Below are positions 1 to 64,000 of a DNA stretch of 64,000 nucleotides, piece by piece. Under the pieces are notes generated by a model that had not been told where the DNA came from, searched no databases, and worked only from the letters and a program-made list of their open reading frames with translations. This stretch comes from Balanoglossus misakiensis. Its lineage: Eukaryota; Animalia; Hemichordata. The DNA lies in the NCBI GenBank assembly GCA_040954595.2, contig CM082581.2:7122699-7186698 (forward strand). The letters run 5' to 3'. Positions within the stretch are counted from its first letter, which is position 1. Each line of letters starts with the position of its first letter. The position numbers and the translations under genes are program-made.

Positions 1-119
1 TACCATCCTCGATATTTCGACTCTGTTGCATTTCATTAGGAGGTACTACCATAGTTTCCAGGATATTTTGAAACGCAGGCCTGGGTCACATGGTAAGTGT
101 CATGTGGTTAATGCCTCGA

Positions 120-589
120 CTACGAAGTCGAGGAAATGTGGGGAAGGATGACGTCCGGAGCCCGCCACCTCTCGCTTTCAATGTTCACCAACCACTTCTC
201 GATTCTCGACTCGGGGGTCTCGGGTTCCCTCTGGTATTCCGGCGTTTCGTCGATGACGGTCTCTCTGATCGGGAGAACGATTCCCTCGTCGGTGTCGTTG
301 TCGTCGTCGTCAGCGGTTTGGCCCCATTCGTCTCCCCCGTCTTCCTCCGGGATGCCGGATTTCACGATGCAGTCGTTCTGAAGGCAGCCACCGCCGACTA
401 GACAGTTATCACTAGGCTGTCGCCTGGTGGTGATGTCACCGCTGGAGCTCTGCCGAATTTGCTCCACGAAATGTTCTGTGTCATCGGCCAAGTTCTCTTG
501 ACCTTTGCAAACTTCGTTGAGAGATTGCCTGATCTTTTCCAACACAAGAACATCGTGTCCGTTGGTGTGCATGTAGTTATTATTTGACA
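120..589 (-). CDS. Gene A coding exon 2: acidic C-terminal half ending in the RIEKWLVNI helix; spliced protein about 388 aa
   Basis: Strong acceptor ttttcctattttccttttcag| ending at 590. G from exon 1 plus TG gives GTG, in frame with ORF 120..590, so phases match exactly. TAG stop at 122-120. Confidence 0.8.
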
Positions 590-959
590 CTGAAAAGGAA
601 AATAGGAAAATATTTTAAACAAAGCAGTGCGCAAAAAAGGGACATTTTCATTGTTACATCTGCAGGGTCTCAACTTGGTCTTGAACGGAAAGGCGGCTTT
701 TCAACGAAAGGATTAACGGAATCACAATAGGCGTCAACTTCACGGTCACGGAGCAGACAACAATGTCAAGGAATCCAATTACAACTTATGCGGCCAATGT
801 TTGCAACATCCAAGGCGGTTTAGAAGGCCGCAGAATTAAAAATTTAAATTTTAAAACAGTTAGCAAAATCAGATATGTTAATTTTGTTCATTGCGTGGAC
901 CGTTAAGGTCCTCGACTTGCAAACTAGGTAAACCTAATCGAGGGAAAAATACAAGCTGT

Positions 960-982
960 GTTTGTTTGTTTGTTTGTTTGTT
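960..982. repeat. (GTTT)n microsatellite in the gene A intron
   Basis: Direct reading of the sequence. Confidence 0.9.
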
Positions 983-2431
983 AGAAACTAATTACAACAA
1001 AGGCCCCAACGCGACCGAATCATAGCCATGAAAGTCGTTGATCTATGACCACAGACAAAGAGAAATGTCGACCCCGGTGACACGAATGTGACGAAGTTGT
1101 CATGGTGACAGCGCCTGAAGATGACCACGATTGTTATTGCCTCGGGTTACAATACATGACTCGCGGTTTCATCATTTATGTAGAATAAAGATAGACGTCC
1201 ATATATTGTGTCAGGTGGAACAACCTTGTTAGAATATGGAAGGTGGAATGACCGTGTTTAGAAGTCAGACAGACAGTCAGTCAGTCATTGAATCAGTCAC
1301 GGAAGAAAGAAAGAAAAAAAAGAAAGAAAGAATAAAAACAAGCCAGCAAACCTTTTTGAAAGAAATTAACACAATAAACCAAACACTTATTTCAATAACA
1401 CCACCTCCACGGGTTTTCGTGTATTGACGTGGAAGGTGACCCTGGTCCCACCCATTGAGTGTCACGGCATCATGGGTGTATGACAACCCGCCATGGTCGA
1501 CAAGGATATACGGCTAACTATTATGACAAGAAGGACAATATTTGGTATTGTTCAGAAAACAGCGACAACAATCCATTAACCGTGGTCATTACGTGCGTTT
1601 CCACAAACGTCTGCCAGCTTTTCGGCCCCAATATCCCTCCCTAAGAAGTGAAAGTAGTGACCTATGCGCGTTTTAGCTTGAACAGTTTAAGCTACAGACA
1701 AAGATGAGTTTTTCTCATTGTGCTTGGCCTGGTCAATAAGTGGTATCGTGAATGAAATGGGAAAAGGGACCGAGAGAAGCACTTTTTATTGTGTTTTCAC
1801 TGCGTCTAATACCCCTAAGTCCTTTTATACAGTGAGCATTTGGAGACGATTGTATGGAAACGTTCACCTTTTTCCCCCAGGTGGCACTATTTAATGCAAA
1901 TCCACGCTTCTTTCAATGAGTCAAGTTCAAATCCAATCGCGGTCAGCCTTTTGTGTTTAAGTTGTTACGTAAGTAATTCGAAATCGCTAACTTTCAAAAG
2001 TCAACCACAATATATTTTTTCTCGGCAAAATCGTCCACAGCACCCGTTCATTTATTTTGCAAATTCGAAGCAATTGCGTTGGTCATTGGCCAAGTTAACA
2101 AAGACCAGAATTATTTCACCGATCGGTCAAAGAAAGACTGAAGTTGGAATATGAGTGAAAGTGGGAAAGTTCTGGACAATTTTGACAAGACCCGCAAAAT
2201 TGTCAACAATAATGGGTCCAGGAGCCACGGGCAAATTTCTCGCTTCTCCAGGGTTTCCGGAAAGGTCCGAAAATAATCTCTGCGATTCTTAATAAGAGAA
2301 CTCAATAGTTGCTTTCGGCATAATCGATATAGTGAGTTCAATACTAGAATTTATAGACTTGGAATTTGTCCTTGCAGATACTAATCTTTATGATATTTTG
2401 AAGTAGACCCATTAAAAATGTGGTAGTTTAC

Positions 2432-3128
2432 CTGAAGTTCTCGGGGCCGGGAGAGGAGTATCCGGTCGGGAACTTTGACGGCTGACGAGAGACCGCCGTG
2501 ATATCCTCGGGGACGGCACCGGAGAGTTAGTTAGGGATGACACGCCGTTGGTGTGCGACGATTTCCGACGGATCAGCGGCGAGGAGTTTGTCGAACTCGG
2601 CATCGCCTCTTGGGTGGAGAAAATGTTTCTCCTGTGTATCAGTGGCGAGCTGCCGGCGCTCTGTTGTCCCGGCGGCGGCGGATCGTCGGACCCCGTGCTC
2701 GTCGTTCGTCTCAACACCTTCCGCAGCAGGTCCGGGGAGCCGTCGCCTGATCGCGGCGACGCCATGTTGTCGCCCTGGTTCTGAATCCCCTTCGCCATAT
2801 GCCGCTCCAGGTGCCTTCGCATGTCCGGCATCGATGCGTGCTTTAGGAATTTTCCGCGGTGGCGCATGAACGACGACGGGCTCTGCGGGGGTGTGTCGGG
2901 CGCCGCGTCGGCCCTGAGCGGAAACGTAGTCTCTTTCTCTGTAGGCGAATCCCCGATCTCATGCCGCGATAACGGACTGTTCACCAGCGGTGGCAAGTTG
3001 TTCAGCGCCGGTGCACTGTCGATTTTCCGAAGAGCTCTCTTCCGTCTTTCCAGGAGTCTCGGCTTGACCCCGGGGCTTGTTGGCGGTGTCTGGTATCCGC
3101 CGAAGACATCGTTACCTCCATCGCTCAT
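2432..3128 (-). CDS. Gene A coding exon 1: Ser/Pro/Arg-rich disordered protein (232 codons + 1 nt)
   Basis: GC-rich ORF starting at ATG 3128. Donor TCAG|GTAAAC with the intron starting at 2431 (phase 1). Repeated SPxxxR[RK] units (SPDLLRK, SPLIHRR, SPLIRRK, SPRISRR). Confidence 0.8.
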
Positions 3129-6100
3129 ATTTGTCGGAAACGGTCGCGCTCGATACTCCGTTTATCGTATCAGACAGATTTCCAAAATCCGTCCGAATCA
3201 AAAAATGCCCGCAGCGCTTCGACTGCCAAATGTGCCGACGGTCGACAGTGCAGTGGGGTCCTTACCGCCTGAGATTTAGAGTCATTCGGATAAAACAGAC
3301 GATACAGTTCTCAGAGCGTGAACAATTGGGCAAACAACGCCAACAGGTAAACTACCGAAGTAAGTAAACCATTAGGCCGTACAGATAGAAAAGGGTCCTG
3401 GGCGCGGGACCGTGTCTGTCTGCTACTTTAACAAGTATGCGAGAGAACCTAACCCCTCTGTCTAGAACACAATAGAACCAGGTGGCATTGTTATGTAAAT
3501 GCGGTAACTTTGCCGGCGGCCGAAGGAGTGTACCTGCATGTAACCACTTGCTGACCATCAGTATCACATTTGCCGCTGTCAAAAGAGCGTCATTAAAATG
3601 CCATTTATTTTGTGGAAAGAACGTCGAGTGGTCCGCCAGCAAACACTACAGGCCGCTGTCTGCGTCACTCTGAACCCCTCGACTGCATGATTACACAGGT
3701 TTTTCTATTATAGGGGCAACAACCGATCGCGACTACAGCGATATTGTAAAGAAAAAAGTACAACAATGCTTTTCTCCCAGAGAAGTTGATCGCATTTTCG
3801 AAAAAAAACATTAATTAGATATTTGAATGGGTCAGAGGTCAATGGCCGGTACCTTTCCTACACGTCATCATTACCATACCATCGTCGGTTGCTCCAATGG
3901 CCATGGTCAACCTTTGACAGTTTGATATTTTTAGCAACTGACGAAATGCACAATTATATTAGCCATGGCTGATATTGAAGGGTACTCCTACTTATCAACC
4001 CAGTGCATACATGTACACTCGGTAATCGTCGGCATTTATCGGACGTCGAAATTGAAAGTTTTAAACTTTCCCCAGTATTTTGCTCAAGTATCTCTGTTTA
4101 AATGAAATGGTCAGCGTTCATTTTCTTTTAGTCAGCAAGTCATAGACCCCCATTTTTCATTTTGTACAGAAAATAGGAGATTCCGCGTGAATCACCACCT
4201 GTTGCGTCGTCGATGTAGTCGGTGCGTGCACCCCCCCCCCCTCCCACACGCGCGCTCGGGCAGTGAAACTTTCCAAACAGGACAGATTATTCCGTAATGC
4301 GCGACGAAAACCCATGGAAGGCTCTCGCAGTCTCCGGGATGGAATTTCATACGCGCATTGAAAATCGGCTTTCTTTGTGCGAGAATGGAGAAAATAACAG
4401 GAGCGCATTGTTATTACACCTGACAATACTCGCCAGCCGCGGAGGACATGTTTACAAACTCAGAATTTCAGACATTTGATCCTCTTCAGCTTTGGATCGA
4501 ATCTCCGGGTCAGGGGTCGCTTGAAGTATGATATGTAAACTTGATGCGCTCGGGGCGAGGCACAAAGACTAACAGGTTGTCTCCATCCAAACTTTCGAAC
4601 GCCGAACTCTCTCAACACTTCCACCCGCGGAGAGATAAAAGAGCAAACACACTTACTTTCTGGATTAGTTTAATGTAAAGTCTGGTAAGTTTGCGCATGT
4701 AATCAAGTGTAATTACATTACGGCGTAAACCGCGTTTTGCGTCATTCAAGTTCCGGCTCAGTAGAAGAAAAATAAACGTATTCATGACAATCGATTGTGC
4801 AGTGCAAGTGTTTGACTAGCATAAATTGTGCGGGAGCTCAATAAGCCTTCCTCCCCAAATATGCCAATTAAATTTCTGAAGTTCGTGTTGAAATTTTGCC
4901 AGTCTCGATGCGTGTCTGGGCATTCGCGAATCGACTCTGAAGGGGCTGCAAAATGGTGGCAAGGAAAACGGCTGTAATTGGTTCCAGTGCCGGGATTCGT
5001 TAAACAAGATAACATCCATATTAAACGTCCTTGTGTTATAGAGAGGCGCATAAACGATGTTGATTAAGTGGCTTTTGATTGCAGTCCATTTGGTTGGCTG
5101 GGGAGACAATGAGGTTTTATGGAGGACCTCGTTAATTTATTTTGATGGCCGGGAATAATTGGAGTGTACCAAAACATGTCCATGAAATGGCTGCCAAAGA
5201 CAGAGGAACCCTGGGCAGGAAATTTGGGGGAGGGAGGGAGAGTGTGTGAGGTCGCGGTAGACGCTGGAGATAGAGACGAGCTTAGATAGATAGATACATC
5301 GATGAAAGGCGAGTAAAATGCGTGCAATCAATCGCTGGATTCAGTACGGGGCTTAACGCAACCAGTGCAATTACCGCAATTTGCCCTCCTGTTATGCTTC
5401 CGAACCCCAGGGGAAGGAGTCTTTGTCCGGGACGGGATTTTCATTCAGCGGCATTGTGACTCCCGAAGGCGGTCGGGTCCCTGATACCCATTGTTCATTG
5501 TCTGTCGCGGAAAAATAAGGCAACTGTTGTTTTCTCCGCTGTTGTTGGGATATTCAGCCACTTAGGCAGCAATCATGGTTTCCGAAGCACGTTTGCACGA
5601 CCTCCCATGTCACAAGAAAGTGGAAATGAAGTTGCTGCTTGGCGAACGACATTTTGACTGATGATCGCCAGAAGTAAACTCATTCAGTTTATTTGTAAAC
5701 ATTTTATATCGAAGCAGATGAAGATTCGTCTGAGTCTGACAAATATCTCGAACGCCCACTTTACCATCAGCACTTAGAACTTGCAGTTGACCGTGAGAAA
5801 CCCAAGTATATAGAGGGCGCTGTGTATAACATCTCGATCGTGGCAACGACGAACTTTGAAAATGATGTTTATCTGCGGTTGACAGGCAAACTTTTCAAAG
5901 CGTGGATTAATATTAGGCACGGTCCCTGCCCTCAATGTTGTGAAAGACTTTCATGAACAAAGGCTGGGAAACACACTTCTTGAGCGGCCTTAATCTGAAT
6001 TAAGCCGTGAGAATTAATTACATGTAAAAAGGACCGAAGGTGACCGCACATTTGACAAAATTGGCATCCGAGTTGATTGTGATCAGAACATTCTCACTGA

Positions 6101-7771
6101 GTGGAGCAATGAACTTACAAAGAGAGTATTCGCCAGATTAACCCCAAAGACCCTGCAGATCGCATCGGGGCGGAAAGATTGTGATCACACAACCATAAAA
6201 AACACATCGCTCAAAAAAGGAGAAACTCTCCTGGAGAGGCAAACGTACTTTGTATTGTAGGGCGGTCACCAGGCACTGGTCATTGAACTTTACTGACCCA
6301 CCCGTTGTCGTACACACCCGACTTGTTGAACATGATCAAAACCCCACAAAGGCGTTCTCTTTTTTTTCATCTTCACCCCATTTAATTTATTAAAACACCT
6401 CAGACAAGTTGTTGAAGTACGCCCTCAACAGTTACATCGACTGTTACTTCTCGTTTGAGTACAACGCTTACGGTTACTCGAAAAAAAATTGAACCACAAA
6501 ACGTAGAGGGCGCGCGCGCGGACCCACACGTCGTTAAATTGGCCAAGTTGTATTTTAAATAGTCAATGTTTAGTATTGCGAAACACCGCGATAAGCAAGT
6601 TGGAATTCGAGTAATGGTCCTAATATCATTGAATGCTGGTTTCGATACGCATTTGTGAGTTAGCTGTATGGTTGCACCATCAATTTATTGATTCGATGCT
6701 GCCTGAATTCCCTGGCGAAGTCAGAAATTGGCCATGAAGAAGAATTCGCACAAAGGCAGGAATAGTTTTCATGGCCGGCGCAAAAATATGGGCAAGGACA
6801 TGAACGCGGGACACTTCTGACCGGATCGATTTTTACCCCAGAAAGCACGCCAAACAATACCCACCCGCACGTAACAAAGTAGCGGCATTCAAACCAACCA
6901 GGCCAATCCCATCGCCACTGCTAAAACCGAACTTTTATGTACGTGCCATCCCTATTAGTAATGGTAGACTGGTATGCCTTACCTGCTGTAAAAACCCAAT
7001 TGGGTCTTTTCAGACCCCGCGATATTGGATTGAATTGTACTAACCAGCGAAGAATGGTGTTTATCGATCGGTAGACATCTCGAGTAGAATTAGCTTGCCT
7101 TTACTGTTTCAAATCTATCTTTTCTTACGAAATGCTAATCGCCTCTCATGTCGACCGGTTTCAATATCAATTTACATATAACGTTCTCTCCAAATAACGT
7201 AGCGAAATAATACTACTGTGGTAAAAACGCACAGAGAAAGAAAATTTAGGTTGAAAAAATTCTGGATCGAGACGTTTCGTGCGTGGTGCATTGTTTGAAA
7301 AACTGCAATGCACGAATTTACATGGTCTGATAACTTGGATAAATCCAACAAAAACTAACAAAAAGGTGGGATTATATGGGATTGCACGAGTACTGTACCG
7401 GGGCTTAGCAAAGAGAGTGTGATGCTATGTGTAATTATCTCACTCAAAAGTCAGTTCATCAGCAGCGAAAATCCACGGTCAATAAACCAATGGCGATCAA
7501 ATTAGCCTGGAACAATACAGAACACTGCATTCTTTGGGCTATTTATGCAAATGAGCTGGAGCCAGTTTCGCCCCTTCTCGGGACATCGATCTCGAACGAC
7601 TGCAGAACCCATCTCTACGGATCAGAAATGGCTGCTGCCTCGCTCGCTGCTGTGTCGACGATATGACCCGGTGACCCCTCCCTGCCAGTACGGCACTGTC
7701 ATGGATAAAATCCATGTCTGAGTAAGCTGGAATGGTGTGAGCGTGCAGAAATCCTGGTGCGGTGGCATCGT

Positions 7772-9158
7772 ATGGTACAGCTGGAGGATAAAGGGACGCA
7801 AGCTCGTTCGGAAAAAATGGAGAAAACATTGGCCGGCAGTGCCCGGGCAGACGCAATGGACGCGGACAAATGCCAGGAACGAGAAACCGATCTCGAAGAT
7901 GGCGAAGACATTCTCTTGGACGCAGATGCCATTCTCGCTCTCTCCGATTCGGACGACCCAGACGAATTTCCGCTTTTGCAGACTATCACTGAAAGCGACG
8001 AGGAAGACGACGCGGGAAATCGTGTCAAGAAAAATTCGCTCACAAAAGGCGAGTCAGAAGACAGAGACCGCAAAGCCTCCGAAGTCTACGTGCCAGCGGA
8101 GACCGTTCCACGAGCGTCAGCGTTCACCGCCGTCTCCGGCAATACATTCCGTCCGGTCGTGCCCACGCTGATCGTCCTCGACGTCGAAAGTGGTGACCGC
8201 AGTGCAGGTAGTCTGTTAGCAAAGCCGACAGCCGAGGAAAAGTTTCAATCGGTCGTCGATGAATACAAGCAAACGAGAGAAAATGGCAACCGCGTTGGAC
8301 TCGACAAAAGAGGAGGTATTGGATACGCCCAACCATCTATGACTGGACACAAAGACAGTTTCCTAAGCCCGGGGATACTGAACGGCGACAGCTCATCGCT
8401 TGTAGTGAGAAGGCATTCCTTCGGGGGGACGGCCAAAGACCAAAAGTCAAAAGATGAGCTGCGAGAACATCGCCACATGACACCTGACAAACAACAAACA
8501 CGGGCGGTTCACAGGCGACCGCCTTTGATCACGATTCAAGGAACGCTTTCGTCGTCCGACAGCGAGTCAGAGAAGACACAATCCGAAGCTGGAATTGTGT
8601 TCAATCCGACGAAGAATGCGGTACACCGGACGGGTCTCTGGGGGGCCGGCGACGCCATGTTGGAACCGTTCAGTGGTAAAACAAAGAAAGTCACGCGAAG
8701 GTACTCGATCGCTCACACCCGGGAAGCGCACAAGAGAGTTCTTGAAAACATCAACTTTGAAAAGAGCCATTTTGTAAAAGAGAGAAACGGAGACCATCGA
8801 AGAGGCTCCAAGCCTCCCCTATCGCCCAGTTCCTTCACTCACACGTCGAACAGACAACGACGGAAAGCTTCCGTCGACGCCCCGAACATGAGACTCTTGC
8901 AACCGCACCCTGCATCCCCGGCAGATTCTCCGAGGTCAAAGAGCAAGCACGCCCCGCCAACCCAAGGCGGCTTGACGATTCCGCAACAGCTCGACACGGC
9001 AAGGCAGCGGAGGGCGTCGTCGATCATCCCGCCGCGGAGAGACACAGCCCTCCTCAGCCCAGCGGACCCGACCTCAGTCGGCGTCGATAAAACCAAAAGG
9101 AGAACAACGTCCTGTCCACCGCCAGTTACTTTATCGTCGTCGCATTTCATGTTTGGAG
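7772..9158 (+). CDS. FAM124: FAM124-family gene coding exon 1: about 462-aa disordered N-terminal extension
   Basis: Long ORF; first ATG at 7772 follows an in-frame TAA at 7706. Donor GGAG|GTGAGG at 9159 (phase 1) joins the FAM124 exon in frame. Confidence 0.75.
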
Positions 9159-10013
9159 GTGAGGCCAGTCTTGTATTCCGGAATCTTTGAAAATTTCCGG
9201 AAGCAACATCACGTATTCAACTTTAACAACCATTGCAAAACTTTATTTTCGACCAATTCTGCGTTTTTCAATATAGTTTCCCCCCCCCCCCCCCTCGTAC
9301 GAAATTATCTGCATTAGTGGTACTCGGGGAGTATGTACTAGTATGTCGTACGGTATGTGACATCGAGACCTTATATAGTTCGTTACGTAACAATTAACAG
9401 TTAAATTGTAATCACCGGCAGAAAATCGATATGAAAAACAGTGGGGCGCGATTCTTCGACCAGAAAATAGTATTCTGCAAACCGGCACGTAAAAACATGG
9501 TAGACCGAGTGTTTTTCGCGGGTGCTCAAAGCTTGTATAAGAATTTTAGTCCGCTGCCAGTGGAGGCCAATAATCGCCGCAGACTGCTATAGCCACGGTG
9601 TGTGGAGCTCGTGTGCCGGCCCAGTCGTGACCAGCACCGTCACCATGCACTATACAAGACCTCCAGGTTGGCGATCAATACGAAGCAGCAGGGTTCCTAC
9701 TACCCGACCGTTATTCGCGTTTTCATCTTTAGTGAGCGATTAAGTAAAATTGAAAGCATAGCGGAAACTTTCGTCAATTTTTCGTCAATTTTTAATTAGT
9801 CTTCGAGTTATCACGTTCTAATTTCTCTTTGACTTATTGTGTGCTTATTCTCGTATCCGGACTTCACACTGAGATCATGACGCAGTACAGGTCTACCGAG
9901 AAATATTCACGGCGACCTAGTGAGGCGTGTTTGCTGTCTACAGTACGACCAATTGAAATTTTGACGTAAGAAAACTGATCGCAAAATAATTTAAACTTTT
10001 TTTATATTTTCAG

Positions 10014-11020
10014 ATGACAATTGGGACGATGGGAAATCTTTCGATCACTACTTAATGACAATGCATTTGATGACCGACCCCGGCGAGGCTGACAAGGTCA
10101 AACAACTGCTGCAGCCCCTCATTGATCTCATAATACCGAAACTGAAGGTATTCAACATCGTCGAGCGAGACCTGCCGGAAAACGCCGAGGTCAGCACGCA
10201 GGGAACGACGCCCTCCACCGGCGTGGTCCTGTTCCTCCAGGAGGACTTCGGGTTGGACCGCATCCTCCAGGCGCAGAAGTACTTCTTCCAGTCGCCGTGG
10301 CAACTGCACCACCGGGACCGACTGGGGACCAATATAGTCTCCATCGCGTCGAACAATCAGGACTTCTACTTCTTCTCGCTCGGCATGCCGCTCTGGGGGA
10401 TACGGCAGGTGCACGGCGGCAGGGACATCCTGCGCTTCATGCTGTTCGTGTCGGACGGGAACTGGGAGGACACCATCCACCTGTACACCACCCTCCTGGG
10501 GAAGGACGTGCGCCTGAACAGGAACGGCTTCTGCTTCTTCACAGTGTTCCGCAGCAACGCGGTGCGGCTGGAGATCCAGCTGGCGCTGAAGCGACTGCCG
10601 CCGGGGCTGAGGCCCAGGGTCTCCGAGTCCTCCATGCTGCAGTTCAAGGTTGAGGAGATCGGCCAAATGGTGCCCTTGCTGCCGCACTCCTGCACCCCGA
10701 TCAGCGAGCGCCGGTGGCAGACCACGGACTACGACGGCAACCGGGTCCTGCTGCTGGTGGCGCCGATTCACGGCGCCGGAAACCAGGACAGCCTCAACGT
10801 AGCGAACGCGCCGACTAAGAAGCGCAGCCAACAACAAGCGGCGCCCCGCCGATCTTCCCTTGTATCCGTCAGTTCAGCTTACGAGTCTGCCGCCGAGTCG
10901 CTGCCGCAGTCGAAAACTTCAACACCGCCCTCATCATTGTCAAGTCACTCGTACCACTCGGCGTCCGAGAACTCAGGTGGCACTGATACATCGGACGACG
11001 AGAACGTGCTTTATATATAA
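10014..11020 (+). CDS. FAM124: FAM124-family gene coding exon 2: FAM124 domain plus Ser/acidic tail
   Basis: Acceptor ttttttatattttcag| ending at 10013; G+AT gives Asp, then 13 codons to ATG 10055. Recognisable FAM124A/B motifs: VVLFLQEDFGLDRI, SPWQLHH, NNQDFY, PLWGIRQVH, IQLALKRLP, LQFKVEEIGQMVPLLPHSCTPISERRWQTTDYDGNRVLL. Very high GC3. Confidence 0.93.
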
Positions 11021-11313
11021 GAGGACGTTGACAATCACTTCTACCAAACAGCCGTAGACAGTGAAAACTGGCAAAAATGAACAATTATGCATCTTGACTT
11101 ACCGCGTAGGTAAAAGATGTAGTCGTACTCTACGTAAAATTTTAAATCAGATTCTTTTGTTAACAATCACTATCATAATCTAGGTTTGAAATGGCCCGGA
11201 GCTGTTACATACGTGTTTTATATCGAGGTTTGTTTTTGTTTTCTTTTTGTTCTGTGATTTGTTTGACACGATTTTTTTTGCATTCATATTTTATTAATAT
11301 CATAAACCATATA

Positions 11314-11319
11314 AATAAA
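11314..11319 (+). terminator. Probable polyadenylation signal of FAM124
   Basis: AATAAA about 295 nt after the stop, in an AT-rich 3' UTR and followed by U-rich sequence. Confidence 0.55.
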
Positions 11320-14300
11320 ATCATAATTCTTTCCACTTCTGTCACTTCCTTGTGTGCTATGATCTAATGGCGGCCCCGTTCCTATTCACTTTCACTACAT
11401 ACATTTTCACTACACTCATATACTTTCACTACTACGTGTATTTGATTGTATGCGAAGGGCCTGGTGATACTTATCCTGTAAAATGGTGAAGTATCCAACT
11501 TGGGTCATGTAAAACACATACACAACGACTGGTATAAAACATGACCCCGATTATAAATTCAGTACACGCTGCTTTCCTGTCAGACAATTAACTATTGTGA
11601 AGTGCCCAGCTGTATGTAGCGATTCCCATTGGTGGAGACTGGCCACCACGCGCAATTTGCATAGCCGCTTCACCAGGTGCTTCCCGCATATTTTGTGTGC
11701 TTGGCTTCATTCGAGTCGCCATTTTTGCGGTGAGAGCATGGTTTTCGCTGACGACGTTCATTCCCCTAAAAACCACTAAGGAGCGAAGCGGACAAAAACA
11801 TGAACAGACCGAGAGGATTACTGACTGTGCCAGGAATTTGGAGAACTTCTCGGGGAAAATTTGCAAGACTGTGTAGAAAGAAACTGCCGTCCTTCAGGTT
11901 TTGCCGAAGCCAGCAAAAGGTAATCATACACGCCCTCTATAGTGTTTCTGACAACGTGACACGATTGCAGTTTGATACTCCACAGAACATCATACTTTCA
12001 ACGTGGTGGCACATGTAAAACATTTGAAGAACGCAATTCGCTGGACAATATCCTACTTGTTCTGGGGAATATTAACCTGTAATTGTGTCTCTGTTGTACC
12101 ATAATCTGTTCGTTAGTATATATATATAGCGCCTTTGCATGTGGTAAAATTGACCTACCCCGCGAGAATATATAGGGAATGAACGAGGTTCGTGTTGCAG
12201 GGAGTTTACAATTTGACCCAAACTTTAGGTCACCAGTTTCGATGGCGTTTCTGCTTTCTAGAAACTAGCTAGCTGACACTGTATGAGACCGGGCCCACTT
12301 TTACAGACGAGTGAGTCTCGCTGGTGTCCCATGCAAGTCCTATATCCTCGGTATGCGTGCCGGCCGGGGAGCATGTAAAATTTTTGACAACGTGCATGTG
12401 CCGTACCTGTGAAAATTACAGTTACGACAGTGATTTATTAATATTACCGCGATTTCTCCGAGAGCATTCCGAACAATCTTATGCCTGACCTTTACAAGTT
12501 ATTTGAGAGAACTAGGTCGAAGCGATATAGGTTTTGACAACTCGCAACCATCGTTGGTTATTTATTCACATTTCCTAAGATATTGGCGCAGGAATATGAT
12601 ATTGTTTTCAATTAACCAAACAGCCAGTGATACTCAAATATCGGTCAAAGTACTTGAGATCCAAGCAGTGGTATACATAATTCGAGAGACCTACTTCAGT
12701 AAAAGAGACAGAGCGACCCACTTTCGTAAATGCGCTGTCATCAACGTTGTACGCTCGGTGGATGATAAGATTTCACTGCGCCATCCTTGTTAACAGTACA
12801 AATGATCCCCGAACCAATTTGATTCAGTTATCGTGTTTCACAACTTTAACTTGTGCTGCGAATTGTACGTTCAGTGGTCAAAATAGCGTAGCAGAGAATC
12901 TTGAAATGAGCGTATATCGGTTTGGGAATTTGTATTTGGCGATTGGTTTAGCTTGTGCAGTGTACTTTTTCAGTTTATTGGTCTGGCAATGCCGAAAACG
13001 TTATGTTGTGTAGTCCAAGCTTGGCATGTATAGTTGTAAACAAAGCGGACTTGGCGTTGTTAATGTCTCGAGCTGTTGAATGTGACGTGTCGAAAATTAT
13101 CCCAGGTGGCATGGTTCAGTCGAAGAATGTCCTTTGTGACGTAATGTATATTGTCTGGCTGTTTGCCTCTTCCACGAGGTCATATTTATTTGCAATATTT
13201 ACCCTTCTTTCACTGAAAGTACGTATTTGCCAATGCACGACGACTTTCCACGGTTCTCCGTCGTTGCCAACAGTGTTTAACACCCAAAGTTTGTACAAGT
13301 TCTTCTCGTCGCCTGCAGGATCATGGCAGATTGACTATTTTCTCGCGCACACTTTTTTGTTCTCTCTGCGCACCTTGGCTCAAGCATTATCACCCGTGGT
13401 GATATCCGCACGAAAAGTTGACGTCAGCATAAATCACAGATGGCGCTTGTCACCAAAAAATTTGCTTTCGGCCAAAAAGCTGTAATAGTTCGACATACTG
13501 AAATATTGCGATCGATCTTAGGATCACAGGTCGTTCGGATTTAATTAACCAGGGTGGGTCCGGAGCACTTTTCAGAATCTTGGGCCACGAGAGCAACACA
13601 AATAAACATGTCGAAATTGAAAAGCCGCGAATTATACAAAAAAGCAATATCAACAATTAGTATGCCTGGATGGCTGTTACCCGAGACTGCCTTGCGTGGC
13701 AATAAATTAAAAACACCCAGCGTCAAGAAAACCGAAATTGTGGGACCACCTGTCCGTTTCAGAGCCCAGGTGCCATGGCAACGTCAGGTGGCACAATAAT
13801 GCTGCCATCGGAGATTCGATCAGGTATGTCGCCGCCTGTGTTTGAGTGTGTTTGGCATCTCCAAGCACACCTGTCGATTAATTTCCAAATGAAATGAAAC
13901 CAGAGAAAGGAAACCGCGGTATTCTGTTTTCATAGTCGTCTGTTTGGCTTACACACACAAATGTCCGGCATTGTGCGTTAATTAATAAGTGCTATATGAA
14001 CTCATAAACACGAGATTACCAATATGTTTCAGCCATTGAGTCGCGGAAAGGCCGCATTAAATTCGCGAATTAATATCAAGAACGTGTCTGAACAGGTCAG
14101 TCCGTTCAGATCACCGCCGGAGCGATCGCTGGTCCGGTTTGTTTAAGTGTTGTCAGGGTGGGGGGGGGGGGTAACCCTGGCAACCCAGCATGTTGACTCC
14201 TTGATTACCAGATTCTGATTCTAGCGTGCAGTATCTCGAAGTCCAGGACTTGCACAGATCTCCTTGGCTGTGACCAAGAAACGTCCATCTTTGTTGATGA

Positions 14301-15334
14301 AAACCCAATCTCACAAAATGCCACTTATCTTAATTACTACTTATCTGTACAGCTTGCCTATTATGTCTTGTATGCTGTTTTACGGTTGTTTTTACTTTTC
14401 GTTAAACACAAGCACAGGAGATCAGTCTCTTTGTCTGTGTTGAAAGCTGGTCCACTTTTCGTTTTCGCCTAGCGCGGAAGTTGTACTTCCACGTACAAAC
14501 TTCTAGTACTACGATTCATGCCCCTCAAAATCTGCGATTCGTCGCAAACATGACGTCGCTATGGTTACTCCAACTCTGCTGTTGAGATTCCAGTAAACTG
14601 AGATTGGAGTGTCATGATTGCAGTGTCATGATTAAATTACGCGAAACATATATCAACGTTCCGATGGTATGGTCAAAATGCCGGTGCGATAACCTCAACT
14701 TAACGTTGTCAGGTTTATGGGCGGCAGTCACGGTGAAGAGTGGGTCAGTCAACAGGGCTGATGTTATTGTATCTTTGCGCAGAAATCGATTTCCCGTTGA
14801 ACCCTTGTCAATGGTCAGATCCAAACAACACACAACATGAATCTAAGGATGGAATGCCGCGTAAATACAAAGTGTTTGAACTGTCGTTGGTATTGGCTCT
14901 GGCTAAAAAAAACCGCGTGTACCTCGACTGTCCCGTTGACTGTCGAAATTGTACAGGAAAACCACATATAAAACAACAATCGTTTAGAACAATAGCAACG
15001 ACGTCACGCAAACGTGTAGCGTTAATTAGATTCATTATCATATAACGGTGAATCGCTACCGTATGTCGAGGGGCAGTAGACACCGAAACAAAACAGACTC
15101 TTGTTTATTTTCATGTCAGCACGGATACAGTGCGGTTTTTAGTAGAGAACTAATGAAATATTACAATTGCACAGCAAGTCTCAGGGTCCACTGAATTAAA
15201 AAAAAATCGTCTGGTCACCAAAATATAACAAGCTACTAGTACTTTAAGTACTTGTTTCGCTATAAATATACATAAGAACTGCGTGTGTCGTGAGACGATG
15301 CTAAAGATAAGAGTTTTGTTATCGGCATGATGAT

Positions 15335-15391
15335 GTCACGTGACTTTTAAATTAATGGCAAGGTCAGTCGCACCTTTCCTTGTTGACGTCA
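15335..15391. promoter_or_regulatory. E-box/CLEAR palindrome plus CRE
   Basis: GTCACGTGAC 15335-15344 and TGACGTCA 15384-15391. Confidence 0.3.
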
Positions 15392-17331
15392 CGCGTCCGG
15401 CTATTTCGCACGGTCAACAAACTGTAAAGGACATATTCGCAGAAAATTAGAGTAATGTATTCAGAAATAGTGGGACGGAATGACTGACTGACCACTGGCC
15501 TTGTATTGTTTCTGTAAATGTTCAAATTTCACAAGACATGGCTCAATTATTTGTTTTTTGAAAAAAAAAAACATGGTAAAACGTTTAGTGGTTATTGCTG
15601 GAAATGTTGAATTTGCTTAAATCGCTTCTTGTTATTGGCCCAATTTTCATGAATTAATGATTAACGGTGATGAGATGAATCTGTAATGGTTGAGATTTGT
15701 TTAACTGTGGTTTTCGGTGTGTACGGTCATATACTGAGTGTCCCAATATCTACGCCATAAAAGTATGTTGCAACGCTCAACAGGAGAGGAATCGCAGAGA
15801 ATTCCACTGAACTTGAGGAGGCATGCAATCATAAATAGTGAGGTGAAACTTGGGTAACCAAGGGACGGCAGAGTGAGACCATTTATCATTGGAAAACTCG
15901 TTTCAAGTTATGGACTGAAATTGTCGTTAACTTGTTAGCCCCGGCTGGCAAGCCTCCCAAGTTGAGCGTGAAACCTCTCCGTATCCTTGCTTCGTGTCCC
16001 GCCTTGGAAATAAAAATTAGCCCAGTCGGCCTCTGAACATGCACGTCACCATGCAACGAGTACTCTATGTATGTGGTTTCAAGATAAATGCGCGATCTAT
16101 GCAATGCAAACCCTAAATCAAACACGGTCCAGTGTCAATAAATCCGCGGAGAAACAATTGCTCTCAAAAGTTATGGCGCAATAAAAGCTTCACACGTCAC
16201 CATGCAGGGGCAGTGGGAATACGCAAGCGAAGCTCATTAAAAAGACTCTTAAAACGTTTCTACTGGTAAACGTTGGCACTGTTAAAAAATAAATAAAATG
16301 ACAGAATGGATTTTTTGTGATCTCTCACGTTTGGTTTTGGCACGAGCAGAATCAATAATTGCGGACGGATGTTCTCAAAACAATGTAATTAAAATTTAAC
16401 GGTTTTTAGTATGCTTGTGATGCAGCAAAACCTTTCTTTACAGGCGTCTGTCTGCAAGCCTTGTTTTTCGGGGAGGAGTGGACGTAAACTCCCCAAGGCA
16501 TAAAAACAAAAAAAAAATGTCAATGGCAACCGCAAAAAATGCTTAGATGCCTTTACCTCAAAGGCCGAAGACTGGGCTATTTAAACATTTTATAAGGCAT
16601 CTCTTACAATTGTTCACGTTATAAATTTATCATGAGAAAAAAACGACATGAAAAATTAAACGCATTATCTATGCCTGAAAAGATGAGAAATTCTGTTCTC
16701 AAAATTTACCTTCTCTAGAAAATAAAACAAACACCGACTTTTCATTTTACGAAGGAAAGTACTGGGGTGTGTCGGCTCAACGAAATGCCGAGCCTCGTTT
16801 CCGATTGCACTCGCAGCTGGGGTCGTGTAGCCAACGTCAAACCGACGCGAGAAAACTTACGATATATTGTTGTCATGGTAACGAAGACTTACGATGCGAG
16901 TTCCGCATCGATGGTCGTCGCCAGTTTTCCACGACAAAATGACGGTTCATTGTACTTTTTCTGGCAATAATCGTGTAATTTCGCAAACGCGTTTCCGCGA
17001 AGACCATCTTTCGGAGTGTCAAGGTCTATCCAGTACAGAGTGACTTTTCCCTTGAAGTTTACATGTATGTCCAGACGCTGAAACTGTCCACGTCGACACA
17101 CAGAACACGTAGCCACTCAAAAGTTCACGACCTGCGAGCTCTTTGAAATCCCAGTAAAATTTCATCGAGCCTCTGTCACAGGGGACCATCAGTTTACCTT
17201 GACATGTGCACGTGGCCTTCGCTGATTGAAATAGGGTCGAAATGACAAGTGTCAGAGCGTTGTTGTACTTTGTCTGGCCCTTTCCAACTGGTCGACGTGG
17301 TCGCACGCCTGACACGTTTTTCTCGGCCTAA

Positions 17332-18201
17332 CTATTCATACATCCAAGACTCGTCTTCCTCTTCGCGTTTCTTCTTCTCTGCCTCGTCTTCCTTGTTCAG
17401 CCATGTCCACACCATGTCCAGCTTGTCGTCTGTCATGAATGTCTTTTCCTGCCGAAGCGAGCTCGTCCTCCTCGCGCTGTCGCCGGCAGACTTGATCTGT
17501 CGGACGCGTTCCACCACCTTCATCTGCTCCTCGCTCTCCACCGGTTCGCTGTAAGGTTCGCACCTGCCGAAACTGTCCAACAGCTCCTTGACTTCGGGCT
17601 GGATTTGCAGGCAGCTTCTTCGCAGTCGCACGTTCTTGCCTCGCGTGCGCGTGCCCAATTTGGTCCCGCTTGCGGCGAGGGGAACGCTGGCGCGCCCGTT
17701 CGCCTGGCTGGCAAGCGCCGTCTTGTGTTGACCCTGGCTGAGTTCGGGGAGACTGGTGCTGCTGCTTGACTTGGTCGGTTTCTTGGCCGTCGCTTTCGCC
17801 TTCTTTTTGCCAGCGTGGGTTTTCTTAAACAGAGCCGATAAGTCAGAATTGTAAATGTTCTGTATGGACACCTTGCCCTCGTTCGACGGCAGCGTGTACG
17901 TGATCCCCCGGCTTATGGTTGCCCGTCCAATGGCCCCCCTCAGGCCGTCCAGTGGAGGCAGTGGCTCCGGTGGCTTTTCGTCCTCATCTTCCTCCACCAC
18001 TCTCTCGAGGAAGCAAAACGTGTCCTTCTTGTATCCCGTCGGGATTTTGAGCTTCTTCTGCTTCGGTCGTTCCTTCGACAGGTCGGACGGGTCGAAGAGC
18101 GATAGCTTCGGCGCGTACTGCATCGGCCACAAGAGAGACGAATTGGTGGTTTCCACTCTCGGCTGGCTGGGCACACCACTACTGTACACGTCGGCTGACA
18201 T
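17332..18201 (-). CDS. Gene C: 289-aa basic/disordered protein with C-terminal FMTDDKLDMVWTWL helix
   Basis: GC-rich single-exon ORF; first ATG at 18201 (the track starts at upstream TTG 18213). Shares the C-terminal motif with its neighbours. X-box about 250 bp upstream. Confidence 0.82.
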   Translation of the reverse strand: MSADVYSSGVPSQPRVETTNSSLLWPMQYAPKLSLFDPSDLSKERPKQKKLKIPTGYKKDTFCFLERVVEEDEDEKPPEPLPPLDGLRGAIGRATISRGITYTLPSNEGKVSIQNIYNSDLSALFKKTHAGKKKAKATAKKPTKSSSSTSLPELSQGQHKTALASQANGRASVPLAASGTKLGTRTRGKNVRLRRSCLQIQPEVKELLDSFGRCEPYSEPVESEEQMKVVERVRQIKSAGDSARRTSSLRQEKTFMTDDKLDMVWTWLNKEDEAEKKKREEEDESWMYE

Positions 18202-18446
18202 GCTACAGTTCAACTGTCCAACTAGATGGAATTCGCCGCGCCAAAACTCGGTCGCTCAGTATACTTCTCGTCCGATTTTACAACTAATCTCACTCGCTCG
18301 CTGGGGGTATTTACTCAACAGCGATAATGTAATGTGAGCTTGTAGGCGTTTTTGCGCTGGTTTTTAAAGGGTCCCGTAGTCAAGGCAGCGGAATCTGCCA
18401 CGCTGTCCTAATGGATGGGTCTTACGGTCAAAACCCAAATGCCGCT

Positions 18447-18460
18447 GGTGTCATGGCAAC
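18447..18460. promoter_or_regulatory. RFX X-box upstream of gene C
   Basis: GGTGTCATGGCAAC resembles the GTNRCC-AT-RGYAAC consensus and lies about 250 bp 5' of the ATG. Confidence 0.5.
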
Positions 18461-20040
18461 GACCAAAGACAACACTCTCCCGACGCCAAAGTGGCTTTAC
18501 TAAGGCCTCGCGAACTTGTGGTACAGTCGTGTTTGGGTTTCAAGCCCTGGGAGTCCACCGACTCTATAGGCTGGGTTTTAAGCTCAGAGAGTTCACTGAC
18601 TAGGCTATAGACCCCTTCGCCGCCTCGGGAGGGTATCGTTGTCAACAGTTTGCGTAATCCGATTAAAGGAAGTCGTGTTCGAAGTGTAAGGACACTTTGC
18701 AGGACTTTATCTCGGGATTTGTATACACCCAAGCAAACACTACAGTTTCCCGTTCTCTCAGACACGAATGGAGTCGCGTCGATTGTGTGTCACCGGCTAT
18801 TTCTGGGCATACCACGAGTGTAACAAACTCTTTGATTGGTTACCAATAAACTGGATTGTCGTCAGACACACTTGAGCTCCACAAAGCCTTACTTCACCTC
18901 TTGTTCTTCGAGTCTTGATCCACCTGTCCGCATATCGTTGATTCTCGAAGGGAGTGTCGCGAAGTCTTCGCACAAGCGCTGGGTGAATCCACTTTGTTGT
19001 GAGTCGCCCGTGTGTGTATACGTATATGCAGCGTCCGCTTCGCAACCAAGCAACCGGCTGAACTCTATCGAGACAGGTGTATCGAACGCACCGCCCGCTC
19101 GATATTTCCGGTACCAAAGTCTAAATCCTTCGGTGCGAGTTCGGTGCGCCTGGCCTGACTACAGCAGGTTTAATGACCAAACCGATCTTTTCCGAGCTAA
19201 AGGCTGAAAGACTGTCCGTGAAATTACGTTTGATCGAAACACTGGTATGGAGTTTACTTGTCTTGTTTGTCGTCGAAAAAAAGTAATGAATGACACTCGC
19301 TCCGTCAGCGAATGGCGGAGAGGCGAATTGATCGGAATTGGACAACAGTTAACAGCGCTCCACCTTTATTGTCCAAATATTGATCGGGGTGACCATTTAT
19401 TGTTGAATCGGCAAACAAAACAATTTCTAGCATTCAGGGGTAAAATTTGACCATTTGACCCCTTTCCTTACCCCATGGGCACAGACCAGAATAAAACAGC
19501 GCATTTGAATCCCGATTCGGTTTATGGTGAACTTCTTTTAGCGTCGATAATGCATTGACGTTTTTACGCACGCCTCGGGAACTTCGAATCGTTTGTTTGA
19601 CAGATACACTAATAGAATGGACTGCTCGTACAATGGTAATGCCCGGCAATAGGCGATGGGGGCAGCCCGAGTACAATAGTTAGAGTGTTTGCAATGAACA
19701 CGACGTGACAATCAAAACACAGCGAGCAAAGCACTGGCTCGGAACAGGTGCCAGGGCGCGTGAGTCAATGTTCGAGTCTCGTAGAATAGGTGAGGAAGCT
19801 GCTTCTACGTGAGATTGTGTGCGTGCGGCCGTGTGTGAAATTAGAACTAGGGGAATAAGTCCCGTCCGTTTTCTCCTCAAAACAGTAAAAATGACGGCCT
19901 ATATTTACAAAACGATGTACAGGTATGCTGACCTTTAACAAACGTAATCTTGCGATATGTGTTACTTAAACTTTATTTGGTTATCACCATATCAATCGAT
20001 TACAATCGATTACATGTCAAGTTGATTAAATTAATTTAAG

Positions 20041-20097
20041 TGTTTTGTTTTGTTTTGTTTTGTTTTGTTTTGTTTTGTTTTGTTTTGTTTTGTTTTT
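20041..20097. repeat. (GTTTT)n pentanucleotide microsatellite
   Basis: About 11 tandem copies. Confidence 0.95.
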
Positions 20098-20206
20098 CGT
20101 ATACTTGACGAGGAAACATTGTAAAGATCTTCAAGCAATACATTATCGCCAAAAACTTTTTTCAGCAACAATACAATTCGATGCAAGTTATGAGAATATC
20201 TCAAAA

Positions 20207-20227
20207 AACAACAACAACAACAACAAA
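20207..20227. repeat. (AAC)n microsatellite
   Basis: Direct reading of the sequence. Confidence 0.85.
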
Positions 20228-23200
20228 GCAACTGCGTACTGATATTGCTGGATGAATCGACGCCGCTGCTTTCTGGAATGGAACAGAAATGCAGAAGTTA
20301 AGTGCGGTCTAAAACCATTTGAAAATTTCCCTGCACTTGACGATGGCCAACTACAAGATAGGGTAGTGTAAATTGTGTTTGACCAAGGTTTAACTTTTGA
20401 CCTGAGCACTTCAACAGCGGTTGTCAGATTGGGGCCGAGTTCACGTTAGGCAGACAAAGTACTGTGCTATCAGTTGGCCGTCGAGCGTTGATGTGAATCG
20501 AGATCTCGACCGGCTTTAGGGCGGAATGCCACTCGTGAATGCTCCGGTGAAAATATTTGGAAGTCTAAGAAATGTGACACTTGGGGAAATTGACACGGGC
20601 TTGAAATTGACAGCAGCGGGGCAGAAAGGTCGCTGGAAGGATCAACGCTTGTCATGTGACTGAACCGTGGAGGGCCGAGGGGCAAACATCATAAATGGCC
20701 GATTCTTGGCGAGCTCCGGCTGATTACTCACCATGGTAACCAGATCGGCCTTATTGTCGCGTTAGTTTTGTGGCTATATTTAACGCCGGGAGAAGGCGTT
20801 GTTGGAACATGCCTTTCCCCGGGTCTCGACCCTGGAAAATATCCCCCGCACTGCAGTGATATTCTAGAATATCGTTTATAAGTTATTCCTGTTTCAAATT
20901 CCACCGTGACGATGCCATCACCCAACAGAGTGGTGAATAGTTTTCTTAAGAGCTTGAGCATTGTAAAGGCGCAAGACAAGAACGTTGTTGACATGTACGT
21001 TACAAGAAGGACATAACACCGGAATAGAAGGGGTTAATCAGGATGACTATTTCGAGGAATTAATCCTGGTTCCCCAGCAGTGTTTATCAGAAAGTTCTCC
21101 GGCACCACAGGTTTAATACCTGCCCCTCAAAGCACGCAACGTCATGGTATCCGCATATAGAGGTGGTTGATTGTACATTGTAAGAATAGAAGCATTTTCT
21201 GCTGACGTCCCTGTAATGTCCCTGTTTTATAACAAGTATGTGTTATTTTAGAAGCAAATATGAATAAGGAGAGGGCAGCCACGTACGCACATTTGATTAG
21301 CAAGGGTTTTTGCCTCGGGCGATACTTTTGTTGGGGTGCGTTGCCGTGTCGTGCTTTAAATTATCATGAGATAGTTTTCTGATGTGGAATCCAGGAGGCG
21401 GGTTATGTTGGTGTTGACTTTCCCTGTTGTTATTGAATTTAATGGAATGTCCTTTGATGACACCCTTCTAGGATTTTACGTGTTCAAGTTCAACCAGGAC
21501 AGTGTATCTGTCGTTCCTAACGCATGTATCCAGCGTATAGCGTCTTCTTATATGATAACCCTCAGCAGGACCATAAGAATGGATGAACACATTGGTTAGA
21601 TAGAATTTAGGTCAGTAAGATAAAACGTAGATTTAGAGGTTCAGTCACGTGCGGGCGCCCCGGCATTCAGTTCCGCGACCTGAATTTTTTTCAGTCTGGC
21701 TCACATCGCTAACCTCGGATTCTCACCGAATCAATAATTTGTCTGCATTTAAGATTAACGAAATTTACCCGGCCGAAAAATAAACGACTAGTAATCTGGA
21801 CGTTACGCATTCCTTAATTTAGGGACTAATCGTTCACAGTTATGGCGATTACAGTAATTACGCAGTTTAATTGTCCACGAAAGGTTGGAACGGAGAGAAC
21901 GAGAGAGACAGAGGTTCTGGCCGTGACAGTGCATAATGGCGTCAGATAAAACGATGCTCCAACGCCTCAGGGAATCTGTCTATATTAGCATTGACGTAAA
22001 TCCAACAAGGTCCCCTCTCCGAATGTGCGTCATGTGAAATAATTCTCCGCTGGATTCGCTTGAAATATCGCAGAGTGATTCCAGTGATTATCTCACAGAA
22101 GAGTAATATCATCGTCACCACAGTCCCTCGAGACATCTTGGATGTCAACAACAAGGTCAACTACGCCCACACGTGACGTTTAACTCATGTGAACTAGACT
22201 CGGAATGTCTGAATGTTGTATGACTTCCATTTCAACTCGTGGCGTGCGCCCTCTTACAACCGTTATTTCAGAAATCGTAAAGAGTGGCCAGGTGTTCGCA
22301 TTAATGACGGATATCTGGCGTATTTCTTCCCTACTGGGGCGACTGCTGTGTGTCTCTATGTGGAAAATCATGACAGCACATCTCAAAGTTTGTCTCGCAG
22401 GTTTTAGAGTTTGTTGTTCCACTAATTTGCAGTTTTGGTGTCCTCGAACGTCGCAATAACAACTGCACCGCGCGACTAATTGTCGCTGTCCGTCTGTGCT
22501 GGATGTAAACGCCGGCATGACAAGCCCGCCAGTAAACTTTGACCTAGTCACATTTTGGGGAGCAAGGACGATTCGCAAATTGGTTCGACAAACCTGCGTT
22601 TTTTGGCAAGTTGCCACGTTAGTAGTTTAATTAGCAGATTTGGGTTTTATAACGATTATACTAACGCCCCGCCCTTTGCGGTTGAAGCCACGGTTCCAAC
22701 GCAAACAACCACAGCCATAATTTGTCTGAGGTACAAAGCACACTGAGACAGAGAACGTCGACCGGAGAGCTTTCCGTCACGTTTCATTCTCTTTTTTTTT
22801 CAAAATTTTCAGGGCCAAGGTATTCACAAATTTCGAACAAACAAGATGAGTGCCCCTTCCGCGCCGGACAATACCTCCCCTCCCACTCTGAATTGTCCAA
22901 TACACAACAGTCCCCGGATCAGGGTGACTGTACACTGTGCCCGGATGAAATGAATAGTGACCAAAAGAGGGACCAATGCAATGCAAGTCCCGATAGTTTA
23001 TTTCTCACGATGAATATTTTTATATCAAAGTAAACATGAACAAATACAGTTAGACCATGAGTGAAGGTAATTTACGCTACGAGTGACGAGTATTACATAA
23101 ATATTGACCAGACGACAATAAGTGACAGAAGCCGACACTGGAAAGCTTTTTGTTCCTTTGTTTGCGCGTTGTTACTTGTCTCGTAGTGGTACACGTGCGT

Positions 23201-25604
23201 CATCACAGGATAATGCACCAACTAGCACGAACAGGGAATAATATGATGTACAACACACACACAATTGCAAGGTGCTTATTATTTTACGATAGAACATTTG
23301 TGATCTTCACGAGATTGTCAACACCGTGGTTCTGTTAAGTGTGCCGGTGTTTACGCTGTTATCGAAGTTTACTTTAAAGGAGTGTTCAAACTGGTTTTCC
23401 AGTCTCGTCCCGTCTTTTATAGCGGAGTTGAACAGAATATGAAATCTGCGGACTTGATGCTGTGAGGGTCGGGTTATCAGTGAGACAGCTACTTGTACGA
23501 AAAGCGACAAGATTCGCCGCCGCGCGCAAACGCAACAGCCTTGTAACCGAAGATGTCGGCGGTGTCTTTGCTCCACACTTCAATGCTGGTGTCGGTTCCT
23601 TGATGGTATCTTGTCACAGAATTTGAGAGCGTGCACACGTGTTCATTTTTTATCGTGGAACAGCCGACAATTGTCACTTCTGATCTCCCTGGCGCGGTGA
23701 ACGAAATCCAAAATCCAAAGAATGCCGATGGCTTCAAGAATCACTTCAGTCTTATCATAATTGTCTTAGAGTAATAATTTATCAATGATGTTTATTTTTG
23801 TGATAATTTACTTCAAGGGGAGTAGACGTGATCTCTGTGAATATTACTGTTCTGTGTATCATCTGCTGGCCTAACATATCCGTTTGGCAAATTATATTTC
23901 ACGCTAGAGTAAAACAACATTTTTTGTGCAATTAGGCGCGGAGTGACGTCAGTTTTATGTGTCTTGATGTTGGCCAAGGGTAGATTTCTTCCAAAAATCC
24001 TTTCCGCTCAATCCATGGTTTTACTCAGATATGATACTGACAAAATCGTGAAAAAATTATAAACACCAATCTGCCGTAAAACAGACAGTCAAGAGGCGAG
24101 CACCTATGTGTTTCTGAAAACGTCACCAGCTAATGAATATTCTAGTTTCCCTCAGTCGCAGTGAGTCATTGCTCTACAGTTCTAGCTGTTTTTGACATCT
24201 GAAGGGCCGGTTTCCATGGGGACCAAACCCTAGACATGGTCAATCATGCGGAGCCTGTGTAATTTTTAATGCAGAAATAATTTGATAATGGCGGGAATAC
24301 ATGGGGAGTACATTTACACATTAAACACTCCATTCTGCACATGTGATTGCGAAATAGCATTTTATTCAAGTGTGACGTCCGTAATTTTTACAGCGTGTAT
24401 CCAGTTACATTCATCCAATTATCTAGGGTTTATTGTGAATGACGTATGTCGATGGACTCAGAAATACCTGTTGTCCTTGGTTTATAGGTATGATTTCTAA
24501 GACCACTTTTCATACGAAGTCGTCTGAGAGAGTAATACTTGGAAGATAGAGAGAGTTGGCGTTGTCATGACGTTCATTTTGAATTTGGATATATGGATGA
24601 TAATGTCACCGACACGAAAAAAATTACCGTCGATTTTATCTGAAAAAAGAGCCAATGAATTGAGTTCCTTGTTCTTACTTGGTGTGCGTGGGGAATTCTT
24701 CTGTGGTGTGATATTCTCACAAGTCATATTATCGATGTTGACACCCCATTTCTAATCCAACACCAAAGTATATCACGGGCACGCGCATGCCCATAGAGAC
24801 GAAGACTCCACGCCGATGGCGCTCGCGGCGCGTATCTGTTGCGTCACACGCGTTCATTTGTCGCGGACGGAAGAGAGCGTTTCACGGCTCACGATTTTTC
24901 TCCGCCAGGGACATCTTTAAATTGGTTATTGGTGCAATGACTAGCATGTCATTTACGCTATGACGTATTGTATCACGTTTTTCTAAGAAATCATGCACTG
25001 CATACGTAATTACGCACCTGAGCTGCTTTCGAAGTTAATTTTGAACCGTCATGTTGGGCTTGTGATTATCGCTGACTACAAAATGGCGGGCGTTGACACA
25101 AGTTTTAGGAATATGAAATGTTGAATGGCGTGATACCCCCCCCAATCCTATTATTTTTTTCTGAGAATTTGTCAGTGACAGAGATTTATTTAAAGTCCAT
25201 CCTTTTATAACACGAAAGTTTTATCGACAAAAAATTCAACCAAAAATAGAGAAAGTCGAGAACATTGCCTGCTTAGTATTTGTGTACATCGCCCGACGGT
25301 TGAACAAAACATGTCACGTCGATACTCAAGGAGAAAATTCTAAAAGAAAAACCAAACATTACATCTTAACAGAATTACCATTATTACTTCTATGGAGAAT
25401 TGACCTCACCGACGCACGGATGCACTCTCTATAAATGAAAATGCATATTTTATTGTTCGTGTAATCCATATGACAAACGCACGCGTGGAATATACGAGTA
25501 GAGAAGCCACGGGGGCTGATGTGTTACATTATATCTCGACAAACATAAGGATTCCGCACACTTCTCCGAGATATCAGCTTCTGCTATCTTTCACATTTGC
25601 CTCG

Positions 25605-25693
25605 GTTTCCATGGAGACTCCTACTATCAATAAGCTATAGACGTAAAATGGCATATATATTGGGTCTTGCGTTTGACGCGGTGCCATGGCAAC
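25605..25693. promoter_or_regulatory. Paired RFX X-boxes (candidate enhancer)
   Basis: GTTTCCATGGAGAC 25605-25618 and GGTGCCATGGCAAC 25680-25693. Confidence 0.45.
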
Positions 25694-27495
25694 GCCGGTA
25701 GTTCTAAAGAAGATCTTGACTCCGCGGTTGTCAGAGAGGGAGTCGCGCTGAATGAAACAACTCCCAACGCGAATGACCTCTAGGTGAACTTTTTGTTCGC
25801 CGTCACGCAAGGCGTCAATGTATCTCTCTGTCAACGCCGACGGCACAAACTATCCGACAAACTGATGAAAAAAAACTGAGTCGAGATTTCATAGGATGCT
25901 ACAAATGTATGTCTGAAACTACTGCATATCTGTTGTTTGCATTCGCACTGTTTCGACGTCCATTCGTCTAATACTAGGTCCTTCCTCCCTCCCCCCTCCC
26001 TCCCTCGAAACCTTTTACGCAAGACTGATACCGTCGATTGTGTCAGCTGAATAGGATATTAAAACATTTCCGCGTCACACTCAGCAGGTGGCAGGTTAAA
26101 TTGGCCTAGATCTGGGACAATTTACTATAACTTAAGGTAGTACTGTACGCACGTGATTTAAATGTCAATCTCTGCCGGCGCAGAATCCGTTCAAAGACAA
26201 AGAACTTGCAGCTGATTTCTCGGAAATGACCACAATTTGGCATTTTCTTCCGATCGGAAGCCAGTCTACACAAAAAGAAAGCACGGTAATGGAATCGTGA
26301 TAATTGTGTCGTCATCGAATCTCAGAACCAAACAACAACGTTCAATCAATCACAGCAAATGATAGAAACCATCCTTTCCGAATGGGAGGAGTACAATGAT
26401 TTTTTTTCATAATTACTTGTTTGTTGCCTGTCATTGCATGTGGTAGAAGTTGTACTGACCCTTGTCGATGAAGTTTACTTGACCTAAATTTTCATGGGAT
26501 TCTGTCGAATATTATATGGTACTTTTTGAACAGTGACAGTATCCTTTATACATGTATGTATACAGTGTGCACATTTTCGTAGAGGCCTTGTGTTTGGTTC
26601 TGTCGACACAGGACATACATGTATATACAATGGAACTTAGGGAACAATGGTATTCGTCACGGTCTTGAGCTTGTTGCTTGTTCGGTCCAATAGCGTTCCC
26701 GTTCATGCAGGACAGCGTCATGGGTAATATAATCATCTCACGATAGAATCGCCACCCGCCTCAGGTAAACTGGCTAAACAGGAATGGGAACAATCAGGCA
26801 AAGAGTTATGTACACGTGACAGTGAGATGGTTTGCGCGCGCAATTCTGAGAATACGGGATATCTCTGTTTCATAGTATAAATCAACTAGATTGTCATAGC
26901 AACCACCCAAACAGTCGATCGATCCGCAGGCCAGCCAAACATTAATGACACACATCCCCACAGCAATTAACGATACTGAGTAATAGTTTCAAATAGTGAT
27001 AGTTACATCTTTAATACTGTTTTAAATGTCAAATTGACTTACTTAAACCATACAAGATGTACTTAAGTAAGTGGTGAAAGTGGAGAACGACAATGTTTTG
27101 TGCACGGCCGAGAACCGTGCGTTCAGATTTACCGTCATGAACATTTGTTAATCACTAGGAAATCACATAATTGAGTAAATACACTTTTTACGTCAGCACA
27201 TGTCGTAATATATCATGAGAGCTTGCCTTAGGGCATTGTCAACCGTATCGGTTTGCCGCTTATTTATGTATACCATTGACTGACAGACAGACGTAATATT
27301 TCTGCGAGGAAACGGTTCATTCTCGTTTTATAGTTCCCTAAAATGTGTTTTTCCCCGAAAATGCCCAAGATGAAACGATGAGTGCAGGTGAAATAAAAGT
27401 GTCCATAGATAGTCCGCTGTAAGGTCAACTGTTGTGAATCTTCCTGTTGCGTTGCAATAATGTCCCCTGGTTTTCTGTCATAAAAACGAGAATTG

Positions 27496-28665
27496 TTACG
27501 TTTCAGACTTTGGTGCCAATTGGATATTGGCGAGCCATTCTTGGCATCGTTTCATTGTGGAGTTCTCCTCGCCATCGCTGTCTGTTTTGGGCGCCAGCGG
27601 GGGTTGAATGGCTTCCCCCTCAGCCTCCAGGTCGATGACATCAACATGCTTCCCCACCGGGTTGGGTGCTGCGTCCTTGGGGCACAGGCACGGCGGCGAA
27701 CCGACCAGATCTCCCGCGGTTAATTTTGCAGTAATGAGCGTAGTCGGGTGATGACGGTTGTAGCTGCTGCTGCTGCCGGCGTCGGGATGGTGTTGTTGGT
27801 TGTCGGTGTGATGACGATACAGGTGGTGGCTGTGACGTTGATCGTGGTCGTGGTCGTGGTGACAGCTGGATCCCGCCGGTGTCTTTTCCCAGCTCGGATG
27901 TTCGTCAGCGATCGTCTCGAAGGCCTTCACATTCTCGACCGTCAGCTCGCTGATGGCCGGTCCGTGAGAGCGTGACGCGTTGTACGAGTCAACAACGCGG
28001 CGACTGGAGCCCGGACTTTGGCAAGGGGAATTTCGCGGGCTTGACGTTAGACTCCGCGGTATGGAATGCACGCTTCCGACGCCCAGTGTTAATGCATGTT
28101 CGAGATCTATCCTCGACAGGGCATTGTCCGGTCGAACTCTCCGCTGTGTCGCCGGCGAGGCCCGGCCTAGAGAGCTATTTTCAACGTTCGAGAAAAGCAT
28201 TTCCAGGGTAACGTTCGACTCCTGCCCCGACGTTCCCGGGCTGAGCAAACGCGGGCTCACACTCGCCCAACTCTCGTCCGAGGTGTCGCCGTCTCGGAGC
28301 ATGTGCTGCTGTTGTATGAGGCCATTCCGTTTCCGAAGCACCTTCCGTCGGAGGGACGGCGAAACAAACGAAGACAGCGGGTCTCCCTCGTTGTTGTGGT
28401 GATCGGACCTCGGTGCCTTTTCCCGCGAGGGAAACGCCGTACCCTCGCCGCTTTCCTCGGGTGCGTGATCGCCCTTCTGTCTGGTGGGGATGTGGAGCGG
28501 GGGTAACTCGAGCACGTGCCCGTCGTGTTTTGTCGGAGTCGCGATTCTCCGTTGTACGAAGGGCGAGTTCGGCAGGCTTCTCGCCCCCTCACTGTGAAAC
28601 CGTCTCCGGTTAACGTTAGAACCCTTTCCGTCACGCATCGTCAGGGATGGTGACAAGTCCACCAT
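27496..28665 (-). CDS. Gene D: 389-aa Ser/Pro/His-rich disordered protein ending KRCQEWLANI
   Basis: GCC-ATG-G Kozak start, with an in-frame TGA 3 nt upstream fixing the start. Acceptor tttttttatgtgtgTAGCAG| about 50 nt upstream. GC-rich ORF. Confidence 0.88.
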   Translation of the reverse strand: MVDLSPSLTMRDGKGSNVNRRRFHSEGARSLPNSPFVQRRIATPTKHDGHVLELPPLHIPTRQKGDHAPEESGEGTAFPSREKAPRSDHHNNEGDPLSSFVSPSLRRKVLRKRNGLIQQQHMLRDGDTSDESWASVSPRLLSPGTSGQESNVTLEMLFSNVENSSLGRASPATQRRVRPDNALSRIDLEHALTLGVGSVHSIPRSLTSSPRNSPCQSPGSSRRVVDSYNASRSHGPAISELTVENVKAFETIADEHPSWEKTPAGSSCHHDHDHDQRHSHHLYRHHTDNQQHHPDAGSSSSYNRHHPTTLITAKLTAGDLVGSPPCLCPKDAAPNPVGKHVDVIDLEAEGEAIQPPLAPKTDSDGEENSTMKRCQEWLANIQLAPKSET

Positions 28666-30846
28666 GGCTCACGACGTCTTCACGCCGACCAGTCCAAACG
28701 TCATATGATAACATCTGCTACACACATAAAAAAACACTCTGTCATTCACGGCAACTGCGTCAATCGGCGTTGGTCTCTGGCAATGTCTGGAGAGAAATAG
28801 ACGCAGACAATAATTTATGGTAACGTCAAGTCGTGAGGAGATTACTAAAGAACGCTCCCCTGGCTGTAAGAGCCTTCATTAGTGGACTGACCGAAAACCG
28901 CGTCAACTGGGAACACAAGTTTGCTAATCAAGTGACCACCTGTATTTTTGAAATAAATGTTAGGGGGTGATGTAAAACGTTTTAAGTCTGGTGAAAAACT
29001 TCAAATGTCCAAGTTTCCAGCTGACCCTCACCCCATCCCTAGAAACTCCAGCAACACTAGAATTACTGAGATCAAAACGTCTATTTCACTCGTGCACGTG
29101 CAGAGAACGTCACTTAGTATGCATTGTGACGTGGAAATTGTGGCACTAAATGATATACTATATACAGGGAAATCTTGCCTTATTCAGCTGTACTGGGTTT
29201 AATTTCCCCCGAGATCATTAATAGTGAATGTGAGCGTTTGCTATGAGAAAATAATCCAAAATTACCTGCGTAAACGTTTCTTTTGGTCACTTTAGAGCGA
29301 CCACCATGAAGCCAATCAATTGTGTATTATTGACCCATGTGACGCACACGCAGACGCGCCCGCGGACACGCGCTCGCTCATACGTCTCGCATAACCCAAG
29401 AGCTCGCTTCTTTGTCAAGGCAACGTTACGTTTTTCCTCACGTAGAACACTTGGGTTTAATCTTCACTGCCTTTCCCATATTATGTTACATCCGTGGCCG
29501 TTGCAGAGGTCTGTGCAATCATGAAATTCAATTACTAGTATAATAGAAATCATTGGCGAAAATCCGCTGGGTATGACGTAGGCAGTCTTTGCGCACTTTC
29601 ATAGAATGCATTGTCACAGAGTGATTGCATCATGTATATGAAAGAACAAAAGGTGCCCCTCGGGGACTTTGCGCGTATTAAAGATGTAATTTTTCATATC
29701 GCGCCAATTACGACCCGATCGCATTACCGCAAGACTGGCTTGGTCAGCGACAAAGGGTTTACCACCAGAGTAGCATCGATAACAAAAATAGCGCGTTTTT
29801 TTATTTACGTGCCAACAACATACACGTGAGACAGGTCAGGACAGGTAAAACGAGACGGGAACGTAAACACCAGCGCAAAGTCGAGTCTCAATTATTTGGC
29901 GAAGCTTTAGCATTGTCAAGTCGAGTGTGTCGGTTTGTTTAGCCCATATTGACAACCGAGAACAATAAACAAGAAAGTATGAAGCACGAATATATGTAGG
30001 TGTCGGCGCTACATGACGTATCCGCGTGTTTGTCCACGTTTGCGTCGAGTGGTCGTGATTTGGCACGGTTTCAATGGCGTGGTTTCTGTACGTCGAGTGG
30101 TTCGCCCGTCACAGACGTTGCAGCAGTCAGCGAATTTTACACGGGGGAAATACCGAACGAAGCCGTTAACCCCGTAGTGCGATTTACGATCGGTCGAGCG
30201 GGAGCGTTAATAGCCATGACAGTCGTCCGTCGTGCAATTTTGGACGTGAGCGCTTCTTTCTTTTGTCAGGTGGAGGCGTGCAAGTGATGACTGCGTTTCG
30301 TCTGAGATGCAGTGTCGCGTGTTTTATCAGTTTTATATCCCGCAGCACACAGTCGACGCCCATCACGCGCTCTTGAAAAATAACATGGTCTTTGAATCTA
30401 TTACCTGGTTACAAACGAGATGGGGTTACACAGTTGTATACGCGTAGATACGTGAACTTGAATGAGTAAATATCGCATACAAAGTCTTACAGAACATCTG
30501 CGCAGATAGCTGATTTCCCCATCATCCCCATCAACGTTTTCTCTGGCACAGAAGAATGTCCACTTTCTTAAAAATAACGCTCCGTCGGTACACGAGGCTT
30601 ATACTTGCGTGACAGCGCCGTTCGCCCACCCGACACATCAAAGACGTGTTGTCGTCAGCGTAATACTCAGTCGCGTGCTTTATCGACCTTGGCTCGGTGT
30701 ATATACAGCGTCGTCGCGCCTAACTGTTTACAAGCGGTCATTTTTATCCCGCGCGACATCTAACGGGCAGATAACCCCAAGTTCAACAGTGTTTGCCCTA
30801 TTGTATGTAAGTGGGAAGGTGACAGCTCAAAAGTAACACTACTCAC

Positions 30847-31470
30847 CTGTTGACAGAATTCGCAAAATCGCAAACCGGACCAGCGCAACGTATACACATT
30901 ACAATTACAACCCTTGGCCGCTTCCGCGCCTGCGCGTTGGGAAGAAATCACTTGCACAATATCCTCTGTGCATATGTGTGGTTTTTACTACGCTTTGACA
31001 GCCGGCCTATGGGCGCATGAGAGGACAATTAGCGTGAGGCCAGTTCGGTCATTCTACACGCCCACCGGGAACAGCTAACCCCGAATAAATCGTCTCCAAG
31101 GGAACAGGCACAGTTCTAACCAACACCAAAACAACTGAGAGCTACTCACGTTTTTTATACTCTGATTGGCCCGCTGAGTCGTCAAGTTCATATCCAGTTG
31201 AATCAAACTTTCCGATTTATCATTATTTTCCCACCACGCTCATAAAAGATTGAATCACTCGGATTATGAAAGGCGGACGACTGATTATCGCGCAAAACGG
31301 GGGTCGCGAATAACCCACGACAATGGGCGAAAGCGGTTTTGGGTCAGTGCCGGCCAGGCTATTGTTCGCCACGGATGATAACAGCACGTACTTTAACATC
31401 TCCTTTTGGCATTGTCTCCCCTATGCATTGTGTTCCATAGCATCGTTTAAGCGCACAACGTGACGTCACC
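30847..31470 (-). promoter_or_regulatory. Candidate promoter and non-coding first exon of gene D
   Basis: On the minus strand: CRE TGACGTCA 31461-31468, CCAAT 31169-31165, TATAAAA 31159-31153, X-box-like GTCTCCAAGGGAAC 31092-31105, and a strong donor CAG|GTGAGT (intron from 30846) that can join the acceptor at about 28715. Confidence 0.5.
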
Positions 31471-33450
31471 AAAACGGGGTAGGGAGCAACCACGCGTCTT
31501 GAATCGAAGACAACGTAGACGTTGTGTTGTTTACTAAAATCGCCGCATGGGACAGCATTAATCCGGCCGACGTGACGTTAACCGCGATGACATCCTTTTG
31601 ACCCACTGTTGGCCGGTATATTGATACGATTGAACAGAATCAACAAATCCCCAGTTGAAAATACAGCAATTTAAACAATCCTGTGGATTTAAACACGATT
31701 GCGGCCAAATGAAAAAAGCGGACATAAGCTAGCAGGGAAAAGTGTCCTTTGATAATTTACCGCTTTGTACATCTTGCCCCAGTTACATGTACGCACCAGG
31801 GCGATCAAACTCCAAGCGTAGGCATCTGTCTTTGTAAAATAGATACCCTGTTCGTGCGTTGGCATTTTAATTACATCCTGGCATGTACATGTCTGTATGG
31901 CTTCTAGGGATGCTTGACTCATACGTTATTCCCTGTGAACGGCTTGTTTTCCAGGGGACAGGTAATAAGCCTATTCGCGTCGCTGGGATGTACTTTAGCG
32001 ACACGGCCATGCACCCTACAAATATCCACCCATTTAAAATGCGCGAATACCAGTGAAATATTTCTGTCGTTGTTGACTCTTGACACTGCCAACGAACGAC
32101 GACGTTTTCGCCTCTTTTATAGTGCATGTACTTTTTTGGGTGCGTAGTAAAATACCTAAGACGGAGTTGTATTCCTTTGTCAATCGAAGCAATTACAGGT
32201 TTCGTACATTGTGCACGGTAACCAAGCAAGTGCCGAGTTGAATAGGCAGATGCGATTTGAAGGTATTTGTGAGCCTATAAAAATGTCGGTAATGGAGTTG
32301 ACCCTTATTGTGTTATGGAGTTCAAAGCGAGGCCAACTTCTCCAGGTCACAATCCGGAAATACTTCTCTGGCTTCGTATCCCCGGAGATGTGGCAGTGGG
32401 CAGTCGAGCTATTTTTGTGTTTGTCTTGTGCAGAAAATCGCATCACAAACTAACACGGGTTGGCTCAGGGTCCGATTCAGATTGGGAATTACTTGTAATT
32501 TTAGGATCCAATCATGCGGAAAGGCTACATGAATTCCATAGGTGTGTGCAAAACAACAGTACTGGCGGAGCTGTGGTTGGTGGCGCTCTGCATCGGCTCC
32601 ATGTTCAAAACCGTCGCTTGATTTACTTCAAAGCGCTGTTACTAGTGATCATACACATGCATACGGAGAAAGTTAAAGTGTTCACACACACAAACAAATA
32701 CCTCGGTGATTCAAGTTGATTGTGTTGTGAATTGTATTGCGTAAAATTGTGGCAACGCCCACATAGGAAGTACTATTAAATTGCCAAAAACAAAACAAAC
32801 TAAATTAAATGGTAAATTTGCAGCATCACTGTTGTAACATTGGCAGTAAACAACACAAATGGAAGGGCAATATACACATCGAAATAAATCTGTTGCGGTA
32901 TTTTTCAGAACACTGAACTGCGAATGATTTTCTTCAATTTTTTATACGTGGTGTGCGTTTTTCGCCAGTGAAGTGCGTTTTTCCTAACGGCGTCTGAATT
33001 CTGACCCTGCCAGTCCGAAACACTCATTCATGCGTCTGTGATAAGAATAGGTTCGGGTAAACCAGTAGGCCTTGCGAAGGTCTGCAACATTTCTCACTCC
33101 AATTAAGTAACAATTCAGTGTAAAGAATTACATAAAGACGTGATTAAAACAATAACATGGTGAAAGAGCCGGGGAATACAAATTAAGTTAATCTTTCCCC
33201 TCCGTAGTCATGTCATATGAAAGTTTGTAATGAAACAAAACGCACACATTAGTACTTTCAATTACATTAAAATTATGCTAAAATAAAGGGATATGACTGT
33301 CTTTGGAAACATAAATAGATAATCCTCTCAGCAATTTTTCGTTTATAGCAAATATTTAAGGTTGCTGCTTTGCAATATAACTTGAGACATTTTCACGTTC
33401 AACACAACACAATACAATGTTCTGGCATCGTCACAACGACGCCCTCTTTG

Positions 33451-34509
33451 TCAGAAAAGAATATCCTTTACTGTTGTCCTTGTGTCACTGGATGTATCAA
33501 TGTCCATGTTTTCTATTCCCTGAAACTGATCGACGCTCTCCAACCATTCGCTGACTTTGCATTTTGATTCGAGCATTTTCTTGTCGGAGTTCCTGTGGCG
33601 GCCATTTTCTGGTGCCTCGTCATGATCAGGGAGGCGGTTGACGTCAGTATTGTTGTCCCCTGACGGCATTTCTGTGTCAAAGGTAACACCGCCGCCCGGT
33701 CTGTCCCTGTTCGGACTGGCGGTAGTCGAGTTTGACGACCTGGCGTGTAGCCTCCATATCGTCCTTTGCTTCGAATTCGCACCGCTGTCCTGTTTGGAAG
33801 ACGGTTGAAGAAGGCCTGTGGAATTGTCCTGAGATGTGTGTGAGTCAAGTCTATTGCTGAGCGGGTCCACGAAGTAGGACTGTTCTTTGGCGTCTGCGAT
33901 GCCGTTCGGCGTCGTGTCCAGCAGGACCCTGCCCGACGCCACGCGCGCCGTTATGAGCTCCACGTCCTGGGGGACTTCAGTCGCTCGGTAGAAGAACCCC
34001 TCGTCGTGAGCCCGCTTGCAGAAATCACTGGCGCGCGCGGCGGCTTCTTCGAATTCCCGCCTCGCCCGCTGCTTGAGATAGTCGGACGCCCCGTCTGACG
34101 TGTGGGGCCTCTGCAGAGTCGGGAACGAGCTTTTCCTGCTGAAGGGCCTGTTTCCAAGAAGTTGATTCTTCTGACTCAAGATCTCCGGAGCGGAAGGCGA
34201 CCGGTAGGGTCTCCGAAATAGTCTGCTTTTGGCACTGGGTTCCATCAGCACGGGCAGCCCCTCCGAATTCAGTTTGATGGCGCCCACCGACTGGGGTCGC
34301 TCTTTCACCGGCTGGGCGGTTTCACCACTGGGCAGCGTGAAGGCCACGCTTTTGGCGTGAGCGCTTTTGGGCGCCACTCTGTGCTTCAACGGCGATGCGG
34401 GGTTCCATTCCTTGTCGGCCCGCGCCCCGAATCTCACCATGCCTGGCCTCACGATGTGCTGCATATCCGCTACTGTGTGCGGGCGAGGTGGAAGATGACT
34501 CATCTTCAT
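33451..34509 (-). CDS. Gene E: 352-aa disordered protein with RPx[ST] repeats and KVSEWLESV helix
   Basis: Long GC-rich ORF. Acceptor ttttttatctcttccag| 18 nt before the ATG (exon starts 34527). The frame is open back to the acceptor, so a short upstream coding part cannot be excluded. Confidence 0.86.
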   Translation of the reverse strand: MKMSHLPPRPHTVADMQHIVRPGMVRFGARADKEWNPASPLKHRVAPKSAHAKSVAFTLPSGETAQPVKERPQSVGAIKLNSEGLPVLMEPSAKSRLFRRPYRSPSAPEILSQKNQLLGNRPFSRKSSFPTLQRPHTSDGASDYLKQRARREFEEAAARASDFCKRAHDEGFFYRATEVPQDVELITARVASGRVLLDTTPNGIADAKEQSYFVDPLSNRLDSHTSQDNSTGLLQPSSKQDSGANSKQRTIWRLHARSSNSTTASPNRDRPGGGVTFDTEMPSGDNNTDVNRLPDHDEAPENGRHRNSDKKMLESKCKVSEWLESVDQFQGIENMDIDTSSDTRTTVKDILF

Positions 34510-35214
34510 TATTCCATCACCAGTGTTCTGGAAGAGATAAAAAACGTGCCGTTTTTAAGTAAAAGTGATCCAAACTTTCCTTGTTGCATACGGACACTAT
34601 GTGAGCGTCCAAAACATTTCAAACATTATTTTTTACCGTTTCTGTTATCCAGTAAGTTATAGTGATAGTAATCAAGTTCGAAAAAATACTGCCTTCAAAT
34701 CATTACTTTTCTGTACCAGAAGCCTAACTGCTAAAAATAACAGAATCACAGGAAAAAGACCCTGGTACCAATTTCCTTGTAAGGGGAATGTAGTCGTATT
34801 TGTTCTGCTATGAGTGCCAATCAGTTTCGTGTACCGTTCGCTATAGCGTGCTAAAATGGTCGATACTCAGCGTGTAAACATGAAGTATGCGTAAGTGCGT
34901 ACTTTAATTAAGTTTCAACAGTATCAGATGCTAACTGTATACATAATACCAAATACTAGCTATGGGACCATAGTGAAACAACTTCCAGTGTGTCCGCTTG
35001 GTGAAAAGTTTCACATTTTGATATGGTCTGGAGGGAAACATACAAGAAGGCTGTAATTCTTGTATTACGCGACAAAGAATGACAACATTGTACATGTTTT
35101 TCACTTCTGACACCGTGTCTGGTCCCGCCTGTGTACGTATACAACACGCCTAGAGACGGTTTCACCCATTTCGTGTGTCACTCACTCGAGGTTTGTTATG
35201 ATTTTGCTTACTGC

Positions 35215-35228
35215 GTAACTATGGCGAC
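35215..35228. promoter_or_regulatory. RFX X-box upstream of gene E
   Basis: GTAACTATGGCGAC next to minus-strand donor-like sites (GTAAGC about 35211, GTGAGT about 35185), about 0.7 kb 5' of the coding exon. Confidence 0.4.
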
Positions 35229-38200
35229 ACCGGTGATAGACATCCGGTTTGGTCACTGACCGCCCGCAACGCAACCAGTCTCATCATGTCCAGTAGTTGG
35301 TGTAAATATTATGTATGATTCATGTCGAAAAGGCATGGGTTTCGTATAGGTTAAAGTACACGAGTTGACTGTGGTAAACGGCGTGCCGCCCCATACGAAC
35401 AACAATTTTGACACAAATAAGATGGCGTGACTATTATATTTATATTATGCTGCTTCTGCAAATTTGTGTGCGGTTTTTTACAAAGTCACTGTGACAGGTT
35501 TGATAACTATGACCGCCGGTGACCACCGTGGCCGATACGCGAGGTCAAGGACCGCCCACCACTTACGGCGCTGTTTATAGAATATACATTAGTCTGTCAA
35601 TAGTCTTGACAGTCTCTTAGAACTTAAAGTGGGATTGTATGGTATCTTCACGTCCGCGAGGGTGTTCTAAACTGGCTTATCCGTTTTGACTCTTATAATA
35701 CAGAACTTTGAACAGTAGATCACAGGCCGTCCGCCGCGGTCCCAGCGCGACTTCATCTAGCAGTCTATAAAAATTAATCAAATGTAGTCCGTCGATAAGC
35801 TATTGTGTCACCGCGTGTACACTTGACAACAGGTGGGCTGTACAAACGCGGCCGTCGAACGAAGGACATGTGGTAGATGTCAACTCGGACATCACAAGCA
35901 AGCTGACTCTGGTTCGCTCCGTCGCAAAATCAGACGTGTTCGAGTGGGGGGGGGGGGGAGGGGGTAGTCAGAAACAGATAATGCCAATTTTGAAAATAAG
36001 ACAAAGTATTTCCCACCTGAGCGACATAGCCACTGATCCCAGTCAATAACGCGGTCTTTGTGCCGGCGCTTAAACTGTGTTACTGAGCAAAGGACCTTCA
36101 GACCCAGAGACTGTCATTGCTTGTTTTGTCCAAGTCAGTCTGACGTCACGCCATACTCCTGTTATTTTTATATGCTTCCGCAACAGGTGTGAGTCAAGAC
36201 AGAAATAAAGTACAGTTCGCATACTGCATATTATCTGGAACATTTTAATTTAGAACATATTTTTAAATCAAGTTTTCTGTGTTTTTTTTATAGCCATGAT
36301 GTGTTTGCAATAATAACCAGCCAAAGCCGAAAGAGTGTTATTTGGGCCAATTTCGGCGTGTAAAGTGTGACCCTACCTTAAAACAAGACATATGGAGTCC
36401 AGACACCAGCAATTTCCACATAAATCACAGGTAAGTTCCTCCTTGTATAATGCGCATTCGAAGCGATTAATTTGTAAAGAAAAAAATCATCCCAGGTGCT
36501 TACCCTTCCTGACAACCACAATACCGAAAATAACAGCAGCTCTATGTAAGTCTTATATATAATACCGACTGTGTGGTTGCCAGATTAAAAGGCCAGGCGG
36601 AAATTACTTCAGTGTAAAAAAGTCGGGTATCAATTCACAGCCACCAATGCGCTCACGCACGCGCACATGAGTCGTAGTGTTCGCTGAGGGAGATCCGGGT
36701 GAATTGCGTAATGTTAAGTTGTCCCTGCACAAATACTTGTGTCTGTCCAACATCTGTATTCAGTTCGCCATTTATTTGATTTGCCATATTGGTTTCTGTG
36801 ACAGCGAAAAGTATACAAACGCATGGAATTGTTCCATGTCCAGTCAGCAGCTTGCTGTATAAATGGATACCTTGTTGTCTGCACGATATAGTGTTTCATA
36901 CAGTATGAACGATGCCAGGCAATCGGGTGCGCTGCGCGACTATGGTCAGGGGACCTTCGCGCCGCACCGCCAAATTCTGTCTAATATCAAGAGTGCCATT
37001 TTTTTGAGCAGTAAAACAGGATCATTTTCGCTTTTCTTGTTTATTGATCGTCCTCATGAAACACCTTTTCAGCATCCGAGCGATATGGTGGCACCAATCG
37101 ATGTTACAAACAATTTAAGTCGTATTACGAACGGCAAATGAGCTTTTAAAAAACGATCGAGACAAGCCTTAGTCTCTTCAATAAATTCCTGACGTGAAGG
37201 ATTATATGGTCTTGTTTCGTACAGGCCAACAAAACCAAAAGTAACGTCTTCGATCTTTCGTCTTTATGGAGGTCGTATCTTCACGACCGTGGATGGCCAC
37301 GGTGTGCCCCGTTGCAACGTGACAGAATGTTGAGAATATCTCTCTGATGCGTCCAAAGCTTAAATTAATCAGAGCAGTGACTACCCGGTTACGCAAGCGG
37401 GACCCCGTTATTTGTTTGACGCAGGCAAACGCGTTTTAAGGAAGTCGTTTACACAGCGAAATATGGGAGATGGCTAAACTAACTTACCACAATGACAGTC
37501 GTATTTTCGATACATACGACCGCGAGATGGACGTCCTATGTCTGCGTGTGACAGTTCATTTGCGTCGTCAGGCAAATGGACTGTAATTTATATTCAGCGG
37601 GGTGTATCATTATCCGTGTTGTCGGAATTATGCTTGAAACAACAATAAATCACGGCTCCTACACGCAAACAAAGATCAATGAATGTAATAGGGCTTTCAG
37701 CGACAAATGAAATGACCGACATAATAACGAGTTATTTGAGGAAATATTTTGTCGGTTAGGCGTTCACTCAAACCCGCACAGAAAATTTGTTTCGGGTTTA
37801 TTTTGATTGGTACAGTTTCGTATTTTGCAAGACCCTTTAGAAAAGGCCGCCTCGATATAAGTATCGCCTTTTCAGTAATACACCCCTACAGAACAACCGA
37901 CGTGGTGTGTTGTTAAAAACGGGGGAAAGGGCCCGACCACGACGAGAGTCAAACACCGTTGTCCTACCTACCTTTATACTCAGATCCGGTAAACCTATTG
38001 GTTCAAGTACTGAGCACGCGTGCGGTTGTCGCATGGTTTCGCGTAGTATTGTCCCGCTGTATGTAGCTACAGCAAGTTGTTGTGTGCTTCAAGTTCTGCT
38101 CGGTGTCGATCCACTGAGACACCTGTTGTTCTCTTTCCTTAACCGAAGACCACCCGACCGGCACTTGTACTGCAGTCGTGGCTGTATCGTTTCAGAGTTC

Positions 38201-41200
38201 GGGTCATCTGTGACAACACGCAATTATATGCACTGCACGGCGCCACCGCCGATTGCGGATTCCGCGTCACGTGACTAATCAACGGCGCTGTTATTGCAGT
38301 TGCCTCAAAAAGACCGACCAAGGTGAACACACATCATTATTTTACCGCGCAGTATTCTCCAGCGCGATTCTCTCGAGTGCTGACACAATAAAAGCACGGT
38401 GCTTGGTCCCTAATTACCCCCAACGGAGTTGTTAACGAGAGCGCAATTGTTTACGTGCTTCTGAACGCGTAGCTTGCGACTGTAGCAAACCGTGACCACA
38501 TCGTACGACCGTCCTTCGCGAGATTGCGCACTATCAGCTTATCCCTCCCCAAAATCCGGGACACCAGGACTAACATCGTTCGATGCATTTGGTAAGATTA
38601 CACGGTGATCGTCGCGATTACAGTATTTTTTTCCACCTAAACTCTGTACAGAGTAAGTTTGATCGAAATGTTTATTAATTGAAGATTGATCAGTTTCTTG
38701 GATTAGTCAAAAACCGATCAGAGTTTTTAATCCCAATCTTTCTACAATCGCTAACCAATCTGGTCTTCGGTGAAATGCGCCTTTTCGTAATATTCCGAAT
38801 CAGATACATGTACTTCTATGGGATCATTTTTTACAGACAAATTCAATTCAGGGATGCACCATCTAGTAGACATGAAATTCTTAATCCATGACATTGTGTC
38901 AATCAGCTCGGCGGAATAACTAGTATATCAACTTTACATACATACAATTATAAAATTGACATCCGGTTCAACGTCAAAGTTCGTGATTCGGTGTTGATTA
39001 GCGACCTATTGGAACTCTCTTGCGGTATTTCGTCGGGACTTCTCGAAAGGCTTGAAAACACTTGAAATCGCATCTTCTATACAATACAATTCACTAAAGA
39101 TTGTGTGATTTGTATCCGATATCAAGATAGAGCTAGCATGCGGGCCATCAAGTACTTGTGAAGTTTGTTTTCCGTGTTGACTCTCCGCCAGCTTAAGTGT
39201 TCGGTAATTTCCACGAAGCGAATTGATACGTTTGGTAAGCCGCTAAATTAAGGCGCAAATGTATAGGGTTTCCAAGAAAACGTGTAGGTTAGTTAAATTA
39301 GCGCTAAATCTGTTTTGAGGGCCCTCCCCCGCCACTGTAAACGGTATTACCACTCTCATCTTGACACGCGTGCGCACAAAATTTGCCTCTTGCGGTTCTG
39401 AAAAAAACTAGTTAAGCTCACCAGAAGATTTTAGTTCCTGGAATGGGATGACGTTGCGGCGTCCTTCTAGCGCGGATACAGCAATTTTGAATTGGTGAGT
39501 AATTCCTTCCCGAATTGAACCGAGTTGGTCCAACTTAAAACCTCACAGTGATTACTGTACTGTGCGTTAACTTTATATAACTCTGAAACAGTTATCACAA
39601 TTTCGAAAAACAACGAAATTTGTTAAAATAACATACCCTGCATAGTATTATGGGATATCTTGATGATGGATATTCGGCAATGATCAGAATAGACAACCTC
39701 GTCGTGTGATGCTCCAACAGGTGGTTGCGGATGCTTTCGTCTTTCTCTCTCTCTCCAAACGCCAGTCACTGGAATCTCGTCATATTAAACGGTGACCGAA
39801 TGACCCTGGAAAAAGCAAACGACAAAGGGACACTTTAGATTCGATACAAGCGCCGTGCACAATGGCTCAATGACAACGTAGCGTGACCGACTGTGGGCAT
39901 GAAAAAATATACACGGGGTAAAACAACAACAAAGAACATTGAAAGACAATTCTGTTCCATGAAGCCTCAATTTTTCGTCGGTTTGTGCTAAAATGACAAA
40001 AAGAGAGACGATGACACAGGGCTGAGGAACGTTTAGTAAATTTCTTACAAAAAGTCGCTCACAATTATTGTGGGTATCAAGCTGGGAATACTACGCACGT
40101 TCCCGCCAAATAACAATGCGTGTGGGTGTCCGAAACGAGAATGCGGAGTCGTGTGGGAGGATTAAAGCGATAGGGACATTTATAAAAATGGGGGAATCTA
40201 ATCGCGCTTTAATACCGAAACAAAGTGCGTGATATAGACCGTTGAATGGCGACTCTGTACCGGTGATTGTTGATAGTAGGGTGCTGCGAAGTGTCTATAC
40301 TTTTGTGATATGGGCACAGAAATGTCGTGAACAGCCTACACGCGAGGTTATCTCCAGTCCTGATATTGGTTTAAAGACCTAAATTTGGATTTGATATATC
40401 TGTGATTGCCCTTGAATAATCGCACATTCTTTCTCTTTGGCATCTAGCGCCATCTACTCCCCATTGATTTAAGAGATTCCAACAAGTGGCATGAGTCAGA
40501 CTCGCACCGCCGCTAGAGGTCGCGCCATAACGAACCAAAACTCAGAACACATTCCATTGTTGTCTTTTGTTGACCGTCCTTGAGCCCCGTATTAAAAGGT
40601 CCTCTGTAATCAATAACCAGACCACCAGAAATATTTTATGGCAGTGTTATGCCTCACATTTAGGTTCTCAACAGAGAAAGGGTGAAAACGTAAACGTCGA
40701 TCAACGTGTAAAAGCGGCCACCCGAAGTCACGTGGTCTTGGTGCAGAAACTGTATCACCCAGACGACTACCATAATGCATAGCGTGCTGCATCAGAAGAG
40801 ATAAACCTCCAAAAACACAACAACCATAGATTAACATCTATCGTGCAGAATGAGCCTTTTCATCAGGCTGAGCGGTCTTGTTTGTATTCGTGCGAAATAG
40901 ACGAAAAATATCATCATTGCACGGCTCTTTTGAACGCGCAACCCCACTGCGTTTCTCCATGCCTCCCGATGATACTCTGGAGTCGCGACATTAAATTTGT
41001 CACCAAAACCGGGTCAGCAACCATGATATCGCGCCATTAATTCGACACAAATCGTTTCAGATATCAATTGGGCAATAAATGCAATCTGATTCAAATATCA
41101 TAATCAAGACTTCTGAGACGATTTTATTGCGACCTTTCCCTTCCATTGTTTAGGATGCGACAATGCTACATAACTTTTTCAGCCCGAGAACTGAAGGATT

Positions 41201-44200
41201 ATAGAGGTAATACTGTTTCGTCCACAGACTTGCATTGAAACATTCCTTCTTTGATTTTTTTCAGATTCCCGCCGTTCATTCAACAGACAGAATCAAAAGA
41301 ACGAATGAAAAACAATCCATTGACATTTCAGGTGGGTACATGTAGGTGATCACGGGTCAATTTGCACATAAAGCACTGATTGCATGAAGCTCGAGCGAAT
41401 GTATTTAATAATAGTAGTACATTTTACATAGTGGTTTCAATCTACGAGCGACAGAGGTGACATAACCTTAAACGACTTTGCCAATCCTGTGTATCACACT
41501 CGTAGCCAGCCAAGCAACCGACGTGAAAAAAAAACATCCTGCAAACCCACGTCCTTCGCAATCATCAACCACTGATCGAACCTGCGGGGTACCCTTTGCC
41601 CCCGGTGTCCGAGCAACAATTCCCGTGGGCTTATCGCCGGACAAGCGACCTCCATAGTTAGTGTATTCACGTCGTACTTCCGTCTGGGGGTAATGTACTA
41701 TCGTTGCCGTGGCGACTCTGGTCGGTTGTTCTCAGTATTGTTGATGTGTCCGCGCAAACTCGTAGCGCCTGAACCACACCAGGCCGAAACGGGCCCAACA
41801 TCTTTGGCAGAGTTGTGCAAAAACCTACTAAACGTTTAACAGCCTTCTGAAGACATTTAGGCCACAGAGCGAAGTCGAATGATTTTATAATTATCGCATA
41901 CTTCACTTCTGCTAACCGGAATATTACTATCGTTTTCCGATTTTGTCTAAGCCAATCACTCCTGTATTTTATTAGCACAGTACTTCCAATTCAATTACGC
42001 ATGCCCGGTACATTCCAAACATGCCAGATGGCCAGTCGACAGAGGAACCCCTGGGAAATAAAAAATGTTTGCGAGTGTCAGTGCTGCCTGCTGACAAAGC
42101 TTCGCAGTGACCTCCAGGTACTCGTCAATGGTGGCAATTTTATCATTTTCACCGTGTCATCAAAGTCGCTCCGGTGTTTCCAATAACAGGCGAGGCGAGG
42201 CATCACTCTCAGCTGAGTCTCGTTTTCCAAAACTTGCGCAGACGTTTGCCGTACCCCCCCCCCCCCAACTACAGAAATAAACATGCGAATGTAATCGACA
42301 TAGATTTTGGTCCGGTGCTCCAGCCACTCTAATAGCCCCACATAGTTGTAAAATGTAAATAAAATAGGCACTTCAGCAATCATCACAAAGCACCTCGGAT
42401 TTGGGCAACTGCCACACAGGATTGGAATGCATATTCGCGACCTACTTATTTCACGCCCTGAGATAGGTTGTTCTCCAAATTTAATTTTCCCCTAAATGAT
42501 ACTAAATTTCTTCATGCCAAGCCAACAGATTGACTTGAAATACATTCAACTTACGGAGAGAATTTTACTCAGAACAAATAGCGGAAATCAATGCTCACGA
42601 AGTACATTTTGTGTACATAACCTTTCCTCTTACATTTGGCACCTAAAACGACAGAAAAGGCGAAATGAGAATAGCTCAAACCATTACTGCAGTGTCTCTG
42701 CTACTCATATTTCTAACCTTTTAAAACGGTCCTTCACCTGATCGTCTTGTCTCGCGGCCACAGACGTGATTTGCATAACAGAGGCATTGTTAACCGCGCA
42801 ACAATAAGTTATTCAGGTCACGACTGGAGAAAAGGAAAGGGTATTTAGCACAACGACACGACAGGTCGCGCGATCGATGATTGCGATGGTGGTGTTGCGT
42901 GAATGTTACCGTGGTGGGTTTATGCGTGGATGTTGACTGTCGTCATGGTGATAGTTTGTTGCATATTTCTACAAGTTCCACCACAAAACTTCATCTGCCG
43001 CAGTTTCAGTGCAGCATTCATGGCCAACATGAACGACTCGGCCGATTGCTCAAAAACATCAGAAAATCGCACAAATATAGCTCAAATCGATAATTTTATT
43101 TTTTGAATTAAAGGGGATTGCGCGACCGTTTTGGATTTTCCACAAGTTGAACAACCTTTTTTCATCACTTCGCCCATCAGTTTATTTACAATGATGACAA
43201 CCGTATACACACGCAAGCTTCAATGCGAGTGGCAAAGTATACCGCCTCGAAAAACCTCAATTCAGGTCAGTTTCTACAGTTTGATGTGAAAGGCCCTGGT
43301 GAGGCGACTACGCCTCCGTGCAAATATGGTTGAATACGGCGGACAAATGGCACATGCAAAGGCAACAAAGCCGGGGTCAAGTGGTCGCGGAAATTCGAAC
43401 GTCTGATCTGTATATTTCCTCGAGAGTCTCACAATCACAAAATACCCAATAAGCTTTGAAAAGCACCCGTGCGATCTTCGGGGCAAATGGAAACAAAATC
43501 GCACTTTTCTTTAATAGTAATAAGGGTTTACACAAAAAATCTATTTTTCGGTAATCTGTGTTGATCTCGTGCATTTTACAGATTTCAAAAGAAAAATAGT
43601 CGATGGCCAACACCGCCGAACGCTGGCCTACAGCGACGAAACAATCGAAGGACGTGGATAGTTTGCGACTGCCATCAATTTCAAAACAAGCAAAGGAAAT
43701 AATTCTTTCAGGCGACTTTCATTTTCTGCTGTGTTGGGTGATTGAGAATGTGTCATTGTGTTGTTTTGTGGTCGTGCCGTAAATTTTACCGCGTGCCCCG
43801 AATGTCGTGACAATTGCGTGGACGGTCCTCCGACCCGTTGTCATTCATCTGTGACAATTCCAAACGACCTGTTTGTCCTGGCATCGCGATGCGACGGGCT
43901 TTTCTTGGTTTTTAACCGCGTTCACTATCATGTCACCGGTGATCAATAGTGTTTTTCCTGTTTTGCTGGGGTCTATGCCGTCGTAAATGATGTTTGCGGA
44001 CTCAGCAGAACAGACGGGTCACAGTGTGCTTTTGTGCATTTGCAACAAGCATAGCGACAAAGCGCCCTACATTGTTCCCTGTCGTTGTCTCACGAACATC
44101 AAATTTTTCATCGAACTGACATTTCCTTATCTTGTCCTTGGCCACCGTCGGTGTAATTATCTTGTTTTTGCCATTTCTTGTACAAAATTAATGTCTTCCT

Positions 44201-46826
44201 CAGTAAGGTTCCAAAAGGTTCCATTCACGCGCATTTTTAATGATAAGTCGGCATTACCAGTGTTTTTTTCACATCGCAAAATGAAACGTAACTGGTGCCG
44301 CGCAACATGCAAATAAACTTTAACCTGAATCAAATAACGACGAACAACACGTCATAATTTGCCGGCGGGGGCGCCGGCCGCGCCCCCATAAATCAACAGG
44401 TGGTTGTTGTGGGTCATGTTGTTTAATCGTTTGTTGTTTTGTTTCTAACGATCCAAGAACCACACAAAATTACAATCGAGATAAACTGATTCAAGTTTGT
44501 GTCGTCAGATACGTAATCTTTATAGTGATAAGTCCAAGTTATTAGTAAGTTTGTATTAGATGTCGAAGACGTCAGTCTACGGATAATTCCCGCCAATTTA
44601 AAAACAAAACTAAACGTGGGAATTGCGATATTGATAATTGTGGCATCCACATTGAATGAACCACAGGCACTCATATTTTATCAATTTAAGGAACATATGA
44701 TATGCACACCTAGTTAGACGCGATATTGAGATATATTGAAACTATATCATACCATGCATGCGAGTTAAGTCAAGCCGAATCTAGGGCGAACAGGAGCTGA
44801 ACATAAACACCGCAAAGTTGCACACAACTGCCTGGATACTCGCTAATAGATGGAATCATGCTCACAATTAATGACGTAAATATTTGCTCGTACCGGTCTT
44901 CGATTCCGCAAACAAGTGTCGAGATTTTGCGACACACGATATTTTTGCCACCACCCGTGACATCGCATGGCCGGTGATGTGCGACTCGTCCACAAGAGCA
45001 CTTCACCTCAAACCGGGGTTAAGTACTATAACAATTAAAAACCTGTCAAGTTTGAATTTTTGAATAAAAGGGGTATTCAAAAACCCCGGGGTACTTAGTT
45101 TAGGCTATGTCCAGTGGGTCCAAGGTACACGTGAATAGACGACTATGGTGCAACCCGTACCGTGAATCGGATGGCGAAATACCTAAAAACCACATAAAAT
45201 CTCAAGAGAATTGACACAATATCGGGAAAAACACACAACCCCTCCATCGTAAACGTTCACTATAACTACCAACGAGGTGTCTTCGACTTGTTAATCTCAG
45301 CACGATACGTTAACGACCTTTTTACGACGGGGGCTGAAAGTGTCCCGGTAATTGGCTGGCGGAGGAGTAACGTCACCGATGGCTGTCGGCTCATCCAACC
45401 AGAGCGCGTCTCTTGATTGGGTCGGCACGGCAGCCTATTAGTAATTTTCTCACGTTCGGGACAGTCTCGTATTGCATCAAGTGGTGCGGCAGCAATTCAG
45501 CCAGACTCAATGACGCAATCTGTTTTCATCGAGTGTGATTTGTTTTCCCCGTGAAAGTGCACGGGGTCTTCATACTCTGAAAGAAACGGACAATTTGATA
45601 GTTGTATACACGAGGTGTCAAGCCCGCAATATCCGTAGATTGTGTGTATCATGTCTGTATTTGGCCGACCGGTCGACGTGACGCGAATTCCAATGGCCAT
45701 GAAAATATCGCAGTACCTTGGATTTTTGTTCGAGTGCCATAAAATAGGAGAACCGAGCAACGATTTAATCGAAAGAACGACCTACTTTTCGGCCAGGGTT
45801 GTCCTGGTTATACTTTTTTTCTAAGAACACTTAACGTACTTCAAATTTAACGGCATGCTTGTGTTGCTTTCTGAAATGCAAAACGCAACTGCGCACACGA
45901 TTTTCGCGTCCGCAACCCCAGAACAGAAAATCTCGTGTGATGAGAATGGGGACAAACGACATTAGCATTCTGAGTACCATACAACATAGTAAAAGTATTT
46001 ATTTTTCGAGGCTCCTGTCCCCGACAAGATTTATTATCACAAAGATAAAATTACAGATTCTTTTCTTGCGATTAATACAATGACTGTGAATTATAAAGAA
46101 GAGCACTGCCTTCTCTCCAGGCCTTGAGTTTGGCAAAGACCCTCCATTAATCACCTGATTGTCGCAATGGATTGTCGGACGGAGAAATCAAAATAGAGCG
46201 CTTGTGGACGGTCACGGTCTTGTCTTTCTAGCTTGGTCTACCACTAACTACACACTGTCATCGTGGTACACACATTCCACGATAGTAAAACAAGTCTGCA
46301 GAGAAAACTACCTCAGAAGTAAAAATAAAATAAAATCATATTGCCACTGTATTTTACATCGCATCTTTGAAACAGAGAGACGCTGGTCAGTGCTGTATAA
46401 AAAATAGTACTAAAAACAGTTACATGTCCGAGAAAATTGGCTTCCGATTGAACATTAAACGGTCTTGTCTTTTTAAAATAAATTATTCCGCTAAATATCG
46501 AAAAGGTCACTCTTGCTTGTCAAATTACGTGTGCGTGAAATTGACCATGTTAACAATGGACGGAAATGGCCACCGTGGTGGTCTTGTATTTGGCTTTTGT
46601 CGTGTTTGGGTTTTGTTTCTGCAACTAACTCGCACTCCAATATTTGGTCAAAAACTCTACCGAGTACTATCCTATCGTATGTCAATGTTCACTGTCCGTG
46701 CTTCAGTTGAATGTAAACTGGTGTTTCTGGAGCTAGATCGAGCAGAATCCCCCCACGGGACGGCTGTGTCGGGCTTTTAATAGAAAAAAATGTAAATGGT
46801 GTTGAGTTCCTTGCTTTATAATTTGA

Positions 46827-47645
46827 CTACGCGGCATCAGCGTCTGCAGTGGTTAAATTTTCTGCGCCGTTTTCCGCTATGAGCGGCAAGTGGTCTGAGG
46901 TGTCCCCCGAGGGTTCGTCGCCCGTGTCAGAGCGAGCCTTTTCGCACGCCTCCAGCCACTGCATGATAGTCCTGCTCTTGGTCGGCTCGAGGAAGCCGAC
47001 CGCGTCACAGTGGTCCTCGTCGCCCTCCGCTGGTGGCTCTAGCGTGGGCTGAAAGGAGAGCTTGCGCTCGTGCAGCAAGTTCTGTCGGCTGGAGGTGCAC
47101 TCGTCTTCGTCGTACCTGATGATGACGGTCAGCTCACGCTGCACAGGTTGCCGTACATACACTTCCTCGATCGTTGACACGCTCGCTTTCTTCTTGGGCG
47201 CCATCTTGGGGAGAGACGATGCGTTCGAGCTGGAGGATTCCCGCCTCCGCTTGTCGACGCCTGTCTCCCTGTGTTGGGTCGTCAGCGCTGTTCTCGCCGT
47301 CAGCTGGGAGTCCCCCCTGTCGCCGTGAATTCTCGTCTCTAGCCCCAGGGTGGTTTTATTCCTGCAGAGACCGGGCATCTTTTCCTCGGCCGCGGCCTTA
47401 TCTCCCGGCTGCGATGTCTCCAGCCGCGCCGTCAACTTCTTCCTGGGCAACTGTCGCCTGGGAGGTTGCACGGCGCTGTTCGAGCTGCTGCTACTCGACC
47501 AGCCGTTCGACGACTTGTTCTTGCTGTACAGCGACACGGACTCGGTAACCCCGCCGCGAGTCAGCCGCGGGCGGCCGTTGTTGACGACGGGGATCGGCGG
47601 GAAGGTCGACAACACCTGTCGCCTCAGCAATTCGTCCTTGCACAT
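46827..47645 (-). CDS. Gene F: 272-aa disordered protein with FLEPTKSRTIMQWLEAC helix
   Basis: GC-rich ORF. Acceptor tgctcgtttgctcttcag| 27 nt upstream of the ATG (exon starts 47672). Shared C-terminal motif. Confidence 0.84.
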   Translation of the reverse strand: MCKDELLRRQVLSTFPPIPVVNNGRPRLTRGGVTESVSLYSKNKSSNGWSSSSSSNSAVQPPRRQLPRKKLTARLETSQPGDKAAAEEKMPGLCRNKTTLGLETRIHGDRGDSQLTARTALTTQHRETGVDKRRRESSSSNASSLPKMAPKKKASVSTIEEVYVRQPVQRELTVIIRYDEDECTSSRQNLLHERKLSFQPTLEPPAEGDEDHCDAVGFLEPTKSRTIMQWLEACEKARSDTGDEPSGDTSDHLPLIAENGAENLTTADADAA

Positions 47646-50600
47646 ACTGTCTGTACGCGTGTAATTGCCAAGCTGAAGAGCAAACGAGCAATACAGACAA
47701 TCAATTAAGGTGATACCATTTGCGAAAACAACACTTTATCACCTAAGCTCCCACTGCCACCGTTTTGTGTAACATCCACAGCGTCTGCCAAGTCCTTATT
47801 AAACTTAGCAACCACTTGTTTAGAGGGAAAAAGTCGACGTCCCCATTTTGTATATGTCTGGACCGAATTTTATTGTAACGCGCATACAATAGCTTCGGTA
47901 TTGTATTTCTGACATTTGAGTCTCGCACAAGAGACGGCGTTTGTTCGCAATCAAATCAAAATGAACTAAGGCTTCTGGATTCCACTTGGTGAAAAAAAAT
48001 CGAAATTTCTCGACTCACCTTTTTGAGAAATATCTCTAATTTGAACAGGAAAGTGTTCCTTTATAGCCAGTGGACGGATCGGGCATCGGCGGTGGTGACT
48101 CTTCTGGACGGATGCTCGTGTGTTCCCGTTCTCCGCAGAGTGAGTTGCCGTTCTTATACCGCCGACCGACTCGGTGTGATTGCACACGGGACTACAGAGA
48201 ATTTGACAAGGGTGGCTGCTCACAAATGCCCAGCGGCTGGGCTGCCGATTGTTGCGTTGTTGACAAGAAGAATGGCTGTGACGTAAATGGAGATATCATC
48301 CAGCCAATAACACGCCACTCGTCTCCTTGCAAAAAAAAGAAGTGTCGACGCATGCGCTCGCCGACGCATCGAGTCATTCAACCTCGACGGCCGCCAGCCT
48401 GACAACGTCGATTGCATGGGTTTCTAACCGAACTTCTTGTATGGCCGGCTTTTCATATTTACAGCCCGTAAACAACTTATATGTGAGCGATAGAGTTTCA
48501 TTTTCTCTCCATAATATTATTAAATATACGTGCTTCGCACGACAGCCTAACACGGATTCAATAAAACGGACGTGTTTATCGCATATTCGATATCGAGGGC
48601 TATTCATAGTTTAATTTTGAGTATTAGATATTTTTCACTCAGACAAAATGCAGCTGTTTTGAAGCACTTTTCTTTCTGTTTTATAACTTCATTACCGGTT
48701 AGTCACATATTCTATGGCGAGACTCTCGAGGAGATCAAAAGTACACTGACTTCCAAGCATCGCGCCGCTAATGTAATACTGAAGGTCGGGGGGGGGGGGG
48801 GGTCGTCTGTGTTTCAGTAATGTGGTAGTTTCTTCAATTCCCTCCACGCGAAGTCATTCACCGTGCAGTGTTTTGTGTCTGAGTGCAACGACAAACACAC
48901 CAAACAGAACATTTTAGGTACTTAATAAAAGCCATTACATCTATGAAACGCTGTAAAGGAACCCCTTTGAATTGACAAACAAGTCTATCTACATTTTTTG
49001 TGCGCGTCCATAAAATCTCAATAGGACACACCTGGTAACTCGGATCGGACTTTGTCGTCAAGAGGGCGGTGTCTGTTCGCGCGATTGATCCGTCGAACGG
49101 CGGCGGCGTGTCATCGCCGGTCGAAGTGCGCACATCCCTAGCTTTCAATTGAAAATGCAGCCGTGACTACTCACATGGCTCGCGGAGGGCAAACATTACT
49201 CGCCCAAGGGGCAACCTGATACACTTGTTCGCCACGATTCTCCTATTGAGACATATATTCATGGCTTGTCCCCTGCCCCAAAGAGTTAAATTATATTTCC
49301 CTCAGAAAGTTTACAATGCCCATTTACATCAAGTTGAATCAAGTTCGCGCGGCGAGTGCTCGGTTTGCCGAGAACCACACAGGAGCCAAGCGTCAATAAT
49401 TTTGCCCGAATAAATCAAATTCGGGGGATCCAGAAAGTAGCTGAATCATTTCCTTTGACGCACGCGAGATAAGAAATTCATAGCATTTCATAGCCTCGGG
49501 GTTCTATCCCGAACGTGCTTTTCTTCATCCGGGGTTTTAACGAACCGCACGCGGTCGAAAAAGTAAAACGTCACTATTCTTTTAAGTTACATTGACTATA
49601 GTACGTCACAGAAACTGGAGTAAAGGTAGTGATGAGTACGTCTTTTACCCCTGTTAGTATTAAGCTATAATTTTTAAAAACATGTTTTATACATTAAAGG
49701 TTGATTCGAAATCTTTATTCCTTTCACTCATCATTCAGAGTGTCCTTTTGAGTTACTTTCTCAAATAAAACCGAATAATTTGCCTTAAAGTTTAATCCAG
49801 TTTACAGCACTCAACGATTCCCGAAACTTCAGAATATTTGAAATGGCAACACGTGGGGGGATTTATGAGTAAAACTAACACAACGGAGTTGTTCACTCAA
49901 GGTTTTGACGTTGCCGTCATATAGAGCCAATATCCGATCCCCCCAAAACCCGAGGCAGCCGGGAGGCGTACGTGTCACCCGTGCCGTTCTGAGGGGGGGA
50001 CCGCGATCAAAGTGTCTCGTCGACGTCGTATCGCATGACTGCCGACCTATTCACGCGACTGATACCTGAAGGGAGGAATCCATTAGCTCCGAGTCGCAAT
50101 ACTTAAAGTACTTACGAGCGTGCGGAGATAATGCGACGCAAGAGCGCATTGTATCATGACTCGCCCTTCTTGATGATGACTTCAATTGATCAAATTGAAT
50201 CATGAAACGGGGGTCAAATCACTCTTGTAAGCAAAAACGCAATTACGTGAACTCCATTTAAGCAGATCGTTTATGGTCCACAGAACAGGTGGAAGGAAAT
50301 GTAATGTTTAGAAAAAAAGAAATGTCCCCGTGGAATGGGTTGCAATAAATGTTTACCCAACCACCCATCGTCCTCTGAGAATCATGATGCAATATCGAGA
50401 TCTCGTGTATTCGATTTTTTAAATTGAAAAACCCAGTCCGGGTATTGCAACTCGACCCATGATATTGCCACTCCGAAAATCTGCACGGCACTTTAAAAAT
50501 AAAAGCAATTTTATTTTAAGTGTGCAATATGAAATCCTAGGAAAGACACTGATTTGACCTTGCCAACACATCTTGGCTGAACGAAAGTCTTTTACAGTAT

Positions 50601-53600
50601 GTAATCTTATGAGGAGTCACTTCGAAACAGAAAAAAAGGCGAGCTCGTCATCTTATGGTCAAATGGTCAAAATTCATATATGTCCATCACATTGTAACGC
50701 TTAGATTTGCATGCATCTTGAATTTCAATTTGTGGTATATTCATAGCAGCTTGGCGTATATTTACACCATGGTCTCTGATTTACAATTCGACTGTGAAAA
50801 ATAGAAAACTTTGAAGTTTCCCTGGCCTGGGCAAAGTTTGAACTTTCGACTCCCCTTTTGTCGATTTCCAAACTATTTAGAAAGGCGATCCACCAAAACA
50901 CAATTATTTGGGTAAAATGAGAGTAGCCTGGGTTATTTTAACAATCCAGCGCCCGAAACCCAATTAGTTGGTCAAAATCGAAGGCGTACAAAAATAATCC
51001 TGTGTCTATTCTGAGAATAATGTTTATCGCATCCCAAACAAAGCACCCGCGATAACAATATCCATAGCTGTTCAATCCTTGTCGGGACATGTGGAAAAAA
51101 GTGCATTCAACAGACGCGTTCGGTCGAAAGGATTATGGTGCGCGATTTGTTTTGTCAGAATGCGCAGAACAATAACACCTGTTGTTGTGTGAGGCGAGAG
51201 AGTGGTGTCAAATACGTGTATTGCTGCACGTAGGCACGACGGTTGACCTTGTGTGTCCCCGCAGGGGAGGGAGGGGGAGGGGAGAGTCACTGTCATGTAA
51301 ACCATACATAGCGACAGATTCTTAATTGTGGTAATCCTGCCGTTTGTGGCTAAAGAGTTCACAAATTATAGACATCCCCCGAATTGGACGTGGCAGCCAT
51401 CATTTCCGCTTCCTTGGGCGTCGTATGATTCCAGAGTACCACAATTTTTGAGTTTCTTAATTTTTGAAATTTACTTAAAAATAGTTTTTAGTGGTATCAT
51501 TAATTCATAAAACCAAAACCAAACGTTTAATACCAAGCATTTTGAGCAAAAGTACATAGAAGGTGTTTGTTCGTCAGGCTGATGATGGTATATTACGATT
51601 ATTTCAGCATAAACTATATTTTCTTAAAAATCTTAATCTTTATGACAGGAAGTAACTTCATTTTTTTATTTCCACGTTTTTTCCTCGGTCCTTGTAATTG
51701 TCCGGTCAACAGTTGCAACCCTCGGGTGATTGCCAAACTTTCAAGGTGCTTGATTACCACAGCATGTTGGCTATTTTTGTCTCAGTGGAACAATGTACTT
51801 TTGGATCAATTCCTCCAAGCGGCATATTAACCCGAACTTGAACTCGGCAGTGTCAAGGCCAGGGAGTGCGGATGAGTAAAAACCGTTTTACGGATGGAAA
51901 TATTTTCATCGCATATTATTTCGTCTTCTCCGAAAGCTTCGTATACACATGTGACGTCACTGGTGAACGGCACTTTGATTTTTGATAACAATTTATCCGA
52001 AATAACTTATTTATCTTCAATGTGCGTATGTTCCCTTTAAGTTATGTTTTTTTTTTGCAAACATACATAGGGAAAAACGAAGGGAAGTGAATGAGTCAGT
52101 CTTGCGAAAGGAAACGGCTGTTTTCACCTACTTTGATGTATGTTCTGCTGTTGTTGAAATTTTACAAGTCGCATGATTGGCCTGGGTGAGTGCGTCATTA
52201 GAACAATAACACGGAAAGGATAGTTGCCTCAGAATCAGTCGTCTATGGATGTGGCTGTTGAAATGACAGCACCAGAGTACAATGGGTGAACTTTCTGGCA
52301 ATTGGTGCGGGGCGGGCTGTCCTCACTGTGCACACAACAATAGCACCTGTTGTGTCCATAACACGGGTCACGGTGCCTCTGTCTTTCGGACCCAATATCG
52401 CGTACGCGACCTTGGCGCTTGAATTAGACGCTGCTCGCTTATTGAAGGAAGGGAGCGGGGGTGGGGGGGGGGGTCGTTTCACATTTTAGGACAAATGAAA
52501 AGGGGCTTGGCGGTACACTGAATATGTGTGGGGTATAGTTGCATTGTACTCGTTGTGAAGGTTCAAAGTTTGTCTATTAATTTGCCATCCTTGATATCAT
52601 TCGTGGCAACTAGATTAGATGGTTAATGAAGCCGCGTTCGCTTAAAGAAAGGACAATTAAGTAAGGGAAATAAAACCATTGTACCCCCGGGGGGATCCGC
52701 TCTGAGAACTAATAATAGCAGGTTGGCAGGTTAACATGTCAGGGTCATTATCGCGTTGATTCGTGGGAATTCTGTACAGGAATTTTGCTTTGGGGTTTAA
52801 GGGTTATTCTGAGTAAAGTAGTCACCTTTCAAACAACGATAGAAAAGCAAGCTATATTTTAACACACCTGTTGAATCATCACTAATGTACACTCGCACCG
52901 AAGAGGTAACAGCGACACCAACGGTCACTAAAGCGTGACCGTTGAGTACTATTAACCTAATCCAGAAAGCCTAATATTTATCTCTCTCTGTCTCTCTCTT
53001 TCAGATTTAAGCGCAGTTCCCGCTGTTTTCAGTAATAATTGTGTTCACTCTGCTCGGAATCTCGTGAGATGAGGCTGACTTCCTGAATAAGAAGCTGATT
53101 CAGGTCAGTGATCTGTACATAAGTGTTTACTTACGAGTAATAGCAGGTTCAACTGAGTCCATACACGGAGAGCGGGTTCGGAAATTAAGGTTTATTCTGC
53201 AGACGTCATCTTTCAAGTCGTTTTCCACGAAGCCTTGGGGACTGTAATGACTTAGTCAAGCGACGAGCGCCAGTCTTTTGGCTTGTTTTGCAACGCGTTC
53301 GTCATGGTCAACACGGAGTGTTGGTGGAAATTCAATATGCGCTCTGCGTCATTCCCACAGCAACGAACAGCGAAAGTCGATTAAACTTCGCGCGCTCGAT
53401 CGGGCCCACTCACACAAACAAACAAAACATCGACTGCGTCATCGTTGATCCAAACACGATTCTCATTTTAGTAACAATTATTCCGGAAAAACGAGCTATG
53501 GCGTGTGTCGACAAAAATTGTTGTGTTTTTATTTTTTCAAACTTTAAGGGGAAGGGAGTAGTTATACACCGAGTTATCTCCGTGAACTTGAGTTTCCATC

Positions 53601-53798
53601 GACTATTACTTCGCGGTCAATTAACTTCACAATCAAGATGGACTTGATTATTTCGGAAATGACCATTTAAAAACAAATAACGTGGTCACTGAGGGGTGAA
53701 AACCACCACCCACGGAACTGCAATCACGGGTCGCGGAAACAGTTGTTAAAAAGTGACTATATTTACAGTATTTCACGCCATTCGCACGTAACATGGTA

Positions 53799-53972
53799 CT
53801 GAGAGAGACTGAGAAAGAGGTCACTGAGTAACAGAGAGACAGACAGAGTGACAGACATACAAACAGAGAAGAGACAGTGAGAGAGGGGGGAGAGGGAGAC
53901 AGAGCGAGAGAGTGATGGCAACGTATGGCATGTATGTATGTATATATGTGAGTGTGTGGGTTTGTGTTTGTG
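53799..53972. repeat. Degenerate AG-rich then TG-rich simple repeat
   Basis: gagagagac/acagag units followed by tatg/gtgt units. Confidence 0.75.
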
Positions 53973-56626
53973 TCATATTTCTGTACCACCATTGTGTAGC
54001 TACCGATATGTAATCTTACTCATTGACGCTGTGTCTAGTGGACATTCGTCACAAACCAAAGTCGCTTGTATCAAAATTAGCTTGTCGTGTTCAAATCCCA
54101 AGATACCTTAATATCGCTACACAAATATTTTTCATCTCTAACACAACCGTGTAATATTACAACCTAACACCCAGTGCGTGATCACAATACTGGGATTTTT
54201 GCATTATCGACTAATACTGTAAGTTGTGCTAAGTGGAAGTTTTTATTTCATTCCCCTGTAATCCATGTCGCTGTTATTTCTATACGCGTTGACAAACAGC
54301 TTTATCGAACCAAGTCCATTAGACGCTCCGTGTTTTCAGGCAAATGCTGTAACCTGATAACGCCAGCGCGCGTAGGGAGAATCGTGTTTTCTCTCGGACT
54401 TGAATAAAAGTTACAGCGTTGTGTACCGAATTACACAATAGTCGAATATCATATTAAAGGACTTAGGAAAATTCCGTGTGTAGTGCAGACGGCGTAATGA
54501 CTTCGTGGTGGCGGTAAACAAGTGTATCATAATTCAGTACGTCGAATGTTTACAGTTGCACTTCTGACGTACTTGTAAATATACCGTGCTGTAAGGTTCT
54601 GCAGTCTTTTATAGTGCACAGAAAGAATTTTCATGCCACCTATGGGGGCGCTGCTCACCTTACCTTATCTATAGTAAGTGTACAGTCTACCTTCGACAAC
54701 TTTTGTGACAATTTCAATAAATGACGATAGTACAATAGAGTTTTCTCGAAATTGTACGAATAAGGGTATATGGGATTTAATAACCATGCACTGCCTCTGT
54801 TTAGTCCCCTACCTTATATCGTCAACTTTTCAAACTTGGTTATCTCGTCAATCACGTATTTTCGCTTGTGGTTGGCCGCGCTAAAAAGTGCGCCACCGCA
54901 TGGTCATAAAAAAAATTTGCGCAGGTCCTTTTAGTTTGCACCTTATATGTGGCATATGTAAATTAGAAGTGATGTATACTATCATAAACGAGAACATGTC
55001 AACGAATGCGCAGAACTAGAACAATCTAAGGTGCATTGAATTCTACATTCCAAATATAGTTCAATTCATAAAATATGAATCTGTTGATTGGAATAAACAG
55101 ACGCTATGTTGCATGTAAAAAGACCATAAATTTATCGTATTGTCCACTGTCTCAATAGGAACATGATGAAACTGGCCGGCGATTTAAATGCAGCTTTTAA
55201 ATCTTTCATATTCTGCACTGGCGCCTTTTGAGAAATCACCCTTTATTTCAATTTCTTCGAAATGCGCTCAACCGAAAAAAGAGACGCATTAATTTTTTTG
55301 CATCATTCAGAAGTCAATCAACGAAAGGGAATGCCAATCATTTCTCGCGATGTGGCACTTATAATAATGGCTGCCGTGAATTGGAATTGTCCAAAAATAC
55401 CTGACGGAAGTTGGCGGTTTAAATTGCGCATCCTTCCCTCTAGCGCGAAGTTGCGCAGGCGTGTCTATAGAATACAATCAAAGGTCATTGGGGGGGATCT
55501 GGACGTGGAGATAAAATGTGGAAGAGTGAGGCTACGAAAAGTGGAAAGAAACAGAAACAGGGCAAACGCTGAGTCTATTCGGCGATATGCGCGGGATATC
55601 ACTTTCACGTTTGCGTCTCTCTTTCAATTTGCTCTCGCAATTGTCTCCACGATGTATGAATACAGAGCACAGGAAACCAAACGCAGCGTATCTTCCATGC
55701 AAATTAAAAGACCATTCGATATCGGAGCTTTGTGTCGATTTTATGAGCTGGCACAAATGAGCTCACACTGAAAAGGGGTCGAATTATGTATATTTTACAA
55801 CGTAACGCACACTAAATGAATAAAAAATGAGGGTGCGGTTTACTATGCCACCACTTTTACTGGAATTTAAGGAAAGCAGAATTGCGACATGTAAATAGTC
55901 GTCTCTATATTTTAGTGGATGTTTATCTAATTTTAAAGGAGGGGGGGGGGGGTAATTTCGCATGATGATTGAAAGCCTCCCCTTGAAAGCATGTTCTCCC
56001 AAAATGATACCACCGAGTATATCATTCCAATAGGCCATTGTTAATTAACAGCATATAAAAAGAGAAGGTCGGGTCGCATTCTTACTATATTGCAGTTTCT
56101 TGTTTTTTATACGATGTCGAGAAAACACTCGTGACCCGAGATGCCTTTCAGCGAAATGCGATCGTGTTAACCCTGGGTCGCGTCTTTCAGGACATCGTCA
56201 TGGCGTCGAGGTGTACACACACCGTACCGTGACCAAGGCAACCGTGAAGGGGATTTCGCATACGTAATTAACTGCCATTTTAACGTATCGATCTCTCGGC
56301 GTTGGCATTGTTTAACTTCATTAAACACCGAAATAGCACTTCAACGAGTGTGGTGTTTTGACATCGGCGAAAACGCGAGAACAGCCTCCACCTGTCACGA
56401 GGGATTAAGATAAGGACGTGAGGAATTATTTCTCGCGGTGAAGGTATGCGAACAGCCGATGCCGTGGACACGCAACCGACCAACAAAAGAGCACTAAATT
56501 TAACGCCTGTATTGCCCGAAGCGAGCCGTTCTGCGCATGGCAACAACAAACTCGCACGGTTGTATACAATAGCAAGATAAAAGACGGCAGAACAGGTGTA
56601 TTTTTCACGCGTATGTCGCGTCAGAG

Positions 56627-56817
56627 GTGAGTATACGCCGTAATTGTGAAATGCAGGGGGTTACTGCACGAGCAGAAAACACTGGGGGCTCGGTTATGTG
56701 TCCATGATAACACTTGTGCGGGTCGTATAGGCACAAGGGGATACCTGTATTGAGTTCTGTGCAGTCGATTTGTAAGTCAATCGATTAAGGCTCTCTGTGT
56801 GTCCCTTTGTATTACAG
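56627..56817 (+). other. 5' UTR intron of gene G
   Basis: Donor GAG|GTGAGT at 56627 and acceptor ctctctgtgtgtccctttgtattacag| ending at 56817. Confidence 0.65.
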
Positions 56818-57170
56818 ACAATCGTAACACTTGCAACCCCGGTCTGTCACCGTGAACACGTACTATACACCAGGCATCGTATCACAGACTGCCCTGGCAA
56901 CCGCATCGGTCTTTTATTCGGGGGAATCACGGCATGGCCAACCGGCGCGGGGAGATCACGTCCCTGCAACTCATCTAGACGGCGACCGGGCCAAACCGCC
57001 CGTAGGCAAGTATGCCGATAGACCGTGAAGCGAATCGCGGGTTCACAACAGTGCGGGTTCGGCCGAATCCTCATCTACCGTCCAGTCGGCCTGTGCAGAC
57101 CTCCTCTTCTGTCTACTACCTGTCCCCTTCTTCGCTGCTGATCGGCGGCACCAATCTCCCCACCGCCACC

Positions 57171-58079
57171 ATGTCGAACTTCTGGACCCGGGAGATACAC
57201 TCGGACAACGAGAAGCTGCCGACCATCGACGAGAATCCGTCCTTCAGCATTCGCGGCCACCGCGCCAAGAGTTTGCCGGTGATGCACACCCAGCACGGAG
57301 CGATAGTCAGGCACGGCAAGACGCCCAGGCATTCGTGGACCGAGGGCACCTTCACCACGCACGTGAAGCCGGTGGACAGCGACAGACTGAACGGCTTGAG
57401 CGGCAAAAGGACAGAGCTGCGACCCTCCACCTCCTGGGACAAAAATGGCCGCCGACGCGTGCACTTTACCCCGGCGCCCAAGAGCGAGGAGGTGTCGAAG
57501 GGAATCCAGCGGTACAACGCAGCTCACAATCCGTCGGCGGCTCAGAAGAACACCACGGTGACCGACGAACTCTGCGCGGACGACAGCGACGACAACAACA
57601 ACAACGGGAGGACGCCGATCATCAAGGTGACCGTGAGCCACCGGAATTCCAAGTCGGCGGGCGACGCCGGCAAAACGGACCTTGAATCGGCCGCCAGGGT
57701 GAACGCGGCCACCGAAGGTTGGTGCCAGAGATATTTGGGTCAGCAGAGGTTCCGCAAGCCTCCGCCGCCAACAACTGCAACGCCAAACAAACCAGTCAAT
57801 AAATCGCCTACTACGCAAACACAAAACAAGGAGGCTCAAATCAAACCAAACACACAACAAACGAGTGAAAACCAAACCAAAGTCGCCGTAAACCAAACGC
57901 CGACAACAATAGAAGTGCTGGACAGCCACCCGCAATGGAAGATGCCAACGTCGCACATCAATTTCTGCGATCACAAGAAGACGGAGAGAATAATGCGGTG
58001 GTTGGACGAGGTGAACGAACAGACGAAAGTGTCCGACAAGCTCAGCGGCCTGTGGACGTCGGCAGACGAGGAGAGATGA
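57171..58079 (+). CDS. Gene G: 302-aa disordered protein (355 aa if started at ATG 57012) with FCDHKKTERIMRWLDEV helix
   Basis: Strong Kozak context CCGCCACCATG at 57171. High GC3. Shared C-terminal motif. 5' UTR intron upstream. Confidence 0.87.
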   Translation: MSNFWTREIHSDNEKLPTIDENPSFSIRGHRAKSLPVMHTQHGAIVRHGKTPRHSWTEGTFTTHVKPVDSDRLNGLSGKRTELRPSTSWDKNGRRRVHFTPAPKSEEVSKGIQRYNAAHNPSAAQKNTTVTDELCADDSDDNNNNGRTPIIKVTVSHRNSKSAGDAGKTDLESAARVNAATEGWCQRYLGQQRFRKPPPPTTATPNKPVNKSPTTQTQNKEAQIKPNTQQTSENQTKVAVNQTPTTIEVLDSHPQWKMPTSHINFCDHKKTERIMRWLDEVNEQTKVSDKLSGLWTSADEER

Positions 58080-58561
58080 TACAGCCCGCTGAGAACAGCC
58101 TTGCAACAAGGAGCCTTGAGCAGGGATTTGTCGAACTCTTGTTGGGCTGGTTTATGACATACAACTGGCATTTCGGGATGCCTCTGACAACTTTTGGAAC
58201 CAGAATCAACCCAAGCATCCCGACTGTGTGAATTTCAACCCAAAATATCAAAATGTTGAAAATATCTCGCTTCCGACAACTGACAAAAGTGCACATCGCA
58301 TTTATCTTCCAGAATGTGCGCATTTAAAGAGACTGCGTCAGCTCCGATGAGGCTCGGTATTACCGCTAAGTGCTTGAGAAGACCTTTAATCTTTTATTCG
58401 GGTTTCGTGTGTACGCCAAAATAGCAGCTATGGTCGCCATGTCATCTCTTCGTTTGGGGTGAAAATATCACTGTTGTCAATCTATAGCCACCATGATGAA
58501 TGACCCTCAAACTTTACCGATCGATGATGCAAGTTTTCGAGTCGAAGTACCCCCAATCAAT

Positions 58562-58567
58562 AATAAA
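58562..58567 (+). terminator. Candidate polyadenylation signal of gene G
   Basis: AATAAA about 480 nt after the stop; a second one lies near 59223. Confidence 0.35.
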
Positions 58568-60661
58568 TAGACCGCACATCTCCCGTTAAAAGTGTTAATG
58601 GCTATTGTTTGATTTTACGGATTCAAACAAAAAGTTGCCATAGCAATACGTGTAAGGGTCTTTTAAATGACATAATTAGCCGTCCAGCGTTTACTTCGTC
58701 CACTGTGACCAGGACTGCGCTGCTTCCGTCCACCTGACCCGGGGTCGTATTTTGTTGACTTCATGTTTGAGGGTTTGTTGTACACGACGTCCGTCCAACA
58801 TGTTACAACAACGCTCTCCCGGAGTCTAAAGATTAAGTTGCCGTTTATCGATCGAGTTTTTTTTCTCCTCTTGCAAACATGGCGCCCACAGCGCACCGCG
58901 ATGTAAGCATTCTTTACCTACGACCTGTTGAGTTGCGGGTGCCAGGCTTCCATCCTAATACGACCAGGAGTCGTTATAGCAAATGGTCGACACCCATGTT
59001 TATAGCACACAGCATGTAATAAAGTGTAATTCGCCGGAAGATGTATTGTCCCGTGAAATGTACACAAATACCATTGAAATCGACAATACGTCGTAAAAAA
59101 ATCCGATCGATCAAATTAATACCTCTGACTTGCTTGGTTTTAAGCGTGCTATCACATCGTGATGTATTTATACCACAGTACTTCAAAGTCAACAGTTATT
59201 ATTATATATATGTACAAATGTAAATAAAATGTTTTATTACAGTATTGTTAGATGTGTACTTTTTGCCTTAGATAAATGTTTGCGGGTGGGGGTTTGCTCC
59301 GACGATTGTCTAGTATGTGTTACGAAAAATGTTCTAAAAACTGGCCGTGTGAAAAACACCATATTTCAACTTTTGTAAAAGAGCTTCCTTTTCAGCAAGT
59401 TATTGATTTAGAAGTGTCATAAAAATCTAAACGATAAATTTAATCGACCTTTGAGTTGCGTTTAAGCCGCAAAGCTGATCAATTTTAACTGGCGATGTAA
59501 GTAGATCGCTCGAAAAATCGTTCGTTCGCGGTGTCACGATTTTTACATACGCTAAGCATAGACAGTAGAGGGGGGAAGTTTAGTTAGATTTATTTTTCCC
59601 GCAAAGGAACGGTGATTTTCTGTCTGTTTGTCGTATATTATTTTGTAACTGCGAAAACCCAGACTGAAATCCTAGCGAGTGAAATGGAGACAAAAATCAC
59701 AATGCAACCGCAACGGCTTCATATCCGGTAACCATGGAAACCTTATACGGTGATCGATTTTAGAGGCCTACAGTGTGTTGCATGCACGTGACCGATTGGC
59801 GTTATCGTGTTTTTGTCCTGAATACCATGAAATGCATATGTTAAATATAATAGACGTATTTTTTATTGAAAAAAAAGACTTCGTCACAAAATAGCCGCCT
59901 GATTTGATATTCAGTGCGAGAGAAAGGCAGTGAAAACAACTGAAGTAAAAAAAGACGAAACATTTAAATGCACTAAGATTTACCATTTCCTCACACAACC
60001 TCAACAATTCAAACATTGAAATCACGCTATTTCAATAAGAGGGCCCTTTTATGATACAGTAGACATTATTAGCGCCCGTGTTGAGACAGCAAACATGTTC
60101 TGAGCGTGCGCGTTCATGTCGACTGCCTTTCGGCAGCGGCGTTTCTAAGGCAACAGCTGAGAGGTTCTATCGATCTCGGTGCCCGCCCTGCCCCAGAAAA
60201 CGCAATCAGAGAGCGACTGCCATCGACCTTGACATTTACCCAACGAAATATCACTATTTGTTTATGCATAGTAACTACTGCGAGGCTATTAATAATTTCG
60301 CCCTTTGTCCCCATTTTAACACACCCAGTAATATAAACGTTACGTCGCAGAAATAGTTCTTTTCAACCGATTGGTTTATAGCAGACCGTCGTGACAAAGA
60401 TGAATTCTCCTGTACCTGTGCACAGTTGGTGTGACTGTGACTTGTGTTAGCAATTATGAAGTGAAGGTACTGTGATTGCATGTACGCACATTGCAATCTC
60501 CTCGCACTTATCTACACATGTCCTTGTATGGTTAAAAGGCTTGTCTAAGACTTGAGCCATGACGCGGTTAAAATCAGTGATTCGCTAGATCTCCACTTTC
60601 CATGGTAACCGAGGCTAAATTGTCATATGTGTCAGTGGTCAGTGCACATAGATATACATGT

Positions 60662-60691
60662 ACACACACACACACACACATACATACATAC
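60662..60691. repeat. (AC)n/(ACAT)n microsatellite
   Basis: Direct reading of the sequence. Confidence 0.9.
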
Positions 60692-61651
60692 TGATTTGAT
60701 ACAATTTTAACAGCAATTTAATGAAGCGACAAAGCGAGAGAAGGTTTCCTATGATTACAATAAGTAGCCATGCGAACAGTGTAATGATCATAATTACGCA
60801 GTATTTTTTAACTCTTTTGGGCCCATATTATGGGGTTATATGTAAAAGGATTGTGTTAATGTGAAGTCTCCAGGCGGCATATAGAGCCTAATTATTGATG
60901 ACTTCTTGGTAGAGGCGGTTTTAAGTGAACGGATGGCTGGTTTGAGAAGCCACAGCACCAGTCTATACGTGATTACTGGTGAGGCAGCGATTTCCGTTTT
61001 GAATGATGATAGTTGCCATTTTCAACATGCAATTATTTCCATCTTCACCGTTGGAAGATAAATTGACCAATTAATCGCGAGAATCGTGCACGAAAATGAG
61101 TTTAGACGCTTCTGTCTAGGGGCTCGAAGATGAGTTTCTGTCAAAAGTGGATCAAACAGGAAGCGATTTGAGGATAATTAGACTCCAACATCACGAAAAT
61201 GAGTTTTATGGTTGTATCGAGCGTGTACACATCCCACAGAATCAGAGCATTTCAAAATTTCAATGGCGACCTGATATTCAACGTCAGTTGGTGGTAGGGT
61301 CGTTCGGTTGCAGGGGCGGGAAACCCGAGCGGCGGTAACAATGACCCGTCTCTTCTTATGCCGGTTATCATATCAACATGTGAAAATGCGAGATTGCTCT
61401 GCCATATTACAGCGGAAAGAGATACCGTGCCCGGCGCTGTAGTCCATCTGAATGCATGCGTTATTTTAATCTAATCTCCACATATCCAGTGAGGGCTTAT
61501 GTAGAGCGCCATTATGATCCTTGAAAACAGTCAGAGTAGTTCGTTGTCGGTTTGCGAAGATAATTTCTCCATTTCGTTATTGCTTCCATCATCGCGATGC
61601 CCCCCAATCTAAATTCGGAAGAATATGTACGAACAGTACAGACAGTGGTGA

Positions 61652-61670
61652 TGATCAACAGGGGGCGCTC
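61652..61670 (+). promoter_or_regulatory. CTCF-like site
   Basis: TGATCAACAGGGGGCGCTC versus the CTCF core TGGCCACCAGGGGGCGCTA. Confidence 0.35.
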
Positions 61671-63041
61671 TTCTTATCAACTGGGATTCGCACGCAAAGA
61701 AATATATAAATCAAAGCATAGACAGTACTGTCTATGATCAAAGTGACTAAAGATTTCAAATGTCATCGCATTCTGGATTATCGGCTATGACAACAGCTGT
61801 GGGGGCTTGCTAATCGACTCGAGATATTTTCGATGAGATAACCCTGAAATAATAGGACATTAGTTTATCTTATCGCCCAGACACCTACGGAAACAAGATT
61901 GCATCACGACTCGTCTTCGTTAGTTAATAAATGCGGCATAGTACAGTTGTCAGCGACGGCAGTGCCTGGTTCAAGAAGGCATCGCAACAAATCTATAAAA
62001 AGATTCGTTCAGATACCGGACTATTGTGTGTACGATAATACGGAGCGAAATCATGAGGGCAAAGCCTTTGTCTTACCGAAACAAATGCATTGTACAATGA
62101 ACCAAGCATACACGATCGATTACTTTGACTACCGACTTAAAAAATGTTCTCTGGCATAAGGGAACGGCTTAATTCTCTTCCTACCTACATGTACGTATGT
62201 ACATACATAAACCTTTATCTGCAAAATCAATTTTCGACTAAAAGATGAGTGGCAACGCTCAAATACTCCCTATAATTTTGCGCGCATACGTTGTTTATCT
62301 GATGTTTATATTCTCTGTTGTTTTGGAATTGAACAAGATATGGCTAGCTTACCGATATTTGATAGTGTTTGTTGGAGTCACTGTGTACCCTGAAGTCAAC
62401 TGAGATGGTGGTGGTGGCCACATCGGAGATGTTGGAACCGGTGACCATAAACAAAACCTGAATGTGAGCGAGCACGAACGCACACCTGCCTGACTATGCA
62501 CAGGCAGCGGCGCGGATGTCTATATGCTAGCGTTATTAGGCGTATGTCAAAGCCGAAAGTGTGTATAGGCATCAAGCAATAATCAGAGCTGATTGGAGAT
62601 GCTAAAAATGACACGAGATTCAGATTCAGAAAAAGAATGACGTCACTATTGGAAAATAAATCTGGCCTTACCATTACAGACACTTCACGTTGAATTCGCC
62701 ATAGGATCATCGTCAGATGCAAAGTTCAGTGGATTTGTCTTTCAAGTATTTAAGTTGGTGTATTTCAAGTTCCCTGTTCGCGTCCTTAAAGTCAATGTCG
62801 CCGAGGGCGCACTGGTCAGTTTCATGACCAACTGTTCCCAATTTGGAACACATTAAAAAAGAAGCTTGTTATTAAAACCCCCATTCGCTTTGTTGGGAAT
62901 TGAATTCTGATTTCTCGAGGGAGGAGAGATTAATAAGCGTGATACGCGTGTAGTAATTCGATTTTCTCACCAGAGCCAATGCGCTTGTCATTTAAAATTT
63001 AAGATGAGTTACACAGTGGAGAGTCTTGTCACGTACAATTT

Positions 63042-63152
63042 GAGAGAGAGAGAGAGAGAGAGGGGGGAGAGACATGACAGAGGGAGACAGAGACGGATAG
63101 AGACGCAGCGTCAGCGAGACACATAGTCAGACACTATCAGGGAGACAGACAC
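63042..63152. repeat. (AG)n microsatellite with degenerate gagac tail
   Basis: Direct reading of the sequence. Confidence 0.85.
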
Positions 63153-64000
63153 AGGCAAAATGACGTGTAGAACTACTGTTTGCTGTTCCAAGTCCGCCTT
63201 ACTTCCGTGGGGTTAGCACGTTGGCAGATTTTATTTGAACGCTTCGAACTTTGGTTTTGGCCGCAGGGAAGTAGAAATCGCGCAGTGTGTCATGTTGACG
63301 TTAAATATAAAGGCACGAGTTGGGTGACATTTCTTCACGCAGTCTGTGACCACGTCATAATCCTTTTGTATGGCCATTTTCAGATATGTCTACGGGGTGA
63401 TGTCGTCGAAATGAAGGAACTTTTTGATGCGCATTCCGCCGCAAATTAGTACATGGACGGTTACCAAGGACACAGATAGGAAATAGACATTTTGGCTCTG
63501 CTGGTGATAATGTTAAAACTCGCACTGCGATAACAGGGCTTAGGATTCGTTAAGTGACATGAAGCATAGATTTACATGTACACGTCTGAAAACACAAGAA
63601 TTCTGAACGTCGGCTGAAAACTGTGCGCTCTCAATATTACATTGCCACAGCGAACATGCCTTTTGTATACATGCATGCAACCGCCGCGGCGCCCGACAAA
63701 CGCTTCGATAAAAAAGTCATGAAATGAGTTGTTTAATCGTCTATTAAGTCAAATTGAAAACCCAGCGACACCCATTGACGTTAACTTCACATGTTGGGGC
63801 AGGCAAAGTGCACTATGTTAATACCCGGCTAGTGGCGAATTGAGAGAATTAAACACATGGACACTATAGACATTAAAAGTTGCTAGTTTCTATCTGAACA
63901 ATGCCCAATCACTTTCCTGGCACGAGTTCAACTTCGGGTAGACGCCGCCAAACGAGACCCCACGGTCCGAATACAAAAAGCAAGCTATCGCCGATCGGCA

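Follow-up and report, generated by a model that had tools for sequence, protein, structure and literature searches.

Six predicted disordered genes around FAM124 in the acorn worm Balanoglossus misakiensis share a C-terminal WL motif

Gene content

The window is the whole 64,000-nucleotide stretch of Balanoglossus misakiensis DNA that was analysed (contig CM082581.2, positions 7,122,699–7,186,698, forward strand). Six motif-bearing genes, A, C, D, E, F, and G, flank FAM124 and encode proteins that are all predicted to be largely disordered (Table 1). The proteins are 272–389 aa in length, and five of the six genes have a single coding exon. Gene A has two coding exons, both matched by Ptychodera flava protein P0002 in tblastn, and splice prediction joins them in an open frame of 388 aa. 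Gene E has a splice-acceptor-like site 18 nt upstream of its ATG, and no counterpart to the alternative first exon of isoform X1 of P. flava E turned up in the window. The motif genes carry coding bias in a codon-bias scan, and the sequence supports reading the six ORFs as probable real genes under selection.

FAM124 is the sole Pfam-named gene in the window, and its domain exon scores 268.3 bits against PF15067 (gathering score 23.5). A GTGAG donor at 9159 and an acceptor at 10014 are predicted to give an open FAM124 frame of 818 aa. A 493-aa ORF at 7709–9187 was rejected as a seventh, motif-less gene because this predicted splice fuses it to the FAM124 frame. With that ORF assigned to FAM124 and no further strong coding segment in the rest of the window (codon-bias scan; best 19.5 bits over 37 codons), the first-pass annotation was right that every non-FAM124 gene ends in the motif. 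No additional motif-bearing ORF was found in the window, where the best other match (E 0.16) lies in a 15-aa ORF. Comparison of the DNA of the six genes revealed no duplicated stretches.

Table 1. Positions of predicted genes, motifs, and candidate sites in the window.
Feature	Position	Strand	Notes
Gene A coding exon 2, carries tail motif	120..589	-	Same donor/acceptor join as exon 1; P0002 tblastn match
Motif A, RIEKWLVNI	180-206	-	22 residues before stop
Gene A coding exon 1 (Ser/Pro/Arg-rich, predicted disordered)	2432..3128	-	Donor/acceptor join; P. flava P0002 tblastn match
FAM124 long disordered 5′ coding exon, without WL motif	7772..9158	+	Predicted splice to 10014
FAM124 domain exon	10014..11020	+	PF15067, E 7.9e-80
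Gene C, 289 aa, single coding ORF	17332..18201	-	GC3 0.75
Motif C, MVWTWLNKE	17389-17415	-	21 residues before stop
X-box-like palindrome, candidate site	18447..18460	.	246 bp upstream of C start codon
Gene D, 389 aa, weak likeness to A	27496..28665	-	ORF and motif
Motif D, RCQEWLANI	27523-27549	-	11 residues before stop
Gene E, 352 aa	33451..34509	-	Orthologues P0004/P0007, P0005, P0006
Motif E, KVSEWLESV	33532-33558	-	29 residues before stop
30-residue helix private to gene E	34003..34092	-	AlphaFold helix 138-167; conserved in four species
RVxF-type (PP1-docking pattern) KSVAF, gene E	34339..34353	-	Pattern kept in 4/4 species
X-box-like palindrome, candidate site	35215..35228	.	706 bp upstream of E start codon
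Gene F, 272 aa	46827..47645	-	Orthologue P0003
Motif F, TIMQWLEAC, with F(-12) and K(-7) ahead	46944-46970	-	41 residues before stop
Gene G, 355 aa	57012..58079	+	Orthologue P0001
RVxF-type RRVHF, gene G	57453-57467	+	Pattern match
Motif G, RIMRWLDEV, with F(-12) and K(-7) ahead	57987-58013	+	24 residues before stop

C-terminal motif

Motif positions are numbered from the tryptophan (W = 0, L = +1), and the exact coordinates span -4 to +4. All six ORFs carry the motif where the first-pass annotation had placed it, 11–41 residues before the stop and always in the last 45 aa. The gap-free alignment of C, F, and G was reproduced, with F at -12 and K at -7 in common. As described earlier, the residue three after L is hydrophobic in five of the six (I, V, or C); the exception, gene C, has E. 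Motif flanks fall into subgroups F/G/C, A/D, and E. The motif is predicted to form an amphipathic helix, as first proposed: its hydrophobic moment lies at the 83rd–100th percentile within each protein, and the G motif is a helix in an AlphaFold model. In gene E the conserved helix face reaches further, to M(-10) and C(-5). Tryptophan had been called otherwise rare; counts are 2–7 per protein, so it is not rare in gene G.

The pattern [IVC]xxWL alone is common: the six-frame translation (127,996 codons) contains 26 matches, of which 20 fall outside the six genes. The probability that a shuffled protein carries it within its final 50 aa is 0.0025–0.005 per protein, and it was present in 2 of 160 control ORF tails, which are not animal disordered proteins. 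All six tails had some gapped residue pair in common in 2,455 of 20,000 shuffles, a W-containing pair in 8 of 20,000 tail-only shuffles, and a hydrophobic-x-x-XY pattern in 0 of 20,000 six-protein shuffles, the last count being corrected for post hoc choice. In leave-one-out trials, a profile of five genes ranked the motif as the best site in the sixth in 6/6 cases; shuffles that did as well, per 500, numbered 1 for A, 0 for F, 0 for G, 6 for E, 24 for C, and 2 for D. Motif columns unused in site choice still agree (28/5000 shuffles; F–G p 0.0016, A–D p 0.019). By shuffles, leave-one-out, and flank columns, the motif lies at an equivalent position beyond chance, as a tandem family requires.

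Orthologues and conservation

Named P. flava orthologues were found for four of the six genes (A, E, F, and G). P0002 (A) has 11/12 motif residues identical, P0003 (F) is 68% identical, and P0001 (G) is 79% identical with 12/12 motif residues. Gene E has orthologues in P. flava (P0004 and P0007), Glandiceps (P0005), and Saccoglossus (P0006). For C and D, searches that each covered about 7,990 candidates gave no orthologue. The W-L pair is kept in 6/6 orthologues found, and none of the six departs from the window proteins at the four core residues of the motif (20/20 positions identical in five, 4/4 in Saccoglossus). Relatives are labelled "uncharacterized protein" in public annotation, as had been anticipated. 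The P. flava orthologues of A, E, F, and G each list one 39,134,633-base contig and have close accessions (XP_070540674, 680, 695-699, and 702), which suggests conserved linkage. An E-anchored profile found no gene E relatives outside P. flava, Glandiceps, and Saccoglossus among 1.84 billion representatives; such a profile is blind to motif-only relatives, so the lack of other phyla concerns gene E only. Metagenome scans yielded no FAM124-neighbour relatives in other animals.

The proteins had also been described as motif-only, with unalignable bodies. The first description did not hold. Every gene has conserved blocks peculiar to itself, and when conservation is ranked along each protein, the 12-residue motif window reaches only the 46th–91st percentile. 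The first 200 columns of gene E include 69 that are invariant across four species, and its motif block has 6/25 invariant columns vs 8/115 in the preceding linker. The second description holds between the six genes, but each aligns well with its own orthologues. The private helix of gene E has pLDDT ~87 over residues 141-160, and the whole E model has a mean pLDDT of 47; Foldseek with this low-confidence model gave no match at E<=0.001.

RVxF is the docking pattern for PP1, and matches were found in E and G. Pattern matching also gave LxxIxE-like B56 candidate sites in C, E, F, and G, as well as basophilic kinase candidate sites. These short motifs are marginally enriched (shuffles per 1000: RVxF 51, B56 93, PKA 59, RPxS/T 36). 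No Pfam family was above cut-off for the six genes, their orthologues, or motif fragments. Among PDB sequences, the E-family and motif profiles had one significant match, a designed repeat protein whose score is a sum over eight copies, and the Atlas gave no usable match for the gene G tail.

Origin of the cluster

The six genes probably form an old tandem family of predicted disordered signalling adaptors, each of which would dock on the same folded partner through its tail helix. One ancestral gene would have duplicated in tandem, and the bodies would then have diverged past recognition. Different paralogues would have retained different short motifs (RVxF-type PP1 in E and G, B56-like, and basophilic kinase sites), and residues -3, 0, +1, and +4 would have stayed fixed because they may form the binding face. 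The tail helix would dock on a single folded protein common to all six, and the phosphatase, kinase input, or location to which that partner is coupled would differ from gene to gene. The sole candidate partner that could be named would be a kinase such as CK1. FAM124 was rejected as the helix partner, adjacency being its only basis. What stands of the adaptor cluster proposed in the first-pass annotation is a set of real, selected genes with a conserved, predicted helical motif beyond chance; its motif-only character does not.

A tandem origin is favoured over convergence only tentatively, because the bodies lack convincing mutual similarity. With the motif removed, the best pair among 21 tests was A–D, at z 3.0 (3/300 shuffles). 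A vs D was equalled in 5/1000 shuffles, and in 58/1000 with the P. flava orthologue in place of A; F vs G at full length was at background (407/1000 shuffles). Similarity outside the motif is weak for A–D and at background for the other pairs.

It is unlikely that these are unrelated genes of one co-regulated, possibly RFX-driven ciliary neighbourhood, each of which gained a generic [IV]xxWL helix independently. Such an origin would fit the unalignable bodies, the subgrouped flanks, and a short, generic pattern that also matches SAM-domain helix 1 and the designed repeat protein. However, 6/6 adjacent genes with the same motif and end and similar length and exon layout are hard to obtain by convergence, and the flank columns agree above shuffles. 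X-box-like sites number 7 vs 0.33 expected within the window, and 19 vs 3.1 +/- 2.0 in a second count. This enrichment is a lead that may point to cilia and is consistent with co-regulation, but only 2/7 genes have an X-box in the 2.5 kb preceding the start codon, which argues against an RFX-driven neighbourhood. The Atlas placed the E orthologue with a TEX33/CIMIP4 cluster at 0.77 (138/256 features), in keeping with a ciliary setting but under the tool's 0.9 level, and PF15400 was not matched. Neither RFX nor FoxJ occurs in PMC11618098.

Comparison with known systems

As a special case of the tandem-adaptor explanation, the tail helix could be a casein kinase 1 (CK1) anchor like the helical motifs of PERIOD and LIN-42, and the cluster a set of CK1 targeting subunits; we consider this decidedly doubtful. 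Hydrophobic residues are presumably spaced in the WL motif as they are in the PER CK1BD-A helix and in the final helix of FAM110. PER, LIN-42, and FRQ bind CK1 via short helical motifs, according to the available portions of three sources (10.1101/2022.06.24.497549, PMC12624140, PMC12105198). FAM110A binds CK1 and has a predicted helix, V268-E289, in the accessible part of PMC11260166. The same text maps FAM110B-CK1 binding to F-X-X-X-F, but this docking motif is present in 0/6 proteins and 0/7 orthologue records. Nor is SxxS spacing enriched (74 vs 69.5), and LIN-42 binding is mostly via the B motif, not A, in the available PERIOD/LIN-42/FRQ literature. There is no Pfam match to FAM110 or PERIOD; FAM110 N- and C-terminal domains were absent from window ORFs (E<=1), orthologues (E<=10), and motif fragments, in searches with filters that drop weak matches.

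FAM110A-D, as described in the accessible part of PMC11260166, are mostly disordered proteins of ~300 aa with a few separate conserved helices, one of them C-terminal, and are adaptors under kinase regulation, as proposed for the six genes. Unlike them, the six lack a FAM110 Pfam match, FxxxF, and a common N-terminal block. PERIOD, LIN-42, and FRQ resemble the six in having short helical motifs in disordered regions, which in their case anchor a kinase. In the source portions available, PERIOD and LIN-42 differ as PAS-domain proteins with two helices around a serine cluster, whereas the six genes share a single helix close to the C-terminus, with no PAS match and no SxxS enrichment. A giant-virus CK1-like kinase, L006, taken as a stand-in, scores 316 bits to human CK1 delta; a search for an intact animal CK1 free of introns gave none.

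SAM-domain helix 1 (ANKS1B 2kiv, liprin-beta 3tad) has the same VxxWLxx[IV] letters, at a non-significant E of ~1-2. A degenerate SAM domain was rejected, since there is no Pfam SAM match and 11-41 residues follow the motif vs a five-helix domain of ~65 residues; the WL helix stands isolated in disordered sequence with no SAM domain after it. Motif-defined disordered families are also comparable. Membership among PP1-interacting proteins is defined by a brief conserved stretch of a disordered, kinase- or phosphatase-binding chain. FAM222 (PMC12690120) is recognised in a similar way. Both differ from the present genes, which match neither in sequence and form six highly diverged members in one 58-kb block. 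Coral dark tandem gene families are alike by description, being lineage-restricted, unannotated, and conserved in the accessible part of PMC13044578, and differ in phylum.

A self-assembly element that forms homo- or hetero-oligomers and needs no outside partner is very unlikely: the single conserved hydrophobic face, its extension in gene E, and the long predicted helix would suit it, but the conserved face is just some two helical turns long and the alignment has no heptad repeat. A chance pattern picked after the fact is hardly credible and largely refuted: the matches outside the six genes, the gapped pairs shared by shuffled tails, and the weak leave-one-out result for C favour it, but the shuffle counts for the matched pattern class and for W-containing pairs and the identical core residues of the orthologues weigh against it.

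Implications

Literature searches judged by title or abstract start found no description of an IxxWL-type motif, and nothing on a cluster flanking FAM124 appeared among the papers listed. In a broader reading, which we rate as rather unlikely, the WL helix would be a docking motif used throughout animals and new to science, perhaps a CK1-type kinase anchor, and the block would be the acorn-worm form of an ancient RFX-driven ciliary adaptor cluster that passes a single kinase on to numerous phosphatase-binding scaffolds. The six neighbours share a nine-residue face and little else, and so form a probable gene family invisible to similarity searches. Six naturally diverged versions, together with their orthologues, pinpoint the residues that matter. 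The name of the partner would give function to the whole block, and if the motif recurs in unnamed proteins of corals, echinoderms, or vertebrates, a new docking motif would join the known list.

Results

The six non-FAM124 genes of the window (A, C, D, E, F, and G) all encode [IVC]xxWL 11–41 residues ahead of the stop, which confirms the common C-terminal motif reported in the first-pass annotation. A pattern scan found no match in the FAM124 ORFs. The pattern by itself is common, with 26 matches per 127,996 six-frame codons of the window, and its chance of falling within the last 50 residues is P 0.0025–0.005 per shuffled protein. Its joint tail position across the six genes, unlike the pattern itself, is not common. 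Post-hoc choice was allowed for by counting shuffles with any hydrophobic-x-x-XY pattern common to all six tails, which occurred in 0/20,000 whole-protein and 0/20,000 tail-only shuffles. As a counter-figure, some gapped pair was common to the six tails in 2,455/20,000 shuffles; a W-containing pair was common in 8/20,000 tail-only shuffles. Five-gene profiles placed the best site of the sixth gene on the motif in 6/6 leave-one-out trials, gene C being weakest (24/500 shuffles equally good). With the three site-choosing columns excluded, motif flanks agree beyond shuffles (28/5000), owing to F–G and A–D, and 12 of 15 individual pairs are not significant at 0.05. The pattern was present in 2/160 control tails, which are non-kinase ORFs of viral or contaminant loci and not disordered animal proteins.

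Named relatives were acorn worms only, Ptychodera flava being closest, which identifies the source of the window as an enteropneust hemichordate. For gene G, the single match was P. flava P0001, at 79% identity. Two mixed-profile searches, each of ~7,990 candidates, yielded orthologues of A and F and, in the second, E orthologues in P. flava and Glandiceps talaboti. C, D, and the FAM124 5′ exon had no orthologue among the ~7,990 candidates per search, which is not evidence of absence. An E-anchored profile used in a full HMMER search of 1,835,955,588 representatives gave three hits and added a Saccoglossus kowalevskii E orthologue (37% identity). Ptychodera, Glandiceps, and Saccoglossus each represent a different enteropneust family, and several hundred million years separate the three. 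Counting W as position 0, residues −3, 0, +1, and +4 are the same as in the window in all six orthologues. RefSeq lists five isoform accessions for the E orthologue of P. flava, which as a rule reflects transcript evidence. The records of the four P. flava orthologues each name a 39,134,633-base contig and have accession numbers ≤30 apart, consistent with linkage.

Contrary to the earlier proposal, the proteins are not "motif-only". Orthologue pairs are 49–80% identical along their length; among 12-residue windows, the one with the motif reaches only the 46th–91st percentile of conservation. E and G keep blocks of their own: E has 69 invariant columns within its first 200, among them an RVxF-type site, RPxS/T sites, and a helix of 30 residues, and G retains RRVHF and LPTIxE. 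These short-motif assignments are putative, and enrichment over shuffles is marginal (36–93/1000). The E helix and a neighboring block are kept in four acorn-worm species and had no match in Pfam or PDB. No convincing body alignment was found between the six genes in 21 pairs compared; the best, A–D (3/300 shuffles), weakens to 58/1000 with an orthologue substituted. No duplicated DNA is left between the genes in the window.

AlphaFold modeled E mostly at low confidence (264/350 residues with pLDDT <50) with few helices, one of which covers the motif at pLDDT ~60. A 35-residue G motif peptide was also modeled as a helix; isolated peptides often are. The fixed motif positions cluster on one helix face.

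Six-frame scanning of the window gave nine long GC-rich ORFs amid otherwise non-coding DNA, which form seven genes once exons are joined. GC3 is 0.67–0.79 in all seven versus a non-coding GC of 0.43, and in 7/7 genes leave-one-out codon scores lie above zero for the sense strand and below zero for the antisense. A 401-aa P. flava protein covers both exon pieces of gene A. Judging from sequence, acceptor-like sites ahead of E, F, D, and G hint at 5′ exons that are untranslated; in P. flava, isoform X1 of E has additional sequence joined near the E site.

Table. Coordinates of features in the window
Feature	Position	Strand	Remarks
Gene A	2415–3161 + 123–614		Two ORFs joined; donor 2431, acceptor 589; 388-aa protein
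FAM124 gene, ORF and exon	7709–9187 + exon at 10014		Predicted splice, in-frame join
FAM124 gene, joined	7772–9158 and 10014–11020	+	Predicted splice; 818-aa protein
FAM124 domain, second half	10370–10760	+	
Acceptor-like sites of E, F, D, G	34527, 47672, 28717, 56979		18–52 nt upstream of start codons
Gene E helix and neighboring block	34003–34092	-	
Best leftover coding-like segment	49029–49139	-	37 codons scoring 19.5 bits; may be a short exon or arise by chance
X-box-like palindromes	10291, 13769, 16869, 18447, 25680, 41703, 58634		≤2 mismatches to consensus

FAM124 alone among the window ORFs exceeded the Pfam cut-off. The gene appears from its sequence to have a long disordered N-terminal exon, which carries an LxxIxE-like motif; the joined protein has 13 basophilic kinase-type sites. 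By eye, the latter half of the domain resembles a glyoxalase/VOC-type fold; a PDB sequence search returned no match of this type. FAM124B has been reported as a CHD7/CHD8 partner (PMC3528654), and no link was found between this role and the neighboring genes.

X-box-like palindromes number 7 versus 0.33 expected, and 19 versus 3.1 in a second count, with shuffles as the sole baseline. Such a site lies ≤2.5 kb upstream of only 2/7 start codons, and many are distant from starts, for example between convergent 3′ ends or past gene G. RFX controls ciliary genes. The Atlas likeness of the E orthologue to TEX33/CIMIP4 (0.77) is a lead only.

Discussion

Fold-on-binding helices typically present a conserved hydrophobic face of two turns within a disordered tail. 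Because the six tails fit this pattern, the six genes are reasonably likely to be diverged duplicates that kept one docking handle while other sites differ. The helix would fold upon docking, and from it we infer that one partner may be common to all six. Of the adaptor interpretation in the first-pass annotation, the motif stands, being beyond chance and conserved; the restriction to the motif does not.

That the tail helix docks on casein kinase 1 (CK1) is improbable. Its spacing may resemble that of PER CK1BD-A and of the final FAM110 helix. Helical CK1-binding motifs are reported for PER, LIN-42, and FRQ (10.1101/2022.06.24.497549; PMC12624140; PMC12105198) and a C-terminal helix for FAM110A (PMC11260166), with no sequences given in the text. 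However, FAM110B is described there as relying on FxxxF (PMC11260166), which occurs in 0/6 proteins, LIN-42 binding as resting mainly on motif B (PMC12624140), and SxxS spacing is not enriched in the six.

Among the outside loci surveyed, many giant-virus contigs (L001–L093, L096–L119) encode intact CK1-like kinases, with 61 distinct ORFs >260 aa. Two contigs binned as prokaryote genomes, L094 and L095, carry eukaryote-type interrupted CK1 genes, suggesting that these bins are contaminated.

Pfam and PDB hold no family covering the six proteins or their motif, and no description of the motif was found in full-text literature, subscription papers being mostly outside the search. SAM helix 1 matches the tail motif in its letters, so the motif face is generic. 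Disordered adaptor families defined by a single short motif are already known; new here are the compact block, six members this diverged, and a motif without a name.
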